A stretch of 64,000 nt of DNA, from positions 78,185 to 142,184 of the forward strand of contig CAWEJX010000012.1 in the NCBI GenBank assembly GCA_963809485.1, read 5' to 3'. The stretch comes from an uncultured Acidobacteriota bacterium. GTDB taxonomy: Bacteria; Acidobacteriota; UBA6911. Positions 1 through 64,000 of this stretch are shown here, one piece after another. Made by a program: the position numbers and the translations under genes. Under the pieces are notes generated by a model. The model worked only from the letters and a program-made list of their open reading frames with translations. It made no database searches and was not told the origin of the DNA. The stretch's first letter is position 1, and every line of letters begins with the position of its first letter.

Positions 1-251
1 CTGGTTCCCGTAAAACCAAGGAGGACGATAATGCCGTCGCTGTACTCGGCGATTTCTTTGGATCTTGCCTCTCTGAGCTCCGGTGCTACGAAGGCGGGCC
101 ACTCGCGAAAATCGATTCTGCCGACCCGTTTTTTCAATGCACTTTCAAGCTGCGGGAGCAATGCCTCTGCCAAACCCGCCCCGGTTCCGAACTTCAGCAC
201 ACCGATCTTTTTTCCGTGCAGGCTTTGCAGACGAGGTGAAGGAGAGACCAT
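1..251 (-). CDS. Partial CDS running off the window edge: N-terminal UGSC-like module of the two-domain family
   Basis: My own minus-strand translation starts at ATG 251..249: MVSPSPRLQSLHGKKIGVLKFGTGAGLAEALLPQLESALKKRVGRIDF...SDGIIVLLGFTGT. It shares the (A/S)PRL-x-x-L-x-GK-x-IG and D-(A/G)-(V/I)-I motifs with the N-modules at 8577, 10389, 15164, 41206, 46953 and 56602. It is absent from the ORF track because no stop lies inside the window. Confidence 0.45.
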   Translation of the reverse strand, partial: MVSPSPRLQSLHGKKIGVLKFGTGAGLAEALLPQLESALKKRVGRIDFREWPAFVAPELREARSKEIAEYSDGIIVLLGFTGT

Positions 252-402
252 GCGGAGAGTTTGAAATTCGCCTCTTGGATTGTATACCGTCAATTCCACT
301 TGTGCTGTTTGGCATAAAAGGCACCCATGCTCATTTGGTATGCAGGATTGATAGGAGCGCTATGAATGGCTGAAACCATATTGCCATCCCGCCATAGTTG
401 CC

Positions 403-1630
403 TTATGAGGTCATTGGACCGAATGCGCCCGCCATCAGGAATCCATCAAATTCGGCTTCTGACATCCCCAAAATCTCAAGGCAAATGTATTCATTGTGTT
501 CGCCCAAAACGGGGGCCTCCCGAAAAAGCTTTGCGGGAGTCATGGATAATCTGGATGGCTGTCCCAAATAGGAGAACTCTCCCAGTTCTTTGTGATTTCC
601 TCTCCAGAAACATTCTCTTTCTCTTAGTTGCACTATCGCTGCAAATATCTTTTGCATCTTGCACGACTCCCGCGGCAACTCCCTCCTGCTGCAGCAGAAC
701 CATGATATGTTCAGGCTCGTATTGGGATGTCCATTGCTCCACAAGATGGTTTAGCCTTGCTTCGTGTTTCTTCCTTTCCGGAAGCGTCGAGAATTCAGGG
801 GCTTTTGTCCATTCCGGATTTCCCATGGCTTTACACATGGATTGCCACTCATCGTCCGTAAAGACAGTGATTGCGCACCAACGGTCCTCGCCTTTGCAGC
901 GAAAGACTCCATGCGGGGCGGCATATTCGCAGGAGTTGCCGTTGGCTCTTGCCTCCATGCCGCTTGTTGAATAATCAAGCAGAAGCGGGGCTATGAGCTG
1001 CAAGCCGGATTCGAACTGGGATACATCAATCAACTGACCTTTGCCCGTTTTGTTCCTGTGGTCGAGGGCGCTTATCAGGGCGCTTGCTGCAAAATGGGGG
1101 ACGCAATAATCCGTATAGGCCACCATTGGGGATATCGGTTCTTCGTCCGGAAAGCCTACGAGATTGACGATTCCTCCCAGCCCATTAATGTGGTTTCCCA
1201 GGCCGGGCTGAGTCGCCGAAGGCCCTGTCAGGCCCTGATTGGAGCTTCGAATCATGATGATATCCGGCTTGATCCTGCTCAATTCATCATAGCCCAGGCC
1301 CCAGCTTTCCAGCACGCCGGGCCTGTGGCTGTCAGCCACAACGTCCGCCCAGGCCACCAGTTTTTTTGCGATTTCTTTCGCGACCGCATTTTTTAGATCG
1401 AGGCTGATGCTGTATTTATTGGCTGCAAAATAGCTGAAAAATCCGGCCCGGTTAATGTTTGTTACGCCATCCTTAAAAGGAGCGGAAGTCCGCAGCAGGT
1501 CCGGCCTCTCGATGGATTCGATGCAGATAACGGTTGCACCGTAATCGGCCAAATATTTAAGGGTCAGCGGACCGGCAATGGCCCACCCGAAATCAATCAC
1601 ATTAATTCCGGCAAAGACCTTTGGATCCAA
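403..1630 (-). CDS. Family III CoA-transferase (CaiB/BaiF type); reading frame broken by a +1 shift near 635
   Basis: The N-terminus reads GINVIDFGWAIAGPLTLKYLADYGATVICIE. The family C-terminus (LGEHNEYICLEILGMSEAEFDGF) lies in ORF 403..744, one frame over. Removing one base at about 635 restores ...DAKDICSDVQLRERECFW... Confidence 0.85.
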
Positions 1631-1657
1631 GCGAGTTCCTTCCTTTCACCCAAATAT

Positions 1658-2912
1658 CTAGATAATTCCGGATTGCTGCAAGAGCACCAGATCTCTTTTT
1701 GAAAAACCCAGTTCCTTTTCATAAATTTCCAGGTTGTGTTCCCCGGGCAAAGGAGCTTTCTTCAAGCCTTGTGAGCGGCGTTTCGGATAATTTTGCGAAG
1801 GGTCCGGGATAGGTAATCTGTGCCGGAATTTCCGGATAATCAACTTTTGCCCAGAAGTTCCTGGCATCCAATTGTGTGTTTTCAAATATGTCTCGAGCTG
1901 TGGACACAGGGCAAAGCATTATCTTTCTTTTTAAGGCCTGGCCATACAATTCGGCCTTTGTGTATTTCAAAAAAAGCTCCGCGATCGGCGCCTCCATCTG
2001 TTCCTGCATTTCCTGTGTCTGTCTGGACATGTCAAACGCAGTCCAATCGAAATTGGCCATAAGCTCCGAGGCCAAACCCTCTTCCTGCAGCCACGCCGCG
2101 ATGGCGCGATTGGTCTTGAGACCGAAATCACCGCCCAAAATATAAAAAATGACGTATCCGTCCTTGCACCGCCACAATAGCTTCTGCTTTGTGTCCGTCC
2201 ATCGGCCCGAGAGATAGGATCCTGCGCGCTTGAGAATTTTATGATTCAACTCCCATAGCGGAACGGCATTGGAGAGCTCCCACAGAACACACTCCTGCGC
2301 CGACACATCGACATATTGCCCTTGCCCGGTTTTTTCACGATAGAAATAGGCGATAAGGCTCGCAGCCGCCGCATGGGCACTGGCTAACAAAAATGACTGC
2401 GGAAAACTTATTCTCACGGGAGGCGCATCCGGTTTCCCTGTTATGTACAACAGTCCACTCATAGCCATGACCACGAGGTCGGATGCCTTGAAGTTCTTGT
2501 AGGGCCCCGTTTGTCCAAACGGGCTGATCGAGGTATAGATCATGCGGGGATTGAGTTGATTGAGATTGGCATATCCCAGCCCCAATTCATCCATGTATCC
2601 CGGCGGGAAGGACTCGATTAGGAAATCGGCATGGTTCACGAGAGTCTTGAGAATCTGCTGCCCATCCGCAGAATCGAGTTTCAGCGTTATGCCTCGTTTG
2701 TTTGCATTGTAGGCCAACCATACAAGGCTTCTTTCCGGCGCCGGAGTTTGGCGATAAAAGGGGCCGATGCGCCTGTCCGGATCGCCTCCAGGCTTTTCAA
2801 TTTTTATGACGTCTGCTCCCAGGTCCGCCAGAATCCTGCCGCACAGGTAGCCGTTATTGTTAGTTAAATCCAGCACTCGCGGCGATCGAGCCAGACATTT
2901 CTTCTCTTCCAT
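1658..2912 (-). CDS. Family III CoA-transferase; +1 frame break near 1763
   Basis: VLDLTNNNGYLCGRILADLGADVIKIEKPGGD follows ATG 2912. The C-terminal LPGEHNLEIYEKELGFSKRDLVLLQQSGII lies in ORF 1658..1885 in the +1 frame. Confidence 0.85.
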
Positions 2913-2916
2913 CCGA

Positions 2917-4101
2917 TTAGTTTCCTTTAGGGCGTAATCGATTATCCAGCGGGGAGAAATTATTCTTCCTGGACGGCAGAGCCACAATCGCATAGCCGGG
3001 CATTACATTTTCATGCCTTTGATTTATCGCGGATCGTTCGATACGAACGCAGGAATCTCCGTCGGCATCCATGAACTTTTCGGTAACCTTGCCCTTGATC
3101 CAAACGACGTCCGATAAATATACGAACTTATTGTATTCCGTATAACTTCTCTTCAGCCAGCCATCGTCTCCCATCCAATTGGTGATCAGTTGAACGGCCC
3201 AGCAGTGCCTTTGAACGCCGACATCGTAGGAGTGCGGAAGCCCCATGGCATTGGCCGCGGCCCGGTTATAATGAACGGCAAAAATCGGTTCGAGCGCTGA
3301 GGTGTTGGGATCCCGGAAAGCCCAGGCCGGATGCTTTTGATAGGATCGCAAAGCCACACCGTGGGCCTGCAATCTCGGGATAGGGACTCCTCCGCCGATA
3401 ACGTAAGCTATTTCATCCGTGACTCCGAGCGGCCCTTTGACCACCGGTTTAAGCTCATCCCCGATTTCAACGTCTTCCCAATACCGCGGGTTGGAGCCTC
3501 GGATTTCCTCGGAAAGAATTTCCTGTTCAATCTGCTGCAATTGTTCCTCGGTCCAGGGATGCGGCAATTCGATGTGAGCGTGCCTTTTTTTCTCGCGGGC
3601 CTTAGCCCTGGCAAAATGAACCACCCACCAGCGATACCTGGCGATTAGATCCCCGTTCTGGTTCCAATATTGATTTTGAAAATGATCTATCACGGTTTCG
3701 TCAGCATAGCTGCTTTCCTTCGGCCCCTCAAAACTCTTGAATACGCACTCTGCCGATATTTTATCCCCTATATAGATCGGCTTCATGAATTCCACATCGC
3801 AGCCCGCATGAAAGCCTCCCAGTCCTCTCCAGCCAAATATTACATGCGCAAAACAGGCCCAGACAAAGGAAGGAGGAGCCACGATGCGGCCATACGGGCT
3901 ATTTTGGGCATATTCCTTATCACTCCATAGAGGATTCACATCTCCTACGCCCTCGATGAATTTGAGAATCGCCATTCTGGATGCATACTCGTTGTGCGTG
4001 CTTTCGTCTATCCGCAGCGAGAGGCCCAGTTTGGCGCGCATTCCCTCTATCATTTCCTTGGTGATTGTCGAATCCGGCATCACCACCTTTTTTTCGGTCA
4101 T
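2917..4101 (-). CDS. MaoC-like / FAS1-type double hot-dog acyl-CoA (de)hydratase
   Basis: The ORF is about 395-419 aa. It has an N-terminal hot-dog region with GDVNPLW and a C-terminal MaoC-like region (GDELKPVVKGPLGVTDEIAYV...SDVVWIKGKVTEK). The likely start is ATG 4101, preceded by GAAGAGGTGG. It is embedded between CoA-transferase genes. Confidence 0.7.
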   Translation of the reverse strand: MTEKKVVMPDSTITKEMIEGMRAKLGLSLRIDESTHNEYASRMAILKFIEGVGDVNPLWSDKEYAQNSPYGRIVAPPSFVWACFAHVIFGWRGLGGFHAGCDVEFMKPIYIGDKISAECVFKSFEGPKESSYADETVIDHFQNQYWNQNGDLIARYRWWVVHFARAKAREKKRHAHIELPHPWTEEQLQQIEQEILSEEIRGSNPRYWEDVEIGDELKPVVKGPLGVTDEIAYVIGGGVPIPRLQAHGVALRSYQKHPAWAFRDPNTSALEPIFAVHYNRAAANAMGLPHSYDVGVQRHCWAVQLITNWMGDDGWLKRSYTEYNKFVYLSDVVWIKGKVTEKFMDADGDSCVRIERSAINQRHENVMPGYAIVALPSRKNNFSPLDNRLRPKGN

Positions 4102-4150
4102 CAGCCACCTCTTCAGCACGATCCGATCGTTCCAGCTGTATGCTTTGGAT

Positions 4151-5509
4151 CTATACCTCGCCAATTCCAATACCAAAATGTTTTCTCAGTTCAGTGACAT
4201 AATCCGGATCCATGCACCCCGCCTGTTGTTTTTCCAGCAAATCTACTCGTGTGGGCCTTCCGGGTGGGAACTCGGGCGTCCTGGAAATGACCTTCTCCTG
4301 CTCCAGATGCGCAAGGTCCTGCTTCGACATGCCCAACAAGGAACAAAGAACGTATTCGTTGTCCTCTCCAAAATGAGGAGCTCGTTTCAGTGCAGATTTC
4401 TTGAATCCCCGGAACTTTGCCGGTATCTGGCTGGGTATCGGTCTCTTACCTATGCCCTCCCCGTGGTCGACACACTGAAAGAAGCCTCGCTTCATGAGGT
4501 GAGGATTCAGGTTGATTTCTTTCATGTTGAGCGCCGGCCCGGCCGGAATTCTCAACCTCTGCAGGGTATACAATACTTCGAATTTGTCCCGCCGAGCAGT
4601 CCATTGCTCAATGAGGCAATCCAATTCAGGTTGCCTTGCAAGCCTGGCCTGCCTGGAGGAGAATGCCGGGTCCCTTAAGGCTTCCGGCTCATGAATCTCC
4701 CGGACGAAGCGTTTCCATTGGCTATCGGTTTCTATGGCAATCGCCACCCATTCGTCATCTCCCTTACAGCGGTAACAGCCGTGAGGGGCACATCCCGGAT
4801 GACGATTGCCCATGCGTTTCCGGTCGCGAGTGTTCAGGATGTAATCGAGAACTATGTCGCCCAGATGACAAATGGTGGCTTCTCTTCCGGAAACATCCAC
4901 GTACTGTCCCTTGCCGGTTTTCCTCTGATGGAAAAGTGCGGTCATCAGCGCCATGGCGGCATGTGCGCCCGTAACCCAATCCCCGTATGCGAAACCGGAC
5001 AGAAGCGGGGGCTCATCAGAATTGCCGGTGTTGTGCGTCAAACCACTCATCCCCTCCATGCCCGGCACATACATATAGTAGTCTTTGAGGGGGCCATCGT
5101 GTCCCAAACCGCTGATTGAAACCATGATGATTCGAGGATTGATCTTCTTTATGCGTTCGTAGTTCAATCCCCAATTGGTCATGACCCTGGGCGAATAGTT
5201 CTCAATGACTGCGTTGCTCACTTTTAGCAGCTGCCTGAAGATATCGCGTCCTTCTTCGGTGGCCATGTTGAGTGAAATGGCCCGTTTGCCTGCATTGAGG
5301 GAGTGAAACAGGCAACCGCGGTTCCAGGGATCGGTGCCCGGGTTGTTATCGGGATAGACATTGGCTCGCGTAAATACGTCGGGGCGTTGCCATGATTCTA
5401 TCTTGATAACTTCAGCCCCCAATTCGGCCAGTATCTTGGTGGCAACGGGACCCGCAAAAACCATGGTCAGATCGATAATCCTGATGCCCTCTAAAATCTT
5501 GTATGCCAT
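4151..5509 (-). CDS. Family III CoA-transferase (intact, 452 aa)
   Basis: GIRIIDLTMVFAGPVATKILAELGAEVIKIE, GKGQYVDVS and FGEDNEYVL are typical family motifs. Confidence 0.85.
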   Translation of the reverse strand: MAYKILEGIRIIDLTMVFAGPVATKILAELGAEVIKIESWQRPDVFTRANVYPDNNPGTDPWNRGCLFHSLNAGKRAISLNMATEEGRDIFRQLLKVSNAVIENYSPRVMTNWGLNYERIKKINPRIIMVSISGLGHDGPLKDYYMYVPGMEGMSGLTHNTGNSDEPPLLSGFAYGDWVTGAHAAMALMTALFHQRKTGKGQYVDVSGREATICHLGDIVLDYILNTRDRKRMGNRHPGCAPHGCYRCKGDDEWVAIAIETDSQWKRFVREIHEPEALRDPAFSSRQARLARQPELDCLIEQWTARRDKFEVLYTLQRLRIPAGPALNMKEINLNPHLMKRGFFQCVDHGEGIGKRPIPSQIPAKFRGFKKSALKRAPHFGEDNEYVLCSLLGMSKQDLAHLEQEKVISRTPEFPPGRPTRVDLLEKQQAGCMDPDYVTELRKHFGIGIGEV

Positions 5510-5524
5510 TCTCGTCCCGATCGT

Positions 5525-6730
5525 TTATATGATCCCGGCGCTCTGCAATTTTTTGATTTCTCTTTGTGTGTACCCCAATCCCCGATAAAACTCACGATTG
5601 TGCTCTCCCAACAGCGGAGCCCTTCCGGGGAGCCACGGTGTTTTGCCCAGTTTGACTGGCGATCCGGGGCTGGCAATTCTGCCCAGATGTGGATGATGCG
5701 TCGTATCAAAGAACTTCCTGGCTTTCAATTGCTGGTCCTTGAAGAGTTCTCCGGCGCTCAGGACGGGAGTGAAGGCCAGGCGCAGCTCCTGGGCTTCGGC
5801 TGTAATGTCCCATTTGTTGCGGCTCATCAGCCACGGAATGATCAGGGCGTCAAATCCTTCCGGATCGGCCATGCGCGTTCGCGGGTCGGCAAAAAAGCCG
5901 CTATTTTGAAGTTCAGGTTCGTTGATCAGAAAAGGAATATTCGGCGCGCCTCCGATGCCGGGCGTGAGGCTGATCCATCCATCTTTACAGGGGACGCTGT
6001 AACCTATGGGGTAACCGTGGATGGCAAATGGATTGGTGCGTCTGCTAAATCCCAGGTACGAATATTCCGTAACATGTCCCATTAAAGTGCTGGCAACACA
6101 CTCCATCATGCCTACATCTATCGATACACCACTATTGTTCTTTGCCCGACCTATCAGAGCCGCTACTGTCCCTATATAGCTCAGCACCCCGGTCGAGAAT
6201 TCCGCCTGGTATCCTCCTTGTACTGCAGGTCTTGTTTTGGGTTTAGTGCCCGGTCTCATCGGGTACACTGTCCCGCCGAGGGCCGATACCGTGAGATTAT
6301 TTGCGCGGTAGCGACGGTAGGGCCCGGTTTTGCCAAAAGCTGAAATGGAGGTCACGATCATGCGGGGATTGATGGTCCGCAGTATTTTCCCGGATAAACC
6401 CAGTTTTTGGAGAGTGCCCGGAACATAGCTTTCCACAAAAATATCTGTTGTTTTCAAAATCCGCTTTAATATTTCCGTCCCTTTTTTGCTTTGGACGTTT
6501 AATGTGATGCTTTTCTTATTCGTATTCAGATAAAAGAAAGTGCCGCTCTTCTCGAGGTCGTACTCATCGTTTGGGAACGGCCCTATTTCCCGGGTGATGT
6601 CCCCAAAATTCGGTCTTTCGACCTTAATCACTTCAGCGCCAAAAGAAGCAAACAATTTCGTGCAATAGGGACCTGCGATCCCCTGCGTAAGGTCCAGTAT
6701 CTTAACGCCGCTGAACACCCGTTCGCTCAT
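5525..6730 (-). CDS. Family III CoA-transferase (about 401 aa from ATG 6730)
   Basis: MSERVFSGVKILDLTQGIAGPYCTKLFASFGAEVIKVE...LGEHNREFYRGLGYTQREIKKLQSAGII. The longer ORF-track start at 6985 would read through the palindromic operator and overlap the upstream gene. Confidence 0.85.
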   Translation of the reverse strand: MSERVFSGVKILDLTQGIAGPYCTKLFASFGAEVIKVERPNFGDITREIGPFPNDEYDLEKSGTFFYLNTNKKSITLNVQSKKGTEILKRILKTTDIFVESYVPGTLQKLGLSGKILRTINPRMIVTSISAFGKTGPYRRYRANNLTVSALGGTVYPMRPGTKPKTRPAVQGGYQAEFSTGVLSYIGTVAALIGRAKNNSGVSIDVGMMECVASTLMGHVTEYSYLGFSRRTNPFAIHGYPIGYSVPCKDGWISLTPGIGGAPNIPFLINEPELQNSGFFADPRTRMADPEGFDALIIPWLMSRNKWDITAEAQELRLAFTPVLSAGELFKDQQLKARKFFDTTHHPHLGRIASPGSPVKLGKTPWLPGRAPLLGEHNREFYRGLGYTQREIKKLQSAGII

Positions 6731-6762
6731 AAAATCACGCTGACTTGCCGGCAACAGAGATG

Positions 6763-6789
6763 TTCGTACCATAATACGTATACGTACAT
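6763..6789 (-). promoter_or_regulatory. Candidate operator: the minus strand reads ATGTACGTATACGTATTATGGTACGAA
   Basis: The core matches 13 of 14 positions of GTACGTATACGTAC and the 3' flank TA(T/G)G(G/A)T(A/G)CGAA is also present. It lies about 45 nt upstream of ATG 6730, in the gap after the 6852 gene. The same element occurs at 16276-16302 and 29713-29739. Confidence 0.55.
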
Positions 6790-6851
6790 GGCGGCTTTCA
6801 ACAGGCATCCTGTGGTTCGGTTGAATCGAGTCTGCATATAAATTGGCCGTG

Positions 6852-8577
6852 CTACTCAGCCGGCAGGATTTTTTCCCAGTTTGCCGGCAATTGGATCCTT
6901 TTGCTGACCGGGGGCCCTTGCTCGTGGTTTTGGACATAGCCTCTGCTGCGATTTCGCCCGGAGTCCCCACTGACCACAATCCCAATCCATTCGGGCTTCA
7001 AAAATACCGGAACCATTCTTGCCGGATCGTCTGACTCGCAATACAGGTGTGAAATCAGCTTCTCGTCCACCCTTCGGCGCAGGCTGAAGCCGGTAAAACC
7101 TCCCTGCCAGGCGAGTCTTTCCATTGAGGCCACAGACACCTTGGAGTGGTCATACAAATACTGCTGCACGTCCTTTTTCTGCAACCCGTCTTTTGCCAGC
7201 ACGCGTGCTATGCTTGGACTGATTACCAATAAAGGAAAAAATTTCCCCCAATTGACGGCCATGTGGGTCCAGGTCGACATGGCTCCCCCGAACACTTCCA
7301 CGAATGTGTCCAGGTGGTCCCTGGCTTTATCCCCTCCACTGGCAATCGGCGCTGTTGCGTATACAACACTCTGGACGGTGACGACACTATCGTCGGGTTT
7401 AAAGCCGCGAGAAACGCTGAACGATTCCCATCCAAGCTCGGTCAATACATCCTCATTCTCGGCCAGAGCTACCTTGAATGTTTCACCGATCGTCGCCTTA
7501 TCCGTTGTTCCGGGTGGTATCCGCAAACCGGCCACATTCCTCATGAACAGCCTCAAAAAGCGGCCCATGCTGGTATTGGCCTGGCGGCCAACTCGCATCA
7601 CCCCGGTTTCATAGTTGATATTCAGGTCTTTTATTATGGGGCCATTGAGAACAATCAGCGGCTCCCAGCCGGGGGTACTGCCGGCATCCTCAATCCGGAA
7701 TTCAGGATCGGAAACAGCCTCTATAACGGCCAGGAGAACGGGCATATATTCCGGTCTGCACCCTGCCATTACGCCGTTAACAGCGATGTTCCAGACCGTG
7801 GCCGCCCGGCTTTCGGGAAGCAAAATCCCGATGACTTCTTCCCGCGACCGGTCCGTAAATTGAAGAAACTTTTCGACTCTGTCGATGGTCGGAGGGATCA
7901 CCGGGAGACCATCGGTCCATTGTCTCCTGATAAAAAACTCCTGAACTTCATCCAAAGTCCCCCGGAAAATGATTTGGTCCGGTTCCGGTTCTTTTGTTCT
8001 GGCCGCCTGCGTTACAGGTTTGGTAAATACCTGAATGATATTGTCGACAAGGGTACCGGTAACCTTTTGGATCAACTCTTCCCGGCTGTCTACGGACACC
8101 ACGCCTGGATACTCCGCCACGGGCAGATTCTGGACTCCCAGGCTCTGGCCCACTGTCTGGACTTGTTTCAAAAAGCCGGTGGTGATAATCGAGGCTGAAG
8201 GAATGCCGGCTTTTTCAGCAACTACGCTTGCCCGCGCAACCGCGGGCGAGCAGCTGCCTCAGCCTCCGACTCCGGATATAACGGCATCACAGCCGATATT
8301 GACGAAGTCTGTCTGCCAGGGTGGCAATGATCTCGGCTTCTTGCGGGCCATGCGTATTGCCGAAGGTCTCATATTCAATGAATTTTACACCCGGATATCG
8401 CTCGGACAGTGAGGCTCGGATGAGAGGAAAAATTTCTTCCGCCCTGAAACCGTAGTCCGACAACTCACAGATAGTCTTGCCGGATAAATCCGCAATTCGA
8501 GGCGCCAGGGTTACCTTTTCAGATATTATTTTCCCAAGAGGCCATACAACTTCGTATCCCGTCTCTTGCATCATCAA
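6852..8577 (-). CDS. Two-domain UGSC-type selenoprotein (N-terminal UGSC module plus uncharacterised C-domain). Sec codon is at 8261..8259. A +1 frame break lies near 8310.
   Basis: ORF 8287..8577 gives the N-module (APRIADLSGKTI...). In the next frame I read FVNIGCDAVISGVGG-TGA-GSCSPAVARASVVAEKAGIPSASIITTGF. That reading continues in frame into ORF 6852..8171 (WTDGLPVIPPT, NGVMAGCRPEYMPVLLA). Confidence 0.75.
8230..8247 (-). promoter_or_regulatory. SECIS-like stem-loop 11 nt downstream of the UGA at 8261..8259
   Basis: The mRNA reads UGA-GGCAGCUGCUC-[GCCCGCG GUUG CGCGGGC], a 7-bp GC stem. The GGUU sequence sits at the apex. Confidence 0.55.
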
Positions 8578-8667
8578 TCTCCCGATCTCGCCGTGGATAC
8601 ACGGCTTTCAGCATATTCGCCTCAAAAAACCGATCCTCTCTATCCCAATGCAATTGGCGGATACACC

Positions 8668-10389
8668 TTATTTAATCGTCGGACTTCCCCATCCTCCGTA
8701 TTTAGAGAGGAGGGAGTGCCAGTTTTGAGGAACGTGTATCGGTTTGGTTACAAAATGCGATGGCCCATATCCCCAGGTCCCTATATAGGCAATCATGTCG
8801 GGACCGGGGCCTCCAGCAACGCAGACCTTGAGGCTTTCCGGATTGAGAAGCAGCGGTACCGGGGCATTCGGGTCTTTCTGATGTTTTTCAATAACCCATT
8901 TCGGCAGCCTGCAGAATCCCGGGGCTTCCCTTCCGTCGAACACCTCGTTTCCGGGCAACTGGATTCTTTCGTATAGCTTTTCCTGGAGTTTCTTTCTGGA
9001 AAAACCTTCCCGACGGATAGCCTCAAATGCAGTCGGCGAAATAAGCACCAGATTGTTGTAGATACAGTTAAGAGCATACCGGTCATATTTCGCTTTTGCC
9101 TGGAGGCTAATATGGGAAATGATTCTCTCGACGGAAGGAGGAGTCGGCAATACCAGGTCCGGCTGCCAGGACATGGCCGGCATCACGCTGATTGTCGGCT
9201 GATCGTCAGGAAATCCTTCGGCGACTCGCAATGGTTCCCATGCGCCTGAGTATGCCGATTCATTCTCTCCTATCAGGGAGTAATATCTGAAAGGGCTCCC
9301 GAAGGCTTTCATGTCATTGATGCCGGGCCAGGTTTGGCCCAGGTTCATCATTATCAGCTTAAGCGCCCGCCCGATCGCTGCATTCGCTTTCCATCCCGGA
9401 CCCACTGTGCAAAAACTATCATTTATATTGAGTTCATCGATCAGCTTTTTCCCGCTGACAACAAAGAAAGGAGCCACCTGGCCGGATGTGCACTGCACGC
9501 CTATGAGGTCAAACAAGGGATCGATGATCGCTTCCACCGCAGCCAGGATGACGGGCATATGCTGCGGCAGGCACCCGGCCATCGCCGCATTGACCGCGAT
9601 CTTCTCTATGGTCGCGTTCACTCCACTGGGAGGGAACCGGGCTATGACGTGCTCGCGCGGCAAGGATGCCCCTTCAAGCATTCTTGCCACTGCCTCTTCC
9701 GTCGGCGGTGCCAGCGGCAAGCCATCGCTCCAGCCATGATTCAGGAAAAAGCGCTCCATTTCCTCCTGAGCTGCAAGGAAATCCTTGCCGCCGAATGCCA
9801 GACTCGCTTCATTGACTTCCGGTATCTCAGGAGGCTGCGGGGACCACCGGGTCAAAGATCTGACAACCTCGTCCGCAACCTTCTCGGCTATCTCCAATTT
9901 CTCAATTTCCTCTGCAGGCGGTACATAATCCAAAATCAACGGAGCCACTGCCAGGTCTTCCAAACCTTCGCTCCTTGCAAGAAACCTGGCGTTGGATTTA
10001 AAACAGTTTGTGACTATGAATGCCACCGGCTTCCCCAATTTCTCAATACGGATGGCATCCGGGGCGGTTCGGGTCGTGCTGCCTCCCGACATTCCCATCG
10101 CGACGATCACGGCATCGCTATTGTCGGCAACCTCTCTGAGTTTAGCCGCCCTGGCATCCGCATCCCCCAGCACCGACATTTCCCACGTGCGGAATTCGGC
10201 GTCGGGCATTCTGTTTCTCAGGGCCTTGTCCAGGTAAGGATAGAATATCTGGCCCACCGGGACGCGGTTTCTGAGGATGCCGATCTTCACCCCATTCAGG
10301 TCCTTCAGACGAGGCGCATTGGGTATTGGAGCAATCTCCGAACTCGCCGTGGGATTCAAAACCCTCAGATGCGTTTGGCCGCTGGTCAC
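8668..10389 (-). CDS. Two-domain family paralogue in which the U-x-x-C pair is replaced by SGGS
   Basis: SDAVIVAMGM-SGGS-TTRTAPDAIRIEKLGKPVAFIVTN aligns with the ...GD-UGSC-T... region of the paralogues. The C-domain has GWSDGLPLAPPT, NAAMAGCLPQHMPVILAA, ANAAIGRALKL and ENE. The probable start is GTG 10389 after GGGAGGA. A TTG at 10410 is the alternative. Confidence 0.75.
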   Translation of the reverse strand: MTSGQTHLRVLNPTASSEIAPIPNAPRLKDLNGVKIGILRNRVPVGQIFYPYLDKALRNRMPDAEFRTWEMSVLGDADARAAKLREVADNSDAVIVAMGMSGGSTTRTAPDAIRIEKLGKPVAFIVTNCFKSNARFLARSEGLEDLAVAPLILDYVPPAEEIEKLEIAEKVADEVVRSLTRWSPQPPEIPEVNEASLAFGGKDFLAAQEEMERFFLNHGWSDGLPLAPPTEEAVARMLEGASLPREHVIARFPPSGVNATIEKIAVNAAMAGCLPQHMPVILAAVEAIIDPLFDLIGVQCTSGQVAPFFVVSGKKLIDELNINDSFCTVGPGWKANAAIGRALKLIMMNLGQTWPGINDMKAFGSPFRYYSLIGENESAYSGAWEPLRVAEGFPDDQPTISVMPAMSWQPDLVLPTPPSVERIISHISLQAKAKYDRYALNCIYNNLVLISPTAFEAIRREGFSRKKLQEKLYERIQLPGNEVFDGREAPGFCRLPKWVIEKHQKDPNAPVPLLLNPESLKVCVAGGPGPDMIAYIGTWGYGPSHFVTKPIHVPQNWHSLLSKYGGWGSPTIK

Positions 10390-10414
10390 GTTGGTATCCT
10401 CCCGGAGCAATGCA

Positions 10415-11440
10415 TTATTTCGGCCGGATCCCTTTCGAATAATTCACCCGGCCTACATAGAATTCCTCCTCAGGCTCGCGCGGCGTTACACCTGCCCTTT
10501 TCAGGCCTGCCCGCATGGCATCCTTCAAGCGCTGGAACAGGAATGACGTCGGTTTCCTGAACATGCCTCCATTCCCGCCAGTCAGCCACTGCATGTATTT
10601 CATTCCCAGCATCCCGCCCTGAAACGCGGCATCCCGGGCGCCCATAATTATCGGAGTCAGCTCCCAGTAGAGTTCCATCCCTTTGGAGAACTCTCCTTGA
10701 GCGAACAGATTGAACATCCGGACTATTCTTGGATTCTCCGCTGTCTGGTCGAAGATTACGTAGTCGGCCGGCCCCGCCCACTGTTGTCCGTATTTGGCGA
10801 CAGTGATCGGCCATTCCGCCATTTCTGCGGCCTGAAGCAGCACTTGATCGCCGACACGATGGTGAACGTCAACCCACTTTCCAAGGCCGTCACTGAGATA
10901 GGCCTTTATTGCCACTACGTTGGGTATTTGACAGATTCTCTCGATGAGCGCCGGATTGAACATGCTTGGATGAAATCTTCCGAAATCGTAAAAAGGTTTC
11001 GGCCAGAGATCGACAGCGAGGTTGATGGAATCGCATATCTTTTGGGTGACGCGATAGATGTCCTCTTCCGATTTGGCATAAAAGTTGCCCGGCCAGCCCA
11101 AAAGAGTGTGGGTTCCGCCCACGCTTTCGAAATAATTCAGCAATTCTATCGATTGATCGGCATCGTCAAGGGCTCCGAACATGGACACAAGAACTTTGCC
11201 CTTGGCTTCTTCAGCGACAATTCTTACAAATTGCCTGCGCTCTTCATTGCTCAAAGCGCTGACTTCTAAGGCGCAAAATACGCTGAACATGCCTTTTTCT
11301 ATGTTGTGCCTGACGTCGTGCCGGATCCCTTCCTCATCCAGCGCCTCGAGGTCCGGAGTGTACGAGGGTTGAATGACTCCATCCAATCCGCGATAGTGCT
11401 TTTTGGCCCATGCCTTCGCTTCTGGTTTTGTAAATTCCAT
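10415..11440 (-). CDS. Dihydrodipicolinate synthase / N-acetylneuraminate lyase family (class I aldolase) protein
   Basis: The ORF is 341 aa. The family layout is present, with the putative Schiff-base Lys in IPNVVAIKAY. It is a paralogue of 11513..12559 and 16828..17874. Confidence 0.7.
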   Translation of the reverse strand: MEFTKPEAKAWAKKHYRGLDGVIQPSYTPDLEALDEEGIRHDVRHNIEKGMFSVFCALEVSALSNEERRQFVRIVAEEAKGKVLVSMFGALDDADQSIELLNYFESVGGTHTLLGWPGNFYAKSEEDIYRVTQKICDSINLAVDLWPKPFYDFGRFHPSMFNPALIERICQIPNVVAIKAYLSDGLGKWVDVHHRVGDQVLLQAAEMAEWPITVAKYGQQWAGPADYVIFDQTAENPRIVRMFNLFAQGEFSKGMELYWELTPIIMGARDAAFQGGMLGMKYMQWLTGGNGGMFRKPTSFLFQRLKDAMRAGLKRAGVTPREPEEEFYVGRVNYSKGIRPK

Positions 11441-11512
11441 AAACAGCTCCTTGCAGTGGTGATAACGCGTTTTATCCGTTATCGCATATACATAGGTGTC
11501 TTCTATTTCGTG

Positions 11513-12559
11513 TCATGCCTCATATTTTTTGAGCCTGTAACCTTTTGCATAATTTACGCGGCCCACATAAAACTCCTCCTCCGGCTCACGCGGAGTAATT
11601 CCCAGGGCTTTCATACCGGCCCTGATGGCATCCTTTTGATAATCGTACAGACGGCCTGTAGGCTGCCGGACGGTTCCGCCATTTCCGCCGGCGCACCAGT
11701 GAGCGTATTTATCCGATAGAGCGGTCACGATGCCGGTGTGAAAGTAGGAATCCGCCAACGACCCCTGTGCGCCCGGCCGGGACATCCCCCAGAAGATATC
11801 CATAGCCTTGTCGATCTCGCCCTTGATTAAATTGTCGAATATCCTCACGATTCGCGGATTCTCAGGAGTCTGCATACAATAAAAAGGCCCTGCGCCGGCC
11901 CACTGCTGCCCGTACTTCGGGATAGTGAAAAACCATCTGTCCGGCATCGGATCACTGACCAGGATTCGATCACCGCAAAGATGGAAAGCCTGAATGGTGA
12001 GTGCAAGGGAACTGCCGCCGGTGACTTTCATCGCCACGACGTTGGGGATGTCGCAAATTCGGCGCATCACGTCCGGCGGGAAATAACTTGGATGGAAATG
12101 CCATGTGTGCAGCCGGCCGGGATAAAACGTTATTGCCAGGTTGGTGGACTCGCACATGAATTTATACATCTGGAAAATGTCTTCTTCCGACCGGGGGTAA
12201 TATTGCACCGGATGGGCAAGCGTGACATGAGTGCCGCCGACCTTTTCGATATGATGCAGCATCTCGATATCCTGCTCGACCGTGTCCTGCATGACGCTTA
12301 CGGAACTGTGCATTTTGCCTTTGGCTTCGTCGCAGACTATCTGCACGAATTGCTTCCGTTCCTCGAATGTCATGCCGCAGGCCTCGGGCGCAGCCATTAT
12401 CGAAGTAAAGCCATTGGCGTAAATCTGGTTGACATCGAAACGGATGCCATCGTCATCCAGCTTTTCAAGGTCGGGAGTGAAAGAAGGGAAAATCGGCACT
12501 TCCAGGCCTTTCATATGCTTCTTTGCCCACAATTTAGCTTCTGATTTGGTGTATTCCAT
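11513..12559 (-). CDS. DapA/NAL-family class I aldolase paralogue
   Basis: The ORF is 348 aa, with IPNVVAMKVTGG. It is about 75% identical at the protein level to 16828..17874. Confidence 0.7.
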   Translation of the reverse strand: MEYTKSEAKLWAKKHMKGLEVPIFPSFTPDLEKLDDDGIRFDVNQIYANGFTSIMAAPEACGMTFEERKQFVQIVCDEAKGKMHSSVSVMQDTVEQDIEMLHHIEKVGGTHVTLAHPVQYYPRSEEDIFQMYKFMCESTNLAITFYPGRLHTWHFHPSYFPPDVMRRICDIPNVVAMKVTGGSSLALTIQAFHLCGDRILVSDPMPDRWFFTIPKYGQQWAGAGPFYCMQTPENPRIVRIFDNLIKGEIDKAMDIFWGMSRPGAQGSLADSYFHTGIVTALSDKYAHWCAGGNGGTVRQPTGRLYDYQKDAIRAGMKALGITPREPEEEFYVGRVNYAKGYRLKKYEA

Positions 12560-12625
12560 ATTTGTCTCCCCGGTCCGATTGCAGATTTCCGATTGAATAA
12601 GGTCTATTCAATCCGCGACCCGCGG

Positions 12626-13679
12626 TTATTCAATCACCCTGGTAATAGAGCCATTCCCAAAGGTTGGAATAAAGCATGAATGCTTTCCCGGTCCACCCAA
12701 AACCATTACGACAAAGTCATCCTTATGGGCGATCGGCATCCATTCACAGTCTGTAAATTCACCATACTTTTCAGGGAATTTTCTCCTGTACTGGAGATTT
12801 TCTTCAGACAAACTCTTTTTAGAGAAGCGAGCATTTTCAAAAAGAAATTCCCTAATCTGCTCCTTTGAAAATCCGTCTTTGGCGATCGCCGCTGCATGTT
12901 CCGGGCACAGCATCAAGACAGGTTCGCCGGTGAAAAAAAGCGCATTGTTGCTGCCCGGTTGAGCCATAGTAGCGGCAATGGTCCTCAATAAGTCTTTGCC
13001 AAGGACACTGTTATGTTCATTGATATTGTGGGGGCCTTCCGCAGCAAACACAGTGACCGTGCTATCCCCGGCTTTGAAAGCCTCTCTCAACATGGAAAGG
13101 CTGCCACGGACTTTCCTCTTCGTTTTCGGCAACGCAGTAGGTGTATTTTCCAGGCTGACCCTGCGTGGACTTGTCGATCTCGCCCGGCATGGCCCCTCCG
13201 ATGTTGATCAGGATCAACCTGACGGCGCGGCCTATGGTTGCATTGGCTCTGACTCCAGGTCCGAATGCATTGCCTTTGCCGTTCAATCCTATTCTTTGCG
13301 CGATGGGACCGTTGACCACGATCAAGGGACTGCAGGGATGCGTTGTTGATTGCACGCCCCGGAGCCCGAATTTCTCATCAGACATCGCCTTCAGGGCAGC
13401 GACAATCACCGGCAAATACTCGGGCAGGCATCCAGCCATCACGGCATTGATGGCAGTCTTTTCCAGCGTGGCGGCTCCCATCCTTGGAGGAAGGATCGCC
13501 ACAACTTCCTGCGGATCCCCATTGCCGATAGCGGACAGCATTCTGCGTACCCGCTCCTCCGTGGGTGCGATGATCGGCAGGCCGTCGCTCCAGCCAAACT
13601 TGATGAAGGCGTTGTTTACAGCGTCTTCACAATTCTCAACGCGAACTTTTTTCGATACCAGCCTGCGGACGTTTTCCAC
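12626..13679 (-). CDS. Stand-alone C-domain of the two-domain family (no UGSC module); +1 frame break near 13076
   Basis: GTG 13679 follows GAGGTGAT. The sequence reads FGWSDGLPIIAPT, INAVMAGCLPEYLPVIVAA, ANATIGRAVRLILINIGG and AENEEESPWQPFHVERGF. It then continues in the +1 frame as KAGDSTVTVFAAEG..., which is ORF 12626..13132. Confidence 0.75.
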
Positions 13680-13700
13680 CGGAGATCACCTCTGCATGAA

Positions 13701-14579
13701 TCAGGCGCTCAATCCGAGCAGTTTGGCCGGATTTTTCTTGGCCATCAGGGTAATTTCTTCCTCGCCTATGCCATATTTAATCAAAGTGACTATAAACATT
13801 CTCATGCCTTCGACAGGCAGCGGGTTCCATATTTGCCCGAGATCCGTCGACATAATGCACTTTTCGGCGCCCACTGCCTTGATTACGTCCACCATCTCGG
13901 CGGGATCATGTCTGAACTCGGATGCCTGGAAGGCCAGGAAGGTGCACTCGATAAAAGCGCCGTTCTTTGCCAGCTGAATCAGATCCTGCTTGGTGAAAGC
14001 CTCGGAAAAAAACTCGTGATCCAGAGGATGCGTGACCACAAATTTATCGATGCCCAATCTGCGGGCTTCCGCTTCCAGGGCAAACGTCTCGGTCGGCGAC
14101 ATGTGCCCGCTTGCCAGAACCATATCGTGTTTCTTGATGATCGGGAGCATCGGACCGATCTCCGGCACCAGGCGCCCCTTGCTATCCAGGATCGAGTACC
14201 CCTCTCCTTTAAGGGGAAGCCCGAGTCCTCTCATTTTGGAAATGGAGTTGGTGGATGAGAATGTCGGCATCCAGACCACGCGCGCCCCTGCTCTCGCGGA
14301 ATATTCGACCGCATACACATTCAATCCGCCCATTTCATAGTCCAGGCAGACGCTGCCAAATGCGGTGAAATCAGGAACCAGCTGGTTCACCATCATCGCT
14401 ATTGGAGCGGACGGGTAGAAGTGGTTTTTTATGACGAAGGCTTTCATCCCGGCCTGCTTCGCCTGATTGGCAGCTTCCAGTGCATCCACCCGGCATTTGA
14501 AGGCGTCGGGGCCGGGATGAAAATGCATATCGATGGATCCTGACAGCAATTCGTCATAGTCAATGATCTTCATGGCCAT
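13701..14579 (-). CDS. Metal-dependent hydrolase of the amidohydrolase superfamily
   Basis: The ORF is 292 aa. It has an N-terminal H-x-H motif (SIDMHFHPGPD), later His and Asp residues, and a TIM-barrel-sized length. It sits between the stand-alone UGSC gene and the stand-alone C-domain gene. Confidence 0.6.
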   Translation of the reverse strand: MAMKIIDYDELLSGSIDMHFHPGPDAFKCRVDALEAANQAKQAGMKAFVIKNHFYPSAPIAMMVNQLVPDFTAFGSVCLDYEMGGLNVYAVEYSARAGARVVWMPTFSSTNSISKMRGLGLPLKGEGYSILDSKGRLVPEIGPMLPIIKKHDMVLASGHMSPTETFALEAEARRLGIDKFVVTHPLDHEFFSEAFTKQDLIQLAKNGAFIECTFLAFQASEFRHDPAEMVDVIKAVGAEKCIMSTDLGQIWNPLPVEGMRMFIVTLIKYGIGEEEITLMAKKNPAKLLGLSA

Positions 14580-14590
14580 GTGTGCTCTCC

Positions 14591-15164
14591 CTATCGCGTG
14601 CCGACAAGCACCGCGACTATGGTATCAACAGCATTTTCAGCCTTTTTTCGCACTTCCTCCGGGGTAACGCCTGCAAGGGGATGCGGAATCGTAACCAGGC
14701 GCGGAGCCGATATCCCCCTGGCCATGTGAAACTGATTTGGCCAACGACAGGAATGCATCGCTGCAAATGATGGCCGTCGGAATCCCTCTCTTTTCCAATT
14801 CTGTCGAATCGTGGATACTCCACGATGTGCAGGAACCTCAATCGCAGATCCCATAAACAATGGCGTCACATTTGGGCGCAAGCTGCTTCATCTCTTCCGG
14901 AGTCAGGGGAACCGTCGCGCCGGTCCCTCCTTTTTTAATGTGGACAATCTCCGCAAATTGAAATTTTTGACGGAGTGCTGCTTCCACATGATCCAAAAAA
15001 ATATCGAAGTTGGGTTTGCGGTTATCCACCAAGCCGATGACCTTGCCATTCAGGTCATCCAGACACATTGCGATGTGTTCTTGTTTTACAGTCGTGGTTG
15101 CAGTCGGATCCAATACTTCGATATATTCTTTCACTCTATTCGCCCTGAAATGTCGGAATTCCAA
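14591..15164 (-). CDS. Stand-alone UGSC-family selenoprotein (about 190 aa). Sec codon is at 14840..14838. A +1 frame break lies near 14732.
   Basis: ...KCDAIVYGICD-TGA-GSCTSWSIHDSTELEKRGIPTAIICSDAFLSLAKS. The sequence then continues in the +1 frame as HMARGISAPRLVTIPHPLAGVTPEEVRKKAENAVDTIVAVLVGTR, which is the tail of ORF 14591..14881. Confidence 0.75.
14808..14826 (-). promoter_or_regulatory. SECIS-like stem-loop 11 nt downstream of the UGA at 14840..14838
   Basis: The mRNA reads UGA-GGUUCCUGCAC-[AUCGUGGA GUA UCCACGAU], an 8-bp stem. Confidence 0.55.
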
Positions 15165-15169
15165 AAACT

Positions 15170-16090
15170 CTACAGTTGATCCATCAGCCTTTGTATCGCG
15201 ATTGCTGCCGTCGCGCCATCTCCTACTGCAGTGACTATCTGTCCCCGGGAATTGCTTCGGATGTCACCCGCCGCGAAAATATTGGGGAGGTTTGTTTGCA
15301 TCATTTCATTCACCAGAATGCGTCCCTGGTTGTCGAGTGACAGTAGATTTCTGATAAAGCCGGTGTTCGGATCGGTTCCCACGGCGATCAGGACGCCATC
15401 GATACTGAGGGTTTCGGTCTTTTGTGTCGCCCTGTCGTAAATCTCAACCGCTTCAACCTTGCCGCTACCTGATATCTTGACCAGCTCTGCGCCGCATCGA
15501 AGCTCGATCTTGCTATTGGAACTAATCCTTTCCTTGAGAACCGCGGAAGCGGAAATCGTCCCTTCGACCTCGATCAGATACACTTTGGCTGCGATCCTGG
15601 CCAGGTAGAGAGCCTCGGTGACGCCCCTGTCTCCGGCGCCGCATACAACCACTGTCTTATCGTGAAACTGACCGCCGTCACAAAGAGCGCAATCAAATAC
15701 GCCCTTCTCCTCCAGTTCCCGCTCCCCGGGTATATTCAGTTTCCTGGGACGGCAGCCGCTGGCAATTATCAGCACTTTAGCCGTGAAGTATCTCCCGTCG
15801 GTCAGCTGCACGCAGGTCGATTCGGAATACGATTCGATCCCGGCGACCTCGGCCATTTCCATCTGCAGGCCCGAGTTGACGGCCTGGATCGTCATTTCCG
15901 AAGCCAGCTGGGGCCCTGCGACGCCGTCACTGAATCCGGGATAATTCTCGATCCAGTCGGCATTCTTAATGCTGCCGCCAAAACCATCCTTATCAACCAG
16001 CAGGGTCCGATACTTGCCCCGGCTCAAATAGAGGCCGGCCGTAAGCCCCGCAGGGCCTCCACCAATTATTATGGCATCAAAGTCCCACAT
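15170..16090 (-). CDS. Thioredoxin-reductase-like pyridine nucleotide-disulfide oxidoreductase
   Basis: The ORF is 306 aa. It has FDAIIIGGGPAGLTAG (FAD-binding), the redox motif CALCDG in the position of the TrxB CATCDG, a second Rossmann fold (VVVCGAGDRGVTEA) and a C-terminal AAGD motif. It is the first gene of the long minus-strand gene string. Confidence 0.75.
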   Translation of the reverse strand: MWDFDAIIIGGGPAGLTAGLYLSRGKYRTLLVDKDGFGGSIKNADWIENYPGFSDGVAGPQLASEMTIQAVNSGLQMEMAEVAGIESYSESTCVQLTDGRYFTAKVLIIASGCRPRKLNIPGERELEEKGVFDCALCDGGQFHDKTVVVCGAGDRGVTEALYLARIAAKVYLIEVEGTISASAVLKERISSNSKIELRCGAELVKISGSGKVEAVEIYDRATQKTETLSIDGVLIAVGTDPNTGFIRNLLSLDNQGRILVNEMMQTNLPNIFAAGDIRSNSRGQIVTAVGDGATAAIAIQRLMDQL

Positions 16091-16235
16091 CGATTCCTCC
16101 TCTCGGTCTTGCGCATGCCGGAGGATGGCCGGACAATTGGAACTCCCAAGTGACGGGAGTATGCCTCAGGCGGAGGAGCTGATCCCTGATCAGGATGCAC
16201 CCCGCTGAGCCAATCGGATCATTTACCCGAAGCTA

Positions 16236-16302
16236 TTGACAAAAATCATAAACTACTTTATATCTAACCTACATTATGTACGTATACGTACTAGGGTACG
16301 AA
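16236..16302 (+). promoter_or_regulatory. Sigma70-like promoter followed by a perfect 14-bp palindromic operator
   Basis: TTGACA is at 16236-16241, then a 17-nt spacer, then TATATC at 16259-16264. GTACGTATACGTAC is at 16278-16291, followed by the flank TAGGGTACGAA. The element lies in the divergent control region between 16090 (minus) and 16828 (plus). Confidence 0.55.
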
Positions 16303-16399
16303 TAATTTTTTCTTATCATACGTAAAGCTTGGTTTAAAATCAAAATAAAAGGAAAATGAAGGTCAGGTCGCGCATCCGCTGAACCAATGATCTTGTTTT

Positions 16400-16790
16400 C
16401 GAGAATGTTTTCCGCAGCCGGGCATCCTGGGAGCCTGGACGGTTTCAATGCATTTATGAATGGAATCAATTCCAAAACCAACAACTGGAAAGATACCGTG
16501 ATTCTCGACTGGCGGGATAAGGTGGCTGGGGGATGGAACCGATCAATGAAGCCTCCATGGGGATGGCTTCGGTCCCCTGCTTCGATAGCGGGCTGATTTA
16601 TGCCACGACGGACAAGTACTATCACGGGTGCAACGGCGGTATGCTGAGACAGCCGGTGCCGGGATTGTATGATTATCAGAAACCGAGGATTCGGGCATCT
16701 TTAACAGCCGGGGGAATGACTCCGCGATAAGCTCAAGAAGAAAAGTTCTACGTAGGCAGGACCAATTATGCCGGAGGAGCGAGGTAAGGA
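16400..16790 (+). pseudogene. Relic of a DapA/NAL-family gene: the C-terminal third only, with frame changes and an in-frame TAA
   Basis: ...ATTDKYYHGCNGGMLRQPVPGLYDYQKPRIRASLTAGGMTPR-TAA-AQEEKFYVGRTNYAGGAR matches ...SDKYSHWCNGGNGGTVRQPTGRLHDYQKERIRAGLRALGFTPREPEEEFYVGRVNYAKGAR of the intact copy immediately downstream. Confidence 0.65.
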
Positions 16791-16827
16791 ACCAGGGTTC
16801 AATAAAACGTGGAGGGCGGAATAGAGA

Positions 16828-17874
16828 ATGGAATTTTCCAAGCATGATGCCAAGGACTGGGCAAAACAGAATCTGAAAGGACTGGAAGCAGTAATTTTCC
16901 CGTCATTTACACCGGATTTGAAAGAACTCGACGAAGAGGGCGTTCGATACGATGTAAATCATCTTATTGCCAACGGTTTTACATCTGCATTGGTCGCGCC
17001 GGAAACCTGCGGAATGACTTTTGAAGAGCGAAAAAGGCTTGTCGAAATAGTGTGCGACGAAGCAAAGGGGAAAATACACACGTCGGTCGCTGTGATGCAG
17101 GATAGCGTCGAAGAAGATATCGAGATGCTGCAGCATATCGAAAAAGTCGGAGGAACCTTTGCCTTGCTCGGCCACCCGGTACAGTACCATCCCCGGTCGG
17201 TCGAGGATATTTTCGGGATGTATAAACACATGTGCGATTCGACAAATATCGCGATAGTGTTTTACGCCGGTCGACTCCATACCAGGAAATTTCATCCGAG
17301 CTGTTTTCCTCCCGAGCTCCTGCCACGGATAGCCGATATCCCTAATGTTGTAGCCATGAAAGTCGGCGGAGGGAGTTCGATGGCAATCACGGTGATGTCT
17401 TTTCGTCTGTGCGGCGATAAAATCCTGGTCAACGACCCGACGCCCGACAGGTGGTTTGTTACCGTGCCCCAATACGGTCAGCAATGGGCAGGCGCCGCGC
17501 CTTTTTACGCAATGCAAACTCCCGAAAGACCGCGTATGGTTAATATGTTTAATCTGCTGGTGAAGGGTGAAATAGATAAAGCAATGGATATTTACTGGGA
17601 GGCGGCTTCTCCTGCAGAAGGCGGAGAAGAACCGGCCGGCTCCTATTTTCATTCGGGTGTTGTTACCGCTTTGAGCGATAAATATTCACACTGGTGCAAC
17701 GGGGGCAACGGCGGTACCGTCCGGCAACCTACAGGCCGGCTCCACGACTACCAGAAAGAGAGGATAAGGGCAGGGCTGAGAGCGCTGGGATTTACTCCTC
17801 GTGAACCCGAAGAGGAATTTTACGTCGGCAGGGTTAACTACGCCAAGGGAGCCAGATTGAAAAAATACACTTAA
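16828..17874 (+). CDS. DapA/NAL-family class I aldolase paralogue
   Basis: The ORF is 348 aa. A GGAGGG ribosome-binding site precedes it, and it carries IPNVVAMKVGGG. Confidence 0.7.
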   Translation: MEFSKHDAKDWAKQNLKGLEAVIFPSFTPDLKELDEEGVRYDVNHLIANGFTSALVAPETCGMTFEERKRLVEIVCDEAKGKIHTSVAVMQDSVEEDIEMLQHIEKVGGTFALLGHPVQYHPRSVEDIFGMYKHMCDSTNIAIVFYAGRLHTRKFHPSCFPPELLPRIADIPNVVAMKVGGGSSMAITVMSFRLCGDKILVNDPTPDRWFVTVPQYGQQWAGAAPFYAMQTPERPRMVNMFNLLVKGEIDKAMDIYWEAASPAEGGEEPAGSYFHSGVVTALSDKYSHWCNGGNGGTVRQPTGRLHDYQKERIRAGLRALGFTPREPEEEFYVGRVNYAKGARLKKYT

Positions 17875-18004
17875 TGCTGGTCCGGTTGACTTCGCACCCT
17901 ATCACATAATGCTCTACGCCACGTCGGAAAAAGATTTTTACCAGGCGACCCCAAAATGCATGCGATGCTTCCAGCGTAACCGTAGACCTCTGGTTTAACC
18001 ACTA

Positions 18005-18320
18005 TCGGCTAAAGCCGGTAGAATCCTTTGCGACTGAAAGTCGCTGGCGGCGAAAGCCACTTGAGGCCCGAAGGGCCGGCATTGAATTGGCCCGGCCGTC
18101 AGGCCGGGAAGAGGATCGAGGCTAACAAGAGCGCCAAAGGCGCGGCACCTTCATTCCCGTTTGTGCCGGCCCTTCGGGCCTCATTGCCCAACAAGTTCAA
18201 TCCCGAGCTGACGCTCCGGCCTATTTCTTGCCGGCCCTTCGGGCCTGAAAATCAAGCTGAAAGATTACCGCCTGAAAGGCGATGGGCTTGAACCGGGCGA
18301 TTGAGCTAAAGGCGCAGGTT
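18005..18320 (+). repeat. Cluster of about 9 short GC-rich hairpins with A-rich or UUC loops, including an 18-20-nt repeat present three times
   Basis: The hairpins include cggc-taaa-gccg, gcgac-tgaaa-gtcgc, ggc-gaaa-gcc, ggccc-gaa-gggcc, cccggcc-gtca-ggccggg, gcgcc-aaa-ggcgc, ggccc-ttc-gggcc (twice) and cgcc-tgaaa-ggcg. The sequence tgaggcccgaagggccggca (18062-18081) recurs as its reverse complement near 18164-18183 and about 18229-18246. Confidence 0.5.
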
Positions 18321-18361
18321 AAAGTATTGGGCTGCTTCTGCACATTTAACACAGATATATA

Positions 18362-18375
18362 CAGCGTATACATAC
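18362..18375 (+). promoter_or_regulatory. Degenerate copy (10 of 14) of the GTACGTATACGTAC operator, upstream of the GRE gene
   Basis: CAGCGTATACATAC lies 75 nt upstream of ATG 18450. A second ACGTATAC half-site is at 18398-18405. Confidence 0.3.
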
Positions 18376-18449
18376 GGTGATTATCTTATTTCAGGCAACG
18401 TATACTCTGCACGGAAACAGGGACAGGATAACGGCGAGGGGGGCAGAAA

Positions 18450-20952
18450 ATGGCGATTGAGTCTGGCAGCAAGTATGCCGAAGAAGTTGGATCATGGCAG
18501 GAAATTCTTATACCTGTCCGTTCCGCGCGGGTTGAAAAGGCCAGGGAAAGAGTGCGCAAAGAAGCCGAAATCTGCCTGGAACGCATTCGAGCCGAACTCA
18601 AGGCCTATAACCAGTATAAAGACCAGCCTTCCATCATTCAGCGAGCCCGCTTCCTTGAGACTTTCCTGAGGGAGAAAAGTGTGCTTATCCAGGAGGATGA
18701 ACTCATTATAGGTACCGTGGGAAGTAAGCCTCGCTCCGCTTTTATAACAACGGCGAATATCGCCTCTATCGAAGAAGAGCTGGATGATCCGGTAAAGGAC
18801 TTCTCAATACGGTCCTATGACAGGATTTTAGTTCATCCTGAGGAGAGAAAAGAACTGAGAGAAGAGATTATTCCGGCCGTTAAAGGCAGTGCCATCTCTC
18901 TTTTCGAGTATAATTTTAAAAATGTCGACCGGGATATTCTCGAACATGCCGCTCCCGGAGTCTCATCCTGTCCGCATATACCTATTATCGGTGACGTATC
19001 GATGGCAAGAGAAGGCGGCCACATGTTCCTCAACTTTGAAAAGGCCCTTTGTAAAGGGCTTAGAGGAATCAAGGAAGAGGTCAGGGAGAAGTTGGCGGAA
19101 CTTGACCAGCCATATCGCGGATTTGACCGAAAACAGAGACGAGAATTTTACGAATCCGTGCTCATCACCCTGAATGCCGCTACGGAATATTTCCAGAAAT
19201 ATGCCGGACGCGCGCGTGAGATGGCAGCAAAAGAAACAGATCCGAAACGAAGGACGGAACTGGAACATATTGCCGAGACATGCGACCGGGTGCCGGAAAA
19301 TCCCGCGCGGGACTGGTGGGAAGCTCTACAGTCCATCTGGTTCCTGTTCACTCTGAGTTGGATGGAACACGCCACTTTTGCAGTACATTTTCTCGGCCGA
19401 ATCGACCAGATTTTGTATCCCTTCTACAAGAAAACCGTAGAAGATGAGAAGAAAATGACCCGGGAAGAAGCTCTGGAGCTTCTGGAATGCTTCCTGGTGA
19501 AATTCAACGAACCAGCCTGGGCACTCAACTACGAGTGGTCGCAATGGGCAACCGGCCAGGGACTTTCCCAGACAATGGTGATCGGCGGACAGACCAGAGA
19601 GGGCAAAGATGCCTGCAACGAGGTTACCATGCTTGTACTGGAAGCTATGGAACAATTGCGTCTGAATCAGCCGGAATTCGCCATGAGGATATGGGAAGGG
19701 ACACCCGATAAATATCTTAAAAAGGCGACCGAGCTTATCCGCCTCGGGCTCGGCTATCCGAAATTCATCGGTGACCGGAAAGGAATTCAGATGGCAGCCA
19801 AGGCCTATCCGGACCTGACAATCGAAGACTGGCGCCAGTTCGCTGTTGCCGGATGTTCGGAGATAGGTCTGCCTTATATCACTATGGATAACGGTTATGA
19901 AGCAATCGCACTGGCCTCCAAGTGGATAGAGCTGGTCTTGAGTAACGGTAAATGCGCGGTATGCGGCAAGCAGATCGGACTGGAAACCGGCGATCCCAGG
20001 AAATTTGAATCTATGGAACAGGTGAAAGAGGCCTACCGCAAACAGGTATTCTACTGGGGCGAGTATATGGCAAAGGCCGAGAAGATTTTCAAGGAAAACC
20101 AGAGCGAATGGTATCCTGCTCCATTCTGCTCGGCCTTTACCGAAGGACCCCTTGACAGAGGGCGAGATATTACCAGGGGCGGCGCCTGGTACACCGTGTA
20201 CGGTTTCCTGCTGGCCAGCATCGCCGACGCAGCGGATTCTCTGGGAGTAATAGACAAGCTTATCTACCGTGATAAAAAGGTTACCTGGGACCAGCTGATT
20301 GAAGCGGTGAATGCCAACTGGGAAGGTTATGAAAACATAAGGCAGCTCTGCGTCAACGGTGTCCCAAAATACGGGAATGACGACGATTACGCCGACGGCT
20401 GGGCAATCTGGGTAGCCGATGTCTGGGCCGACCTTATAGACTGGCTCAATACCAGAAAAGACCTTATGCCGAGGTGGGGAGGCAGATATCTGGCAGGTGG
20501 CCTGGTGGCAATAGCCAGTACCCAGTTCGGAGAATCGATCGGCGCTACACCAAACGGGCGTAAACATCCCATGCCGGTGGCTGATACCTGCTCTCCTGTA
20601 CAGGGTGTCGACCGGAACGGTCCCAGCGCCGTGGTCAAGTCATTCAGTAAATTGCCTACTCACCGGTGGGCGCTCGGCGGTCTGATAAACATCCGGTTAA
20701 ATCCGAATCTGTTTACAACCGATGCTGACCTTGAGAGATTTGCGGCTTTTATTCAGAGCATGTGAAGAGTTAGGTCTGTACCATGTTCAGTTCAATATAA
20801 TTTCTGCGGAACTGCTGCGTAATGCAATGAAAGAACCGGAAAAATACCGGGACCTGCTGGTCCGGGTAGCCAGCTATGTCGCCTACTTTGTTGAGTTGAG
20901 TCCGAACCAGCAGATGGACATCATCAACAGAACCGAGCAACAGAGCTGGTAA
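18450..20952 (+). CDS. Glycyl-radical-enzyme family protein (PFL2 / dehydratase-eliminase type). A +1 frame break lies at about 20760. The radical-Gly position reads Ser.
   Basis: The N-terminal 771 aa are PFL2-like, with a Cys-loop AVAGCSEIG (C-x-E). The C-terminal radical domain lies in ORF 20722..20952: ...EELGLYHVQFNIISAELLRNAMKEPEKYRDLLVRVASYVAYFVELS. Removing base 20760 joins ...AAFIQS to CEELGLY.... Confidence 0.8.
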
Positions 20953-20985
20953 CAGACCAAAAGCGCACCGGGGAGGGGTATCGGC

Positions 20986-21915
20986 TTGACGAATAAATCG
21001 GCTGACCCTGCAAAGAAACGACATGTCCTCAGCATTACCCGGATGACAGTTCATAACGGACCCGGGATACGAACCTTAATACTTCTGAAAGGCTGTCCTT
21101 TACGCTGCATCTGGTGTTCCACACCCGAATCCCGGAAAGAGACCCCGGAAATCGCTTTCTACCCGCATCAGTGTATCCTCTGTAACGACTGTATTCCGGT
21201 CTGTCCGAAGAACGCGATAGCAACCGGTGATAGAGCGGTGGTCATAGACAGGGAGTTATGTGATAACTGCGGGCGGTGCGTCGATGTATGCAACACGGAA
21301 GCCCTGAGGCTCCTGGGACAGCAATATACAGCAGACGAACTCGTCCACGAGGTGATGAAGGACGAAATTGTCCATAAACATTCCGGCGGCGGAGCAACAG
21401 TCTCGGGAGGAGAGCCTCTGCTTGAACCTGAGTTTGCCGCCGAATTGCTCCGCTCTCTTAAGGAGAACGGAATTAATACCGGAGCGGATACCTGCGGTTT
21501 TGTCCCCCGAAAAAATATCGAGGCCGTCCTCCCCTATGTCGATTTTTTTCTCTGGGATATCAAACACATGGATGATGATACCCACCGCAAACTGACCGGA
21601 GTATCCAACCGTCTCATCCTGGACAATCTTTGTTTTGCTTCGGGCAATAATATCCCGGTTTATTTGAAAGTACCCGTGATACCCGGCTGCAATGATTCCG
21701 AGGAAAACCTCAGGGCTGTCTGTAATTTCGCCGGAGACCTGCACTCGCTGGTTGAGATAAACCTCCTGCCGTTGCACCATCTGGGCAAGGCCAGATATGC
21801 TGCTCTGGGCCTCGATTACCCCATAGACGGGATTCCTTTCATTAAGGATGATGTTCTCACGGAGATGAAACGCCTGGCAGAATCATACGGATTAAAATGC
21901 AGCATAATCGGGTAA
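20986..21915 (+). CDS. Glycyl-radical enzyme activating enzyme (radical SAM)
   Basis: HNGPGIRTLILLKGCPLRCIWCSTPE carries the CX3CX2C motif. Two ferredoxin-like Cys clusters follow (CILCNDCIPVCP and CDNCGRCVDVC). The start is TTG after GGGGAGGGG. Confidence 0.85.
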   Translation: MTNKSADPAKKRHVLSITRMTVHNGPGIRTLILLKGCPLRCIWCSTPESRKETPEIAFYPHQCILCNDCIPVCPKNAIATGDRAVVIDRELCDNCGRCVDVCNTEALRLLGQQYTADELVHEVMKDEIVHKHSGGGATVSGGEPLLEPEFAAELLRSLKENGINTGADTCGFVPRKNIEAVLPYVDFFLWDIKHMDDDTHRKLTGVSNRLILDNLCFASGNNIPVYLKVPVIPGCNDSEENLRAVCNFAGDLHSLVEINLLPLHHLGKARYAALGLDYPIDGIPFIKDDVLTEMKRLAESYGLKCSIIG

Positions 21916-21929
21916 CGGAGAAAAAAGAC

Positions 21930-22170
21930 GCAGAATCCCAATATCGACGAATTGCTCTCCGGCTCAATAGATATGCATCTTCATTCCGGTCCGGACGAGA
22001 TTCCGGGGCGCGCGGATGCCGGTGAAACCGCCGAACAGGCTGCCGACGTCGGAATGAAAGCCATCGTGCTGAAAACTACAGTTATCCCACCACCCCGGTG
22101 GCTATCATCGCCCGGGAGATGGCGCCTGAAGTTGAGGTTTTCGACCCTTACAACTGTTCAAAAGGAATAA
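21930..22170 (+). pseudogene. Truncated relic of an amidohydrolase, the N-terminal ~70 aa, paralogous to 13701..14579
   Basis: IDELLSGSIDMHLHSGPDE...AADVGMKAIVLK compares with IIDYDELLSGSIDMHFHPGPDA...AKQAGMKAFVIK. After a -1 shift, YSYPTTPVAIIAREMAPEVEVF compares with HFYPSAPIAMMVNQLVPDFTAF. The next gene then cuts it off. Confidence 0.6.
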
Positions 22171-22192
22171 AGTGGAAGAAAGGAGAGAAATC

Positions 22193-24034
22193 ATGCGACG
22201 TTTTAGAATAGCATTAATCTGTTTATGTGCTCTGGGCATTGTGTTAGCGGTATACGTGGTGACCAAAGGAGGTATAGAGGATGATACCTTAACAAGCAAG
22301 AAAGTAACAGTGCTGAACCCGAGAGGTATAGCTCCTCCAATCGAAATGATACCCATGGCACCCAGGCTTGACACCCTGGAGGGCAAAACAATATACCTCG
22401 CAGGTATAAATTTCCAACCGTTGCATCAAGGCATGATAGAAATCCACAGAATACTCGCCGAAAAATATCCCAAAACCACCTTTATACTCAAGGTCAAAGA
22501 GGGCTCCTACTTGGTTAATGACCAGAAGCTATGGGATGAAATCAAAGAAAAGGGCGACGGAGCGATAGTCGGTATCGGGCAGCTAGACACCAATGCACCG
22601 GCGACTGTCATCTTCTCCTCAATACTGGAAAAAATGGGGATACCCACGGCACCTGTTGTCACCGCAGGGTTTCCGAATCTCACAAGAAGCTTCGCGTACA
22701 AGAAGGGGATGCCTGAACTGCGATTGACTTTTATTCCCCATCCTTTCTCAGCCAGACCAGTCGAAGTACAACGGGAATATATAAAGGGTAAAGATCCCAT
22801 AAGCGGCAAACCAATTATTGAACAAATCGTTGAGGCCCTCACCAAACCGCTAACCGATAAAGAACGAAAGACAGGTACCATAGAAAGACCCATACGAAGA
22901 ATCCTGGGGCCTGATACTCCCGAGAACCTGGCCAAGCTCTTTCTTGAAAACGGATGGACGGACGGTCTTCCGATAATTCTTCCTACGCAAGCAAGGGTAG
23001 CCGCGATGCTCAAGGGAACAAGCCACAAGCCTGATGAAGTAATCGGCATGATGCAGCCCACTCCTCCTAACGAGGCATGGGAAGGCTCTTTAAGGCAACT
23101 TGGCGGTAGTCAGGCGAAAGGAGGAGCTGAATTACCGGTAACGATGCAGCCTTCGCCTCCCTACGAGTCCTGGCAATATACTGTGGAGCATGTCGCTATC
23201 AATGCCGTGATGGCGGGAGCCAGTAAAGAGCATTTTCCTGTTATACTATCTATAGCCTCCACAGGAGTAACCTCATTATTCAGTTCCTGTTCCTCTTTCG
23301 CCAGGATGGTTGTCGCCAACGGGCCAATCCGCAAAGAGATAAAGATGAATTCCGGACTGGCCGCGTTGGGCCCCTTCAATCATGCCAATTCCGTCATCGG
23401 AAGGGCGTGGACGCTGATATCCAAGAATCTGGGAGGCTCGATACCGGGTGAAACATATCTGGGTGATCTGGGTAATGCCCTCAACTACAACAATTTATGT
23501 TTTGCGGAGAATGAAGAGGCACTGCCCGAAGGATGGAGTCCCCTGCATGTGCAGAAAGGCTTCAAACCTGAAGAAAGCGTTGTCAGTATCTTGAGCGGGT
23601 GGAGTTTGATTAATTATGGTGCTTTTAAGCCGTACCCGATTCACGAGGTCGCCAGGAAATTGTTTATAAGCTTTGAAACCAGCGGAGCCAGTATGGGTCG
23701 CCCTACTCTGTTATTAAGTCCCATAACGGCAACAGATCTAAAGAATGAAGGCTTCGAGAGTAAGGAGAAGTTGAGCCAGTGGCTCAAGGAAAATACCTAT
23801 ATGACCCTCTGGAATTACTGGGCGATGAGGCCTAAGGACTTAGCATCCGCTAAAGCAGGAATCGAGCCATTCGCCTCAATGCTAAAACAGTCCCCGGGGG
23901 CATACTCACCGCAAAAATCTCTCGCGCCCAACTCACAGGTTGAGATATTGGTAGTCGGTGGGGGGACCGAGGTATCCTGGCAGGCCGGAGACTTCGGGTA
24001 CATGGTATCCGCATCGGTGGATAAGTGGAGGTAG
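22193..24034 (+). CDS. Two-domain family paralogue with a hydrophobic N-terminal anchor or signal; the U-x-x-C pair is replaced by LDTN
   Basis: MRRFRIALICLCALGIVLAVYVV is followed later by APRLDTLEGKTIYL. ...GDGAIVGIGQ-LDTN-APATVIFSSILEKMGIPTAPVVTAGF aligns residue for residue with the USTC paralogue at 56602. The C-domain has GWTDGLPIILPT, INAVMAGASKEHFPVILS and AENEE. Confidence 0.75.
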   Translation: MRRFRIALICLCALGIVLAVYVVTKGGIEDDTLTSKKVTVLNPRGIAPPIEMIPMAPRLDTLEGKTIYLAGINFQPLHQGMIEIHRILAEKYPKTTFILKVKEGSYLVNDQKLWDEIKEKGDGAIVGIGQLDTNAPATVIFSSILEKMGIPTAPVVTAGFPNLTRSFAYKKGMPELRLTFIPHPFSARPVEVQREYIKGKDPISGKPIIEQIVEALTKPLTDKERKTGTIERPIRRILGPDTPENLAKLFLENGWTDGLPIILPTQARVAAMLKGTSHKPDEVIGMMQPTPPNEAWEGSLRQLGGSQAKGGAELPVTMQPSPPYESWQYTVEHVAINAVMAGASKEHFPVILSIASTGVTSLFSSCSSFARMVVANGPIRKEIKMNSGLAALGPFNHANSVIGRAWTLISKNLGGSIPGETYLGDLGNALNYNNLCFAENEEALPEGWSPLHVQKGFKPEESVVSILSGWSLINYGAFKPYPIHEVARKLFISFETSGASMGRPTLLLSPITATDLKNEGFESKEKLSQWLKENTYMTLWNYWAMRPKDLASAKAGIEPFASMLKQSPGAYSPQKSLAPNSQVEILVVGGGTEVSWQAGDFGYMVSASVDKWR

Positions 24035-24464
24035 AACAGCCGGGAGAGATTGATATGGCAGGGATAGGACTGTCCTCTTCCCGCTAGCTGGCCAAAAAGC
24101 TCGCGAGGTCGAGAGCACGGAAAATTTGGTTTTGCTGGCTATCCATGCGAGTAAGAGTACGCTCGGAGCGCGGGCGGCCACCGATATTGAGCTTTTCGGC
24201 GGGATGAGCAGGATAATAATTTGTGATTTCCTTGATCCTTTTGAGCTGCTCCTTCATGCGCGACTGCGGCAATTCTGCATGCTCGGGTCTGCGAGGGGGG
24301 GCGGTCGTTGATAGGTTAGGGTGTTCCTATTCGGGCACACAGCCGGAAACGTCCGATGCAGACAAGACGACATCTAAAGACCCTATTGTGGCTTCCCCTA
24401 CTCGGCGGGTCAAGATAGTAGCGTGTATTAGTTACAAAGTCGAACACGAAGAAAGGAGAAAGTG

Positions 24465-25703
24465 ATGTCTGAAGAAAAGAAAATAACGGCAATAACCAAT
24501 GGCAGATTAATCGATGGTACAGGCGCCGACCCTGTTAATAACGCGACGGTCATTATCGAGGGATCGACAATCAAGAAAGTGGAAAAGCGTCAAGAAATTC
24601 CCAAGGGTGCCGCAGTCCTGGATGTTTCCGGGAAGACAGTGATGCCGGGGCTGATAAACGCGCATTTGCACCTGGCGGGAGGCGCTTCCGGGACTGGACC
24701 GTCTCCGTACCGCCCCAGAGAAGTCGCAATGTTCAAAGCGGCAGATGATGCCAAGATTATGCTGGCATCGGGATTCACGACTGTGAAGGACTGCGCGGGG
24801 AGAAACGCCCCGTTCCTGAAGCAGGCAGTCAAAGAGGGCGTCCTGACAGGGCTTCCTCGCATCGTTGCTGCCTGTTGTGTATTGAGCCAGACAGGTGGTC
24901 CGCAGGATCAAGCATCCAAAGGCGGGAAATCTCGTGATGCACGGGAAAATGATGAGGCAGAGTTTCTCATTTGTGACGGCGTGGACGAGTGTGTTAAGGC
25001 TTCTCGCTACTCTCTGCGCTTAGGTGCGGACTTCATTAAGGTCTTTGCCAGTCTGAATTATTTCCATCCGAATCACGATTCTCCAAGCGGTGTCACATTC
25101 AGTATGGAGGAGATGGAGGCTTTTGTGAAGACAGCCGCCCAGGTTGGCAAGTTCGTCACCGTTCATTCTCAGAATCGCCATAGTTCAAAGCTTGCCATAC
25201 TTGCCGGGGTAAAGACCATCGACCACGCCAGCGGGTCGGATGACGAAGTCGTGTCATTGGGAAAGACCCACGGTTCTATTTTCGTTTCGACTCTCGCATA
25301 TCTCAGGGTGATGCTTGATGGAAAACTAGCCTCTCAAGCATCAGCAATGATACAAAAGGAGTGGGATGTTTCCGTTGAGGCGTACAGGAAAATGCACGAT
25401 GCGGGAGTTGTCCTGGCGGCCGGCACCGATAGCTTCGGAGACACGAGAGAAGGTGCGATGGAAATTGAATTGTTGACGAAATATTGCAGTTTCACCCCGA
25501 TGGAAGCAATTGTGGCTGCGACCAAACGCGGAGCCGAAGCCTGTTTTATGGGTGATAAGACGGGGACGATAGAGACAGGTAAGTACGCCGATATTATCGT
25601 TGTCGACGGCGACCCGCTGTCGAACATCAAGATATTGCAGGATGTCAATAAGATTAAAATAGTGATGTTGGAAGGCGACATCTGTGTCGATCGCGGGCTT
25701 TAA
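24465..25703 (+). CDS. Amidohydrolase-family protein (imidazolonepropionase / Xaa-Pro dipeptidase-like fold)
   Basis: The ORF is about 412 aa. TVMPGLINAHLHL is the H-x-H metal site. HS and DH motifs occur later, and the C-terminus has the typical ADIIVVDGDPL. Confidence 0.7.
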   Translation: MSEEKKITAITNGRLIDGTGADPVNNATVIIEGSTIKKVEKRQEIPKGAAVLDVSGKTVMPGLINAHLHLAGGASGTGPSPYRPREVAMFKAADDAKIMLASGFTTVKDCAGRNAPFLKQAVKEGVLTGLPRIVAACCVLSQTGGPQDQASKGGKSRDARENDEAEFLICDGVDECVKASRYSLRLGADFIKVFASLNYFHPNHDSPSGVTFSMEEMEAFVKTAAQVGKFVTVHSQNRHSSKLAILAGVKTIDHASGSDDEVVSLGKTHGSIFVSTLAYLRVMLDGKLASQASAMIQKEWDVSVEAYRKMHDAGVVLAAGTDSFGDTREGAMEIELLTKYCSFTPMEAIVAATKRGAEACFMGDKTGTIETGKYADIIVVDGDPLSNIKILQDVNKIKIVMLEGDICVDRGL

Positions 25704-25919
25704 GCCCTAAAAATGAGATAAATCGACCTCATAGAGGATTAGCCTGTCGAGAGCATCGAGGTCGGGCGATGGGCTCCCGAGAGCATGCCTGATTTTTGAA
25801 GATCTGAGATGTGTCGACATCAGAAAAGCTGGATCTTGGGAGGATGATAAAGATACTCCGGGAAGGTGGAAGACTGGGCACTGTATAAAAAATGTATCCA
25901 TCCATGGGAGGAACCGCAG

Positions 25920-26995
25920 ATGAAACATTTAAACAGTATGCAAAAACTATTGATATTCATTAGCTATATCCTAATGGTCTGCGGGAGCGCCGCTATCGCG
26001 GATGATCGTCCAGACTCCGGGGGTATTACATATCTTCAGGGCCCCAGGAATGCCGAGGATATCCAACCGCTTGGTGATTCTCAGTGGTTGGTTACCTCCG
26101 GCTTGAACGGCCAGGCTTCAAAAACGGATGATAACGGCCATATCTACTTGGTCAATCGCAAAGAGAAGACATTCGAAGAATTCTTTCCGGGGGTAACGCC
26201 ACAATTTAATCACGATAAGGTAATGTTCAATGCCTGCCCAGGCCCGATAAACCCTAATAAATTTTCCGCCCATGGACTGGCCGTGCGGAAACGATCGTCC
26301 GGGCTTTATCGCCTGTACGTCGTCAATCATGGAGAAAGAGAAGCCATAGAAGTATTTAATATTGACGCTAAAAGGCAAAAAGCCAGCGATTAGTTGGGCG
26401 GGTTGTGTATTATTACCCAAAGAGATCATGGCGAACAGTGTCGCTATTCTTTCAGATGGTGGATTTTTAGACGACCAAGTATTTCGATCCGACTGTGCCG
26501 AATTCCATCAAAGAGCTCGTCCGGGGCAAGATCACCGGTGGTGTTTATGAATGGCATCCCGGCGGAACCGTTAAAGCCCTACACGGTACGGAGCTATCCG
26601 GCGCAAACGGGATCGCGGTATCTCCGGATGGTGAATGGGTCTATGTGACGGCCTTTGGTACACGCGAGATAGCCCGTTTTAACCGTACAAAAAGTCCTAT
26701 TACAATGGAGAAAGTTAAGATCGACATCATGCCTGATAACATCCGTTGGGGTGATGATGGCATGCTTTATATCGCGGGTAATAATTATGTACCGCCTGAG
26801 CAATGCCCAAAACCACCCTGTCGGACTGGATGGTCCGTATTTAGTATCCACCCTGAAACCTTGGAATTGAAACGAGTAACCGGTGTTGATCAAACGGCAA
26901 CTTTGCAGAATGCCACCACGGCACTTGCAGTGGGTAATGAGATATGGGTGGGAACCTACTCGGGTGATAGGATTGGTTATTTACCGAAGCCTTAA
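25920..26995 (+). CDS. Exported SMP-30/gluconolactonase/arylesterase-like beta-propeller protein; two +1 frame breaks, near 26372 and 26470
   Basis: The signal peptide is MKHLNSMQKLLIFISYILMVCGSAAIA. Three consecutive +1-shifted ORFs (25866.., 26362.., 26495..) join into one protein with propeller-like repeats (GANGIAVSPDGEWVYVT, PDNIRWGDDGMLYIAG). Confidence 0.55.
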
Positions 26996-27022
26996 AGGCA
27001 GTTCAATATAATGGGAGGTCTT

Positions 27023-27361
27023 ATGAGTATCAACAGATCAAGGAGGAGCTTTCTAAAGGCTGCGGGTGGGGGATTATTATTGCCTGCCGCCGGATGTGCA
27101 TCAACAACGGGCCCCAAAGCCGCATCTCAACCGCCTGCAAACGTTGTCAATCACACTTTCGGCAAAGCAGGCCCGAAGGTTTGCGGAGTAGCCTGCGGGC
27201 TCGGCTTCGTGCCTCTGACGGAAGAGGCCTCCCGTGCCTTGGAAATGGGGATTAATTACTGCGATGCATCAGGAGATTACGGCGACAGCGAAAGGATCTT
27301 ATCAGACATGACAAAAGGCCGGAATCGGGTGTACGCCCCGTATTACATGATATATTCGTGA
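27023..27361 (+). pseudogene. Truncated aldo/keto-reductase-like gene fragment with a Tat-type signal
   Basis: MSINRSRRSFLKAAGGGLLLPAAG carries the twin-Arg motif. EMGINYCDASGDYGDSERIL resembles the AKR N-terminal motif. The reading frame ends after about 112 aa and I found no continuation. Confidence 0.4.
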
Positions 27362-27609
27362 AACCACAGCATATTTCATTACCTGGAAAAGTGCGGAGGC
27401 ATGGAAGGCCGGCGCCTATTTTCCGGATAAAGCCAAGCAAGTGTGACCTGGAGCCGGCATTATTCGTCCTTCTGGAATGAGTCCATGGCATTATGCGAGA
27501 TGTTTCTCCCCGAATGGGGAGGAGAGTCCCCAGATAGAATATAAGTACTATCAAGCCGCCACGGGGAAAAACGGTTCTCAATCTTCAGACTGCTTGGAAG
27601 GAGGAAGAA

Positions 27610-29433
27610 ATGGCAAAACTTAATGCGGTATGGTTGAGATCAGTAATAGGTGTGTTCTTTGTTTGTTCTATAACCATAGTGCATGCAAATACTTTTGCCG
27701 CTGAGCCTGAAGCGAAGGCAGAAGGTTTTTCATTTGAGGTGCTTAATCCGGAGGCCGAGTGGATTATGCCATCCAAAATCTCACTGATTTCTCCACGGCT
27801 TAAGGACCTGTCCCAGAAGAAAATCGGATTGCTCTACGCCGGCAAATCGGGTGGCGAGTTTTTTCTGGATGCATTAGAGGTGCTTCTGAAGAAGAAATAT
27901 CCTTCGGCCACGATCTCAAGATATACCCGATGGGTGGATAATGCAGAGGAAAGGATATTAAGGGAAGAAGATGCCTTTGTTTATGCGGTGGGAGATGCCG
28001 GCCAGGCAGCCTGGGACAGCATAACCTGGACAGTAAAACTGGAAAAACTCGGTAAACCCGGTGTTGCTGTTTTTGGTGACCGCGTCTTATATAATGCAAA
28101 AGTGGCCGCTTCCCATCTTGGCATGCCGTCGGTTCGTATGGTGCCCCTACCCAGTATGGAATTTTACCCGAACAGGGCAAGCGCAGCGACCATGATGCCC
28201 TGTGCCGAAATGGTTCTGGACGATATAATAAATGCGTTAACCCGCCCGATACAGCCTTCAGAGAAGAATGCCGGTTTGATACCGAAAAAGGCGACACCTG
28301 AGTTTGTAAGAATTACAGGCGACAGCCTGGAATCCGCCTATGATAAATTCTACCAGCTATTCATGGATAATGACTGGGGCGATGGACTCCCACTGGTCCC
28401 TCCCACGCGCTATAACGTCGAACAGATGTTAAAGGCAACCAGCCTTTCACCTGATACAAAACTGGGTACAATACAAGTACATGACGGGAGTTCCGACCTA
28501 GTGCATGTCACTGTGGGTAAAGTTGCTGTAAATGCTGTGATGGCCGGCGCTAAACCGGAATATTTCCCGGTTATTATCGCTGCCATGGAGGGGATATCCG
28601 ATAGGGGATTTTCCAGTCACGTTTTTTCTTCTGACGCCTCCTTTAACCTTTTAATAGCCGTGTCCGGCCCCATTGCGAAAAAAATCAATATGCACTCCGG
28701 AACAGGTTTCCTGGGGCACGGGTGGCGGGCCAATAATACCATCGGACGCGCTGTAAGACTGTGCATGAACAATATAGGCCATATAAGACCGGGAAAGCTT
28801 GATACGGCATTAACCGGCAGGGCGTCATCCCATACTTTTTATGTGCTGGCTGAAAATGATGTATTAAGTCCCTGGGCTCCATTTCACACTGTGCGAGGCT
28901 ACCGGGCGGAAGACAGTTATGTTACAGTGTCCGGCATAGGTCTGGGCGGCGATTTCACTATTTACGGCGGCGGAACAGGAGGCGCCTGGAAAATTGATGA
29001 TGTTCTGAAAAGCATTATTAATAGAATTGCTCCTAACCGCAGTATGTTTGCAGGAACTGGCGTCAGGCCTCTCAACTATATTTTCATACTGAGTCCCGAT
29101 ACGGCACAGGAACTGAAGAAACGGGGCTATACCAGGCAGAGCCTTCAGGACTACATTATAGACAAAACATCCGTACCCTATGAGCAGTTGAGCAAGGCTG
29201 AGATCGAGGGGCTCAAAAGGAGGCTTTCGGAAAAGTCCGATGCCTGGGGAGGAACCGGGAATATTCCTGAAGACCGCAAACCCGTGTTCCGGGAAAACCT
29301 TAAACCCGGAGGCAAAATACCTGCTGTCGTTTCACCTGACAATCTTAACATTTTTGTATCGGGTGATGTGTCAGGCTATAATCTTGGAGCGGTTTATCTG
29401 CTCGGGGGCCACTCGATTAAGCCTGTTCGATAA
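27610..29433 (+). CDS. Two-domain family paralogue with a signal peptide; the U-x-x-C pair is replaced by AGQA
   Basis: The signal peptide is MAKLNAVWLRSVIGVFFVCSITIVHANTFA. SPRLKDLSQKKIGLL is followed later by EEDAFVYAVGD-AGQA-AWDSITWTVKLEKLGKPGVAVFGD. The C-domain has DWGDGLPLVPPT, VNAVMAGAKPEYFPVIIAA and NNTIGRAVRLCMNNIG. Confidence 0.75.
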   Translation: MAKLNAVWLRSVIGVFFVCSITIVHANTFAAEPEAKAEGFSFEVLNPEAEWIMPSKISLISPRLKDLSQKKIGLLYAGKSGGEFFLDALEVLLKKKYPSATISRYTRWVDNAEERILREEDAFVYAVGDAGQAAWDSITWTVKLEKLGKPGVAVFGDRVLYNAKVAASHLGMPSVRMVPLPSMEFYPNRASAATMMPCAEMVLDDIINALTRPIQPSEKNAGLIPKKATPEFVRITGDSLESAYDKFYQLFMDNDWGDGLPLVPPTRYNVEQMLKATSLSPDTKLGTIQVHDGSSDLVHVTVGKVAVNAVMAGAKPEYFPVIIAAMEGISDRGFSSHVFSSDASFNLLIAVSGPIAKKINMHSGTGFLGHGWRANNTIGRAVRLCMNNIGHIRPGKLDTALTGRASSHTFYVLAENDVLSPWAPFHTVRGYRAEDSYVTVSGIGLGGDFTIYGGGTGGAWKIDDVLKSIINRIAPNRSMFAGTGVRPLNYIFILSPDTAQELKKRGYTRQSLQDYIIDKTSVPYEQLSKAEIEGLKRRLSEKSDAWGGTGNIPEDRKPVFRENLKPGGKIPAVVSPDNLNIFVSGDVSGYNLGAVYLLGGHSIKPVR

Positions 29434-29712
29434 GGAAGACGGATTATAGAATCAGGTCATAGCATCTCCTCAGTATCCTCCGTATCAAGTCGTTGTAGCT
29501 CCGCGTATGACCTTGTGAATGTATGGCCCTGTCACTTCCTCAAAATTGGCGGTTGAGCCGCAGGGAGTCTGAAAAACAATCACTCCGTCCGCGCCTATGC
29601 CGGGCGGATAGGCGGAAAAGCTGCATCCAGGGCAAAAGGCCGTTTCCGTGCATAATTCAGGTAATATTATTGTTGACACACAAAGCGCGATATTTTACGG
29701 TTGATCATATTT

Positions 29713-29739
29713 TTGTACGTATACGTACTATGATGCGAA
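29713..29739 (+). promoter_or_regulatory. Perfect palindromic operator GTACGTATACGTAC (29715-29728) with conserved flank TATGATGCGAA
   Basis: The core is identical to the one at 16278-16291. A TTGACA lies at 29673-29678 upstream. The element is about 150 nt upstream of the molybdoenzyme gene string that starts at 29879. Confidence 0.55.
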
Positions 29740-29878
29740 TGACGCATCGCCACATCGAAACATGCCTGCAAAGAGAACGGAAAATCAAAGATTTCGTCGC
29801 AGGTAAATGTCGGTTTTTTGCAGGACCCTCTTTAGTGTAAGCTGGGCTACTCTGCTCTTGTGAGCGAAAGGGCCAGGA

Positions 29879-32318
29879 ATGACGGCAGCAAATGAAAGTA
29901 AAAGGGAAGAGTCAAGGGACAACTGGCTCTGGCTCTGGAGACCCCCTGAAGGCGGCGATATCGGCCGCCGCGGCCTGCGGCCCAGAGAGGCTCCCGAGAA
30001 AGTAACGGGCAGAGCCGTTTATACCAATGACGTTTATCTTCCGGGAATGCTGTATGTGAAGGTTTACCGTTCTCCGTATGCCCACGCCAGGATCCGGAAG
30101 ATGGATACCAGCAAAGCCGAGGCTCTTCCCGGCGTCTGGGCCGTAATCCGATATGATGATCCGGATATCGATTTAAGCGATCCCTATAAACCCGTATTGG
30201 GTTTCATGTGGTTTTGGCATCGGAATTCCATTCTCCCGGATACCGCCGATTATCAGGGCGTCCGAGTAGGAGCGCTGGTAGTTGCCGAAAGCGAGGAAAT
30301 CTGCGATCAGGCTTTGAAATTGATCGGGGAAGGCATCGAGTGGGAGCAATTGCCTTTCATCCTGGACCCGGAAAAGGCGATCCAACCCGATGCGCCTCTT
30401 TTGCATCCGGAAATAAATCCCAAAAACAATATCTGGAAAGATGCAGTGATTCTCAACCAGGGTGACGTGGAGAAGGGATTTGCCTCATCCGACCATGTCA
30501 TCGAGTTCAGCGAGATCAAGAAGGAGGATGATGTCTGGGCCGGCGTGGAGCCCGGATGTATGGTTGTCCAATGGGTTGGCGACAATCTGGAATTCTGGTA
30601 TCACGGGCAAAGAATCGGGGTAGATGTAAATTTCATATCAGCTCCCGTGTTCAAAAACGATAAAAAGCAGCCGAAAAAAGTGAAAGCGCACACGCCTTTT
30701 AACGGCGCCACCTTCGGCGGAAATGCCATGGGTCTTGCCTGCTCATCTGGCCAGGTATGCGGCGATAGCAGCCAGGAAGACCATGCGTCCGGTCAAGGTT
30801 GTGGATGATTACGCCATGAGCTGGGAAGGCAACAGTTTTGAGACCGGAATTGCCCATTACAAGGTGGGCTTTAATAATGATGGAACCATTGTCGCCATCA
30901 AGATCGAAATCAACCAGAAAAACGGCCTTCCGATAACATCCAAGTTTATCGATACCTTGAAGACGCCGAATGTTTATGTGCATGCGATACATTCTTACTG
31001 GAGCAGACCCCATGAGTCCTGCTGGAAGGATGGCGCGGCCAATTGCACCCTTGTCAACCTGATAATCAATAAGGTAGCTGCCTGTTTGAACATGGACCCG
31101 ATAAAGGTGCAACTGCTCAACGATGGCGCCAGATGGGCATGATATGGCCTGGCTGGACGAACATGTCAAGAAGCCTTACGGAATGCCCCTCAGGGACAGC
31201 CTGAAGGAGGTTGTTGAAGCCGGCAAGAAAGCTTTCGATTGGGACCGGAAGTGGCATCCGCCGGGCACGCGCAGGCTCCCCAATGGCCGGATGCATGGTG
31301 TCGGTTTTTACGCGGTAGCCTGTTGGCATACCGGCGCCAGAAAGGGCGGCGTCCCAGGCATATCTATGGCGAGAGATGGAACGGCTACCATCTTTTACCG
31401 CCGCCCCGATTGCGGCCAGTCTGCCGCTACCACCTATTGCCAGATTGCGGCTGATGAGATCGGGCTGCGCTATGACGACGTTAAAATTGAGTTCATAGAC
31501 TACTTCTACTTTGATGCTGTTCCTCCCGCAGGTTCCATGGGTTCCAGCCTCAATACTTTCGGCCTTGTGGTCAATGCCCGAAAAATGAAGAGAGCTTCTC
31601 CTGGAATATGTTGTGAACCCTCCCATTGGGGCAATACGCGCCTATGGCAATGCAGTTCCACCGGTACTCATCCCTTTCCAGGGCAAAAAGGTTGAGGAAC
31701 TGGATATCAGGGACGGCGTCATCTTTGAGAAAGCCCATCCGGAAAACAAGCTGCCGGTAAGAAGAGTCACCTCATTGCTGCCGCGCGGATTGGAGGCAGC
31801 GGCAGAAGGAGGATCCTTTCTTCGTCGGCGACAAAGCTCCTGAGCTTCCCGAAGTTAAGGAGAAATATACATTGGCCCGGCAATGTGTTTTCGTCGAAGT
31901 CGAGGTTGACACCGAAACCGGACAGGTTGAGGTTATCAAGCTGGTCCATCCTTATGATGTAGGCCAGTCGCTGAATCCCGATGTGAATGACCAGCAACTC
32001 TACGGCGGTGCCTATCCGGGCGTAGGTGTCTCCGCCACTGAAGCCATCTATTATGATCCGCATACCGGAGTCAGGCTGAATGATAATCTGCTTGGTTATC
32101 CTGTTCTGACCATACTGGATGTCGGCGAGATTGAAGCTCCCATTGTAGAAACGCATCTGGGCTGGAGCGCCTATGGACTTTGCGGCTGCAGCGAAGCCGG
32201 TAAGGCGGCCACAGCCGCAGCGATACTGGTCCCCGCCGTTTATAACGCCATCGGAAAGTGGATTGAGGAAACCCCGGTTACGCCGGAAAGAGTTCTCAGA
32301 GCGCTGGGAAAAGCATAG
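29879..32318 (+). CDS. Xanthine dehydrogenase / CoxL-family molybdopterin-binding large subunit, copy L1; four +1 frame breaks near 30739, 31132, 31597 and 31817
   Basis: Five successive ORFs, each in the +1 frame relative to the previous one, are collinear with the paralogue at 32992..35407. Shared blocks include RGLRPREAPEKVTGRAVYTNDVYLPGMLY, VKVVDDYAMSWEG, WHPPGTRRLPNGRMHGVG, QCVFVEVEVDTETGQVEV and CSEAGKAATAAAI. Confidence 0.8.
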
Positions 32319-32363
32319 CAGAAATTGCCTTCTTTGCAGCTGTTGATAAAGGAGCCACAACTT

Positions 32364-32987
32364 ATGCTGGCAGAAAAAATAAAGAAAAGAGCAAAATCCG
32401 CCAAGATATCCAGCGGAAAACACCCTAAGGGAACTGCCTCTGCCGGCAAGGGCGTCACCGGCACCGGCACCACAGCCATAACTCCCATCGACGGAATACG
32501 AGTTCCTTTGACGATCAAGCCAAGAACGGTGAGGATCAAGGTAAATGGGAGAACATCTAGTCTCCATGTTGAGCCCAATTGGACTCTGCGGGATGTTCTA
32601 CGGCAAAAGCTGGGATTTACGTCGGTAAAGGATTTTTGTGGCGGCTATGGAGCCTGCGGCTCTTGCTGCGTCATCATGGATGGTCGGCCGGTCCTTTCAT
32701 GCATGACCCTGGCAGTTGATTGTGACGGGGCTGCAATCGAAACGGCGGAGGGCATCGCCGATGCCAAACATCCTCTGATTGAAGCCTACATTATGAATTG
32801 GACGGCTCAGTGCGGCTATTGCACTCCCGGCTTCCTCGTTACCGCCAAGGTACTGCTGGACCATAATCTCAATCCAACCGTGGAGGAGATCAAAGAAGCC
32901 CTGGCAGGAAATCTGTGTCGTTGCGGCACCTACCCGGCACACATCAAGGCTATCCAGGATGCGGCCAAAGTGCTGAGGGGGGAGTAA
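32364..32987 (+). CDS. [2Fe-2S]-binding small subunit of the XDH/CoxS family, with a Lys-rich N-terminal extension and no Tat motif
   Basis: CGGYGACGSCCV...SC is the plant-type cluster. AQCGYCTPGF...CRCGTY is the second cluster. Confidence 0.85.
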   Translation: MLAEKIKKRAKSAKISSGKHPKGTASAGKGVTGTGTTAITPIDGIRVPLTIKPRTVRIKVNGRTSSLHVEPNWTLRDVLRQKLGFTSVKDFCGGYGACGSCCVIMDGRPVLSCMTLAVDCDGAAIETAEGIADAKHPLIEAYIMNWTAQCGYCTPGFLVTAKVLLDHNLNPTVEEIKEALAGNLCRCGTYPAHIKAIQDAAKVLRGE

Positions 32988-32991
32988 TAAC

Positions 32992-35407
32992 ATGGCAGAG
33001 GAATCAATGGAAAAGCGGCCCTGGCTATGGAGGCCCCCCGAAGGCGGCTATATCGGCCGCAGAGGCTTGCGTCCCAAGGAAGCCCCTGAAAAGGTCTCGG
33101 GCAAAGCAGTGTATACAAGTGATGTTTACCTCCCGGGAATGCTGTATTTAAAAGCATTACGTTCCCCCTATGCCCACGCCAGGATCAAGAAGATGGATAG
33201 CGGCAAAGCGGAATCCCTCCCGGGCGTCTGGGCTGTGATCCGATACGACGATCCGGATATCGACTTCTCTGATCCCTATGAGCCCGTGATAGGGCGCTCA
33301 TGGTTTTGGTATCGGAACATTCTCCCGGATATTGCCGACTTTGAAGGTGTAAGGCTGGGAGCGATGGTGGTTGCCGAATCTGAGGAGATCTGCGATCAGG
33401 CTTTAAAGCTGATTGGGCGAAGGCATTGAGTGGGAACAATTGCCATTCATTCTGGATCCGGAGGAAGCCGTGAAATCTGGCGCTCCTCTCCTTCACCCGG
33501 AAAGAAATCCCAATAGCAATATCTTCGATGATGTGGTGACCTACAATATTGGTGACGTAGAGAAGGGATTTGCCTCATCCGACCATGTCGTCGAGTTCAA
33601 GTCGGTCAAAATTGAGGATGACGTCTGGGCCGGCGTAGAGCCCGGAAGCATCGTGGCGTGGCTGAAAGATGAGGAACTGGAAGTCTGGTACCACGGACAA
33701 AGAATTCCTGCGGACGTGAATTTTGTTGCAGCGCCCGTATTCAAAAACGATAAAAGCCGGCCCAAAAAAGTGAAGGTTCATACGCCCTATAACGGAGCGA
33801 CCTTCGGCGGCAATGCAATGGGATTGGTCGCCCAGCTGTGCCGATATGCAGTCATCGCAGCCAGGAAAACAGGGCGGCCGGTCAAGGTAGTGGACGATTA
33901 TGCCATGAGCTGGGAAGGCACCAGCTATGAGACCGGAACAAATCGTTTCAAGATAGGTTTTAATAACGACGGCACCATCGTTTCGATCAAAATTGACACC
34001 CTCCAGATAGCCGGCCATCCTCTGCCCAGCAAATTTGTAGATGCCATCAAAACCCCCAATATCCTGGTTCATGAAGTGCACAGTTATTGGAGCAAAGCCC
34101 ACGAGTCCTGCTGGAAAGACGGCGCCTCCAATTGCGTTCTTTCGAACCTGGTAATTAATAAAGTGGCGGCCCATCTGAATATGGACCCGATACAAGTGCA
34201 GCTGCTCAACGATGGCGCTCACGGGCATGATATGGCCTGGCTGAACGAAAATGTCAAGAAGCCCAACGGAATGCCGCTCAGGGACAGCTTGAAGGAAGTT
34301 GTCGAGGCGGGCAAGAAAGCTTTCGATTGGGACCATAAGTGGCATCCTCCGGGCACACGCAGGCTCCCCAATGGCAGGATGCACGGGGTCGGTTTTTATG
34401 CCGTGGGCTGCTGGCACACCGGCGCCAGGAAGGGAGGCGTTCCTGGCATATCCCTGGCGAGGGATGGTACGGCCACCATCTACTACCGGCGCACGGATTG
34501 CGGCCAGTCCGCTCCTTCTACCTATTGTCAGATTGCGGCTGATGAAATAGGGCTGCGCTATGAAGACGTCAAAATAGAATTCAAGGATTATTTCTATTTT
34601 GATGCGGTTCCCCCCATGGGTTCCATGGGCTCCAGTCTCAACACCTATGCTCTGGTGATGAATGCCAGGAGAATGAAGCAGCGCCTTCTGGAATATGCTG
34701 TCAAATTTCAAATGGGAGCCACGAACATCAATTACGGCGACAAGGTTCCGGCAACAGTCTCTCCGTTCCTGGGCAAAAATATTGAAGACCTGGATATCAA
34801 AGACGGCGTCATTTTTGAGAAAGCCCATCCGGAAAACAGGATGCCGGTCCGAAGAGTCGTCTCTTTTCGGCCTCGAGGCCTGGAATCGAATGCGGAAGTT
34901 GGAGAGTTCTTTGTCGGTGAAACTGCAGATGAACCTCCCATGGTGAAGGAACCCTTCAGTATGGGCCGGCAGTGCGTTTTCGTTGAAGTCGAGGTTGACA
35001 CCGAAACCGGACAGGTTGAAGTGACCCGACTGGTTCATCCTTACGACGTAGGCCAGTCGCTGAATCCCGATGTGAATGACCAGCAACTCCTTGGCGGGGC
35101 CTATTCCGGCGTAGGCGTCTCCGCCACGGAAGCCATCTACTATGATCCGCATACCGGGGTCAAGCTGAACGACAACCTGCTCGGCTACCCGATGCTGACC
35201 ATACTGGATATGGGCCCCATTGAGGCTCCCATCGTGGAAACACACGTGGGATGGAGCGCTTATGGACTTTACGGCTGCAGCGAAGCCGGCAAGGCGGCTA
35301 CAGCCGCAGCCATACTGGTCCCGGCCGTTTATAACGCGATCGGCAAGTGGATTGAGGAAACCCCGGTTACGCCGGAAAGAGTCCTTAGAGCGTTGGGAAA
35401 AGCATAA
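32992..35407 (+). CDS. XDH/CoxL-family molybdopterin large subunit, copy L2; one +1 frame break at about 33418
   Basis: ORFs 32992..33429 and 33413..35407 join as ...ALKLIG|EGIEWEQLPF... once base 33418 is removed. The protein is highly similar to L1 along its whole length. Confidence 0.85.
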
Positions 35408-35419
35408 GAGGTGATTCAA

Positions 35420-37807
35420 ATGAAGAGCCTAATGAAATTTGAGCATATCAATGCCGCCAGCCTGGATGATGCGGTCTCAATTCTGCGTCAATACGGGGAT
35501 AAAGCCTGGGTCCTCGCCGGCGGAACTGATCTGGTGGGCACCATGCGGTTTGAGGTGCTGCACGACTATCCTGAAGTTTTGGTCAATCTGAAGACCATTC
35601 CGGGACTGGACTATATTAAGGAAGAGAACGGCACTCTCAAGATAGGCGCATTGACCCGGCTGGAGGACATCGCCGCTCATTCCATCGTCCGGAGCCGCTA
35701 TGCAGCTCTTGCTGAGGCAGCTCACCGGACAGCTTCGCCCCATGTTCGTGCCATGGGCACCATCGGCGGCAATCTCTGCCAGCTTATTCGTTGCTGGTAT
35801 TTCCGGAAGGAGGAGAACCGATTTGACTGTATCCGGAAGGGTGGCGCCATGTGCCACGCCGTTATCGGAGACAATCGATACCACTCCATCTTCGGAGCTG
35901 CGAGGGTCGCGCCTCCTCCCTGCTCCTCAAATTGTCCGGCCGGAAACGACATTCCCTCTTATCTGAGCAGCATCCGGGACGACAACCTTGCGGAAGCGGC
36001 TCAAATACTGCTGAGTTCAAACCCGATGCCCGCTATCACGGGCAGAATCTGTCCCCATGCCTGTGAACAAAACTGCAATCGAAGAGATTTGGATGAAGCC
36101 CTCTCGATATGCTCTGTCGAACGTTTCGTGGGGGATTACATCCTCGATCACGCCGACCGGCTGTATCAGGCTCCCCGGAGAGAAAGCAAAAAGGGCGTGG
36201 CCGTTATAGGGTCCGGGCCAGCCGGTCTTTCCGCTGCCTATTACCTCAGGAAACTCGGCTACCGCGTGACCATTTTTGAAGCCAGGGAAAAAGCAGGCGG
36301 CGTCCTTACTTACGGCATCCCGCCTTACAGATTAGCCAAGGATGTGGTAAGCAGGCAGATTCAAGCCATTGAAAACACCGGGGTGCAGTTTAAGTATGGC
36401 GCTAAGGTCGGGAAGGACATCACTCTCGATGATCTTCAGAAAAGATATAGTGCTGTCTTCTGCGCCACAGGTGCCTGGAAGTCTTCCGTTCTGGGACTAC
36501 CGAACGAAGGGTTGCTGAACCGTGGTCTGGATTTCCTGGAGAAGATCAATAGCGGATTAAGAAAGATAAGCGCCAAAAAAATATTGGTGATAGGCGGAGG
36601 CAGTGTCGCCATGGATGTTGCGACGTCCGCTCTCCGCGCGGGGGCTCAAGAAGTTCTTGTGGCTTGTCTGGAATCCCGAGATGAGATGCCTGCCTTGCCC
36701 GGAGAAGTGGAGCAGGCAGTTAAAGAAGGCATAAAGCTGATGCCTTCATGGGGGCCTTCGCGTATCTTAAAAACCAAAGGCAAGCTCTCCGGGATGGAAT
36801 TGGTCCGATGCACTTCGGTCTATGACAGCGAGCATCGATTTGCTCCCGCCTATGATCGGGCGACCAAGAATACCGTGGAGGCCGACCAGATCATTCTGGC
36901 CGCCGGGCAAAGACCCAATTTGTCGTATGCCACATCGAGCTTGAATATGGACAGGGGCTTGATTGTTGTCGATCCCGACACCCAGGCCACCAGCATCGAC
37001 AAAGTGTTCGCCGGTGGAGATGCCACAATTTCCGGTCCCCTTTCCGTGGTGGCCGCCCTGGCGTCGGGACGACGGGCCGCAGAGGCGATCAATCATTTTC
37101 TTGGAAGCGGGCGTACTTTGGAGATTGAGAAGAAAGTGGAACATCTGACCCGCTGCGATGGCGAGTGCCTGGAAAAGTCCATCCGGGTTAAGGCACCGGA
37201 GCAACCTCCATCCGACTATTGCCTGGATAAAGAGGATGTTCTGGGACTGGATATAAAAGCCGTTGAGACGGAAGCCAAGAGATGTTTCAACTGCGGATGT
37301 GACGGAGTCAATCCGTCCGATATTGCACCTGCACTGATTGCTTTGGATGCCACGATTGTCACCTCCAAGAGAAAGGTAAAGGCGGACGAGTTCTGGGTTG
37401 CGGATAAAGGACTGAAGCCGACTATCCTGGATAACGATGAAATAATAACTGAGATCCGGATACCCCGGCCGGCTGCCAACGTGAAGAGCTCATTCCTCAA
37501 GTTCGCCATGAGGAAATCTATCGACTTTCCTATCGTAAATTGCGCAGCCGCCATAGAGAGCAAGGACGGAGTCGTTAAATCAGCCCGGATCTGCTTGAAT
37601 GCGGTATACAGCAATCCTTACCGTGTGACGAAAGCCGAAGATGCGATCATAGGAAAAACCATTGATGAGGCTATGGCCGAAGATGCTGGGGCAGGCGCGG
37701 TCTCTGATGCCATACCGCTGCCGTATAACAGGTTTAAAATCCAAATAGCCAAAACATTAGTCAAGCGAGCAATACTGGCCTGCAACAACGTTCAGGGCCA
37801 CGCATAA
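35420..37807 (+). CDS. CoxM/HcrB-type FAD-binding subunit with a nested GltD-like module (glutamate synthase small-subunit type: Fe-S plus FAD/NAD(P)H)
   Basis: Residues about 1-160 and 633-798 are collinear with the 321-aa FAD subunits at 47042 and 62956. Shared blocks include GGTDLVGTMRFEVL, CQLIRCWYFRKEENRFDCIRKGGAMC and VNPSDIAPALIALDATIVTSKR. The roughly 470 aa in between read CPAGNDIPSYL...NPMPAITGRICPHACEQNC...VAVIGSGPAGLSAAYYL...ILVIGGGSVAMDVA...FAGGD, which is GltD-like. Confidence 0.8.
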   Translation: MKSLMKFEHINAASLDDAVSILRQYGDKAWVLAGGTDLVGTMRFEVLHDYPEVLVNLKTIPGLDYIKEENGTLKIGALTRLEDIAAHSIVRSRYAALAEAAHRTASPHVRAMGTIGGNLCQLIRCWYFRKEENRFDCIRKGGAMCHAVIGDNRYHSIFGAARVAPPPCSSNCPAGNDIPSYLSSIRDDNLAEAAQILLSSNPMPAITGRICPHACEQNCNRRDLDEALSICSVERFVGDYILDHADRLYQAPRRESKKGVAVIGSGPAGLSAAYYLRKLGYRVTIFEAREKAGGVLTYGIPPYRLAKDVVSRQIQAIENTGVQFKYGAKVGKDITLDDLQKRYSAVFCATGAWKSSVLGLPNEGLLNRGLDFLEKINSGLRKISAKKILVIGGGSVAMDVATSALRAGAQEVLVACLESRDEMPALPGEVEQAVKEGIKLMPSWGPSRILKTKGKLSGMELVRCTSVYDSEHRFAPAYDRATKNTVEADQIILAAGQRPNLSYATSSLNMDRGLIVVDPDTQATSIDKVFAGGDATISGPLSVVAALASGRRAAEAINHFLGSGRTLEIEKKVEHLTRCDGECLEKSIRVKAPEQPPSDYCLDKEDVLGLDIKAVETEAKRCFNCGCDGVNPSDIAPALIALDATIVTSKRKVKADEFWVADKGLKPTILDNDEIITEIRIPRPAANVKSSFLKFAMRKSIDFPIVNCAAAIESKDGVVKSARICLNAVYSNPYRVTKAEDAIIGKTIDEAMAEDAGAGAVSDAIPLPYNRFKIQIAKTLVKRAILACNNVQGHA

Positions 37808-37827
37808 AAAAAGGATACCAGACCCAG

Positions 37828-38046
37828 ATGCCCAAGCTATTGGTCAAAGTCTTTGGAGATCCCGGGGAGGACACATACGACCTGGAGGATGTGAGATACC
37901 TCTTTAATTTTGCCGACCAGATTGTTGTGGTTGATGGGCAGAACGTACGCTCCTATGACGAGCTTGCAAAAATCGTTTCCCAGGAAAAATACAGAGATCA
38001 GGAGTTTATTGAGGTAGTGCAGATACCGGCAACTACAGGCGGTTAG
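37828..38046 (+). CDS. Small ThiS/MoaD-like (ubiquitin-fold) protein ending in Gly-Gly
   Basis: The ORF is 72 aa and its C-terminus reads ...QEFIEVVQIPATTGG-stop. The size, the VVVDGQNV segment and the terminal GG are typical of sulfur-carrier proteins. Confidence 0.5.
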   Translation: MPKLLVKVFGDPGEDTYDLEDVRYLFNFADQIVVVDGQNVRSYDELAKIVSQEKYRDQEFIEVVQIPATTGG

Positions 38047-38078
38047 TTTTCCGCATCCTTCCAGAAGGTGAGCAAATA

Positions 38079-39419
38079 ATGACAACCCCTGCTGAGATTG
38101 AGAAATATCAGGAAGAGAATTTGGCACTCAAGAGGCAGATTGAGGAACGGACTGGCCAAACCGTGGAACAGCTTTATGCGGAAAGAGCCCGGCGCGTCAG
38201 GGACTCCATTGAATTAAGAGTGCCGGACCGCGTGCCCTTTTCAGTTTTGATCGAGCCCCACGCCTATTCCGGAATTCCCAATTCGGCCGCCTACTACGAT
38301 CCCATCACGCTTAAGCGGACCATGCGACAAATGGCCGTGGATCTGGAGCCCGATATGGCTGAAGGTGGATTCCCGTCATCCGGCGCCGCCATGACCGAGA
38401 TGGATATCAAAAACGTCGTATGGCCCGGCGGACCGAAACCGGATGACTACAACTACCAATTCATCGAAGGGGAATACATGAAGGAAGATGAGTATGACAT
38501 CTTCCTGAACGACCCTACGGGTTTTATGATCCGCTGCTACCTCCCCCGCGTATACGGGGCTTTAAAGCCTCTTGCCAAATTGCCCCCCCTGGACAGCATG
38601 TTCATGGGTTTTGAGGCCCTCACGCCTCTCTTGGCCAGCCCGGAGTTTTTCGAAATGGCCAAGCATCTGGCTGCGGCCGGAAAACATGCAGGGGAATTCT
38701 TTAAGACTGTCGGCAATACTCAGGAAGAGTTGGCCCAACTGGGATTTCCTCCATTCGCCAGTTTTGTGCGCGGCGGTGTGGGCGGAGCGCCCTTTGATAC
38801 CGTCACGAGTTTCCTGCGCGGAATGAAAGGATCGATGCTCGACATGTATCGTCGGCCCGAGAAGCTGCTCAAAGCCTGTGAGGTGATACTGGAACGGCGC
38901 ATCGCACAGGCCATCCTGGCCGATCGCAACCATCGGGACTATCCTCAAAGGATTGCGATGCCGCTCTGGAGAGGGGATCTGGCCTTCATGTCCGATGCCC
39001 AGTTTAAGAAGTTTTATTGGCCGGGATTGAAGAAGTCTTTGCAGACACATGTAGACCTCGGCTATGTACCTGTGCCCTTTTTCGAATCCAAATTCGGCGA
39101 CAGGCTGGAATGCATGCTGGAGCTACCCAAAGGGAAGATACTGGCTTCGATAGAAGCCGTGGATGCGGTCCGGGCAAAGGAAATTCTGGGAGGCCATACC
39201 TGTTTGTTAATCCGCGCTCCGAATACCAGCAAACTGTGGTCGCTCAGCCAATTGGAATCCTTCATCAAAGATCTTATTGACAAATGCGGCAAAAACGGCG
39301 GACTTATCCTCGTCATCAAAATGCCGGATAAGGCTCGAGTTGAAGACATGCAGGCTATGCTGAAATCAATTAAAGAGTATGGCCGGAATCAGGTGCCTCC
39401 GGCAAAGCCGGAGGCTTGA
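38079..39419 (+). CDS. Uroporphyrinogen decarboxylase (URO-D) family protein
   Basis: The ORF is 446 aa. It has URO-D/MtaA-like length and layout (RVPFSV...AAYYDP...; FLRGMKGSMLDMYRRPEKL; FFESKFGDRLECMLELPKG). It is a paralogue of 61537..62803. Its last 30 nt overlap repeat copy A. Confidence 0.6.
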   Translation: MTTPAEIEKYQEENLALKRQIEERTGQTVEQLYAERARRVRDSIELRVPDRVPFSVLIEPHAYSGIPNSAAYYDPITLKRTMRQMAVDLEPDMAEGGFPSSGAAMTEMDIKNVVWPGGPKPDDYNYQFIEGEYMKEDEYDIFLNDPTGFMIRCYLPRVYGALKPLAKLPPLDSMFMGFEALTPLLASPEFFEMAKHLAAAGKHAGEFFKTVGNTQEELAQLGFPPFASFVRGGVGGAPFDTVTSFLRGMKGSMLDMYRRPEKLLKACEVILERRIAQAILADRNHRDYPQRIAMPLWRGDLAFMSDAQFKKFYWPGLKKSLQTHVDLGYVPVPFFESKFGDRLECMLELPKGKILASIEAVDAVRAKEILGGHTCLLIRAPNTSKLWSLSQLESFIKDLIDKCGKNGGLILVIKMPDKARVEDMQAMLKSIKEYGRNQVPPAKPEA

Positions 39420-39782
39420 AAGATTTGAACCGCTCAAAGCGGTTGGACTAGCTACGCCGGTCTTGAACGCTGACTTACGCGGGCAAAAGCCGATGAGGCG
39501 CTTCCGATCCCCGCAGGGGCCAGCGCTCCGCGCTGGACAGTTTTCTGCGGCGGCACTGTGGCAAGCGCCGTGCGGCAAGGAGATGAAGGGTATGAGAAAC
39601 CGGGCGTTTGCCACAGTGCCGCCGCAGAAAACTCCATCGGAAGCGCCTCATCGGCTTTTGCTCGCCGACCCTCGCCGAACAAATCGGCGTTTGTCAGCGC
39701 TTTTATCAGCGTTTCTCAGCGTTTCAAAATACGGAGCTGTCAAACTCTTTGAGTCCCCCGGCAGAGCCGGGGGGTTACCAAT
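39390..39782 (+). repeat. Intergenic repeat family, copy A (about 230-bp unit plus a ~150-bp nested foldback insertion)
   Basis: It shares caggtgcctccggcaaagccggaggcttgaaagatttgaaccgctcaaagcggttgga...gggcaaaagccgatgaggcgcttccga...cgccgaacaaatcggcgtttgtcagcgctttt.tcagcgt.tctcagcgtttcaaaat.cgga.ctgtcaaactct.tgagtcccccggcagagccg.gg with copies at 51435 and 61036. The perfect inverted arms are 39483-39508/39636-39661 and 39541-39564/39608-39631. Confidence 0.8.
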
Positions 39783-39807
39783 GTAATTACAATGGCAAAG
39801 GAGGAAA

Positions 39808-40956
39808 ATGCCGCTATTTGAAGAAACTCCGGAACAGAAGGATTTTAGACAGGCATTCCGCAAATTTGTTGCTGCTGAAATTACTCCCCACCGGGAGGAA
39901 TGGGAGAAGAAACGGGCAGTTCCTCGTGCTCTGTGGATAAAGATGGGGGAAATGGGATTCCTCTGTCCATGGCTGCCGGAGGAATATGGCGGATTGAACC
40001 TCGACTTTAGATATTCAGCCATAATAAATGAAGAGCTTGCCCGCGGCGAAGGATTCGGAGTTGGCGTCCCTCTCCATAGCGATGTTGCGACTCCCTATCT
40101 TTTTCACTACGGCACAGAAGAGCTGAAGAGAAGGCTGTTGCCAAAAACCACAACAGGAGAGGCTATCTGTGCCATCGCTTTTACCGAACCCAACGCGGGA
40201 TCGGATCTGGCCGCGATCCGGACAAAAGCCGTGCGGGATGCGGATCACTACATCATCAACGGTCAAAAGACCTTCATTACAAACGGCATATTTGCGGACA
40301 TTATCATCACAGCCTGCAAAACCGGCCCATCGGAGAATAACAGATCCATTACCCTGATCGCGGTAGAGGCAGACAGCCCCGGATTCCACCGTGGACGTCA
40401 GCTCGACAAAATGGGCCGCCATATGCAGGATACGGCCGAGCTGTTTTACGAAGATTGCCGCGTTCCGGCAGGAAATTTGCTCGGCGAGGAGGGGAAGGGT
40501 TTCAACTACATGATGGAATGTCTTGACCGCGAGAGGCTCGAGGTGTGTGTCAAGTGCCAGGCGATGGCGGAGGAGTGCTTCAAAGAAGGCCTGAACTACG
40601 CCAAGACTCGGAAGGCCTTCGGGCGCCCGGTGGCTGAATTCCAGCATAATGCTTTCAAACTTGCAGAAATGGCAACGGAGGTTGAATTGGGCCGCACTTT
40701 CCTTAACGTACTCATTGAGGAATTCAACAGGGGAGAGAATATCAATGTAAAGGTCTCGATGGCGAAGGCATGGCTTGGCGAGATGGTTAACAGAGTTGCG
40801 TATCAGGCTCTCCAGCTGCATGGAGGATATGGCTACAGCGAGGAATACCGCATCTGCCGCCTTTACCGTGACGTCCGCATTCTGTCGATCTTTGCCGGCA
40901 CAACCGAAATCATGAAGCTCATCATCGCCAGGAGCCTTGGCCTGAAAGGACTGTAA
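39808..40956 (+). CDS. Acyl-CoA dehydrogenase
   Basis: The ORF is 382 aa, with FTEPNAGSDLAAIRT, QKTFITNG and a C-terminal GGYGYSEEY containing the catalytic Glu region. An AAGGAGG ribosome-binding site precedes it. Confidence 0.85.
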   Translation: MPLFEETPEQKDFRQAFRKFVAAEITPHREEWEKKRAVPRALWIKMGEMGFLCPWLPEEYGGLNLDFRYSAIINEELARGEGFGVGVPLHSDVATPYLFHYGTEELKRRLLPKTTTGEAICAIAFTEPNAGSDLAAIRTKAVRDADHYIINGQKTFITNGIFADIIITACKTGPSENNRSITLIAVEADSPGFHRGRQLDKMGRHMQDTAELFYEDCRVPAGNLLGEEGKGFNYMMECLDRERLEVCVKCQAMAEECFKEGLNYAKTRKAFGRPVAEFQHNAFKLAEMATEVELGRTFLNVLIEEFNRGENINVKVSMAKAWLGEMVNRVAYQALQLHGGYGYSEEYRICRLYRDVRILSIFAGTTEIMKLIIARSLGLKGL

Positions 40957-41205
40957 TCGCTCCTCAGGATTACGATCTCAAATCACCTGAGGTAAAAGAG
41001 GCGGTGCGTCTCTTTATTCTCAAGGGCGACACCTATCTGGAGTGTGAGATTTTGCTTAGACAGAATTGAAGCTGCCCGCAGGCTTGCAGGAGAATGCCGT
41101 ATCTTCCAAAGTTGGAGAGTGAAGCGCATCCGGAGTTGCTGCATTCTGCGGGACGCCCGTTTTCAACATGGAATTGCTCAGAAATCATCAGGAGAACGAG
41201 GAGGC

Positions 41206-42993
41206 ATGGCTATGAAGAAGGGAATAAAGAGGTCACTATTGGGAGCATGCCTGATAGCAAGCATGTTTGGGATCAGATCAGGTTTTGCTCAGGTGACATT
41301 GGAGGTCATAAGTCCGCGGGCGGAAATTCCGCCTCCGCCGTCAATTCTTCACCCCGCACCTCGGCTTGCGGATCTGGCGGGCAAAAGAATTGGATTGATT
41401 GCCAATAACAAACCCGGTGCCGAGCTCTTTTTAACGAAGATCGAAGAATTGCTCAAGCAGAAGGTCCCTGATGCAAACATCGTGCGCCTTAAGATGATGA
41501 AGGTTTCGGCTGAACAAGCCAAGAAGCTGGCATCTCAAATCGACACCTTCATCCACAGCACAGGGGACTGAGGGGGATGTACGTGGCTGGTTAGCCGCGA
41601 TACTATCGAACTGGAAAAGCTTGGCAAACCCGGCGTAGGCGTTGTCACTTCTACTTTTCTCAGTGATGCTCTTTCGGCGGCTCAAGACTCCGCTATGCCT
41701 ACGGTGCGTCTTGTAGCGGTGCCTGCCAAAAATTACTATACGGCGCGGACTCAGGAACCGTTGATGAAGGACGTTGCGGCCGCGATTATTGATAAAGTCC
41801 TCGATGCATTAAAGCGTCCTTTGACCCCGGAAGAAACAGGTGCGGCTGAAGCCTCGAAGAAGGCGAAGAAGGACGAGGAAATACTAAAGTTCACCGGAGC
41901 GACCTATAACGAAGCAGCTGAGGCGCTTTACAAAGGATTTCTCGAGCGCCACTGGGCCGATGGATTGCCCATAATGCCTCCCACAAAAGAGGCTGTCGAT
42001 TGGATGCTTACAGGAACGAACCGCTCTCCGGAGGAAGTAATCGGCATTGTCGCCACAAAAGGCGGGAAGGCAACAATAAGAAAGATTGCCGCGAACGCTG
42101 TAATGGCGGGGGCAAGGCCGGAGTATTTGCCGGTGATCATTGCGGCTATGGAGGCCATCACAGGAGAAGGATTAAGCGCCCTGCATCTGCAGGCCTCCGC
42201 GGGATGCGTAAGCCCGCTCATTTTGGTCAACGGGCCGATCGCTCAAGAATTGGAGATAAATTCCGGGGCCGCCTATATGGGCCATGGATTCCGGGCGAAT
42301 AACTCCATTGGACGTGCCGTCAGGCTGAGCATGATCAATTGCGGGCACATGTGGCCGCAACAAAACGATATGTGCTTGCTTGGACGGCAGGATGCGTTTG
42401 GGAATACGACTTTTGCGGAAAATGAGCAAGAGAGCCCATGGAAGCCGTACCACGTTGACTTGGGATTCAAACCGGAAGACAGCACCGTTACGGTAGTGAA
42501 TTATATGCACCACAAACGCGGTCCCGGCGGGCCGGTCGTGCCTGCAACTCCGTATGAGAGCCTGTTTGACCTGGCGAAAACAGTAGAGATCGTAAACACG
42601 CCTTTGGGATCGGCATCCAATGAGGTCATAATAGCCATCGATCCGACTTTCGCCCACCAACTGTCCACGGTGGGGTTTAGCAAAGAGGATATTAAATGGT
42701 GGATCTTTTTGAATGCGCGCACTCCGTACTCGGAACTAAGAAAAGAAGAGAAAGAAAACCTTCGAAAGTCCATCGAAAGCGGGAAAACGCCCGCCTATCT
42801 TTGGACCTGGGGCGAACAAGGGCAAGAGAAAAAAATTGAAAACATAGCGGATGTACCCTGCCTCCAGAAACCGGACCGGATTCACATTGCCGTGGTGGGT
42901 GGTTCGCCGGGATATTCGTATGTCTGGGAGTCACCGACGGGGCAGGCCACTAAACTGATACGCGGCGCCGCGCTCACTAAAGCAGGGCGTTAG
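41206..42993 (+). CDS. Two-domain selenoprotein with a signal peptide; Sec codon at 41569..41571 (motif UGGC)
   Basis: The signal peptide is MAMKKGIKRSLLGACLIASMFGIRSGFAQ. APRLADLAGKRIGLI is followed later by QIDTFIHSTGD-TGA-GGCTWLVSRDTIELEKLGKPGVGVVTSTF. That reading continues in frame (41044 and 41695 are both 1 mod 3) into HWADGLPIMPPT, ANAVMAGARPEYLPVIIAA, NNSIGRAVRL and AENEQESPW. Confidence 0.8.
41583..41598 (+). promoter_or_regulatory. SECIS-like stem-loop 11 nt downstream of the UGA at 41569
   Basis: The mRNA reads UGA-GGGGGAUGUAC-[GUGGCU GGUU AGCCGC], a 6-bp stem including one G-U pair, with a GGUU loop. Confidence 0.55.
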
Positions 42994-43101
42994 TCCGCCC
43001 GGGATTTGTGCTCGGTTCGCAGCACGCCACGCGTGCTCTTTCAAGGAGCATCGTCCGGACGCAAAGAGCATGCAGCGCTGGCCAAAAGCGGCATGCGAAT
43101 C

Positions 43102-43148
43102 GGCCACGGCTTCCAGCCGTGGCCTTGGCCTGTCCCCGCAAAGCGGGG
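43102..43148. terminator. Two GC-rich hairpins between convergent genes; candidate bidirectional terminators or REP-like elements
   Basis: ggccacggc-ttcca-gccgtggcc (43102-43124) has a 9-bp stem. ccccgc-aaa-gcgggg is at 43134-43148. Neither has a clear U-tract, so confidence is low. Confidence 0.3.
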
Positions 43149-43330
43149 CGAACGGGTGTTATTCCTGTTTTGCGGAGCATACAGAGAAAAGAAACTTTAC
43201 AGAGCAGCTTTCGCATGCTCCGCGTGACACTTCCCTTTTGCTGGTGGCCGCTTGCTGGAAGGACTCAGCCTGTGAGGGCGCATGGCCCGAAGCCCGTGGC
43301 TTTATGGGCACTGAGGTCACTGAAAGAACA

Positions 43331-44665
43331 TCAGCGTGTGCCTTTTTTATCTTCTTTGCCAAATGGGATATCCTGCTTGCCGGCCCCAGTCAGGACCTCT
43401 TCCCAATTGGCGGGCAGCTTCACCTCTCTGCTCACTGCTTTGGAACCGCCCCACACGGGAACGATCATGTTTTTCTCTCCCGGAGGGCCTCCTGCAACCA
43501 ATATGAGCAGTTGATCGATGGAAGGCGTAGGGATCATCGCCTTCGACGCGTCGGTTGCCCCGGGAATGGAGTCAGACGCTCCAGGCGCTTCGCCGGACGG
43601 ACGGTTGAACCTTTTTTTGAACTCGGCTGCGGGCGTCACGGCATGTTCGGCGATGTACTTTTTAAGTCCGTCCTTCGTCCATCCGTCACCCGCCAGTATG
43701 TCGACCGTGTCGTAATTGAGAATCAACAGCAACACGCCCATGCGGGCGCTGTGCAATCCTACCAGTCGGTCCGCCAAGAGGCTCAGGAACTGCTCGGAGG
43801 TCAGACCCAATCCCACAATCGCCTGATAGGATTCCGCCGTGACGACCGTAACGAGATTCGAGTCTTTTGAGTGGCCCAAATCGACGCGCAAAGGCTTCCA
43901 GGGATTCCCCTCTTCGATTTCAGCAACACAATTCGCGAACTCGCCCGGTTGACCTAAAGTAGACATGTCGTTGACACCCGGCCAACTTCCGCCGATGTTG
44001 TTGATGATCATGTGCAGGGCCCGGCCGATTGTCGCATTTGACCGCCAGCCGCGTCCCAGGGCGTTTGACCCTGAATTGATGTCCAGTTGCCTGGCGATCG
44101 GGCCGCTGACGATGATCAAGGGGGAGTCATTGCTTGTAGTGGTCGCCACCTGCGACAGGTTGAACTCCGGGTCGGACACGGCCTCGACAGCCGCAATGAG
44201 CACCGGCATGTACTCCGGCCGGCACCCCGCCATCACTGCATTGACGGCAATTTTCTCCACTGTGGCCTGCCCCCCCTTGGGCGGCACGGAGGCGATCACC
44301 TTTTCGGCGGGCATATCAACGCCGCGCAGCATCTCCCTTACGAGTTCGGGCGTTGGAGGCACGATCGGCAAACCGTCGCCCCACCCGCGCCTGTAAAACA
44401 GATCGTTGACCTCCGCGAAAGCATCCTTGACGATCGTAATTTTCTCGGTTCTCCCCTCGACAAATTCTCCCGCCAAAGAGGGCCGCGTCTTGCCGGTAGC
44501 CGCCATGACAGTTTTGAGAAGTTTGTCGATATAGGCTCCATCTTCGCGTATGCCGGCCGGGTTATAGACTTCGATCACCTGATTGGCCGCAGCGAAAACG
44601 GAGGATGCCAGAACAGCATTGAGGATGAGGGCACGCACGATGGTACGCTGAGAAGTTGTCGGCAT
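43331..44665 (-). CDS. C-domain-only member of the family, with a signal peptide
   Basis: ATG 44665 follows AGGAG. The signal peptide is MPTTSQRTIVRALILNAVLASSVFAAA. The C-domain has GWGDGLPIVPPT, VNAVMAGCRPEYMPVLIAAVEA, SNATIGRALHMIINNIGG and EIEEGNPWKPLRVDLG. There is no UGSC module. Confidence 0.75.
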   Translation of the reverse strand: MPTTSQRTIVRALILNAVLASSVFAAANQVIEVYNPAGIREDGAYIDKLLKTVMAATGKTRPSLAGEFVEGRTEKITIVKDAFAEVNDLFYRRGWGDGLPIVPPTPELVREMLRGVDMPAEKVIASVPPKGGQATVEKIAVNAVMAGCRPEYMPVLIAAVEAVSDPEFNLSQVATTTSNDSPLIIVSGPIARQLDINSGSNALGRGWRSNATIGRALHMIINNIGGSWPGVNDMSTLGQPGEFANCVAEIEEGNPWKPLRVDLGHSKDSNLVTVVTAESYQAIVGLGLTSEQFLSLLADRLVGLHSARMGVLLLILNYDTVDILAGDGWTKDGLKKYIAEHAVTPAAEFKKRFNRPSGEAPGASDSIPGATDASKAMIPTPSIDQLLILVAGGPPGEKNMIVPVWGGSKAVSREVKLPANWEEVLTGAGKQDIPFGKEDKKGTR

Positions 44666-44919
44666 CCCATAGCTCCTGTTTCGAAATGTGTGGGCGCGCA
44701 TCGTTACCCCGGAGGTCCATCGGCCGTCGCGAGGTCCGTGAGAATGGATGTGATACAAGGGCGACACAGGCATTGCGGCCGCATTTCGCAGCCGATTGTC
44801 CCGCAGGTTCCCGGGCTTTTGACTCGTTGGAACGAGTATCGCGCCCTAAACCATTCTAACGGCCGGCATGGGTCCATGCCCTTTGACATTTGGCTACGAC
44901 AAAATCATGTGCGGACGGC

Positions 44920-45172
44920 TCTCCAAAGACTTTCTCAAAACCACTGGCATGAGATCCTCGCCGGCAGTTTTGAGAAAGTCTCTGGAGAGCGGTTTTCACC
45001 CCATCAACAGCAACGGCTGAGTAAATGGCACTTATATATGATTTTTCAGCGTGCGTCAGCGTTTATCGGCGTTAGTCAGCGTTAAAATTTATGCACGGGC
45101 TTCCAGAATCGGTATCAAAACGACTGTCGCGAGATCCTCGCCCCCAGTTTTGACACAGTTTCTCCAGGGCCG
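44920..45172. repeat. Composite intergenic repeat: a 23-bp-stem hairpin, a TCAGCG-iteron segment related to the 230-bp repeat family, and a second degenerate hairpin unit
   Basis: ctctccaaagactttctcaaaac (44920-44942) pairs with gttttgagaaagtctctggagag (44968-44990), matching 22 of 23. The segment gagatcctcgcc...agttttga.. repeats at 44951-44990 and 45131-45170. tcagcgtgcgtcagcgtttatcggcgttagtcagcgtt lies at about 45046-45083. Confidence 0.5.
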
Positions 45173-45276
45173 TCCGGTAAGACTGAATCGCGTCCGCTTA
45201 TAGATTCAGGTTTTTTCGCGCTTCGCATCGGGTTGATCCCAATGGCCATAGGTAAAGATCTGTTGGATGCACTGCG

Positions 45277-46953
45277 CTAGTAAATCTCGTAGTTGGGAAC
45301 AAGAGCTTTATATTTTGCTACAAGCTTGTCCCAATTGCGGGGAAACTCGATCTTTTTGGTGACGAAGCTGTTTTCGAAACCGCCCGAGCTCTTAAGTGCC
45401 GCCATCCAGACGCCAGACCCGCCCGAGACGACCACTATGAAATCCTCTTCTTTGAGCGGCGATCGAAATTCGCCCCGAGGCGCGTTTTTCAAAATGAACT
45501 CCCTGAGCCTCTTCTTCGACCACCCTTCGCTTGAAAGAATGCGAGCATGATCGGGGATGACCACCAGGCAGGACAGCGCGTTAGGACCAAAGCTCGCGAG
45601 TCTTTCGGCAATTCCCTGAGCCGTCGTCTGACTGGGGATGGTTTGGGTAAAGCTATTCGGAAAAAGTACAGTCAGCGCGCTGTCCTCTTTTTTCAGGCCG
45701 AAGTTGACATGCAGGGGTTCCCATGGGCTTTCTTCTTCATTCTCCCCGAGCACAAGGGTGTATTTTTGGGGATTGCCCATGACCCCCATGTCCTCGATAC
45801 CCTTTCTCACCCCAGCGATGTTCTTGACCATTAGGCCGACGGCGCGCCCAATGGCGGCGTTGGCCATGTTCCCGGGACTGAAAACGCCCGAGCCGCAATT
45901 TATATTGAGATCATTGCGCACCCCGCCGTTGATGATGAAGAAAGGCGCCCACGAACCCGTGCTTGTTTGAAAGACATCGAATCTGGTTTTCGGATCCGCC
46001 AGAGCTTGCACCGCCGCTATCAGCACCGGCATGTAAGTAGGAAGGGCGCCGGCCATGACCGCGTTTACTGCAATTTTCTCAACAGTAGCCTTGCCTAACT
46101 TCGGTACCATCTTGGCCACCACCTGATCGGGCGGCAGGTCCGTCCCGGTCATCATTTCCGCCACCGCCTTTTCGGTTGGCGGCACAACCGGCAGGCCATC
46201 GGTCCAGCCCTTACTGTAGAAGAAATGGGTTACCTCCTGTTGGGTTCCCTTGAAAATGATCCGGGGAGCCTTCGCCGCTTTCGGCTTCGGCGATTTCTCT
46301 TCGGGCGTCAGCGGTTTAGTCAGTGCGGCAATAATTTCCGGCAGAACGGCAGTGATGCCGCCCTCGATATCTGCGGCAACAGTGGATTCACAAGCGATAT
46401 TTTCAGCCAGGATTCTGACTCCCGGCATTCCTTTGACAGATGCTGCTGCCTGGGCATCCTTAACGAAACCATAATTCGCCAGTACCACGACCGGCGTGCC
46501 AAAGTCCTCGACGGATACTCCGTTGTACGCGAGGTACTTTGTGCAGGACCCTCAGTCACCGACCATGGCAATGACAGCGTCCATACTCTTTACCCAGGCG
46601 GCAAATTCATTGCCGTCTTTCTGTTCTGCCACGATGATGGTCGTCAAACGGGGTTCAAAGAAGCTGAACTCAGCAGTAGTATATTTTTCTTTCAGTTGCT
46701 TCGCAATCGCCTCTGCCATAGGCTTGGCGGCGCGCTTCCTGTTGGTAAACAGCCCGATTTTCTTGCCGGCCAAAGTATCCAGCCGGGGCGCGAGTCCCCT
46801 CGGCGGCACTGCATCCGCTTCCGCCCACGGGCTAAGGACCTCGTATTGATTGTCCGGTGCGGGGCTGGCGAACGGCGTTGGTGAAGGGGCCGTTACTACC
46901 AACGTGCAGAGGACAGTGGTGATCAAAACCGACGCAATTTTATGCATAAGCAC
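45277..46953 (-). CDS. Two-domain selenoprotein with a signal peptide; Sec codon at 46554..46552 (motif UGSC)
   Basis: The N-terminus reads MLMHKIASVLITTVLCTLVVTA. APRLDTLAGKKIGLF is followed later by SMDAVIAMVGD-TGA-GSCTKYLAYNGVSVEDFGTPVVVLANYGFVKDAQ. That reading is in frame (46953-46488=465) with GWTDGLPVVPPT, VNAVMAGALPTYMPVLIAA, ANAAIGRAVGLMVKNIAG and ENEEESPWEPLHV. Confidence 0.8.
46500..46541 (-). promoter_or_regulatory. Extended SECIS-like hairpin starting 10 nt downstream of the UGA at 46554..46552
   Basis: The mRNA reads CAAAGU-A-CCUCG-CGUACA-ACGGA-GUA-UCCGU-CGAGG-ACUUUG. That gives 16 bp in three helical segments. The apical GGAGUAUCC is the same 9-mer as in the 14808-14826 hairpin but is read in a different codon phase. 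Confidence 0.45.
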
Positions 46954-46984
46954 TCTCTCTTCTCCTCAGATATTGTGTGCTGAA

Positions 46985-47022
46985 TTGCCATTCAGTTTTT
47001 CAGAATACCAACTGAATGGCAA
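46985..47022 (-). terminator. Hairpin just downstream of the FAD-subunit gene; candidate terminator
   Basis: ttgccattcagt (46985-46996) and actgaatggcaa (47011-47022) form a 12-bp stem. There is no clear U-tract. The boundary of the duplication falls inside this hairpin. Confidence 0.3.
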
Positions 47023-47041
47023 ATTGTATTTTCTGCAAAGA

Positions 47042-48007
47042 CTAAGCGCAGGCCAGTATCGCTTTCTTTACCATCCCCGCGGCGACCTGAATCTTCCACT
47101 TGTTCAGCGCCAGAGCCCTCGCTTCCGTGACCGCAACCGTGCCGGCCGCCTGCGCGCTCGCCACATCGATCGTCTTGCCCGCTATGGATTCCTCCGCTTT
47201 GGTCGCCCGGTAGGGTTTGTTATATACCGCATTGAGACATATCCGGGCCGTTCCGCCCCCAATGGCCGCCGCACAATTCACGATGGGAAAGTCTATCGAC
47301 GACCTCAGGGCAAACTTTACAAAGGCGCTTTTGACGCCGGAAGCCGGCGCGGGAACCTGAATCTCCTTTACGATTTCATCGTTCTCCAGCACCGTGGAAC
47401 GAGGGATCTTTACCGCCCAGAACTCCTCGGCGTTGAGGGTTCTCTTCGACGTCACGATCCTGGCATTTAAAGCGACCAGCGCCGGCGCCGTGTCGCTTGG
47501 ATTCACAGCCATGCAGGCTGAAACACCCCCGAATATCGAGTGATATCGATTCTCCCCGGCCATGGCAAAGCACGCTTTGCCGCCTTTCCTGATACAGAAA
47601 AACCTGTTGTCGTGAAGCCGGAAATACCAGCATCGATTCAGCTGGCAGATGTTGCCGCCGATCGTCCCCATTTCCCGGATGTGCGGCGAAGCGGTCTTAT
47701 GGGCCGCCTCCGACAGCGCCGTCCATTTGCTTTTGACCACACTGCTCTTCGCAATGTCCTCGAGCCGGGCCAATGCGCCAATCCGCAGCATGCCCTTTTC
47801 TTCTTTGATGTAATCCAGGCTTGGCGTAATGGTCTTGAGGTTTACCAGAATCTGAGGATACATGGCATCCGGGAGTACCTCAAACCTCATGGTTCCCACA
47901 AGATCGGTGCCCCCGGCAAGTGCCCAGGCATTGGCTGCACGCAGGGCCGACACCGCCTCTTCTACCGTCTTGGCATTGACACGGGTGAATTTCTTTACGG
48001 TCTTCAT
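47042..48007 (-). CDS. CoxM/PaoB/HcrB-type FAD-binding medium subunit with a 4-Cys loop
   Basis: The ORF is 321 aa, with GGTDLVGTMRFEVL (FAD_binding_5-like) and CQLNRCWYFRLHDNRFFCIRKGGKAC, a four-Cys insertion as in [4Fe-4S]-bearing HcrB/PaoB. It is about 99% identical to 62956..63921. Confidence 0.8.
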   Translation of the reverse strand: MKTVKKFTRVNAKTVEEAVSALRAANAWALAGGTDLVGTMRFEVLPDAMYPQILVNLKTITPSLDYIKEEKGMLRIGALARLEDIAKSSVVKSKWTALSEAAHKTASPHIREMGTIGGNICQLNRCWYFRLHDNRFFCIRKGGKACFAMAGENRYHSIFGGVSACMAVNPSDTAPALVALNARIVTSKRTLNAEEFWAVKIPRSTVLENDEIVKEIQVPAPASGVKSAFVKFALRSSIDFPIVNCAAAIGGGTARICLNAVYNKPYRATKAEESIAGKTIDVASAQAAGTVAVTEARALALNKWKIQVAAGMVKKAILACA

Positions 48008-48021
48008 TTTTGTCTAAGCTC

Positions 48022-50367
48022 CTATGCTTTGCCCAATGCTTTAAGGATCCTGTCCGGGGTGACCGGTTCAATGTCCACATACTTGCCTATGGCGTTGTAT
48101 ACGGCCGTAGGCATGATGGTGTGGTTGCAGGCGCCGCCGGATTCCCCGATGCCGCAGCTTCCGTAAGGGGCATACGCCAGACCCGTTTCCACATAGGCGC
48201 AGTCAATGGATGCGACGTCATTCATCACATTCACCGGGTAACCTATCAGGTTATCGTTGAGTACCACTCCTGTTTTTGGATCGTGATATACCGTCTCTTT
48301 GCTGGATCTCCCGAGCCCCATATAAGCGCCGCCGTACTGCTGGCCGTTAAACGCGTCCGGGTTTATTACTCTGCCTCCGTCATTGACACTAACCTGTTTT
48401 AGTATTTCTATCCCTCCCGTATCGGGGTCTACCTCTATTTCCACGAAGTGCGCTTGCCGGACCATGTTGTACTCATGTCCCACACCGCCACGCCCTGTGT
48501 GACCGGGAGTATAGTCCCATACATACAAATAATAAGTCAGGGCTGCTGCGATTTGCGCCAGTGTCTTTTTGTTTTCCGGGTGTGCCTTTTCAAAAATTAC
48601 GCTGTCCTTGATGTCCAATTCCTCAGGCTTTTTATTCGGAAAGAACGCAGGCCTTGAAGGCATCAGATTTCCCAGTGTTCTGCGCAGGGGGGTTGGCTGG
48701 GTTACCATTTCAAGGATCAACTGCTTCATCTTCCGCGCGGCTCTTGCCGCTGCGAGATTACTTCCGCTCATCCCCTGGGATCCGCCGCCCGGCTCCGATA
48801 CGAGACCGTCGCGGCCTTCGAACGGTCTTATCCGAACGTCTTTATAATCGGCTCCCATTTCATCCGCCACCACCTGGGAGTAGGAGGTCTGTCCACACAA
48901 CCCTACATCACATTGCGTAGCCAGGATATCAACCGTTCCATCGGCATTCACTCGGATGCCCATGCCGGCAGTCCCCACCGTATGCGCCCACCCGACGGTG
49001 GAGACATAGCCCATCCCGTGATAATTCCCATTGGGCAGAATTTTTGTCCCGGGCAAGTGCCATTTCTTATCCCACTCCATAATCTTCTTACCCAGTTCGT
49101 TCACCTCTTTGAAACTGTCTCTGTCCGTGTTAAATCCCTGCGGCTTCCTGATGTGTTCGTTGGCATAGGCCCAGTCGTGGCCTTCGCAGCCCTCATTGAT
49201 CTGGGCGACCTTGCTTGGATCCATCCCCAGTTCGCCGGCTACGTGCTCCCATACCTGGGTTACAACTCTGGTGGCCGAGCAACCATGCTTGAAGCACTGG
49301 ATGGGCGGCTTTGTATGAGCCGCCACATCGCACGTAATGTATATATTGGGGATCGTGGTGCCTTCGTGTATTTTGTTGGTACTGGTTTGTGTAACCCAAG
49401 CTTCGTAGCATTTCAGTTGCATGGCGGTGATGCGGCCATCCAGTTTGAATCCTACTTTGAAGTAATAGCGCGACCGGGCGTCCTCGTCACAGCCCTCGAA
49501 GTGACTGTCATCGTCCAGGACCTTTACCGGACACCCCGTTCGCCTGGCTGCTATCACAGCAACCACTGCTGTATGGGGGTTCGAGCGTAAATTTCCCGTA
49601 CCTCCAAAAATAGCTCCATTATAGGGCAGGTAAAGATGGATCTTGTGCACAGGGCTGTATTGCCGCAGAGCGTCCATCGCGTACAACCAGTTCTGGCCGT
49701 GATGCCAAACATCCAGATAGTCTCCCCGGCATTCGGCCACTCCGACATGGCCCTCTACCCCGGCCCACACGTCCTGATCATCACCCGCTACCCATTCGAC
49801 CACTTTGTCGGCCTCGGCAAATCCTTTTTCAATATCCCCAAACTTGATAGGAGGCTGCCTCGTCTTATTGTTCGACTTGGGATTTGTGTCCGGGCGCATT
49901 ATTGGAGCGCCCGGCTTCAACGCTTCCTCAGGGTCCAGGATGACCGGCAGTTCTTCTATCTCGAGTTCTATCAGCCGCAATGCCCGGTCTACTATCGCCT
50001 CGCTTTCGCCTACCACCACAGCTCCCATCATCCCCGGATACCAGTGGTTCGTGTCGGAGACAAGCGCTTGGCCTTGATACTTAGGCCAGGTTATCGTGGG
50101 GTCATCATATCGGAGTACCGCTCGGACTCCGGGGAAAGCCTCGGCCTTGCTGGTATCCAGGCGTTTGATCTTAGCGTGGCCGTGGGGGGATCTAAGAAAC
50201 TTCGCATATAGCATCCCCGGACGGTATATATCCCGGGTATACACTGCGCTTCCGCTCGCTTTTTCGTAACCATCCAGACGGCGTATGCGGCGTTTCCCGA
50301 TCACACCGCCTTCCGGCACCGGCCAAAGCCACGGATATAAGGGTTCTCCCTCTTTTAGACCGTACAT
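48022..50367 (-). CDS. XDH/CoxL/PaoC-family molybdopterin large subunit (intact, 781 aa)
   Basis: The N-terminus reads RRLDGYEKASGSAVYTRDIYRPGMLYAKFLRSPHGHAKI. The C-terminus reads CGIGESGGACNHTIMPTAVYNAIGKYV. Confidence 0.85.
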   Translation of the reverse strand: MYGLKEGEPLYPWLWPVPEGGVIGKRRIRRLDGYEKASGSAVYTRDIYRPGMLYAKFLRSPHGHAKIKRLDTSKAEAFPGVRAVLRYDDPTITWPKYQGQALVSDTNHWYPGMMGAVVVGESEAIVDRALRLIELEIEELPVILDPEEALKPGAPIMRPDTNPKSNNKTRQPPIKFGDIEKGFAEADKVVEWVAGDDQDVWAGVEGHVGVAECRGDYLDVWHHGQNWLYAMDALRQYSPVHKIHLYLPYNGAIFGGTGNLRSNPHTAVVAVIAARRTGCPVKVLDDDSHFEGCDEDARSRYYFKVGFKLDGRITAMQLKCYEAWVTQTSTNKIHEGTTIPNIYITCDVAAHTKPPIQCFKHGCSATRVVTQVWEHVAGELGMDPSKVAQINEGCEGHDWAYANEHIRKPQGFNTDRDSFKEVNELGKKIMEWDKKWHLPGTKILPNGNYHGMGYVSTVGWAHTVGTAGMGIRVNADGTVDILATQCDVGLCGQTSYSQVVADEMGADYKDVRIRPFEGRDGLVSEPGGGSQGMSGSNLAAARAARKMKQLILEMVTQPTPLRRTLGNLMPSRPAFFPNKKPEELDIKDSVIFEKAHPENKKTLAQIAAALTYYLYVWDYTPGHTGRGGVGHEYNMVRQAHFVEIEVDPDTGGIEILKQVSVNDGGRVINPDAFNGQQYGGAYMGLGRSSKETVYHDPKTGVVLNDNLIGYPVNVMNDVASIDCAYVETGLAYAPYGSCGIGESGGACNHTIMPTAVYNAIGKYVDIEPVTPDRILKALGKA

Positions 50368-50378
50368 TTTCTCCTCCT

Positions 50379-51041
50379 CTAGGCGTTCCCGATGACTTCC
50401 TTAATCGCTATGATGTGTTGTGTATAGGTGCCGCACCGGCATATGTTGCCCCCCAGCGCGTCCCTCATATCCGCTTCAGTCGGCTTGGGAATACGGTCCA
50501 GCAGCGCCTTGGCCGTTACCACAAATCCCGGCGTGCAGTAGCCGCACTGCATGCAATGGTTCAGAACGTAAGCCTCGATGAGTTGCGGATTGTTAATGGC
50601 AACACCTTCTGCCGTCTCTATGGCCATGCCGTCACAATCCGCCGCAAACGTCATGCAGGAAAGCACCGGCCGCCCGTTCATAATCACCGTGCACGATCCG
50701 CAGGCCCCGTAACCGTTGCACATATCTTTGATGGATATAAAGCCCAGCTGATCGCGAAGCACATCGCGCAGCATCCATTCCGGCTCGACCCGGAGCTCAT
50801 ACTTATGCTTGTTCACGGTGAATTTTATCGTTTGGGCAGCTGCCGAGGCGGCCGGCGCGACGGTGCCCGCCGGAGCGGCACCGGCTCGACTCGCCGCCTG
50901 GGGATCAGCGGCAACCACAGTGGCGCCGGCTCCGGTACCGAGGATGGCTACAGAGCTGACAGCAAATTCCCGGCGCGACATCGGTCCCAACCCTGTTCTT
51001 TCACATTCTTCGCTTTTCTTTTTTTCTTCCTCTTTCGACAT
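50379..51041 (-). CDS. [2Fe-2S] small subunit (CoxS/PaoA-like) with a twin-arginine signal
   Basis: MSRREFAVSSVAILGTGAG carries the S-R-R-x-F Tat motif. CNGYGACGSCTV..SC and MQCGYCTPGF..CRCGTY are the two [2Fe-2S] motifs. Confidence 0.8.
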   Translation of the reverse strand: MSKEEEKKKSEECERTGLGPMSRREFAVSSVAILGTGAGATVVAADPQAASRAGAAPAGTVAPAASAAAQTIKFTVNKHKYELRVEPEWMLRDVLRDQLGFISIKDMCNGYGACGSCTVIMNGRPVLSCMTFAADCDGMAIETAEGVAINNPQLIEAYVLNHCMQCGYCTPGFVVTAKALLDRIPKPTEADMRDALGGNICRCGTYTQHIIAIKEVIGNA

Positions 51042-51434
51042 TGCGCACTCTCCCTGATAATTCCTGCCTTTTTATCCCCCCAAACCGAAGCTATTGCCAG
51101 GGATCCTTTGTCTAAATTCAGCAGTTGTAATCAACGCCTGATCTCGCATCGGCTCGCATTCCCCGTAACAGTGCGAAGGCACTCCATGATTCCATTCCGA
51201 TTATTTGCACTTGACGATGAACAATTGTAAGGCGGGCGGACAAACGCGATAGATGCACACATCACCTGGCCTCAAAATCCATTTGAAAATATCGGCCGTC
51301 TATAATGGCACGCCTGAAAGCACAAAGTGGTTCTCTATTACCTGTTTAGCCGTGGCATTGTCAAGATAATTGTTTTATAAAATGCAACATTCCCCTTGAT
51401 AACGGAAAAGTTGAACCGCCATAAGGTTTCAAGT

Positions 51435-51620
51435 CAGGCACCTCCGGCAAAGCCGGCTTGAAAGATTGGAACCGCTCAAAGCGGTTGGACTAGTTACGCT
51501 GGTCTTGAACGCTGGCTTAGGCGGGCAAAAGCCGATGAGGCGCTTCCGATCCCCCGCCGAACAAATCGGCGTTTGTCAGCGCTTCTGTCGGCGTATCTCA
51601 GCGTTTCAAAATGCGGAAGC
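51435..51620 (+). repeat. Intergenic repeat family, copy B (right end truncated)
   Basis: It is collinear with copies A and C from caggcacctccggcaaagccgg... to ...tctcagcgtttcaaaatgcggaa. Confidence 0.75.
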
Positions 51621-51695
51621 GCGCCTGCCGGATAAAATCCCATTCCGCGCTCTCCGGCTGCACGGATCCGCGCATAGCAAAACGCCAGTCTTTTA

Positions 51696-52658
51696 CTACT
51701 CCCAGCCGCTTGGCGAGTTGTATGGTGCGACAACGCCTATGGCCTCGATTTCATGAATCTGGCCACCCCAGATTTTGAAGATATGCATCGCCAGCGTATC
51801 AAAGGGATTGTAGGATCTATCGACCGTCTCACGCCCCGGATCATTAAGTATTCTAAATTGTTTTTTCTCCATCGCGTGACGAAAGTCGGAAAAGCCGAGC
51901 GCCAGCCCAGTCTTTTCATCGGCGATCTCGACTCGGCGACTGACAATCTCGGTGATGTATTCGAACGTTTGCATGTCGATTTGGCTCCTGCAATCGATCA
52001 TTCCCGAGAGCCCGATCGGCCGTTGGACTGCGCCGGGAATGTCGGGTCCGCTCAACGGACCGCCGGACGGCGCGGTGCGCAACCCATTCTCGTGACGATC
52101 GCAATCAGAGGCGAAGGGCGCAAGCGAACCGTTGTTCAGATCCACTGCATCGTAATAGGACTTGGCGATGTGAATCAGCCGGCCGCGCGAGTCGGCATAT
52201 TCATAGGGTATTTCCATCGGGATGGCAGGACGAACCTTGTTCAATGTCGCCGGAAGCTCGCCGCCGCGCGGGATGGCAATCAAGTGTTCGGCTTCGATGA
52301 TCATGCCGTCAGCCAACTTCAGCCGGAAACCAACCTGCGCAGGTTTCCCTTCGGACTGCATGATGACCATGCCGCCGACTTGCTGCGATAGGGGATCTGG
52401 TACGACAATTTTGAACTCCGTCGGACCGGCCGATGCCGTTTTCCAGAGACCTTCTCCCGGCCGGATACGCTTTGCGTTTTCAACCATCCTGACACCGCTG
52501 CTCAAGGGCGCATTCTGGGGATCGTGTGCCGCCAGCGCAGCTATGTATTTATCCGCCAGCGCCATCAGGCACGTACGGTCGCAATCGGCCGCATATGCGG
52601 TTGCCATACTGAAAATCAACAGTGCGGCTCTTCCCAGTACTGAATATACGAATCGCAT
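51696..52658 (-). CDS. Exported hypothetical protein (function unknown)
   Basis: ATG 52658 follows GGAGGA. The signal peptide is MRFVYSVLGRAALLIFSMATAYA. I recognised no family. Confidence 0.5.
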   Translation of the reverse strand: MRFVYSVLGRAALLIFSMATAYAADCDRTCLMALADKYIAALAAHDPQNAPLSSGVRMVENAKRIRPGEGLWKTASAGPTEFKIVVPDPLSQQVGGMVIMQSEGKPAQVGFRLKLADGMIIEAEHLIAIPRGGELPATLNKVRPAIPMEIPYEYADSRGRLIHIAKSYYDAVDLNNGSLAPFASDCDRHENGLRTAPSGGPLSGPDIPGAVQRPIGLSGMIDCRSQIDMQTFEYITEIVSRRVEIADEKTGLALGFSDFRHAMEKKQFRILNDPGRETVDRSYNPFDTLAMHIFKIWGGQIHEIEAIGVVAPYNSPSGWE

Positions 52659-52768
52659 AGCATCCTCCAAGCCTTCGGGTTATCCGCAGCTTTCTATGAC
52701 GCTCTCAATGTCGAACGCTTTCTGCGCAAAAGGTTCTGTAAGATCAGCCTCAAAAGACGGTGATCGTC

Positions 52769-54364
52769 TTAAGCCCAGGGCTTCTCGGCAACAACGCGTT
52801 CGCCCGCAATGCGTCCGAAAGCGACACACTCACCAAAGTTGCCCGTCCCCTGGTAGCCGAAGCTGAATATGGAGCCAAGCTCCCCGGCGGAGTACAGTCT
52901 TGGGATGGGCTTACGATTCGTATCCAACACTTGAGCGCGACCGTTGTGTCGCGGCCCCCCCAAAGTGTTAACGAAGGCGGGCACCAGCTCCATGGCATAA
53001 TAGGGTGGAGTTTGTATCGGGATCAGTCGTTCCTTCGGCCTGCCGAATTCCGAGTCGCTACCTGCCGCACAAGACCGATTCCATGTAGCCAGAGTCTTTT
53101 CCAGAATGTCCGGATTTTTCCCCATTTTTGAGGCCAGCTCGCGTATGGTATCGCCCTTGAGAATCCAGCCCTTCTGCAATTCCACGCTGCTGTCGGCGCT
53201 CCATTTATATTTTTCAATCACTCCGTGCCAGCACCAAAATTCATCAGCCCGGTAAAGCGGGCCACTATTTCTCCCGACCTCATCAAAAACCGCGTGTACT
53301 GGCAAGGGCGGGGGAAGATGAACGTAGGTACCGTGGTAGGCTACCTTGCCGTGTTTGCCAGGTTGGTTTTCGTTGACGAACCTTGTTGCGTCACTGGCAG
53401 CAAAAATGTATCCCCCGGCAGACAGGGTGAATCCGGCGCCAAAGGCCCATTCACAGCCTGGAGCTTTAAAACTAAGAACTGTACCGCACATATTAGCCAT
53501 GTGCCAAAGGTCGGCGCCCACGGCCTGAGCCATTCTTATACCGTCACCGGTGTTATAGGGGCTGCCAAATGGGTATGCGTACGGCAGCAGAAGGTAGTCA
53601 CGGATCATCTCCTGATTGTTTTCGTACCCGCCGGTACACAGGATCACACCCTTTTTCGCTTTAACATATACCTTTTTACCTTGTCTTTCCGCGATTACAC
53701 CATGGATTTCCCTGCTCTTATAATCCTGGACCAATTCAATTCCAGGCGTTTCATACATGATCTTTACTTGCCTCTTGTCGACGGCTTCTTTGAGCATCTT
53801 CCAGAGCCTGGAGTATCCCCACCCCTCTGCGGAGCCGCACATATAGCCGCTTCCGGATCCAGGCAACTCAGGAAATTCTGCCTGGGCCGTTCCGGAAGTG
53901 CGCTGACTGATTTTTCCGCTGCATGTTTTTTTCAGCCATTCGAAGCTCTTTGTGGTGTATTCATGATAGGCCTGAAATACTTCATCGGGGACTGGATATC
54001 GGCCATTGAGCGCCTTTTGATAAGTAAGGGCTTCATCGAGGTTGGGCGGACACCAAACACCCTGCATGCTTACCCTGCTGTTGCCTCCCGCGTGAGCTTC
54101 GGATGCCTTCTCGAGGATCAGCACGTCGGCGCCCAGATCACGGGCAGCTATGGCTGAACTAAGGCCGGCTCCCCCTATTCCCAGCACAACGACCTCCGTC
54201 TCATGGTCCCATTTCGAAACCTGACTTTGCTGGGCCGCCGCTGCTTCTCTCGAACCGGCGCCGGCCAGAGCGGCCGAGCCTGCGCTGACTGCTGCTGTTT
54301 GTATAAAATTCCTCCTTGTGAGACGATTTCTTTTCCTTTCAGCTTTCATAAGCTTTTCTCCCAT
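52769..54364 (-). CDS. Tat-exported FAD-dependent oxidoreductase (fumarate reductase / KstD-like flavoprotein family)
   Basis: LTRRNFIQTAAVSAGSAALAGAG is the Tat signal. EVVVLGIGGAGLSSAIAARDLGADVLILEK is the dinucleotide fold. The C-terminus reads LYSAGELG...AFGRIAG. Confidence 0.75.
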   Translation of the reverse strand: MGEKLMKAERKRNRLTRRNFIQTAAVSAGSAALAGAGSREAAAAQQSQVSKWDHETEVVVLGIGGAGLSSAIAARDLGADVLILEKASEAHAGGNSRVSMQGVWCPPNLDEALTYQKALNGRYPVPDEVFQAYHEYTTKSFEWLKKTCSGKISQRTSGTAQAEFPELPGSGSGYMCGSAEGWGYSRLWKMLKEAVDKRQVKIMYETPGIELVQDYKSREIHGVIAERQGKKVYVKAKKGVILCTGGYENNQEMIRDYLLLPYAYPFGSPYNTGDGIRMAQAVGADLWHMANMCGTVLSFKAPGCEWAFGAGFTLSAGGYIFAASDATRFVNENQPGKHGKVAYHGTYVHLPPPLPVHAVFDEVGRNSGPLYRADEFWCWHGVIEKYKWSADSSVELQKGWILKGDTIRELASKMGKNPDILEKTLATWNRSCAAGSDSEFGRPKERLIPIQTPPYYAMELVPAFVNTLGGPRHNGRAQVLDTNRKPIPRLYSAGELGSIFSFGYQGTGNFGECVAFGRIAGERVVAEKPWA

Positions 54365-54638
54365 TGGAAGTCTCCTGTGGCAATCGGGCTGTTATGCTGT
54401 CTATTATGTGTGTATTACAAATGGAATGATAGGAAATTGTTTTTGACGGTGTTGGGAAAACATCCGCGAATTATCACAGATTGGGGAGGGGAGGCTGTTG
54501 CTGCGTATGGGATAATGTGTCCGCAGGAATTGAACCTGCACTAAGGCAGCGATGGGGCAGGCAATATATTGAATTTACTGCTTTGAGACTCCCCTATTAT
54601 GTGGCAAAAATAGGAAATCTCAAGAGGTGGGAGGCTGC

Positions 54639-55952
54639 ATGCGAAAATGGTTAACCCGACCCTCAATGCATGTTTTGGCGGCAGTTGTATTTGCAGGCTG
54701 TCTTTGGGCGAACTGGCCGCAGTGGCGTGGGCCCGAATCGAACGGCACGGCGCCGAAAGCCCACGACCTTCCCGTAACATGGTCCGATTCCCGAAACATC
54801 CTGTGGCGGACAAAGCTGCCAGGCTGGAGCGCAGCCACGCCCGCTGTCTGGCAGGATAGGATCTTCGTAACCTCCGCCGAGGAAGGATCTCCGCGCCTGC
54901 GCAGCGAAAACCCCGGGGATGCAGCACGCGACAAAATTTTCCTGATTGCGATAAACCGGAAAGATGGTTCTATTCGATGGCAGTGTCAGATCGACTCCGG
55001 CAATAGGCTCTTCCGGAAACAGAATTCTGCCTCACCTTCTCCGATAACGGATGGCAGCCGGGTTTGGATTATGACGGGCAACGGCAAGCTCATCTGTCTC
55101 ACGCTGGATGGGAAGGAGATCTGGAAACGTGATATCCAGGCTGAGTATGGTAAATTCGGTCTCAATCATGGGTACGCCTCGACGCCGCTGCTCCACGGCG
55201 GGCGGCTCTACGTCCAGGTTTTGCACGGGATGCTTACTGACGACCCGTCCTATGTATTTGCTGTGGATAAAAATACAGGCAAGACGCTATGGAAGTCGAA
55301 CCGTCCCACTGACGCCAGTAAGGAGTCCCCCGACAATTATGCGACTCCGCAGATGGCGAAGGTGGAAGGGAAACTGCAACTCGTGATCTCCGGCGCCGAT
55401 TATGTGACCGGCCACGATCCGGATACTGGAAAAGAGCTATGGCGGATCGGCGGCTTCAATCCAGCAAACAATCCCGCCAATCGTACCGTCGCATCCTCTC
55501 TTGTGATCGGAGAGAACGTGTTTACGCCAAGCACGAGAGGCCGTCCGTTCATTGCCTTCCGCGCCGGAGGTTCAGGCAACATCACCGGGAAGAGTGAACT
55601 CTGGACCAACAACCTGGCGGCTGACGTGCCGACGCCGACCACCGACGGCAAATACATTTATGCCCTCGGGGACAACGGGATCATGAACTGCATCGAAGCA
55701 GCAACCGGCAGCGTCGTTTATCAGGGGAAGCGTATCGAGAATGGAACCTACAGCGCGTCTCCTCTCCTGGCGGACGGCAAGATCTATTGTGTTAGCGAAG
55801 ACGGCACGACTACTGTCGTGAGGGCCGGGCTTGCGTTTGAGATCTTGGGTGTGAACAAGTTGGACGGCCTGACGCTAGCCAGCCCGGTGGCTGTGGACAA
55901 TCAGATCTTCATTCGAACCGCCGACTATCTCTACTGTATTCAACAAATATAG
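54639..55952 (+). CDS. Exported PQQ-like / BamB-like beta-propeller repeat protein
   Basis: The N-terminus reads MRKWLTRPSMHVLAAVVFAGCLWA followed by NWPQWRGPESNG. Repeated W-x-x blades follow (ILWRTKL, IRWQCQI, EIWKRDI, TLWKSNR, ELWRIGG). Confidence 0.65.
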   Translation: MRKWLTRPSMHVLAAVVFAGCLWANWPQWRGPESNGTAPKAHDLPVTWSDSRNILWRTKLPGWSAATPAVWQDRIFVTSAEEGSPRLRSENPGDAARDKIFLIAINRKDGSIRWQCQIDSGNRLFRKQNSASPSPITDGSRVWIMTGNGKLICLTLDGKEIWKRDIQAEYGKFGLNHGYASTPLLHGGRLYVQVLHGMLTDDPSYVFAVDKNTGKTLWKSNRPTDASKESPDNYATPQMAKVEGKLQLVISGADYVTGHDPDTGKELWRIGGFNPANNPANRTVASSLVIGENVFTPSTRGRPFIAFRAGGSGNITGKSELWTNNLAADVPTPTTDGKYIYALGDNGIMNCIEAATGSVVYQGKRIENGTYSASPLLADGKIYCVSEDGTTTVVRAGLAFEILGVNKLDGLTLASPVAVDNQIFIRTADYLYCIQQI

Positions 55953-56601
55953 CGGGGCGCGCACCTATGGAGGATGTTCGTGACGCGCAGCATCGATCGG
56001 TATGCACTGCATGGCGGGTAAGCCTGCAGATGCAAGGAGCTCTTGCCGACGGCTTCCGATCCATCTTTCAGCAATTCCATTCTGCCATGGACTTAAAGGG
56101 CTCGTGCGTTTGGGGTTTATGCCACTTGACTCCAGCAATTCCATTGCTATCCAAAACCTGTAACATATTGTAAAATCAAACTGTTATAAACAGATCGGCA
56201 ACGGTGGATGTCAGAAAGCTACATAATGCCTTATCAGAAACAGTGTAGAAGGCATCCGCGGACCGGAATAGCCGCCTGCCAGGCGAAACGGCAGCTTGAA
56301 CTTCCTATCTCTCTTTGGCCAAAGGAAAGCCGGGAGATAAGGTCTACGATCTGATAAGGAAGATCAATTTCCTGCGTTCTCGTGGAACGGTTCCATTCGG
56401 TATCCCGCCGCAAACGCAGTCCCCTCAAAACCACGATTGACGGGGACGTTGCATTCCGGCGATTCGGCGGAGAGATGGATTGTCGTCCTTGTGGCACGTA
56501 ACGATACAAAACCATTCACGGCATTTCGGGCGGATGTCCGCCTTTTCAGTCGTAGCGGAATCGGTCCTTCTTTTCGACTTTACTGACCAGCGAGGTTTGG
56601 T

Positions 56602-58320
56602 ATGCGTTTCGGAAAATTTCTGATATTGTGCTTCCTCGAATTGAGTCTATTTCCACTGCATGCTCAGGAACCCAAAGTTACTGTAATGAACCCGCTGGGA
56701 ACTCCCCCTCCGATCCGGCTGGTTCCCATGGCGCCGCGACTCGATACGCTCGACGGCAAGACCGTGTATTTTGTCGATTCGCGCTATGTGGGAGGAGATA
56801 TCTTCCTGAAGGAGATGATGTCCTGGTTTTCCGTGAACATGCCCAAAGTTAAGCTTGAATTCAGGCAGAAGGCCGGCGCCTACGCGGAAAGCGATCCCCA
56901 GTTGTGGGACGAGATCCGGCAAAAAGGGGATGCTGTAATTATGGCGATCGGGCATTGAAGTACCTGCACGCCGGCGGTCGTCGGCCATTGTCTCGAGCTC
57001 GAGAAACTCGGCAAGCCCACTGCGCCTGTTGTTACGAACAGCTTTGTGGCGTTGGCAAGAGGCAATGCCCATAAGCGCGGCATGCCGGGAGAACGTTTCA
57101 CCTTTGTTCCGCACCCTGTCTTCGGGAAGACGCCGCAGGAAATGCGGCGCGATATTGAAGGGAAGGATCCGGTCACGGGAAGACCGGTCATGCAGGAAAT
57201 CGTGGAAGCCCTGACCAAGCCGCTGACTGCGGAAGAAAGGAAGGATGGATTCCTGCAGAGGCCGCCAAATCCCCGGTTCCTTCCCCCCGATACTGCGGAC
57301 AACCTGCAGCGATATTTTCACGAACATGGAATGACGGACTATCTCCCGGTCATTCTTCCTACCGGGGAAAAGGTAGCCGCCATGCTCAAGGGAACCAGTC
57401 ATGACCGCAACGAGGTGGTTGGAAAAATGGCGGGAGGCGCGTTCGACCCCTGGGAATACACGGTGGAACAGGTGGCCGTGAATGCCGTCATGGCCGGTGC
57501 GCGGCCGGAATACTTGCCGGTTATCCTCGCACTGGCATCTAGCGGGCAGGCATCGCTGTACAGTTCCACAAACTCATTCGCATATTCCGTGGTGGTCAAC
57601 GGGACGATTCGCGACGAGATAAAAATGCACTACAGGGTCGGAGCGATGGGGCCGTTCAGCCAGGCGAACGCAACGATTGGAAGAGCATGGACTTTGATGT
57701 CGAGAAACCTGGCAAACGGAGGCATCGTCGGAGAGACATACCTTGGGTCCACCGGGAACAATCTGAATTACAACAATCTCGTTGTCGCCGAGAATGAAGC
57801 GGACAGTCCGTGGAATTCACTGAGTGTGCAATTAGGATACAAACCGGGGGAGAGCGTCATCAGCATCTTTACCGGTTTGGGAATGCAGCCGGGACAATTT
57901 GCGAAGGGGGGCGGCATTTCGGTAAAGCCTCGGTATGACGAACAGTTTCTGAGCGTAATAAGCAATTTCACTACGCTGTTTGGAGCTTTGGTAGTCTGTG
58001 ATCCCCTCATTGCCAAGGCTCTCAAGGAACAGGGCTACGATACAAAAGAAAAGCTGATTGACTGGCTTTATAAAAATGCCGTCCATACGGTGCGGGAATA
58101 TAAGGACGCCAGTTTTGTGCTGACATTTGATCTTCCTCGAGCTCAGAAGGGCGTTGAGCCCTTCGCCTCGTGGTTCAAGCTGCCGGATGACGCAAAAATT
58201 CCAATCTTTATAAAGCCGTCGGATCTCTCGATTGTGGTGGCAGGCGGCCAGACGCAGGCCAGGTTCCAAGCGGGGAATCTACGCTATACGGCGAGTTTTT
58301 CTGTTGACAAATGGAGATAA
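56602..58320 (+). CDS. Two-domain selenoprotein with a signal peptide; Sec codon at 56956..56958 (motif USTC)
   Basis: The signal peptide is MRFGKFLILCFLELSLFPLHAQ. APRLDTLDGKTVYFV is followed later by KGDAVIMAIGH-TGA-STCTPAVVGHCLELEKLGKPTAPVVTNSF. That reading is in frame (56602 and 57046 are both 1 mod 3) with HGMTDYLPVILPT, VNAVMAGARPEYLPVILA, ANATIGRAWTLMSRNL and AENEADSPW. Confidence 0.8.
56970..56985 (+). promoter_or_regulatory. SECIS-like stem-loop 11 nt downstream of the UGA at 56956
   Basis: The mRNA reads UGA-AGUACCUGCAC-[GCCGGC GGUC GUCGGC], a 6-bp stem with one G-U pair. As I recall, GGUC is also the apical-loop sequence of the E. coli fdhF SECIS. Confidence 0.6.
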
Positions 58321-58351
58321 GTGTCCTGAGGAGCTTTGTTCAGACGCATTC

Positions 58352-58520
58352 TCACGGCCAGGTCCATGGTTTGATTGGGGCCGCATTTCTGCCGGCTATG
58401 CGCCCGAATGCGCTCGCGTCCCAAACGTTGCCATCGGTGACGCTATAGGTTCTGCCGCAGATTGAACCTATAGCGCCGGCTAAGAACTGTCGTAGGACAG
58501 GGGTCAGATCAGGATTCAAT
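58352..58520 (-). pseudogene. Relic of the C-terminus of a flavoprotein paralogous to 52769..54364
   Basis: VLNPDLTPVLRQFLAGAIGSICGRTYSVTDGNVWDASAFGRIAGRNAAPIKPW compares with VLDTNRKPIPRLYSAGELGSIFSFGYQGTGNFGECVAFGRIAGERVVAEKPW. No upstream part of the gene is present. Confidence 0.5.
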
Positions 58521-58887
58521 ACCTCGGATCTGGGGCAGAACGAGGCGGACCGCCGTGGGTGCAGACGCCACCCGGTCCCGGTGCTTTGGCAAAGGTGTAA
58601 TAGGGCGGAGCGTTCCCCAGAAGCAGACTCGACGCCGGCCGTTTGTGTTCCCAAGGCATTGCTCCAGGCACAGCCCTATGGTTTGGCCGGGCAACGGCAG
58701 CCGGAGAAAAAATTCTATGAAGCGGCCGTGAAGGTTTCTACAGCAAAGCTGCGGCAGCAACTGTTCACCGTTGGGAATTTTTCTTCCTTACATGCCCTCA
58801 GGAGAATTTGGGCAGTTTTCCGACTAGCCCTATGCTATCCTGCTCCCATCACACAAAAAGCAAATTACTATCTCCAGGAGGTCAGGT

Positions 58888-60903
58888 ATGAAAAGCAAAA
58901 GCAATTTGCTGGCGATGATTTCACTGATCTTTGTGTTTCTTCTGGGTCTGGCGAGCTTCGCTACTGGCGTCGCGCCTGCAAATCATGGAAATAAGGTAAA
59001 GCCGGGACAGTTTGTCATCGGAGATCCAACTCTTATTTGCCTTGGATTTGAATGGAACATTGAGGGCGATGATAACCGTAATGCGGCGGTTGCGGTCCAA
59101 TACCGCAAAAAAGCGACGACCGCCTGGAAAGAAGGGTTGCCCCTTCTGCGCCTCCAAAATGAGGAAGCGGGCGGGAGCTTTATTCGCGATTTTGTAGGTC
59201 CCAACATGTTTGCGGGAAGCATACTGGATTTGGAACCTGATACGGAGTATGAGTGCAAATTTCAGATGTCCGATCCGGACGGCGTGGATGGAACCAAGCA
59301 AAAAATGGTCACGGTGCGAACACGTCCGGAACCGAAACCTTTCGCGGGCGGACGGATCCTGCACGCGTACCCCATGAATTACAAAGGCGCCAAAGATAAG
59401 CAGGTCTTTTCGGGCCTGGTATCGGCTTACGGGGCGGCTGAACCCGGCGATACTATCCTGATACATGCCGGCGTCTATCAGAGTGATCGCGCCAGCTATA
59501 ATTCCCGAATGAGAAGCGGAGTCGGATCAGACGGATTTGGAACGACCAGGCTTACCAAGAGCGGCACGGCTGAGAAGCCTATTGTGATAAAGGGCGCAGG
59601 GGATGGCGAGGTCATTTTCGACGGTGGCGGCTGTTCTATTCTCTTCGATGTGATGGGAGCAGATTATTTGTACTTCGAGGGTCTCACCTTCCGCAATGCC
59701 GATGTGGCTATTTACACGGGTGTAAAGAACGTGATTGGCAGCAGCGGATTGACAGTCCGAAAATGCCGCTTTGAGAACGTATGCATGGCCATCTGGGGAA
59801 CATACCAGGCATCAAAAAATTATTACATCGCTGACAACGTGCTCATCGGCCGATTCAATCCGAAGGCACTGATGGGGGAGTTTGGGGGTGACTTTATTCC
59901 GTATAAAACACTGCCCGGCTGGCCCATGAAAATAAACGGCCCCAATGGCTCCTACTACGCGGTCACGGTGGCGGGGCAGGGGCACGTCCTGTGCTACAAC
60001 CGTGTTGAGAACTTCTGGGATGGGACGTGCGTCGATCAGGGAGGAAGCCTTTCGTTCCCGGGAAAGCCGGGGGGGCCGCATGCCAATATCGACTTCTACA
60101 ATAACTACTATTGCAATATTTACGACAATCCTGTCGAAGTCGACACCGGCACTCACAACATCCGCTTTATGCGCAACCTTTGCCTCAATAGCGGACATGC
60201 CGCCTTGAGCGCACAGCCTATTTATGGCGGACCGGCGTACTTTATACGGAATATCGTTTACCATGCCCCGGACCGGGGAGCTATAAAGATGTATGACCGG
60301 CCGGCAGGCGTGATTATGTATCACAACACATACTGTGCCGAAGTTTACGCTGGGCAACCCTCCGCCAATTTAAACGGCCGCGAAGGCGCTTCGAACTTGC
60401 ATTTCCGTAACAACCTCATGCTGGGAGAAAGCCCCATTTCAATGAGGAATTACCGTACCAACAGGGAATTTGGCGGTATTTACTTTATGGATACTTACAC
60501 TTCCTATACAACCTCTGACTATAACGGGTTCCGTCCCAATGAAGGGTATGAGGCCCAATTCATGTGGCTTTCCCCTGCCGGTGGCGCAGTGCGCGACTAT
60601 AAAAATCCCAGGGAGGTGCATTCCTTTAAAACTCTCCAGGAGCTCTGCAAGACACTAGGGCAGGAGTGCCATGGGATAATGGTAGACTACGATATATTTG
60701 AGAACGTGAAAAAGGCGGATTTAAAGGAATTTTCAAGGGTATATACACGCGATGAACTGGATTTCCGGCTTAAGCCGAATGCCGTCGCTGTTGATGCGGG
60801 GTGCGTCCTTCCCGGCGTTAACGATGGCTTTGCCGGGAAGGCTCCTGATCTTGGGGCATTGGAGGTTGGGCTGCCCCTGCCAATATGGGGACCACGGCCG
60901 TAA
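58888..60903 (+). CDS. Exported right-handed parallel beta-helix repeat protein (pectate-lyase-fold like)
   Basis: The signal peptide is MKSKSNLLAMISLIFVFLLGLASFATG. Repeated beta-helix-type segments follow (ILIHAGVY, IVIKGAGDGEVIFDGGG, LYFEGLTFRNAD, LTVRKCRFENV, IRFMRNLCLN, FIRNIVYH, HFRNNLML). The family call is made by eye only. Confidence 0.5.
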   Translation: MKSKSNLLAMISLIFVFLLGLASFATGVAPANHGNKVKPGQFVIGDPTLICLGFEWNIEGDDNRNAAVAVQYRKKATTAWKEGLPLLRLQNEEAGGSFIRDFVGPNMFAGSILDLEPDTEYECKFQMSDPDGVDGTKQKMVTVRTRPEPKPFAGGRILHAYPMNYKGAKDKQVFSGLVSAYGAAEPGDTILIHAGVYQSDRASYNSRMRSGVGSDGFGTTRLTKSGTAEKPIVIKGAGDGEVIFDGGGCSILFDVMGADYLYFEGLTFRNADVAIYTGVKNVIGSSGLTVRKCRFENVCMAIWGTYQASKNYYIADNVLIGRFNPKALMGEFGGDFIPYKTLPGWPMKINGPNGSYYAVTVAGQGHVLCYNRVENFWDGTCVDQGGSLSFPGKPGGPHANIDFYNNYYCNIYDNPVEVDTGTHNIRFMRNLCLNSGHAALSAQPIYGGPAYFIRNIVYHAPDRGAIKMYDRPAGVIMYHNTYCAEVYAGQPSANLNGREGASNLHFRNNLMLGESPISMRNYRTNREFGGIYFMDTYTSYTTSDYNGFRPNEGYEAQFMWLSPAGGAVRDYKNPREVHSFKTLQELCKTLGQECHGIMVDYDIFENVKKADLKEFSRVYTRDELDFRLKPNAVAVDAGCVLPGVNDGFAGKAPDLGALEVGLPLPIWGPRP

Positions 60904-61035
60904 TCAGCCCGAAAGGAATTGCGAGCTCTTGGATCGAACGAGCGGTTCATCGATGATCCGGCGAATTGCGGAGGCACTGAGTGGGACCGATATCCTCGAA
61001 GGGAGTGTGCGCAAGGTAGGAAACAGGAATCGAGT

Positions 61036-61266
61036 CAGGTGCCTCCGGCAAAGCCGGAGGCTTGAAAGATTTGAACCGCTCAAAGCGGTTGGAGGAGTTA
61101 CTCCGGTCTTGAACGCTGACTTACGCGGGCAAAAGCCGATGAGGCGCTTCCGACCCTCGCCGAACAAATCGGCGTTTGTCAGCGCTTTTGTCAGCGTATC
61201 TCAGCGTTTCAAAATGCGGAACTGTCAAACTCTATGAGTCCCCCGGCAGAGCCGTGGGTTTACCAA
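61036..61266 (+). repeat. Intergenic repeat family, copy C (full ~230-bp unit)
   Basis: It is collinear with copy A minus the foldback insertion. Three (G/C)TCAGCG iterons lie at 61178, 61190 and 61200, spaced about 10-12 nt apart. Confidence 0.8.
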
Positions 61267-61267
61267 C

Positions 61268-61492
61268 AGAATTGCTGCTGCGGATGGAAGCCATCTTTGG
61301 GCTGAGCGCTATGATCGAGAGATGAGAGACGTATGCACGATCGAGGAGATCCAGGAGCCTTTCCATAAGCAGCATCGGACTGATGGCCTTCCGGTCATCC
61401 CACCCAAAAAGGAAGCCGTGGCGGAGATGTTGAAGGGAACGGGCTTCACGGCTAAGACAGACGTCAGAAACACAGCCCGGCTCAAAAAGTGA
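61268..61492 (+). pseudogene. Relic of a C-domain gene of the two-domain family (~75 codons)
   Basis: My own translation gives ...DVCTIEEIQEPFHKQHRTDGLPVIPPKKEAVAEMLKGTGFTAKTDVRNTARLKK-stop. This matches the W-x-DGLP-(V/I)-x-PPT-x-E-x-V-x-x-ML-x-GT signature, and nothing follows it. Confidence 0.5.
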
Positions 61493-61536
61493 CCGATTTG
61501 CTGAGGAACCGGTCTTGGCGTCTGAGCGGTACGCCG

Positions 61537-62803
61537 TCAATATCTCCCGTATTCTTTTGTGAATTCAATCATGGCCTTCAAGTTCTCCGGCTTTACCTCA
61601 TCCGTGGAACTCCTTGGCCCCAGAATGTATCCGCCGCCCTTGCCCACCGTGTCAATGAGGTTCTTGCAGTAGTCTTTGACTTCCTGAACCGACCCCATCT
61701 GCAGAAGTGAAGACGGCACATTCCCTTCTATGCACACATGATCTTTAAGAATCTCTTTCGCCTTGACTATGTCGGTGCGGTCGAACCGGGCCAGTATCTT
61801 GCCCTTGGGAAACTCGAGCAGATACTCCAAACGCGACGTGAATGTCCCCTCAAAAAAAATGCAGGGCGTTGCTCCACGATCGACGAGAGTCATGACAAGC
61901 TTCTTGAATGTCGGCCAGTAAAAAGTCTGGAACTGCTTCATCGACATGAAGTCGTCGGACCCCCTCGTATTGGTCATGAAAATCCTGATGTTGCCGAATT
62001 CATTAGGCTTCGGTAGCGGTCTTGCCAGCGTTTTCTCCAGCAGGAATTCACACATCGCGATGAGTTTGTGCGGCTTTCGATACATGTCCAGCATCGTGCC
62101 CTTCATGCCGCGAATACTGTTGGAGATCACATCAAATGGCGGCATTGCCGCCCCCTGAAACAACTGGGGGATGCCGTAGTCAAGCAACATCTGGTTGAAC
62201 TCGTCGATTTTGTGCTGCCACCTCCTGAATTCCCGCCCTGCCTTCTGGAGGTTTTCGATCATGGATTCGAACTTGGGTTCGGTAAAGATCATCGCCAGCG
62301 TTTGCGCGGCCATAGGCTCGATCCAACTCATGCTGTTCGAGCTCCGGAAGCATCGACAGCCCTTCCAGGCTTTCATACGTCCTCGGCAGATGATGCCGTA
62401 TCATGAAATCGGCCGGCTTGTCTAAAAAGCAGTCGTGTTCGTCATCCCGCAAGCTTTCAATTTCAATGGCCTGGTGCCCATGGTTGGGAGCAACGCCGTA
62501 GCCGGGCCATTTCCGAAACCTTGGATTCAGGTATTCCATTGCGGTTCCGGGAGAGAAAGGCTGGGTGAATGACATGTCCGGCTGATAGTCGCCAAGTGTT
62601 TTTCGGTATGCCGCCAGCCAGGCGTCAGGATCATAATACGCAGCCGAGCATGGTATGCCGGCATAGCGGGCGACGAAGTAGCCAAGCGAACAGATTACCG
62701 GGACCCTGTCCGTAGGTCTGAGACGGATGGCGTTCGTGACCCGCAGTTCTCTTTCACGGCGCAATTCCTCGGAAGTTTTTCCATGTTCAAGTGTTGTTGT
62801 CAT
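61537..62803 (-). CDS. URO-D family protein, paralogue of 38079..39419; +1 frame break at about 62338
   Basis: ORFs 62180..62803 and 61537..62376 join as ...GLSMLPEL|NSMSWIEPMAAQ.... The downstream part (IRGMKGTMLDMYRKPHKL, FFEGTFTSRLEYLLEFPKGKILARF) is collinear with the intact paralogue. Confidence 0.65.
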
Positions 62804-62955
62804 TCCCGTCTGTCCCTTGCTGCAGCTCTACGGTGAACCGTTCTCAAACTCTCATTGGATGAACAGCTTGCCGATCCCTATAGCGGAACCTGATCCAGGG
62901 ACAGGCCGGTGGTGGACATGCGCCAAATGAATGGCAAATTGTATTTTCCAAAAAA

Positions 62956-63921
62956 CTAAGCGCAGGCCAGTATCGCTTTCTTTACCATCCCCGCGGCGAC
63001 CTGAATCTTCCACTTGTTCAGCGCCAGAGCCCTCGCTTCCGTGACCGCAGCCGTGCCGGCCGCCTGCGCGCTCGCCACATCGATCGTCTTGCCCGCTATG
63101 GATTCCTCCGCTTTGGTCGCCCGGTAGGGTTTGTTATATACCGCATTGAGACATATCCGGGCCGTTCCGCCCCCAATGGCCGCCGCACAATTCACGATGG
63201 GAAAGTCTATCGACGACCTCAGGGCAAACTTTACAAAGGCGCTTTTGACGCCGGAAGCCGGCGCGGGAACCTGAATCTCCTTTACGATTTCATCGTTCTC
63301 CAGCACCGTGGAACGAGGGATCTTTACCGCCCAGAACTCCTCGGCGTTGAGGGTTCTCTTCGACGTCACGATCCTGGCATTTAAAGCGACCAGCGCCGGC
63401 GCCGTGTCGCTTGGATTCACAGCCATGCAGGCTGAAACACCCCCGAATATCGAGTGATATCGATTCTCCCCGGCCATGGCAAAGCACGCTTTGCCGCCTT
63501 TCCTGATACAGAAAAACCTGTTGTCGTGAAGCCGGAAATACCAGCAGCGATTGAGCTGGCAGACGTTGCCGCCGATCGTCCCCATTTCCCGGATGTGCGG
63601 CGAAGCGGTCTTATGGGCCGCCTCCGACAGCGCCGCCCATTTGCTTTTGACCACACTGCTCTTCGCAATGTCCTCGAGCCGGGCCAATGCGCCAATCCGC
63701 AGCATGCCCTTTTCTTCTTTGATGTAATCCAGGCTTGGCGTAATGGTCTTGAGGTTTACCAGAATCTGAGGATACATGGCATCCGGGAGTACCTCAAACC
63801 TCATGGTTCCCACAAGATCGGTGCCCCCGGCAAGTGCCCAGGCATTGGCTGCACGCAGGGCCGACACCGCCTCTTCTACCGTCTTGGCATTGACACGGGT
63901 GAATTTCTTTACGGTCTTCAT
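62956..63921 (-). CDS. CoxM/PaoB/HcrB-type FAD-binding subunit, second copy
   Basis: The ORF is 321 aa and differs from 47042..48007 at only 3 residues (T/A, I/V, V/A). Confidence 0.8.
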   Translation of the reverse strand: MKTVKKFTRVNAKTVEEAVSALRAANAWALAGGTDLVGTMRFEVLPDAMYPQILVNLKTITPSLDYIKEEKGMLRIGALARLEDIAKSSVVKSKWAALSEAAHKTASPHIREMGTIGGNVCQLNRCWYFRLHDNRFFCIRKGGKACFAMAGENRYHSIFGGVSACMAVNPSDTAPALVALNARIVTSKRTLNAEEFWAVKIPRSTVLENDEIVKEIQVPAPASGVKSAFVKFALRSSIDFPIVNCAAAIGGGTARICLNAVYNKPYRATKAEESIAGKTIDVASAQAAGTAAVTEARALALNKWKIQVAAGMVKKAILACA

Positions 63922-63935
63922 TTTTGTCTAAGCTC

Positions 63936-64000
63936 CTATGCTTTGCCCAATGCTTTAAGGATTTTGTCCGGGGTGACCGGTTCCGAGTCCACATATTTGC
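63936..64000 (-). CDS. Partial CDS: 3' end of a second XDH/CoxL-family large-subunit gene, cut by the window edge
   Basis: It is collinear with 48022-48086 (...DRILKALGKA-stop) but shows about 9% nucleotide mismatch over these 65 nt. Confidence 0.6.
   Translation of the reverse strand, partial: KYVDSEPVTPDKILKALGKA

Follow-up and report, generated by a model that had tools for sequence, protein, structure and literature searches.

The selenoprotein B components of glycine, sarcosine and betaine reductase (GrdB, GrdF and GrdH) and of D-proline reductase (PrdB) act in the anaerobic catabolism of small nitrogenous and organic acids, carry a U-x-x-C motif (PF07355), form paralogous sets per substrate, and are encoded with trxB. 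Low-Mr thioredoxin reductases (TrxR) and AhpF-type reductases, which combine FAD/NAD(P)H domains with a CxxC, pair with a small dithiol acceptor. The UGSC family has been reported since 2007-8 as 'UGSC-containing protein' by Zhang & Gladyshev (PMC1976440, PMC2398784), has been placed among thiol oxidoreductase-like selenoproteins (PMC2398784, PMC13188914), and had still been assigned no function by 2026 (PMC13188914). Its Sec and Cys forms numbered 255:21 in the GOS ocean survey, and a 'UGSC/Unknown_1' fusion was described in 2008.

An HMM built from the family alignment A1 was run over the six-frame translation of the whole 64-kb stretch of DNA under analysis (the window). The scan found eleven family loci and one relic, the same set as in the original prediction, and no further family loci in the window. 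When the eleven products were aligned with MAFFT, the N- and C-terminal parts both proved homologous across the loci, and the claim that all eleven represent one family was thereby borne out. The typical member consists of an N-terminal module (N-module) followed by a C-terminal domain of ~370 aa (C-domain). The N-module is present in 9 of the 11 loci, with matches to PF24696 at E 1e-14 to 1e-52. All N-modules tested exceeded the gathering score of 25 bits (m05, 175; m10, 102; m08, 97.6; m03, 84 with E 2e-23; m06, 61.5; m07, 53), and m09, which has a C-domain only, gave no match to PF24696, as expected. NF041046 is an equivalog model of a stand-alone protein of ~147 aa with a cut-off of 125 bits, whereas most members here and elsewhere are fused or adjacent to the ~370-aa domain, for which there is no model. 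The stand-alone m05 product, once a 1-nt insertion was removed, was the only member above this cut-off (152.6 bits), and the fusion proteins scored 43.6-86.4 bits. The family had been described as uncharacterised in advance of this analysis; its N-module is in fact already named (PF24696/NF041046, UGSC), and the description holds for function.

Five members resemble the described UGSC family in having a U-G-S-C-type motif at the same place. Four are Sec fusions of an N-module and a C-domain: m02 (6852-8577, minus strand, profile match 6861-8565; G-U-GSC), m08 (41206-42993, plus strand, profile 41290-42924; D-U-GGC), m10 (45277-46953, minus strand, profile 45307-46851; D-U-GSC) and m11 (56602-58320, plus strand, profile 56662-58311; H-U-STC). 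The fifth, m05 (14591-15164, minus strand, profile 14715-15128; D-U-GSC), is a stand-alone UGSC selenoprotein. The motif is lost in the remaining four N-modules, unlike in the described family, with neither Sec nor Cys at the motif. These non-redox members are m01 (FTGT; 1-308, minus strand, profile 3-308, E 2e-32), whose remainder lies beyond the window edge and whose orthologues are full-length proteins of 576-591 aa at the same operon position, and three full-length fusions: m03 (SGGS; 8668-10389, minus strand, profile 8671-10380), m06 (LDTN; 22193-24034, plus strand, profile 22295-24025) and m07 (AGQA; 27610-29433, plus strand, profile 27721-29424). The orthologues of m03, 97-50% identical to it, are every one named 'hypothetical protein'. 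Two members have no N-module. The m04 locus (12626-13679, minus strand, profile 12623-13661) encodes a stand-alone C-domain protein, and m09 (43331-44665, minus strand, profile 43358-44581, profile positions 150-574) an apparently exported one, which retains, besides an apparent signal peptide, only the first strand of the N-module ('IEVYNPAG'). Apparent signal peptides, judged by eye, occur in six members, among them m07, m08, m10 and m11; m06 has an N-terminal hydrophobic signal or anchor, and m03 has no signal peptide.

In the five Sec loci an in-frame TGA occupies the same alignment column (U-x-x-C), at 8259-8261 (m02), 14838-14840 (m05), 41569-41571 (m08), 46552-46554 (m10) and 56956-56958 (m11), each on the strand of its gene. 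As had been claimed, such members appear as two ORFs; the coding frames join across the TGA in all five. Thus 41044-41571 and 41695-42993 share one frame, as do 46552-46953 and 45277-46488 of m10, and the two parts of m11 (56602-56958 and 57046-58320). The warning that ordinary gene callers would miss both the fusion and the Sec is confirmed by public annotation of the orthologous operon, where such genes are given as a 103-105 aa 'UGSC' piece and a 419-457 aa piece, and many matches in a library of 1.84 billion proteins are proteins of 410-470 aa that start directly past the TGA position.

One coordinate-level claim failed: 6852-8577 is not a single continuous frame, since m02 contains a 1-nt insertion near 8300 (TAT[C]GGC), upstream of the TGA. 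Single-nucleotide insertions were also found in a T run of m04 near 13075 and in a G run of m05 near 14715, where the frame of the tail is shifted. All three genes are intact in an orthologous contig (L084). These insertions, together with several other broken genes in the window, would favour the view of a decaying or error-prone assembly in which each TGA is a genuine stop or a sequencing error and the fusions are pseudogenes. We find this view hardly credible. The TGA is retained in the intact orthologous operon, and at the motif column it is present in 93 of the 106 N-modules from 82 loci of other genomes and many phyla; the Sec:Cys ratio there is 93:2, Sec greatly predominating as in the described family. 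Cys replaces it in haloarchaea, Sphingomonas and Variovorax, among others, and two further loci with the USTC subtype (L017 and L027) also have TGA. Purifying selection persists past the TGA: relative to the L084 orthologues, both flanks of the codon have more synonymous than non-synonymous differences (m02, 30/17 upstream and 151/71 downstream; m05, 30/24 upstream and 29/27 downstream).

The bacterial SECIS criterion places the start of the stem-loop ~11-20 nt 3' of the UGA. A hairpin was present 3' of the TGA in all five loci: a SECIS-like one in m02 (~8217-8258, z -2.7), one in m05 (~14801-14832, z -1.3), one with a GGUU loop in m08 (~41576-41607, z -2.9), one in m10 (~46497-46545, z -2.3) and a short one with a GGUC loop in m11 (~56970-56985), which at z -0.3 is no better than shuffles; each is on the strand of its gene. 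Family-wide, the 57 nt past the TGA were more stably folded than same-gene controls (n=97, Wilcoxon p 5e-10), and 72% of sites had a perfect stem of at least 6 bp, compared with 30% of shuffles. With the recurrence of the TGA across paralogues and homologues, the Cys replacements, the selection past the TGA, these hairpins and the established selenoprotein family (PMC2398784), the pseudogene interpretation is, as far as the TGAs are concerned, effectively refuted already. We conclude that the five members are true selenocysteine genes. No Rfam match was obtained in the window, nor was any tRNA or sel gene (selA, selB, selC, selD) found in it. Broken genes outside the family lie at 25866-27361, 29879-31695, 32992/33413 and 61537-62803.

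The window paralogues are 25-46% identical in pairs (m06 and m11, 46%), and each paralogue subfamily has a counterpart in another phylum that is closer to it than the other window paralogues are. They are therefore anciently diverged subfamilies of the UGSC (seleno)protein family. Their density, presented earlier as special, is not peculiar to this window, as one Chloroflexi MAG has 13-14 N-modules across four fetched loci (L007, L026, L028, L030). An N-module followed by a C-domain on one strand was seen in 76 cases, a C-domain followed by an N-module as separate genes in 19, and an N-module alone in 8. The modules are neighbouring separate genes in m05 and m04, as they are in Dehalococcoidia, Paracoccus and haloarchaea. 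The possibility that N-only and C-only loci are debris was rejected, because both are conserved as separate genes in orthologous operons, m04 as a gene of 348-353 aa.

The N-module, of ~180 aa, is predicted to be an α/β domain with a flavodoxin-like fold. In the AF2 model of m03 (pLDDT 85, pTM 0.88) it forms a parallel β/α, flavodoxin-like structure, with the Sec-x-x-Cys motif position in a loop that joins a β-strand to the following helix. Foldseek matches in the PDB, with weak TM scores, were azoreductase, NQO1, flavodoxin domains and lumazine synthase, and there was no thioredoxin-fold protein among the top 50. The thioredoxin fold assumed for UGSC in the literature was thus provisionally set aside, given a flavodoxin-like model with weak TM scores.

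Immediately next to the stand-alone selenoprotein gene is a gene for a TrxR-like flavoprotein of 306 aa (15170-16090, minus strand), which ends 6 nt ahead of the m05 start. Like the low-Mr TrxR and AhpF-type reductases it has FAD/NAD(P)H domains and a CxxC (CALC) at the TrxB position, and it too is paired with a small protein, lying directly upstream of a U-x-x-C gene; the acceptor here, as modelled, lacks the thioredoxin fold, unlike the small dithiol acceptor of those systems. The flavoprotein scored 311 bits against TIGR01292, below the cut-off of 343.45, and is probably a TrxR paralogue other than the housekeeping equivalog. TrxR-like homologues, present in organisms from haloarchaea to Proteobacteria, were found in the fetched flanks of ~15 of 90 loci and were absent from those of the other ~75. 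In 8 loci from 3 phyla the gene lies at most 150 nt downstream of a family gene. Haloterrigena turkmenica has a split triad, with separate genes for an N-protein (CGSC), a C-protein and a TrxR-like protein (CAKC), and in Variovorax a TrxR-like gene is beside a CGSC fusion.

On the basis of motif, neighbourhood and analogy, we lean towards a reading of the family as substrate reductases with a variable specificity domain, in which electrons would pass from NAD(P)H through the TrxR-like protein and U/CxxC to the substrate; we judge it somewhat better than an even chance. The U/C-x-x-C module would be the redox centre, cycling between selenol/thiol and selenenylsulfide, and in the cytoplasm it would be re-reduced by the adjacent dedicated flavoprotein (NAD(P)H to FAD/CxxC to UxxC). 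The C-domain would bind the substrate and set specificity. Members without the motif or without the N-module presumably carry out a non-redox variant of the task or serve as partners, and the six that look exported would have to rely on a reductant other than the cytoplasmic TrxR-like protein. The dedicated partner makes the function of the UGSC family testable.

This arrangement recalls selenoprotein B, with which it shares the U-x-x-C motif, the paralogous sets and the adjacent thioredoxin reductase gene. The likeness is one of logic, by analogy, and membership in that family is excluded: PF07355 (GrdB/PrdB) matched neither module at E≤0.01 or at E≤10. A GrdA-like carrier, a pyruvoyl proprotein and an acetyl-phosphate-forming component belong to the Grd/Prd systems, whereas none is encoded in the window, and some members here are apparently exported, unlike selenoprotein B. 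The U-x-x-C motif, the resemblance of the flavoprotein to AhpF homologues as well (TIGR03143, 237 bits) and the grouping in the literature with thiol oxidoreductase-like selenoproteins would suit general thiol/selenol defence oxidoreductases that reduce peroxides, disulfides or electrophiles, with the family member itself as the thioredoxin- or AhpC-type acceptor of an AhpF/TrxR-like reductase and the C-domain as a scaffold. We consider such a role decidedly unlikely in view of eleven diverged copies in catabolic operons, syntenic with CoA-transferases and aldolase-like genes, the size and conservation of the C-domain, which has invariant polar residues of its own, the flavodoxin-like fold of the model, and non-redox members conserved across phyla.

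The C-domain is contained in ~7,300 clusters of a 50%-identity protein library and is matched by no Pfam or NCBIfam model; Foldseek gave it no convincing PDB neighbour. Its invariant residues are D, T, T, N, N, R, N and E and several G/P, and its alignment has neither Cys nor His among the conserved positions and nothing recognisable as a cofactor motif. In a Foldseek search with a C-only model, class I fumarate hydratase came first (E 1.6e-4, prob 0.91, ~385 columns) and cyclic-amide hydrolases came lower in the list; the matches have TM ~0.2 and rmsd 17 Å. Fumarate hydratase and the C-domain would both serve organic-acid metabolism; the class I (Fe-S) enzyme, however, has three conserved Cys ligands for its [4Fe-4S] cluster, which the C-domain lacks. 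Assignment of the C-domain as a class I fumarate hydratase or Fe-S hydro-lyase was rejected on these missing ligands and on hhalign, which gave its profile (A3) a probability of 0.8% against E. coli FumA.

The C-domain invariants are kept in members without a redox residue and in C-only proteins. Since four N-modules lack redox residues while their C-domains are fully conserved, the C-domain function has no need of Sec. These observations, the Foldseek ranking, and Sporomusa and Vibrio fusions with a non-redox MGTS motif, which adjoin aconitase X, DUF126 and an enolase-like gene and have no TrxR-like gene beside them, are compatible with a C-domain that is a non-redox enzyme on carboxylates (hydro-lyase, isomerase or ring-opening hydrolase) and a UGSC module that is a redox-sensitive regulatory or assembly element. 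We regard this as rather unlikely, given the poor superposition of the Foldseek matches, the FumA result and a dedicated reductase conserved from archaea to bacteria. Sec is the costliest residue to encode, and its retention in 88% of the N-modules of other genomes argues for a catalytic over a regulatory role.

The genes around the family members point to a catabolic island. Four family-III CoA-transferases and a MaoC-like hydratase (491-6985, minus strand) lie between m02 and m01, and two DHDPS-family (class I aldolase-like) genes (10415-12559, minus strand) between m04 and m03; three other contigs share this operon, with the CoA-transferase, MaoC and DHDPS-family genes in the same order and positions. 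A DUF6282 gene (PF19799, E 4e-61; 13701-14579, minus strand) separates the stand-alone UGSC (m05) and C-domain (m04) genes, and it is a recurrent neighbour, found beside family members in 7 loci of other genomes. The island also encodes amidohydrolases and a glycyl radical enzyme. Gene sets of the xanthine dehydrogenase (XDH) family occupy 47042-51041, 29879-37807 and the region from 62956 on; the first is directly upstream of m10 and m09, so placed that m10 is downstream of a Tat-exported XDH-family enzyme. Their position flanking family members, repeated in L002, L081, L084 and one orthologous contig, could mean that the family supplies S/Se carriers or maturation factors to the adjacent molybdoenzymes, for instance for delivery of a labile S/Se ligand. 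Such a role is very improbable in our estimation: XDH genes occur in only ~4 of the 82 other loci, no annotated XDH-family enzyme is beside the family gene in the haloarchaeal, Variovorax, Vibrio and Sporomusa loci, and eleven diverged paralogues with a conserved 370-aa domain would be superfluous for maturation.

Under the substrate reductase reading, a specificity-setting C-domain would mean that the paralogues each reduce or otherwise process their own small organic compound from the island, whose genes include those for CoA-transferases, a MaoC hydratase, DHDPS-like aldolases, amidohydrolases, XDH-family enzymes and a glycyl radical enzyme. The original prediction of substrate-range diversification of a single chemistry is plausible in that it fits ancient subfamilies; a single shared redox chemistry is doubtful, as 4 of 9 N-modules have no redox residues and two members have no N-module. 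The relic (61337-61459, plus strand) is a 41-aa C-domain fragment from the W-x-DGLP-x-x-PP motif region (E 1.4e-7). It is located directly after one copy of a ~400-nt dispersed repeat.

We searched a six-frame translation of the window, with stop codons masked, using a hidden Markov model; the underlying alignment (A1) combined a single window member and its homologues from databases with three further paralogues from the window. The set of loci in the original prediction was recovered exactly: on the reverse strand at 3-308, 6861-8565, 8671-10380, 12623-13661, 14715-15128, 43358-44581 and 45307-46851 (m01 to m05, m09 and m10), and on the forward strand at 22295-24025, 27721-29424, 41290-42924 and 56662-58311 (m06 to m08 and m11), together with a relic, a 41-aa fragment of the C-domain, at 61337-61459(+). 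No additional family members were detected in the window by this model in any of the six frames. When the eleven products were aligned, with U in place of TGA, both the N-terminal and the C-terminal halves proved homologous across the loci, and the ORF pairs that had been proposed to join across a TGA do share one frame. The observation as a whole had been carefully made and was confirmed, with the qualification that three of the loci (6852-8577, 12626-13679 and 14591-15164) have no clean reading frame. The first, the Sec fusion m02, carries a 1-nt insertion near 8300, 5' of its TGA. The second, a C-domain gene, has an additional T within a T run near 13075. The third, the stand-alone UGSC gene m05, has an additional G within a G run near 14715, and the true C-terminal tail of its product (RLVTIPHPLAGVTPEEVRKKAENAVDTIVAVL) therefore sits in a different frame. 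The orthologues of all three genes are intact in an NCBI MAG contig (L084), where the orthologue of the SGGS fusion m03 is 85% identical. Several window genes outside the family are likewise broken, and the three frameshifts in family genes represent either assembly indel errors or recent decay. Loci with only an N-module or only a C-domain are not debris; in three other contigs the corresponding two genes stand apart and intact, flanking a DUF6282 gene.

As had been predicted, five loci carry an in-frame TGA, and in all five it falls in one common alignment column and is followed by x-x-Cys. The codons lie at 8259-8261(-) in m02 (motif G-U-GSC), 14838-14840(-) in m05 (D-U-GSC), 41569-41571(+) in m08 (D-U-GGC), 46552-46554(-) in m10 (D-U-GSC) and 56956-56958(+) in m11 (H-U-STC). 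Among 106 N-modules from 82 loci of other genomes, 93 have TGA in exactly this column (UGSC in 68, UGAC in 11, UGGC in 5, plus others) and only 2 have Cys; the remaining modules without TGA belong to motif-less subfamilies. The TGA is also retained in the orthologous operon of L084, and before as well as after it, codon differences between the window and that contig are mostly synonymous, with synonymous to non-synonymous ratios in m02 of 30:17 and 151:71, respectively. A hairpin, with loops that include GGUU and GGUC, begins about 9-16 nt 3' of each window TGA, with z-scores against shuffled sequences of −2.7, −1.3, −2.9, −2.3 and −0.3 for the five sites. Across the family (97 sites), the 57-nt segment that follows the TGA was more stably folded than other segments of the same gene (Wilcoxon p 5e-10), and a perfect stem of at least 6 bp followed the TGA in 72% of sites, compared with 30% of shuffles. 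No genes for Sec machinery lie within the window, and Rfam and tRNA scans of the window gave no matches. The family is also already recognised as one of selenoproteins, and the case that the window TGAs encode selenocysteine is strong.

The N-module corresponds to the Pfam 'UGSC family' (PF24696). With its frameshift removed, m05 reached 152.6 bits with the NCBIfam model 'UGSC family (seleno)protein' (NF041046; cut-off 125), and the fusion proteins fall under that cut-off. We assign the family with high confidence to the UGSC (seleno)proteins. A UGSC-containing protein was first described in 2007-8 (PMC1976440, PMC2398784), when a thioredoxin-like fold was supposed for it (PMC1976440, PMC2398784). 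It was among the most abundant selenoprotein families of the GOS ocean survey, with 255 Sec and 21 Cys forms, and a 'UGSC/Unknown_1' fusion was reported at that time (PMC2398784). A 2026 review still counts the family among the functionally uncharacterised ones (PMC13188914), and a literature search on DUF6282, PF24696, NF041046 and the neighbourhood yielded nothing further. Because the family is already named, the window set represents new members and not a new kind of protein. Most Sec members in public protein sets are cut off at or after the UGA.

The C-domain comprises about 370 aa and is marked by the motifs W-x-DGLP-x-x-PPT, A-x-NAVMAG, N-x-x-IGRA and AENE. The domain matches nothing in Pfam (tried to E≤10) or NCBIfam; with both modules as queries, PF24696 was the only Pfam family found at E≤10 and there was no GRDB match. 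Sequence searches of the PDB, whether one protein or a profile served as query, returned chance-level matches only. A profile made from the eight window C-domains, compared with 1.84 billion representative sequences, matched 7,274 clusters at E≤1e-3; with the threshold tightened to E≤1e-30, 2,192 remained. The matching proteins are in many cases 410-470 aa long and begin directly past the Sec position, which identifies them as truncated gene calls. The source names of the matches inspected were 'hypothetical protein' throughout.

AlphaFold2 gave a confident two-module model of m03 (pLDDT 85, pTM 0.88), in which a β-strand (residues 93-99) precedes the motif and the next helix (102-117) follows it. 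When the whole model was compared with the PDB by Foldseek, the N-module alone was matched, weakly (TM about 0.2, query-normalised), to flavodoxin-like folds, namely azoreductase, NQO1, flavodoxin domains and lumazine synthase; proteins of the thioredoxin fold were absent from these matches. A model of the C-domain only (pLDDT 71.5) had class I fumarate hydratase as its top PDB match (E 1.6e-4). Kinship with that enzyme was dropped in view of the TM of 0.2 (rmsd 17 Å) and a negative hhalign comparison with E. coli FumA; Foldseek against the PDB and profile comparison with FumA thus identified no structural relative for the C-domain. Separately, the SGGS loop of m03 (GMSGGSTTRTAP; 8668-10389(-), residues about 87-184) showed a weak match to the T4 nucleotide-binding loop of FtsZ (PDB, E 0.012), which is probably due to chance. 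Alternatively, the match could indicate phosphate or anion binding by this loop in members from which Sec was lost.

The operon at 1-16090(-) recurs in three other contigs with every gene conserved. It encodes, in order, a TrxR-like flavoprotein, the stand-alone UGSC protein (Sec), DUF6282, a stand-alone C-domain, two DHDPS-like proteins, the SGGS fusion, the Sec fusion, two CoA-transferases, a MaoC-like hydratase, two further CoA-transferases and an FTGT-type fusion. The TrxR-like partner has a redox CxxC (CALC) at the TrxB position and, at 311 bits, narrowly misses the TIGR01292 cut-off of 343. In 8 loci, which belong to Proteobacteria, Chloroflexota and Thermodesulfobacteriota, a homologue of it lies downstream of a family gene and no more than 150 nt away, and about 15 of 90 loci have one inside their fetched flanks; most loci have no reductase close by in those flanks. 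In the cultured haloarchaeon Haloterrigena turkmenica, three adjoining genes (HTUR_RS18945-18955) encode a CGSC protein of the UGSC family, a C-domain protein and a TrxR-like protein (CAKC), and in Variovorax boronicumulans (RZE79_RS32275/32285) a TrxR-like gene is found with a TctC binding protein and a CGSC fusion. The two modules follow each other as N then C on one strand in 76 cases, as C then N in separate genes in 19, and as N alone in 8. Neighbours elsewhere are generic catabolic genes, for luciferase-like monooxygenase, TctC, SDR, enoyl-CoA hydratase, and ABC and MFS transporters. Within the window, m10 and m09 come after a xanthine-dehydrogenase (XDH)-family enzyme with a Tat motif (SRREF) on its Fe-S subunit. 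We are dealing with a two-module family, fused or split, which carries Sec or Cys in a U/C-x-x-C motif, is embedded in catabolic operons and has a dedicated TrxR-like neighbour conserved across domains of life.

Some neighbours gave hints of imino-acid or hydroxyproline-type metabolism. Non-redox MGTS fusions adjoin aconitase X and DUF126 genes in the cultured Sporomusa termitida (pSPTER) and Vibrio europaeus (pVEu), and in Variovorax, ornithine-cyclodeaminase-family and DHDPS-family genes adjoin a family member. Proline-derivative metabolism failed to generalise as the role of the family, AcnX being present in only 3 of 90 loci, and is kept as an anecdote.

The window adds fused and split forms side by side in one conserved operon, a TrxR-like partner that recurs from haloarchaea to Proteobacteria, and a defined catabolic gene context. 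We propose that electrons from NAD(P)H would pass through the TrxR-like flavoprotein to the U/C-x-x-C centre, which would act on a substrate held by the C-domain, with separate paralogues handling separate substrates. Glycine-type and proline reductases follow the same logic in their selenoprotein B components, but the UGSC family shows no similarity to PF07355 (Pfam, E≤10) and is not a member of that group. We regard this route as possible, on the doubtful side. Several observations count against it: four N-modules have lost the motif, yet their C-domains are fully conserved; most loci have no nearby reductase; exported-looking members would need another reductant; and no cofactor motif is evident. 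The main rival explanation is that the C-domain is a non-redox enzyme and the N-module regulatory. The wider reading of the redox proposal, which we put forward tentatively and consider rather unlikely, is that the UGSC module and the uncatalogued 370-aa domain form, together with the dedicated TrxR-like flavoprotein, a hitherto unrecognised class of NAD(P)H-driven selenoenzyme reductases. Such a class would be widespread from haloarchaea (Cys) to anaerobic bacteria (Sec), its specificity domain having radiated into many substrate-specific paralogues, including exported ones. If true, it would constitute a third substrate-reducing selenoenzyme system beside the glycine-type and proline reductases, and a selenoprotein family that ranks with the most abundant in ocean metagenomes would gain a function. 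The dense, partly split conserved operon, the cross-domain TrxR-like linkage, the uncatalogued C-domain and the tractable Cys homologues make this old question testable; the Cys-form counterparts in the cultured H. turkmenica and V. boronicumulans could be expressed without Sec machinery.

The window members are 25-46% identical in pairwise comparisons, and each has a counterpart in another phylum that shares 42-71% identity with it across most of the member's length (38% for m05). This rules out that the cluster arose by recent local duplication; since the closer counterparts lie in other phyla, the cluster is an accumulation of ancient subfamilies. Many copies occur elsewhere too: four fetched loci of one Chloroflexi MAG together contain 13-14 N-modules. 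Among named relatives, those nearest to the window proteins come from Acidobacteriota MAGs (81-85% identity).

The N-termini of m06-m11 resemble signal peptides when read by eye. Many apparently exported proteins are encoded between about 41 and 61 kb, and we count six family members among them. Twin-arginine motifs are present in the 2Fe-2S subunit of an XDH-family enzyme (SRREF; 50379-51041(-)) and in a FAD_binding_2 flavoprotein (RRNF; 52769-54364(-)).

Several other features of the window were recorded. A 446-aa protein at 38079-39419(+) has no Pfam match and distantly resembles URO-D, with 22% identity to a URO-D-family protein of Sporomusa; its counterparts in two loci from other genomes (L081, 12636-13958; L002, 1516-2823) are 72-75% identical and adjoin DUF6282 and family members. 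The 798-aa fusion at 35411-37807(+) consists of an XDH-type FAD-binding and C-terminal domain interrupted by a GltD-like Fer4_20 and Pyr_redox_2 module, an architecture also found next to family members in L081 (789 aa). At 18450-21915(+) lie genes for a glycyl radical enzyme (771 aa) of the PFL2/glycerol-dehydratase subfamily and its activating enzyme; the score of the former falls far short of the cut-off for each of the named equivalogs (choline lyase, hydroxyproline dehydratase, sulfopropanediol dehydratase).

Repeated sequence was evident as well. An XDH-family FAD-subunit gene with its 3' flank is present at 47037-48086 and again, about 99.5% identical and up to the window end, at 62951-64000. 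The pair arose either by recent segmental duplication of the operon or through duplication in the assembly, and m10 starts downstream exactly at the copy boundary (about 47037). Tandem copies of a Mo-binding subunit gene (29906-32172 and 32998-35261) are 72-86% identical, and the first is broken into several ORFs (29879-30808, 31123-31695) and is therefore probably a decaying duplicate. Genes also appear split between frames at 25866-27361 (SMP-30/gluconolactonase-like), 32992-33429/33413-35407 (XDH Mo subunit) and 61537-62803 (URO-D-like), which, with the three 1-nt insertions in family genes, suggests assembly indel errors or widespread gene decay. A dispersed intergenic repeat of about 200-400 nt, which may be a small mobile or recombinogenic element, occurs in three copies (39386-39788, 51428-51618 and 61032-61273; 78-96% identical). 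A spurious-looking ORF (39379-39786) lies inside the first copy, and the relic at 61337-61459 directly follows the third.

Follow-up and report, generated by a model that had tools for sequence, protein, structure and literature searches.

An operon of UGSC-family selenoprotein genes and a proposed two-module redox cycle

Two described systems lie closest to the locus analysed here. The first is a UGSC-containing selenoprotein family, published in 2008 together with a UGSC/Unknown_1 fusion (PMC2398784) and listed as uncharacterised in a 2026 review (PMC13188914). The second comprises the Stickland grd and prd operons (for the mechanism of PrdB, see PMC11229817), with which the locus has a trxB-like gene and a UxxC motif in common. 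The likeness to these operons ends at their partner proteins: GrdA, GrdC/D and the pyruvoyl proprotein GrdE/PrdA were not found among the ~60 proteins scanned in the window (the whole 64-kb stretch of DNA that was analysed). The original prediction had presented the locus as an undescribed system with a Stickland parallel; the 2008 publication, and the existence of NCBIfam and Pfam models of the family, contradict the first part of this claim, and on the second, the locus is not a grd/prd operon.

Gene content of the operon and of the window

The locus is a minus-strand gene string with the order and tight packing originally described, the intergenic gaps being ~5–100 nt. Its first gene encodes a low-molecular-weight TrxR-like flavoprotein with the motif CALCDG (15170–16090), the stop of which lies 5 nt ahead of the start of gene B (14591–15164), a stand-alone UGSC selenoprotein of ~190 aa. 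Then follow a DUF6282 gene (13701–14579; PF19799, E = 4e-61), which is amidohydrolase-superfamily-like and has an HxH motif; gene C (12626–13679), a stand-alone C-domain protein of ~350 aa; two divergent DHDPS/DapA-family genes (11513–12559 and 10415–11440; PF00701, E = 4.7e-8 and 1.8e-10); gene D (8668–10389), intact, in which a UGSC-like N-domain and a C-domain are fused (573 aa); and gene A (6852–8577), a UGSC and C-domain fusion of ~574 aa. The downstream genes (491–6745) are four family-III CoA-transferases (5525–6745, 4151–5509, 1719–2993 and 491–1630) and a MaoC/FAS1-dehydratase-like gene (2917–4110), and positions 1–299, also on the minus strand, translate as the N-terminal end of one more UGSC-like N-module gene, which crosses the window edge.

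Parts of this arrangement recur elsewhere. Metagenome contig L003 (89% nucleotide identity over 12 kb) has syntenic counterparts of the first DapA-family gene and of the CoA-transferase/MaoC-like genes. The latter are also syntenic on the P0004 contig, where the place of the edge gene is taken by a fused UGSC gene encoding at least 591 aa. The DUF6282 gene, placed here between split UGSC gene B and C-domain gene C, belongs to the same UGSC-DUF6282-C-domain triad in L003, L048 and L060.

At least 11 family genes are present in the window, at least six of them beyond those first described. Paralogues E (22172–24034, plus strand; PF24696, E = 1.4e-16) and F (27610–29433, plus strand; PF24696, E = 6e-14) are fused, E starting with a hydrophobic stretch (signal or anchor) and F with a signal peptide; both are without the U/C pair and have Ala for the C-domain Cys. 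Three more fused paralogues carry a signal peptide and exactly one in-frame TGA each: G (41206–42993, plus strand; TGA at 41569, motif U-GGC), I (45277–46947, minus strand; TGA at 46552–46554, motif UGSC) and J (56602–58320, plus strand; TGA at 56956, motif U-STC). Paralogue H (43331–44773, minus strand) has a C-domain, an N-terminus that resembles a signal, and an N-module that is reduced or absent.

The UGSC module and its selenocysteine codon

Judged by profile matches, the N-module belongs to the UGSC family, which is already known and has no characterised member. As originally suspected, gene B, once its frame is repaired (see below), exceeds the NCBIfam model 'UGSC family (seleno)protein' cutoff (NF041046; 152.6 bits, cutoff 125) and scores 175 bits against the Pfam UGSC domain (PF24696), which is also passed by gene D (84 bits) and by repaired gene A (107 bits). 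In the AF2 model of gene D (pLDDT 93.8, pTM 0.93) the motif position opens a helix (102–117) after a strand (93–99), and in Foldseek comparisons the N-domain falls with flavodoxin-like folds. The N-module is thereby predicted to be a flavodoxin-like alpha/beta domain, with Sec-x-x-Cys at a helix N-terminus; it is probably a distant relation of the Sec region in GrdB/PrdB.

The Sec codons of genes B and A are TGAs at 14838–14840 and 8259–8261, respectively. Alignment of Sec or Cys at this position in homologues had been set beforehand as a refutation test; among 82 UGSC domains of other genomes, 79 have TGA at the U position, two encode Cys there and one Ser, and the frame runs on past it in all 82. 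Within the window, a hairpin follows the in-frame Sec codon of each of five genes (A, B, G, I and J). That of gene B, SECIS-like with an 8-bp stem and a GUA loop (14808–14826, minus strand), starts 15 nt past the UGA; that of gene A has a 7-bp GC stem and a GUUG loop (8230–8247, minus strand) inside a longer stem, and folds at −31.6 kcal/mol (z = −2.3). Family-wide, 79.5% of cells of the hairpin 15 nt past the TGA are paired, versus 65.7% in shuffles (0 of 500 as high), and the covariation score is 0.41, versus 0.20 shuffled and at most 0.17 in slid controls. These alignments show a conserved Sec codon accompanied by a covarying, putative SECIS element. No tRNA-Sec lies within the 64-kb window and no selA, selB or selD among the window ORFs scanned.

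Pairing with the C-domain and links to disulfide reductases

The C-domain (~350 aa) is, as first stated, outside characterised families: gene C has no Pfam or NCBIfam match, the best PDB match is weak (class I fumarate hydratase, E = 6e-5 but TM 0.22), and so are the other fold matches, which include Toblerone-fold cyclic amide hydrolases (TM ~0.2). The signature quoted for it is present, and no columns of the family are more conserved than those of its motifs W-x-DGLP-x-x-PPT, NAVMAGC, AN-x-x-IGRA and AENE..PW. Invariant residues are the Asp of DGLP, the Asn and Arg of N-x-x-IGR, and the Glu of AENE. Of 146 copies paired with Sec, 28 have Ala at the position of the conserved Cys, which is therefore not an obligatory redox partner.

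The proposed Rosetta-stone pairing proved strong in both directions, and outside this genome. In 66 of 80 loci seeded with the C-domain, UGSC lies within 10 kb; conversely, a same-strand C-domain is present in 65 of 66 informative metagenome loci seeded with the UGSC motif alone (32 fused, ~22 split among the motif-seeded loci). Both domain orders occur, the reverse one in P0133 and P0202. The pairing of the UGSC N-module with the C-domain, fused or adjacent, is near-obligate, and the functional unit appears to be a two-module protein that is either fused (A, D) or split into neighbouring genes (B and C).

Recurrent links of this system to disulfide-reductase modules are of two types. Firstly, there are fusions: P0258 joins UGSC, C-domain and FeThRed_B (E = 1.4e-16), and P0147 joins C-domain and FeThRed_B. 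Secondly, a TrxR-like gene, where present, is usually immediately adjacent to the UGSC/C-domain genes (it follows the fused gene directly, on its downstream side, in L010, L026, L029, L041, L056 and L079). Among 80 genome loci, eight have such a neighbour; among 32 long metagenome loci there was not one. The rare ferredoxin:thioredoxin-reductase fusions and the minority TrxR adjacency support a redox role; a TrxR-like partner is not general. The TrxR-like protein of the operon, aligned with TrxR-like neighbours from other loci, scores 311 bits against TIGR01292 (cutoff 343) and E = 1.9e-47 against Pyr_redox_2, and has E-V-E instead of the HRR NADPH motif. Several window paralogues have signal peptides, so a cytoplasmic flavoprotein could not recharge those exported proteins.

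A proposed redox cycle and its alternatives

We favour, with a confidence somewhat above even, the explanation that this operon of a known, uncharacterised family acts by a two-module selenol/thiol redox cycle; the UGSC/C-domain protein itself is most likely a two-module selenol/thiol enzyme. The presumed role of the C-module is to bind and activate a small substrate, which probably bears a carboxylate. In the chemistry that we infer, the selenolate would attack, or reduce, the substrate held by the C-module, and the neighbouring Cys would resolve the intermediate to a selenenylsulfide. Re-reduction would be carried out in this operon by direct electron transfer from the dedicated TrxR-like flavoprotein, whose reductant is probably not NADPH; a fused ferredoxin:thioredoxin-reductase-like domain would take this part in some relatives, and general thiol systems elsewhere. 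Through the operon, a selenoprotein that is common in the environment becomes accessible to testing.

In a less probable reading, catalysis by the C-domain involves no redox step: it would be, for instance, a hydro-lyase, isomerase or hydrolase whose substrates are carboxylates or cyclic amides, and the UGSC-like module would be mainly its structural or regulatory partner, with Sec-x-x-Cys working as a redox switch or for protection and taking no part in turnover. A and B carry the U/C pair; gene D has SGGS in its place and hence no redox pair, and its orthologues include a conserved subfamily with SGGS or TGTS. D, E, F and this entire subfamily retain the N-module without Sec or Cys, so the pair is dispensable in some members. 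The C-domain weakly matches folds of non-redox enzymes only, yet at a TM of just ~0.2; CoA-transferases, hydratases, SDRs and amidohydrolases mark the neighbourhoods as ordinary catabolic clusters, and TrxR-like neighbours are rare, yet their tight adjacency and the reductase fusions favour electron delivery. The near-constant Sec with a Cys three residues on represents a cost and a conservation typical of catalytic Sec, and the module resembles the catalytic Sec region of GrdB/PrdB.

It is also conceivable, but unlikely, that the cluster is decaying in this genome, A, B and C being genuine pseudogenes and the system non-functional. The three had originally been given as single genes, with their frames silently spliced; their lengths (1726, 574 and 1054 nt, respectively) are not divisible by three, and none has a single open frame even when TGA is read as Sec. 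Removal of one nucleotide restores each (A ~8296, B ~14727, C ~13076), and the extra bases—none within a long homopolymer—are 1-nt insertions relative to L003, in which all three genes are intact (gene C as a 350-aa ORF). Frameshifts also break the gene of a glycyl radical enzyme (GRE), an SGL-like gene, a URO-D-like gene and two Mo subunits of the xanthine-dehydrogenase family (XDH), with four shifts in one XDH gene alone. This scatter over unrelated window genes, roughly one shift per 5 kb, is an assembly-error pattern. Moreover, single indels aside, A, B and C are still ~89% identical in nucleotides to orthologues that are intact; they show neither premature stops nor larger lesions, and the frames of paralogues D, E, F, G, I and J are unbroken. 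Since similar frameshifts occur window-wide, we read those in A, B and C as, most likely, sequence errors of the assembly.

Service to neighbouring xanthine-dehydrogenase-family molybdoenzymes, such as Se/S handling for the Mo cofactor, rather than action on a catabolic substrate, is very improbable. Family genes do stand directly upstream of Fer2/MoCo/FAD sets in the window (F, then 29876–37807), L001 and L005, and large subunits occur in nine of 82 loci; ~90% of loci are without an XDH-family gene within 10 kb, as is the operon under study, and nothing homologous to XdhC, YqeB or YqeC was seen.

Membership of a grd or prd operon, as a glycine, sarcosine, betaine or D-proline reductase, is less credible still, despite the UxxC motif and the trxB-like gene. 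UGSC domains do match GrdB, GrdF, GrdH and PrdB weakly but repeatedly (TIGR01917 in 11 of 21 domains, model positions 333–399, best E = 6e-6). The likeness to GrdB noted at the outset survives to that extent; scores of 14–21 bits over ~70 residues fall far below the family cutoffs of 65–800, and aerobic Betaproteobacteria, Sphingomonas and Bacillaceae commonly carry the UGSC family. The scores, together with the lack of partners among the ~60 window proteins scanned, rule membership out.

That the TGA codons are ordinary stops between separate small genes, as gene callers have it (108 + 68 aa and 104 + 407 aa in L003), can be dismissed given conserved in-frame coding beyond a same-column TGA, its occasional replacement by Cys, the covarying hairpin after it and an NCBIfam model that bridges the stop.

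Layout of the UGSC operon and its paralogues

A compact string of minus-strand genes extends from position 16090 to the window edge, with intergenic gaps of ~5–100 nt. The first gene of this operon encodes a TrxR-like protein with a CALCDG motif (15170–16090), and its stop codon is separated by 5 nt from the start of gene B, which encodes a stand-alone UGSC protein (14591–15164). The string continues, always on the minus strand, with (i) a DUF6282 gene (13701–14579), (ii) gene C, which encodes the C-domain—a module of ~350 aa that pairs with the UGSC N-module—on its own (12626–13679), (iii) two divergent DHDPS-family genes, (iv) gene D, in which both modules are fused and the motif reads SGGS (8668–10389), (v) gene A, in which both modules are fused and the motif reads UGSC (6852–8577), (vi) four family-III CoA-transferase genes and one MaoC-like gene, and (vii) the start of a further N-module gene (~299, at the window edge). 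ORF listing and translation hence agree with the original prediction on genes, order and motifs, but frameshifts in A, B and C had been overlooked and further paralogues missed.

The intervals of A, B and C are not divisible by three, and none of them forms one frame even if TGA is read as selenocysteine (Sec). The homologous stretch of a JGI metagenome contig (L003), collinear with the window in gene order and sharing 89% nucleotide identity with it over 12 kb, shows A and B interrupted at TGA only and C as an intact 350-aa ORF. Relative to this contig, the window carries single-base insertions at ~14727, ~13076 and ~8296, with no other net frameshift in that stretch. A blastx screen finds similar breaks in unrelated genes throughout the window: at ~20750 in the C-terminus of a glycyl radical enzyme, at 26387 and 26469 in an SGL-like gene, at 30742, 31130, 31590 and 31820 in one XDH Mo subunit, at 33420 in a second XDH-family Mo subunit, and at ~62300 in a URO-D-like gene. 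Apparent single-base frameshifts across the window point either to an assembly prone to error or to a region in decay. Since the breaks occur in unrelated genes and the reading frames of paralogues D, E, F, G, I and J are unbroken, we treat them as assembly or sequencing errors (about one per 5 kb), and regard genuine decay of A, B and C as a minor alternative. That the frameshifts are specific to the UGSC family is ruled out by the breaks in unrelated genes.

Family genes are present in at least 11 copies in the 64-kb window. Those outside the operon include paralogues E (22172–24034), F (27610–29433), G (41206–42993) and J (56602–58320) on the plus strand, and H (43331–44773) and I (45277–46947) on the minus strand. 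All six have N-termini that, by inspection, resemble signal peptides; a signal-peptide heuristic applied to family members outside the window returned false positives only. Paralogues D, E and F, together with a conserved SGGS/TGTS subfamily, are without the redox pair. G, I and J are unbroken frames with exactly one in-frame TGA each (in U-GGC, UGSC and U-STC, respectively). In each, the C-domain Cys is replaced by Ala. Their products would be selenoproteins destined for export.

Several further features of the window were recorded. A gene for a dehydratase/eliminase-class glycyl radical enzyme (18450–20937, plus strand; nearest models CutC, HypD and sulfopropanediol dehydratase, with scores under the equivalog cutoffs) is followed by that of its activase (20986–21915, plus strand), and the pair is divergent from the UGSC operon. 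At least three XDH-family (Fer2/MoCo/FAD) sets are present, at 29876–37807 (plus strand), 47042–51041 and 62956–63921 (both minus strand); one large FAD subunit carries fused Fer4_20 and Pyr_redox_2 domains. Paralogue F lies immediately upstream of one XDH-family set, an arrangement of family genes also seen at two other loci (L001 and L005). Two short intergenic remnants at 16533–16730 and 21940–22142 (both plus strand), one a DapA-like C-terminus and one a DUF6282 N-terminus, hint at earlier duplication and rearrangement of the cluster. Three long ORFs have no Pfam match: 38079–39419 (plus strand, 446 aa), 51696–52670 (minus strand, 324 aa) and 58888–60903 (plus strand, 671 aa).

Family membership and the selenocysteine codon

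Profile searches confirm that the N-module belongs to the UGSC family. Against NF041046 ('UGSC family (seleno)protein'), repaired B reaches 152.6 bits, above the cutoff of 125; the N-domains of A (repaired) and D, with 62 and 49.5 bits, stay under this equivalog cutoff. Against PF24696 (cutoff 25), B, A and D score 175, 107 and 84 bits. The expectation that the system was undescribed has to be given up: NCBIfam and Pfam models exist, and both a UGSC-containing protein and a fusion of UGSC to a conserved domain, 'Unknown_1', were published in 2008 (Zhang and Gladyshev, PMC2398784). Because UGSC and C-domain are paired in 98% of cases, 'Unknown_1' is very likely the C-domain. UGSC was among the top five or six selenoprotein families by abundance in the GOS metagenomes, with 255 Sec versus 21 Cys forms, and several non-marine GOS samples used it more than any other such family (PMC2398784); a 2026 review still counts it among the uncharacterised families (PMC13188914).

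The genes described here are new members of this known, functionally uncharacterised family. They share with the 2008 family the U-G-S-C motif, the fusion to an unnamed downstream domain, and the basis in computational prediction. The locus differs in its TrxR-like first gene, its split B-DUF6282-C layout, its non-Sec (SGGS) and exported-type paralogues, and its total of at least 11 copies within 64 kb. An exact-sequence search with D gave no match, and a scan of genome contigs gave no close relative, the best being 52% identical; among named relatives, a protein from an Acidobacteriota MAG is nearest.

In A and B the motif is encoded by TGA-GGx-TCx/AGC-TGC, while D has SGGS and lacks the Sec/Cys pair. 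The original prediction hinged on homologues aligning Sec or Cys at the same position, and they do so: among 82 UGSC domains that neighbour C-domains in other genomes, TGA occupies the U column in 79, Cys in two and Ser in one, and the Cys at +3 is retained in most. In genes A, B, G and J, a SECIS-like hairpin follows at a distance of 14–15 nt from the UGA; no model in Rfam matches these hairpins. Across 53 sequences, 79.5% of hairpin cells are paired, compared with 65.7% in shuffles (0 of 500 shuffles reach the observed value). The covariation score in these sequences is 0.41, as opposed to 0.20 when shuffled and at most 0.17 with partners slid, and there are 54 double-sided changes. Judged from the sequences, the Sec codon is genuine.

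The peptide S-W-S-V-H-D that follows UGSC corresponds to the two hairpin arms in most members, such that protein and RNA constraints coincide. Over the UGA and the next 45 nt of 53 genes, W-to-C changes in this peptide are offset by synonymous Val-codon changes. The 64-kb window itself contains no tRNA, and hence no tRNA-Sec, and its scanned ORFs include no Sel protein.

Pairing and predicted folds of the two modules

The pairing of the two modules was examined from both sides. Of 80 genome loci seeded with the C-domain, 66 have a UGSC domain no more than 10 kb away, on the same strand in every case. From the UGSC side, 80 metagenome loci were seeded by the peptide pattern following Sec alone; 65 of the 66 with enough flanking DNA encode a same-strand C-domain (58 downstream, six upstream and one elsewhere). 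Around 32 of the UGSC-seeded loci are fused and around 22 have separate ORFs, and fusions in the reverse order (C-domain then UGSC) exist. The Rosetta-stone argument—that domains occurring both fused and as neighbouring genes probably work together—is borne out by these counts, with the modules co-occurring well outside this genome.

When all neighbouring ORFs were clustered without bias, no conserved third partner emerged beyond UGSC and the C-domain. The neighbouring genes represent varied catabolic clusters: SDR, LLM oxidoreductases, CoA-transferases, Bug/TctC binding proteins, XDH-family enzymes, amidohydrolases and crotonases. Dehalococcoidia also have the B-DUF6282-C triad (L048 and L060).

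The C-domain family is large, yet as yet without a family model: it comprises 4007 clusters at 50% identity (E ≤ 1e-3; 663 at E ≤ 1e-30) and is encoded in no fewer than 597 stretches of genomic DNA. Hosts include Dehalococcoidia, Desulfatiglans, Acidobacteriota, Betaproteobacteria, Methylomirabilota, Binatia and a Robertmurraya isolate, among others. (Near-)invariant elements are D-G-L-P..P-P-T, N-A-V-M-A-G-(C), N..I-G-R, E-N-E..P-W and a V-A-G-G strand. Neither C nor the C-domains of A and D match any Pfam or NCBIfam model, 42 diverse members contain no Pfam family within the C-domain itself, and PDB sequence searches with the C-domain were empty, the profile search giving nothing under E = 0.35. 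Six representative proteins of 709–741 aa (P0131, P0142, P0171, P0178, P0192 and P0247) contain two tandem C-domains and no Pfam-detectable UGSC.

Structure prediction, which had been proposed for the C-domain, yielded a confident model but low-TM matches only. AF2 models full-length D with pLDDT 93.8 and pTM 0.93, and the C-domain alone with pLDDT 89.5. Full-length Foldseek searches return generic flavodoxin-like matches only; the C-domain alone has weak matches, to class I fumarate hydratase with E = 6e-5 and a TM of 0.22, and to Toblerone-fold cyclic amide hydrolases with E ~0.02. These are the sole PDB folds with any C-domain signal, the former being an Fe-S enzyme, but they differ from the C-domain in several respects: TM is ~0.2, rmsd exceeds 13 Å, there is no sequence similarity, and the three-Cys cluster site is lacking. 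At most, the model-based matches hint at small-acid or cyclic-amide substrates.

The N-domain is modelled as five parallel strands alternating with helices, and its top Foldseek matches are azoreductase, NQO1, flavodoxin domains and lumazine synthase. In the AF2 model of D, the redox motif sits at the start of helix 102–117, directly after strand 93–99. A thioredoxin-like fold was guessed for UGSC in 2008 (PMC2398784); the predicted structure argues against this, being flavodoxin-like instead.

The Cys of NAVMAGC was considered as an obligatory redox or pyruvoyl-type partner of Sec, and rejected as obligatory: of 146 Sec-paired copies, 28 have Ala at this position, and the non-Sec subfamily also keeps the Cys.

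Reductase links and proposed function

The region is best read as encoding a two-module selenoenzyme, in which a selenol/thiol centre like that of GrdB, located on the flavodoxin-like module, would act on a substrate held by the C-module. Recycling of the selenenylsulfide would fall to the dedicated TrxR-like protein in the window operon, to an FTR-like domain in some relatives, and elsewhere to general systems.

The likeness to GrdB is partial. Repeated weak matches link UGSC to the Sec region of GrdB, GrdF, GrdH and PrdB; TIGR01917 is matched by 11 of 21 UGSC domains over model positions 333–399 of 431 (best E = 6e-6). Scores against the GrdB-family models (TIGR01917, TIGR01918, TIGR04483 and NF040794/5) nevertheless reach only 14–21 bits, under cutoffs of 65–800. 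Shared with GrdB, GrdF, GrdH and PrdB are a UxxC motif with Sec first, ~70 residues of weak similarity around it, and a second polypeptide that binds the substrate, presumably the C-domain in the case of UGSC; grd operons also include trxB. PrdB uses its Sec to attack proline, bound to the pyruvoyl group, at the alpha-carbon (PMC11229817); this 2024 PrdH paper contains no PrdB/GrdB structure. Unlike GrdB, GrdF, GrdH and PrdB, UGSC has the unrelated C-domain as its partner rather than a pyruvoyl proprotein, is without GrdA/GrdCD, and is found in aerobes and as putatively exported forms. Membership of the grd/prd reductases is rejected on two grounds: the scores are far under the cutoffs, and no GrdE/PrdA pyruvoyl proprotein, GrdA or GrdCD was found by Pfam or NCBIfam among the ~60 window proteins scanned.

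A general link to thioredoxin reductase is not seen: among 80 genome loci, eight carry the TrxR-like gene, and the 32 long metagenome loci are all without it. Where present (in Dehalococcoidales and Proteobacteria), it usually abuts the UGSC/C-domain gene, and the Dehalococcoidales neighbours are 47–54% identical to the window protein. The latter contains CALC and scores 311 bits against TIGR01292 (equivalog cutoff 343.45). E. coli TrxB has the HRR NADPH motif where the TrxR-like protein has Glu; the corresponding residues are E-V-E in the window protein and I-E-A in its Dehalococcoidales neighbours (L010 and L041). Given the replacement of HRR, the electron donor may be NADH or ferredoxin rather than NADPH. 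An FTR catalytic domain is fused C-terminally in two homologues, P0258 (UGSC, C-domain and FeThRed_B) and P0147 (C-domain without UGSC).

The locus resembles the Trx/TrxR and FTR systems in its x-x-spaced redox pair at a helix N-terminus and its adjacent low-molecular-weight TrxR-like CxxC flavoprotein, and resembles the FTR system further in the fusion of some relatives to the FTR catalytic domain. It departs from the Trx system in that the UGSC domain is not predicted to have a thioredoxin fold, and in that the TrxR-like protein falls under the TrxB equivalog cutoff with HRR replaced. A cytoplasmic flavoprotein would be unusable for the exported members, which complicates the proposed recharging by TrxR. 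In one homologous locus, from a Thermodesulfobacteriota single-cell genome (L014), a separate FTR-like gene (5807–6136) lies ~4 kb away.

As to the substrate class of the two-module selenoenzyme, we infer small carboxylates or N-heterocycle breakdown products, from (i) the operon content (CoA-transferases, MaoC hydratase, DHDPS-type lyases and the DUF6282 hydrolase) and (ii) the wider island (the HypD/CutC-class glycyl radical enzyme, a Xaa-Pro-dipeptidase-like amidohydrolase and several XDH-family enzymes). A bolder reading, which we consider rather unlikely, would make UGSC plus C-domain a new class of Sec-dependent reductase. Its mechanism would be GrdB/PrdB-like (selenolate attack on the bound substrate, with a selenenylsulfide as the oxidised form) and pyruvoyl-independent, with a new catalytic fold. 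It would serve small-carboxylate or N-heterocycle-derived catabolism in aerobes and anaerobes, in cytoplasmic (TrxR/FTR-recharged) and exported forms. If true, a selenoprotein family that is among the most abundant in the environment would gain a function.

The locus makes the function of UGSC experimentally approachable. The module pair is near-obligate, a TrxR-like or FTR-like reductase is physically linked in some lineages, and the split (B plus C) and fused (A) forms are adjacent and suited to complementation. The cultured Bacillaceae isolate Robertmurraya sp. 2P01SA is a possible experimental model. Its genome (NZ_CP154845.1) encodes, at locus L022, a fused UGSC (TGA) and C-domain protein (9968–11602 in that locus), with a DUF6282 gene ~2 kb downstream.

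Follow-up and report, generated by a model that had tools for sequence, protein, structure and literature searches.

A conserved 26-bp element at three sites of a catabolic island from an uncultured Acidobacteriota bacterium as a probable operator of a MarR-type repressor

Introduction

The locus studied here raises the question of whether a 14-bp palindrome that recurs beside different gene sets of one catabolic island is the operator of a single regulator, and if so, of which one. The first-pass annotation had listed up to four copies of the palindrome, and proposed either that one dimeric regulator ties the adjoining genes into a regulon or that the motif belongs to a conserved 5'-leader. 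The inverted repeats to which MarR-family dimers bind are located in promoters, often in the intergenic DNA adjoining the gene of the dimer itself, and the family is autoregulatory (PMC5487221).

The island was analyzed in a 64-kb stretch of DNA, denoted as the window. The minus strand contains an operon at 491-16090 that runs from a TrxR-like gene through UGSC selenoprotein genes with in-frame TGA, DUF6282 and two DapA-like genes to more UGSC genes, and ends with copy 3 of the palindrome followed by four CoA-transferase genes and a MaoC hydratase gene. Downstream of copy 1, the plus strand carries gene remnants, a DapA-like gene, a glycyl radical enzyme (GRE) gene with its activase gene, UGSC genes and an amidohydrolase gene, after which come copy 2 and xanthine-dehydrogenase-family Mo-enzyme genes. 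The island as a whole has five CoA-transferase genes, a MaoC hydratase gene and an acyl-CoA dehydrogenase gene, and no tRNA genes were found in the window. The UGSC-family (seleno)protein genes, found together with the TrxR-like gene and DUF6282, are dense and number at least eight (6852-8577, 8668-10410, 14591-15164, 22172-24034, 27610-29433, 41044-42993, 45277-46953 and 56602-58320), and the in-frame TGA that splits several of them probably encodes selenocysteine.

Results

Three copies of a 26-bp element

A pattern search of the window located the palindrome GTACGTATACGTAC exactly at 16278-16291 (copy 1) and 29715-29728 (copy 2) on the plus strand, and a copy matching 13 of 14 positions, GTACGTATACGTAT, at 6774-6787 on the minus strand (copy 3), in agreement with the first-pass annotation. 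When up to three mismatches to GTACGTATACGTAC were allowed, these were the only matches in the window, and dinucleotide shuffles (n = 100) gave a mean of 0.49 matches, with none of the 100 reaching three. Each palindrome is followed by an oriented flank, and the full element of about 26 bp reads T-GTACGTATACGTAC-TAKGRTRCGAA. Copy 1 occupies 16277-16302 on the plus strand, with GTACGTATACGTAC followed by TAGGGTACGAA at 16292-16302, and copy 2 occupies 29714-29739 on the plus strand, with GTACGTATACGTAC followed by TATGATGCGAA at 29729-29739. Copy 3 occupies 6763-6788 on the minus strand, where GTACGTATACGTAT runs from 6787 down to 6774 and TATGGTACGAA from 6773 down to 6763. The conserved flank and the constant orientation toward the respective downstream gene, which had both been claimed for the motif, are present in all three copies.

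The whole element was scored with a 26-bp weight matrix derived from 10 instances, no two of them identical. Copies 1, 2 and 3 scored 40.4, 40.1 and 40.1 bits, respectively, while random windows peaked at 6.5-11 bits. In the orientation of the element, nothing else in the window exceeded the random maximum of 11 bits, and the one further score above this value, 20.9 bits, was the reverse-strand reading of the copy 2 palindrome. The earlier view that chance is a very unlikely explanation is thus supported for three sites, by three matches compared with 0.49 in shuffles and by 40 bits compared with at most 11.

The proposed fourth copy upstream of the GRE gene, CAGCGTATACATAC at 18362-18375 on the plus strand, matches 10 of 14 positions. 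It is one of nine matches with four mismatches in the window, where random sequence gives 6.8 ± 2.7, and it scores below 8 bits with the 26-bp matrix. Since this site is at chance level in both counts and matrix, we rejected it, and the sites number three rather than four. The intergenic region at 18364-18406, 5' of the GRE gene, also holds two CGTATAC cores 34 bp apart, the counts of which are not significant.

Position relative to predicted promoters

The promoter annotated in front of copy 1 was recovered in our analysis. It is predicted at 16236-16264 on the plus strand and consists of TTGACA (16236-16241), a 17-nt spacer and TATATC (16259-16264), with a gap of 13 nt between TATATC and the motif. 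The predicted promoter of copy 2 (29673-29701, plus strand) consists of TTGACA (29673-29678), a 17-nt spacer and TACGGT (29696-29701), and the two copies have one and the same layout, in which 17 nt separate TTGACA from a -10-like hexamer and a further 13 nt separate this hexamer from the element. This layout puts copies 1 and 2 just past the predicted transcription start, and the element of copy 1 would cover approximately +5 to +30 of the predicted transcript. When copies 1 and 2 of the window are compared, only the -35 hexamer, both spacings and the element are shared, and the remainder has diverged.

Both -10-like hexamers are non-canonical, and the copy 1 promoter was not called by a consensus promoter scanner because TATATC ends in C instead of the usual final T. 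At copy 2, a second promoter candidate, TTGATC-19-TACTAT, overlaps the palindrome. For copy 3, no convincing promoter could be defined, with TTGAAA-19-TATTAT in the window and TTGTCT-17-AATAAT in the related island L013 as candidates.

Layouts of other types were also compared. The MerR-type layout, which places a palindrome inside a spacer of 19 bp, agrees loosely with copies 2 and 3 and disagrees with copy 1, and the LysR T-N11-A box has the wrong spacing. An ORF at 16357 following copy 1 (MKVRSRIR-TGA) was rejected as a leader peptide, as it is not conserved in the related islands L015 and L016.

The leader of copy 1 also has an A/T-rich segment, AAGCTTGGTTTAAAATCAAAATAAAAGGAAAA (16325-16356), which is nearly invariant in L001, L006, L015 and L016 as well, while its flanks vary. 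The segment holds an imperfect palindrome, TTGGTTTAAAATCAA, that is FNR/CRP-like but has 5-nt spacing, and it overlaps promoter-like hexamers on both strands, namely plus-strand TTATCA-16-TAAAAT and minus-strand TTGATT-17-TATGAT, the latter of which faces the TrxR operon. This segment may be a second regulatory site or promoter.

Conservation of the element in related islands

The extended pattern was found in L001 and L002, which are contigs of an uncultured Acidobacteriota MAG, and in six metagenome contigs (L003-L008). All of these are orthologs of copy 1, 2 or 3 with 88-96% DNA identity, and outside relatives of the island the extended pattern gave no match. More distant islands with 78-83% protein identity (L015, L016 and L013/L014), which we reached via DUF6282 protein homologs, have variant forms of the element at the same two positions. 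Copy 1 is GTACGTGTACGTAC-TAGGATACGGA in L015, differs from this in L016 by an additional G in the flank, and is GTACGTATACGAAC-TAGGGTACGAT in L013. Copy 3 is GTACGTATACGAAT-AATGGCACGAA in L013 and GTACGTATACGAYT-AGTGAYRCGTA in L015 and L016.

The hexamers and both spacings of the copy 1 promoter are invariant among the window, L001, L006, L015, L016 and L013, while the spacer bases vary, and the copy 1 element is conserved with variation in L001, L006-L008, L015, L016 and L013. The promoter of copy 2 is conserved in L004, in which the flank is TACGATGCGAA. In the case of copy 3, atGTACGTATACGTATTATGGTACGAACATCTCT is invariant in L002, L003 and L005, and the element together with 8 further bases is invariant among these contigs and the window, while the 30 nt 5' of the element are highly variable. 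Among relatives at 73-96% identity, the element stays in place, while bases vary freely both within the 17-nt spacer and in the 13-nt gap. In L013, the promoter, palindrome and flank are retained, while the transcript beyond the flank is unrelated because different genes follow there. As such, the conserved unit is the promoter with the element and not the leader.

In still more distant islands (L009-L012, including 6.9- and 6.2-Mb contigs), the motif was absent and other palindromes were found before DUF6282, so the motif is specific to this lineage. Before the DUF6282 operon, L009 has a perfect palindrome, AAAAATGTCACA-ATTA-TGTGACATTTTT (9830-9860), and L010 has TTAAACAATTGTTTAA with a third half-site, TTAAACAA, 11 nt downstream (9845-9900). 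Judging from these sequences, the layout of a palindrome plus an oriented extra half-site is one that recurs with other sequence in distant relatives.

A literature search for TACGTATACGTA returned unrelated matches only and no operator of that sequence. Within the literature covered, the operator sequence is new, and the kind of switch is most likely an ordinary one. Among viral contigs, seven pattern matches were obtained, none of which is related to the window, and we take them as chance based on a rough estimate. One contig unrelated to the window, L022 from IMG/VR, contains TTTACA-aat-GTACGTATACGTAC-taat-GTACGTATGCATAC at 2789-2830, where the palindrome is followed by a direct partial repeat; this looks like an independent operator.

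Anatomy of the element

The 11 instances give the consensus T-GTACGT[A/g]TACG[T/a]A[C/t]-[T/a]A[G/T]G[A/G]T[A/g]CG[A/g/t]A, in which GTACGT.TACG, G18, C22 and G23 are invariant in all 11. The left 11 bases are nearly invariant save for A7G in two instances, and the right arm is degenerate in some, with the changes T12A, A13T/C and C14T occurring without a matching change in the left arm. Since the right-arm changes are uncompensated, perfect dyad symmetry is unnecessary and no hairpin, in RNA or DNA, is under selection.

The two palindrome halves, GTACGTA and TACGTAC, abut, and a third, weaker box, (G)TACGAA, lies four bases further. An equivalent description is three TACGWA boxes, placed at offsets 0, +6 and +18, of which boxes 1 and 2 read GTACGTATACG and box 3 is TACGAA. 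In the T12A variants, box 2 becomes identical to the box 3 consensus, TACGAA. With spacings of 6 and 12 bp, the three boxes are not all on one helix face. A model with strict spacing is weakened by L016, in which box 3 is displaced by one base compared with L015. At 14 bp, the palindrome is within the length of about 14-20 bp expected of a palindromic or pseudo-palindromic site for a winged-helix dimer.

Genes under the three copies

Copy 1 reads into gene remnants first, and the DapA-like gene starts 537 nt downstream. Copy 2 is located 150 nt upstream of the start of the Mo-enzyme large-subunit gene (29879). Copy 3 lies between the stop of a UGSC selenoprotein gene (6852) and the CoA-transferase ATG at 6730, with the annotated distance of 45 nt to this ATG.

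In L001, L006-L008, L015, L016 and the contig encoding P0004, the copy 1 promoter faces the Mo-enzyme operon directly, with the TrxR gene divergent. In the window, 13.4 kb (16478-29912) are inserted between copy 1 and the Mo genes. This module, which contains the DapA-like gene, the GRE gene with its activase gene, two large UGSC genes and the amidohydrolase gene, is absent in L001, L006-L008, L015 and L016, while the arrangement of L004 at copy 2 is the same as that of the window. The breakpoints are about 186 nt 3' of each motif copy, within the 5' end of the Mo gene, and the left joint holds a remnant of the Mo-gene start (16449-16500) and a C-terminal remnant of a DapA-like gene (16533-16730).

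Based on this gene order, the Mo operon is most likely under copy 2 and the CoA-transferase genes are most likely under copy 3. The GRE gene has no site of its own and lies in the 13.4-kb module behind copy 1, so it can belong to the regulon only by predicted read-through from copy 1. The first-pass proposal of a single regulon comprising the selenoprotein/CoA-transferase operon, the GRE gene and the Mo-enzyme operon is therefore retained in part. The Mo-enzyme operon and the distal CoA-transferase part of the minus-strand operon have their copies, while the TrxR/selenoprotein part is without a site and the GRE site at 18362 is noise.

The Mo-enzyme large-subunit gene (29873-32315) is spread over at least four frames in comparison with its intact 820-aa ortholog in L001. 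Its paralog (32956-35404) is also frame-shifted, and several other genes of the window look split, which suggests an indel-prone assembly or pseudogenes.

A candidate regulator beside the island

Among the ORFs of the window that were scanned, no transcription-factor domains were found, and tblastn of the candidate MarR described below gave no match in the window, which supports the annotated absence of a regulator gene there. When the last CoA-transferase gene was traced into the relative L020, a part of the L016 contig, a MarR-family gene was found to adjoin the island there. Following the CoA-transferase operon of L020 are a UGSC gene, a 173-aa ORF and then, on the opposite strand, the MarR-family gene, which encodes 174 aa and lies 2.4 kb past the last CoA-transferase gene. 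TATAAT-T-GTACGCATACGAAT is found in the 447 bp of intergenic DNA that separate the MarR gene from a divergently oriented esterase gene. On a 15-bp core matrix, the GTACGCATACGAAT site scores 19.7 bits, compared with 21.6 bits for copy 3 of the same genome, and 19.7 bits were reached by none of 3000 random intergenic sequences of the same composition and none of 100 random 21-kb loci. Thus, L020 has both a MarR gene beside the cluster and a related site upstream of it, although this site is without the conserved flank and differs at the invariant position 6.

The ortholog P0256, 77% identical to the MarR of L020, is encoded on a contig of 325,284 bp, and the CoA-transferase P0121 of the window is likewise on a contig of 325,284 bp. 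P0345, a 90%-cluster mate of P0256, is on a contig of 16,721 bp, which is also the length of CAYYTC010000096.1, the contig with the copy 3 ortholog L002. Homologs of MarR and CoA-transferase are furthermore found alike on contigs of 178404, 65547 and 29636 bp. The MarR gene is therefore linked to the island in at least three lineages, of which L020 was read directly and the others were deduced from contigs of equal length. By synteny, the MarR gene of the window genome should be located a few kb, about 2-6 kb, to the left of position 1.

The candidate MarR carries PF12802/PF01047. Among protein family models, HpaR, MprA and BilQ gave the best sequence matches, all below cut-off, and the closest solved relatives are 5e1w (E = 2.5e-10) and OhrR 1z91 (E = 6e-5), both of which are MarR-family structures. 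A literature search for 5E1W gave nothing relevant, and viral contigs contained no relative of the candidate MarR.

Alternative explanations

As all three copies are in predicted transcribed sequence and have a single orientation, we considered whether the element acts in the mRNA of a 5' leader or intercistronic region, either through attenuator hairpins (arm 1-2 against arm 2-3) or as the site of a UACG-reading protein. CGTAC-TAGG-GTACG followed by AATAATTTTT at copy 1 was flagged as terminator-like, and three direct TACG boxes could suit an RNA-binding protein that reads repeats. However, the U-run is confined to the copy 1 lineage and is missing from copies 2 and 3, and RNA folds of five versions gave z scores of -1.4 to +0.4 compared with shuffles, with structures differing between copies. 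The right-arm substitutions would disrupt the hairpin and are uncompensated, and the fixed distance to the conserved -35/-10 hexamers is a property at the DNA level. Scanning the whole window with Rfam at gathering scores gave no match, and a permissive scan of 16150-16500 gave a chance snoRNA match only (E = 0.34). The element thus has neither the secondary structure nor the curated-family match of a structured cis-regulatory RNA. Together with the unrelated transcript of L013, these results speak against the conserved 5'-leader of the first-pass annotation, and an RNA element seems highly improbable. A further explanation is that the repeat is a non-functional trace of duplication or recombination, in which promoters were copied with paralogous modules and the repeat marks insertion joints. 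The island is rich in paralogs and rearrangements, and the 13.4-kb module between copies 1 and 2 is missing from L001, L006-L008, L015 and L016. However, its breakpoints lie in the Mo gene rather than at the motif, and beyond the -35, the spacings and the 26-bp element, copies 1-3 cannot be aligned, unlike what a recent duplication would give. Furthermore, an element kept amid variable neighbors across lineages indicates constraint. With neither homology beyond the element nor breakpoints at the element, such a trace is scarcely credible. Considering the uncompensated right arm, the folds resembling those of shuffles, the absence of an Rfam match and the fixed distance to the hexamers, the element is very likely a DNA operator bound by a protein.

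The arguments for a protein-bound DNA operator hold equally for any other transcription factor, such as a TetR-, GntR- or IclR-type protein encoded elsewhere, in which case MarR would control only the divergent esterase gene. A perfect 14-bp palindrome is diagnostic of no single family. In addition, the motif-like site of L020 is imperfect in its flank and at position 6, and the same MarR/esterase intergenic region has a second palindrome, GTCAACTATTGAC (14225-14240), which could be the true site of MarR instead. On the other hand, no other regulator genes except a mobile-element resolvase were found in the 64-kb window and about 100 kb of related loci, the linkage of the MarR gene to the island extends over at least three lineages, and the motif-like site adjoining the MarR gene is far above chance. 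Weighing these points, we regard another factor as possible but unlikely, and assign the binding protein to the neighboring MarR with slightly better than even confidence.

Discussion

The recurrent palindrome of this island appears to be part of a 26-bp composite operator, which is probably that of one MarR-type repressor encoded beside the island, outside the window. In the mechanism we propose, one transcription factor would bind the composite operator, most likely as a repressor. At copies 1 and 2, it would sit directly 3' of the predicted start of transcription, while copy 3 would be an internal control point of the long minus-strand operon. Bound there, the factor would prevent initiation or early elongation, and a metabolite of the pathway would release it. 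It would most likely be a MarR-family winged-helix dimer (the ortholog P0256), and the third box could be the contact of a further dimer or half-dimer. The units controlled would be the Mo-hydroxylase operon at copy 2 and the CoA-transferase/MaoC genes at copy 3, and the copy 1 promoter would control whatever it reads, which is now the 13.4-kb inserted module including the GRE gene. That the factor represses, which protein binds and what kind of effector releases it are inferred from sequence; repression is favored since the element lies just past the predicted start site. The effector is possibly an aromatic acid or its CoA thioester, which is speculation, and a CoA thioester is plausible because the island has many CoA-transferases.

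The proposed switch resembles that of CouR, a MarR-family protein that represses p-hydroxycinnamate catabolism in Rhodococcus jostii RHA1 and whose regulon has one box at four promoters that is vacated upon binding of p-coumaroyl-CoA (PMC4737184). Both systems have a single short inverted repeat at several of the promoters in a catabolic gene cluster and, as regulator (here a candidate), a MarR dimer whose gene lies within or next to that cluster, and in both the pathway uses CoA thioesters, as suggested here by genes of CoA-transferases, MaoC hydratase and acyl-CoA dehydrogenase. Relief of repression by a pathway intermediate, demonstrated for CouR, is what we infer for the island. The CouR box, cATTGA-N5-TCAATg, overlaps the -35 box (PMC4737184). 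In contrast, the half-sites of the present element abut, the site is downstream of the predicted -10, and there is a third oriented box.

The OhrR/MarR family in general consists of winged-helix dimers that act on promoter palindromes, commonly beside their own gene, with which the PF12802/PF01047 domains of the candidate are consistent. OhrR operators have abutting 7-bp half-sites, TACAATT-AATTGTA, and this arrangement is common to OhrR operators and the present element. Unlike MarR operators in general, the element has an asymmetric third box at a fixed offset, and its sequence is new. Compared with attenuators and riboswitch leaders, the element shares a fixed place in the predicted 5' UTR, one orientation and, at copy 1, possible alternative hairpins, but it is without a conserved terminator, stable fold, covariation or Rfam match.

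A further idea, which we consider rather unlikely, is that the arrangement of TTGACA, 17 nt, the -10, 13 nt and three TACGWA boxes constitutes a portable promoter-operator cassette. If so, one cassette would receive newly acquired catabolic modules, such as the 13.4-kb GRE/UGSC/DapA-like module, and a second one would be kept or gained by the Mo-hydroxylase operon that they displace. In this way, one MarR-type sensor, possibly of an aromatic CoA thioester, would connect the genes of a selenoprotein-rich island for anaerobic degradation as it expands in uncultured Acidobacteriota. The asymmetric three boxes would then imply an unusual stoichiometry, with a dimer and an extra subunit or two overlapping dimers.

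While the regulatory mechanism itself is conventional, the putative operator provides a regulon signature for a large uncharacterised catabolic island in an uncultured Acidobacteriota, with its at least eight UGSC-family selenoprotein genes, DUF6282, DapA-like genes, Mo-hydroxylases, glycyl radical enzyme and many CoA-transferases. Together, the operator and the candidate MarR would offer a route to the substrate of the island, as the releasing ligand should be the substrate or an early intermediate.

Follow-up and report, generated by a model that had tools for sequence, protein, structure and literature searches.

What would a complete NAD(P)H, FAD and iron-sulfur module be doing inside the FAD subunit of a xanthine dehydrogenase (XDH)-family enzyme? 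The question is raised by one gene in the window, the whole 64,000-nucleotide stretch of DNA from an uncultured Acidobacteriota bacterium that was analyzed here. Its 798-aa ORF is an HcrB/PaoB-type FAD subunit with a GltD/NfnB-like module nested in its [4Fe-4S] loop, the module comprising two [4Fe-4S] clusters, FAD and an NAD(P)H site at residues 163-629. The gene is laid out as follows.

35411..37807, + strand: two-flavin FAD subunit gene, a 798-aa ORF from GTG (translation, Pfam and NCBIfam mapping)
35411..35896, + strand: host N-half, residues 1-162, with FAD-binding domain and the first three loop ligands C128, C140 and C148
35897..37297, + strand: nested cassette, residues 163-629 (phmmer and Foldseek matches)
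35915..36145, + strand: Fe-S helical domain of the cassette, residues 169-245 (Fer4_20 profile positions 30-109)
36197..37069, + strand: FAD and NAD(P)H Rossmann domains of the cassette, residues 263-553 (Pyr_redox_2)
37118..37297, + strand: tail of the cassette, residues 570-629, ending AVETEAKRC625FNC628G, the permuted equivalent of the GltD N-terminal RCxxC
37298..37807, + strand: host C-half, residues 630-798, with C630, the remaining FAD-binding domain, CO_deh_flav_C and the stop codon

The ORF at 35411-37807 translates free of stops. Its real start is probably the ATG at 35420, which gives 795 aa; MKSLMKF is the N terminus of its homologues, and these span 785 to 797 aa. An initial annotation, made from the DNA letters, had described the protein as collinear at both ends with the 321-aa FAD subunits of the window, and alignment with the two paralogues (47042-48007 and 62956-63921, both on the - strand) bears this out at 67% identity for both ends. 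The roughly 470 extra residues were confirmed as well: about 467 stand in place of the 4-residue linker GVSA, between NRYHSIFG and C-x-x-VNPSD, and the interval first assigned to the insert (35897-37306) corresponds to residues 163-632. Every motif listed at that stage was found, namely CSSNCP...IP, NPMPAITGRICPHACEQNC, GSGPAGL (267-273), GGGSVAMD (395-402), AGGD (534-537) and the 4-Cys loop. Pfam mapping placed FAD_binding_5 at 9-124 plus a second stretch (E 2.4e-36), Fer4_20 at 169-245 (E 1.6e-22), Pyr_redox_2 at 263-553 (E 6e-31) and CO_deh_flav_C at 696-789 (E 4.5e-15). Among NCBIfam models, PRK12771 ("NAD(P)-binding protein") spans 167-630 (E 6.5e-130), and the gltA, GltD and YgfK models also match the ORF. 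Both sets of searches back the proposed GltD homology and the domain-in-domain anatomy.

The host portion carries AGGTDL and TIGGN motifs, in which G37, G38, D40, T117, G120 and N121 are invariant among homologues. We mapped its cluster ligands by alignment to PaoB (5g5g_B), 5y6q_B and HcrB (1rm6_B). C128, C140, C148 and C630 align with the four cysteines of PaoB, which has exactly four at this site, and they are the predicted ligands of the host cluster. Among homologues with the nested design, C128, C140 and C630 are each kept in 95 of 95 and C148 in 94 of 95, and a cysteine matching C630 is found in 17 of 18 plain, cassette-free homologues; C123 is an extra cysteine, kept in 86 of the 95. 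The 4-Cys loop that had been noted in the host is retained, but the insert splits it: the cassette lies between the third and fourth ligands, C148 and C630, so the fourth comes only after it. PaoB of E. coli PaoABC (5G5G) and the aldehyde oxidase medium subunit 5Y6Q_B have the same four-Cys loop, with a linker (GVSxAC) resembling that of the 321-aa paralogues, but they lack a cassette and belong to periplasmic or oxidative enzymes. HcrB, which aligns with the two host halves, likewise has no cassette, and its electrons come from soluble ferredoxin.

A fusion of this kind could be an artefact of assembly or annotation, with two genes joined in silico, and neighboring genes in this assembly do show single-base indel problems. 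Nevertheless, a continuous ORF of about 790 aa is shared by more than 120 independent clusters and at least 577 genomes; these come from many phyla, and cultured Lachnospiraceae with complete genomes are among them. Both junctions are in frame and bear invariant cysteine ligands. An assembly join is refuted by this conservation across genomes, and we give the artefact explanation virtually no chance. The architecture, for which a database survey had been suggested, is carried by more than 120 protein clusters and encoded at no fewer than 577 loci in species-representative genomes. The best 120 of 4799 matches are about 785-797 aa long with the same Pfam set and 58-97% identity, and in a genome of the same genus the FAD subunit gene is intact at 92% identity. 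Carriers include subsurface Chloroflexota, Acidobacteriota, Desulfatiglans, Syntrophorhabdus, Bathyarchaeia, Actinomycetota and human-gut Lachnospiraceae. In the family tree, presence of the cassette changed several times. The cassette tree places 95 nested cassettes and 7 from other contexts on one side of a branch with 100% support, with StnC-like cassettes inside, a topology compatible with a single origin or with several. In a search for stand-alone cassette genes beside plain XDH operons within the same genome, no clear adjacency was seen.

The initial annotation was aware of no characterized example of such a protein, a statement that is now outdated. UxdC of the uxdFOC 10-hydroxy-urolithin dehydroxylase (Enterocloster) shares the architecture; a 2025 paper remarked on its additional 4Fe-4S and FAD/NAD(P) domains and on its two FADs (NPJ Biofilms Microbiomes 11:220; PMC12658268). 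The nested design is therefore already known, and the window gene is a further member. The uxdFOC genes confer reductive urolithin 10-dehydroxylation, as tested in whole cells only (PMC12658268). We located UxdC at G001:C1:3045511-3047931, beside ucdCFO as published (PMC12658268); at this locus, at 3.04 Mb, ucdCFO is followed by a 2.6-kb gap and then by uxdFOC. A second candidate for uxd, in C. asparagiforme (L042, 1.47 Mb), was rejected because its gene order of FOC then CFO mismatches the published one (PMC12658268). Ucd was also set aside as a known example, UcdC being a plain FAD subunit that lacks even the 4Fe-4S loop. UxdC and the window protein are 43-45% identical over 3-791 (E 4e-211) and share the succession of FAD_binding_5, then Fer4_20 and Pyr_redox_2, then CO_deh_flav_C.

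Homology of the insert to the GltD/NfnB family, as first proposed, stands, but the cassette is not a plain GltD: it is of the StnC/NfnA(Bfu)/PRK12771 type, which is circularly permuted relative to GltD. Its best sequence and fold matches are StnC of the Sporomusa ovata Stn transhydrogenase (8OH5), NfnA of NfnABC (9BOV, 9N5U) and stand-alone PRK12771 proteins, whose alignment spans 168-630 from end to end and takes in the C-terminal RCxxCGC (phmmer: 9bov_A 101-568, 8oh5_C 101-568 and also 9n5u_A; E 1e-78 to 5e-91). The StnC and NfnA modules are nested in an Fe-S host too, although there the host is NuoG-like or ferredoxin-like and not an XDH FAD subunit. The fold is also that of NfnB/NfnL, the GltD small subunit of glutamate synthase and the N-terminal domain of dihydropyrimidine dehydrogenase (DPD), with TM scores of 0.77-0.79 (Foldseek against NfnL 5jca_L, TM 0.79, rmsd 2.7 A). 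Like the cassette, these proteins have a two-[4Fe-4S] helical domain with a Glu or Gln ligand, FAD and an NAD(P)H site, but their RCxxC segment is N-terminal, whereas that of the window cassette lies at its C-terminal end.

NfnB is described by the motifs RCx2Cx4Cx3CPV and GRVCP..Cx3Cx13Gx2ER (PMC6405883). The two ends of the cassette, PPPC171xxxC175P and RC625xxC628G, jointly make up the canonical RCx2Cx4Cx3CP. When the tail was moved ahead of the body, the Fer4_20 score rose from 79.3 to 97.1 bits (+17.8) and the match, which had covered profile positions 30-109, now covered 11-109; with control tails, reversed or shuffled, there was no gain (74.4 and 77.8 bits). The same rearrangement of UxdC, which shares the permuted tail, raised its score from 68.8 to 87.2 bits (+18.4). 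These comparisons of sequence show a cassette that is circularly permuted with respect to GltD.

Ligands were assigned by homology with NfnB, DPD and StnC. C171, C175, C214, C218, C222 and E237 are each found in 95 of 95 homologues, and the full set of seven cassette cysteines and E237, likewise kept in all 95, suffices for two [4Fe-4S] clusters. E237 aligns with the Glu ligand of NfnB and with K170 of StnC, a Lys being present at this position in both StnC and NfnA. In StnC, K170 ligates the FAD-proximal cluster C7, from which the chain runs in the order C7-C6-C5 (PMC10482914); the Gln ligand of DPD belongs to nFeS2, with Glu in GltS (PMC8097209); and Cys42 of NfnB, the second Cys of its motif, is a ligand of the distal cluster (PMC7596348). 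By these correspondences, the proximal cluster, beside the cassette FAD, would be held by C175, C214, C218 and E237, and the distal cluster by C171, C222, C625 and C628. The AF2 model has pLDDT below 50 at 135-174, 220-231 and 625-634, which are the Fe-S loops, so the cluster geometry is read from sequence homology alone.

NAD(P)H use had been proposed without a choice between the two nucleotides. The pyridine-nucleotide Rossmann fold is there, but the NADPH-type YRR motif is not, and the window protein reads ACLESR ("CLE", residues 418-423) at the aligned position, which makes NADH the likelier partner. YRR binds the 2'-phosphate of NADPH, and DsrL enzymes without it use NADH (PMC7596348); by analogy to DsrL-1, CLE in place of YRR predicts that NADH is more likely used than NADPH. 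UxdC also has CLE. StnC and NfnA carry YRR and are thus NADPH users, and the absence of YRR also sets the cassette apart from NfnB, GltD and DPD. Within the nested family, 62 members have CLE versus 32 with YRR.

The genes upstream of the FAD subunit indicate which enzyme it would serve.

29879..32318, + strand: Mo large subunit L1, an L2 paralogue (~77% identical), with single-base insertions at 30741, 31134, 31595 and 31820
32325..32987, + strand: 2x[2Fe-2S] small subunit S, same operon (Pfam Fer2, Fer2_2)
32992..35407, + strand: Mo/MCD large subunit L2, directly upstream of the FAD subunit, in two frames with one extra base at 33415

The order S, L2, FAD subunit is that of the Uxd operon (2Fe-2S, Mo, FAD subunit). 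The window operon differs from Uxd in its two tandem Mo subunits, L1 and L2, and its host is an environmental anaerobe rather than a gut Lachnospiraceae. Of 55 related loci, all have a gene for the small subunit no more than 6 kb away and 52 have a Mo gene directly upstream; one relative encodes its Mo subunit and nested FAD subunit as a single fused protein of 1730 aa. The L2 orthologue of the same-genus genome G007 is intact at 809 aa, and comparison with it located the single-base insertion in L2.

The frameshifts in both Mo genes raise the possibility that the operon is decaying in this genome, with the FAD gene intact, L1 and L2 pseudogenes and no functional complex made from the locus. 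There are five single-base insertions relative to intact same-genus orthologues (four in L1, one in L2), and about 9 of some 30 Mo-subunit loci in the genome look fragmented, which would fit birth-and-death evolution of an expanded family. However, each of the five is a +1 insertion, the sequence around them is well kept (93.6% DNA identity, without any deletion or nonsense change), and the affected genes have close paralogues, as is typical of long-read errors left unpolished in repeated families; the genome scores as 95.7% complete. We regard decay as possible but doubtful.

The nearest solved structure to the L2 orthologue is the alpha subunit of 4-hydroxybenzoyl-CoA reductase (4-HBCR; 1rm6_A, E 1.3e-36), the HcrA of Thauera aromatica HcrCAB (1RM6), an XDH-family enzyme whose FAD subunit, like that of the window, has the extra [4Fe-4S] loop. 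The dedicated 4-HBCR models nonetheless score well under their cut-offs (TIGR03195, 166.5 vs 404.55 bits; TIGR03194, 165.6 vs 994.55), and XdhA-type models match L2 as strongly as HcrA models do. Because its Mo subunit is only ~27-34% identical to UxdO, in partial alignments, the window enzyme presumably acts on a different substrate from Uxd; that low identity and the sub-threshold 4-HBCR scores suggest that its chemistry may also differ from that of Uxd and 4-HBCR.

Our favored reading, which we hold to be probable, is that the protein is the FAD subunit of a three-subunit Mo (MCD) XDH-family enzyme and that its NADH cassette is a hard-wired input to Mo for a reductive reaction. The initial annotation had spoken of a built-in NAD(P)H wire, and this fits, as electrons from NAD(P)H are handed by GltD-like modules to a partner domain by way of [4Fe-4S] clusters of low potential (PMC8097209). 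Comparison with the homologous NfnB, DPD and StnC predicts a linear wire, running from NADH to the cassette FAD, the proximal and then the distal cluster, the host [4Fe-4S], the host FAD, the two [2Fe-2S] clusters and finally Mo. The distal end of the cassette, which in NfnB reduces ferredoxin, would be plugged into the very socket where 4-hydroxybenzoyl-CoA reductase takes electrons from ferredoxin, and soluble ferredoxin would thereby be replaced by a covalent link. The direction is less certain; by analogy to UxdFOC, the wire most likely feeds electrons into a reduction, for example an aryl dehydroxylation, and the 4-HBCR-like reductive role that had been suggested agrees with UxdFOC as the sole member of assigned function. 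Against this direction, the Glu-ligated clusters are probably very low in potential, and electrons from NADH would have to pass them uphill.

The architecture is compatible with either direction, and in the outward one the wire would deliver electrons to NAD+. The Mo site would then oxidize or hydroxylate a substrate, for example an N-heterocycle or aldehyde, and the cassette would pass the electrons on to NAD+, replacing the direct NAD+ site of classical XDH. XDH-family enzymes are mostly oxidative, which, together with the equal scores of XdhA-type and HcrA models on L2, would suit such a reversal. GltD-like modules are moreover reversible in vitro, with DsrL reducing NAD+, and the NAD-type CLE suits an NAD+ acceptor, the cellular NAD pool being kept oxidized (PMC7596348). 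On the other hand, the only member of known function is reductive, as is the 4-HBCR that provides the nearest solved structure for L2, and the loop found in the host is what 4-HBCR employs to run electron flow in the inverted, reductive direction. Outward flow seems unlikely to us, and less likely than electron input.

For confurcation, which the initial annotation had also raised, we found no positive evidence. Were this a molybdoenzyme of the bifurcating or confurcating kind, the electron pair of NAD(P)H would be split at the cassette FAD, as in NfnB, with one low-potential electron travelling down the clusters to Mo while a second acceptor took the other. The Glu ligand of the proximal cluster that is a hallmark of NfnB (E237) and R307, the equivalent of the Arg near flavin N5, are both present in 95 of 95 homologues, and the non-bifurcating StnC and Bfu-type NfnA have Lys at the Glu position. 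GltS and DPD, however, have Glu or Gln there and yet do not bifurcate, and GltS has the Arg as well (PMC8097209); the cluster ligands predict one linear chain, and neither this operon nor the related loci contain a gene for an NfnA-like high-potential [2Fe-2S]/FAD partner. We consider bifurcation very improbable. It is similarly a long shot that the family could comprise the first bifurcating or confurcating enzymes of the molybdenum hydroxylase family, in which NADH would yield a very low-potential electron for Birch-like aryl dehydroxylation while the second electron went elsewhere.

On its own, the window protein is an ordinary member of its family. What is new here is the ligand map, the circular permutation, the insertion between the third and fourth cysteines, the prediction of separate NADH and NADPH sub-types and the finding that the cassette's presence has changed repeatedly. 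These results offer targets for mutagenesis and for the annotation of hundreds of "FAD binding domain-containing" proteins in a family that is wide yet barely studied, with a function assigned to one member only. If the cassette is indeed an NADH input wire, these enzymes would be self-contained, ferredoxin-independent reductases, which might account for the dehydroxylation and other reductions of aromatic and phenolic compounds by many anaerobes.

The nested FAD-subunit gene is an uninterrupted reading frame to whose 798 codons the residue numbers used here refer. Homologues begin at the position equivalent to the ATG at 35420, and counted from there the product has the 795 aa reported in the initial annotation.

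35411-37807, forward strand: nested FAD-subunit gene, 798 codons without a stop on translation
Residues 9-124 and a second stretch: FAD_binding_5 (Pfam)
Residues 169-245: Fer4_20 (Pfam)
Residues 263-553: Pyr_redox_2 (Pfam)
Residues 696-789: CO_deh_flav_C (Pfam)

In alignments with the window's two 321-aa FAD subunits, the ends of the protein show 67% identity, and about 467 residues take the place of the linker 'GVSA' between ...NRYHSIFG and C-xx-VNPSD. This agrees with the collinear ends and roughly 470-residue insert first described, at 35897-37306 (residues 163-632), and all of the motifs listed then were found. Homology to GltD/NfnB was borne out by Fer4_20, Pyr_redox_2, and the NCBIfam model PRK12771, which spans residues 167-630 (E 6.5e-130), while the match to the HcrB model TIGR03195 (NCBIfam) is split in two separate stretches. 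The domain-in-domain observation, a GltD-like cassette within an HcrB/PaoB-type host subunit, is confirmed.

The fusion is not an artefact. An assembly join, raised initially as one refuting case, is contradicted by the recurrence of the same ~785-797-aa protein across clusters, phyla, and complete genomes. In the proposed database survey, the best 120 clusters all had this length, 58-97% identity, and an identical Pfam set; an exhaustive HMMER search added about 28 full-length representatives (36-50% identical), and at least 577 relatives were confirmed in species-representative genomes. Carriers among the relatives listed belong to Chloroflexota, Acidobacteriota, and Thermodesulfobacteriota, with further carriers in Actinomycetota, Elusimicrobiota, Spirochaetota, Myxococcota, and Bathyarchaeia; those in Bacillota include complete genomes of cultured Enterocloster, Hungatella, and Schaedlerella. 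The gene is present in 11 of 18 same-genus genomes (best match 92% identity). Where related loci had enough flank, a Mo-subunit gene lay directly upstream in 52 of 55 and a 2Fe-2S subunit gene within 6 kb in all 55. One of the HMMER representatives, a 1730-aa metagenomic relative (P0128), carries a Mo large subunit fused ahead of the nested FAD subunit in a single polypeptide, which is independent evidence that the two act together. In a Dehalococcoidales genome (GCA_016926695.1; L001, 12450-15746), glutamate-mutase-like genes (MutL, B12-binding, and Met_asp_mut_E) come after an operon of small, large, and nested FAD subunits; these neighbours may hint at the substrate class in that lineage.

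The initial interpretation is partly supported. Its author was aware of no characterised example, but UxdC of uxdFOC has this architecture (Pidgeon et al. 2025, PMC12658268). In that work, C. sporogenes expressing the uxdFOC operon of Enterocloster asparagiformis dehydroxylated urolithins at position 10, and AlphaFold3 put two FADs at opposite ends. In the genome of E. asparagiformis DSM 15981, ucdCFO is followed by a 2.6-kb gap and then by uxdF, uxdO, and uxdC; we take this as the published ucd/uxd locus because the gene order agrees. Full-length identity between UxdC and the window protein is 43-45%, whereas UxdO and L2, the second of the tandem Mo large subunits encoded upstream of the nested gene, share only ~27-34% identity in partial alignments. 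That genome carries three nested-type genes: besides the published locus at 3.04 Mb, there is a separate, second uxd-like FOC operon with a ucd-like CFO operon immediately after it (L042, 5221-14723; 1.47 Mb) and a third gene at 4.13 Mb. A 2021 review of GltD-like modules names GltS, DPD, Nfn, and AegA, without any XDH fusion (PMC8097209).

In a same-genus genome (G007) whose region is 93.6% identical at the DNA level, L1 (~820 aa), the small-subunit gene S, L2 (809 aa), and the fused gene are all intact. Compared with it, single-base insertions in the window break L1 (at 30741, 31134, 31595, and 31820) and L2 (at 33415), while the fused gene is intact. All five frameshifts in 29879-35407 are +1 insertions in genes with close paralogues; L1 and L2 may be real pseudogenes, but we lean towards unpolished assembly errors. 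Within the fused gene, two single-base indels relative to the same-genus orthologue (36929-36933) compensate each other and keep the frame; they fall near residue 507, where the surface is variable. A 72-aa ORF (37828-38046) directly follows, as a 72-aa gene does in a related metagenomic contig. The 21-contig assembly shows a very large XDH-family expansion: about 30 Mo-subunit loci (e.g., C4, C6, C8, C12, C19, and C20), about 9 of which look fragmented; about 11 plain HcrB/PaoB-type FAD subunits (320-345 aa, 61-69% identical to the host N-half); and a second nested-type gene (L092, C10:28431-30765; 37-48% identity), whose frame is broken by stops or frameshifts (TGA, TAA).

The best solved relatives of the cassette are the GltD-like domains of NfnA (9n5u, 9bov) and StnC (8oh5) rather than GltD itself, and Foldseek concurs (NfnL 5jca_L, TM 0.79, rmsd 2.7 A). 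The NfnA and StnC domains match residues 168-630 over the whole length, down to the '...EAxRCxxCGC' at the C-terminal end, and the StnC module (residues 102-565) is itself nested, within a NuoG-like host (PMC10482914). Stand-alone PRK12771-type proteins have two ferredoxin half-motifs flanking the module. The cluster motifs of NfnB are RCx2Cx4Cx3CPV and GRVCP..Cx3Cx13Gx2ER (PMC6405883). The window module starts with PPPC171SSNC175P and ends with RC625FNC628G, which when joined give exactly RCx2Cx4Cx3CP. Because of this join and the rise in Fer4_20 score when the tail is moved forward, the cassette is, judged by its sequence, a circular permutant of GltD.

Fer4_20 scores of native and rearranged sequences, with profile positions (window tail, residues 570-629)
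Window, native order: 79.3 bits, 30-109
Window, tail before body: 97.1 bits, 11-109
Window, reversed tail before body: 74.4 bits, 30-109
Window, shuffled tail before body: 77.8 bits, 14-109
UxdC, native order: 68.8 bits, 31-111
UxdC, tail before body: 87.2 bits, 5-111

In a 113-row tree built from the host halves alone, nested FAD subunits are interleaved with plain loop-bearing ones, among which are about 10 own-genome paralogues, and well-supported branches require at least four changes of cassette state. An AU test rejected the tree uniting the plain rows, a group chosen after tree inspection (delta lnL 124, p 0.0009). With HcrB, PaoB, and 5Y6Q_B as outgroups, the own-genome plain paralogues fall deep within nested clades, which favours a putative secondary loss of the cassette, although plain subunits were sampled sparsely. 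In the cassette tree, a branch with 100% support has the cassettes of nested proteins on one side, together with a few PRK12771-/StnC-like ones.

The PaoB loop has exactly four Cys, aligning with C128, C140, C148, and C630 (the Cys before xxVNPSD), and the cassette thus lies between the third and fourth host-cluster ligands. By homology, the putative ligands are as follows.

Cluster proximal to the cassette FAD: C175, C214, C218, E237
Distal cluster: C171, C222, C625, C628
Host cluster: C128, C140, C148, C630

This assignment draws on the Gln ligand of DPD, which sits in nFeS2 and is a Glu in GltS (PMC8097209); on StnC K170, which ligates the FAD-proximal cluster (PMC10482914) and aligns with E237; on NfnB Cys42, a distal-cluster ligand (PMC7596348) and the second Cys of the motif; and on the StnC chain order C7-C6-C5 (PMC10482914). 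Across 95 nested homologues, which span many phyla, the ligand residues are 100% conserved except C148 (94/95), and the non-ligand C123 is kept in only 86. Because the AF2 model (mean pLDDT 77.6) is unreliable precisely in the Fe-S loops, we infer the cluster geometry rather than present it as shown.

In NfnB, the NADPH 2'-phosphate is held by Y-R-R, and DsrL proteins with YRR use NADP(H) only while those without it use NAD(H) (PMC7596348). The window protein reads A-C-L-E-S-R where YRR aligns; of the 95 nested homologues, 62 are of the C-L-E type, to which UxdC belongs, whereas YRR is present in 32. Following the DsrL precedent, we predict that the window protein uses NADH and that the family comprises two nucleotide sub-types. 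The simplest interpretation is a linear wire, in which electrons would pass from NADH to the cassette FAD, the proximal and distal clusters, the host [4Fe-4S], the host FAD, two [2Fe-2S], and Mo. The distal cluster is the ferredoxin-reducing end in NfnB, whereas here it would be attached where 4-hydroxybenzoyl-CoA reductase (4-HBCR) takes up ferredoxin electrons. The architecture leaves direction open, and an oxidative enzyme with NAD+ reduced via the cassette is a serious rival, but electron input for reduction is favoured by the Uxd precedent and by the L2 orthologue, whose nearest solved structure is 4-HBCR alpha (129 bits vs 105 for the next). Electron bifurcation by the nested enzyme is suggested only by a conserved Glu and Arg, but the operon has no second acceptor. 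The nested gene adds a new member to a type that is already known and widespread, though biochemically unexplored.
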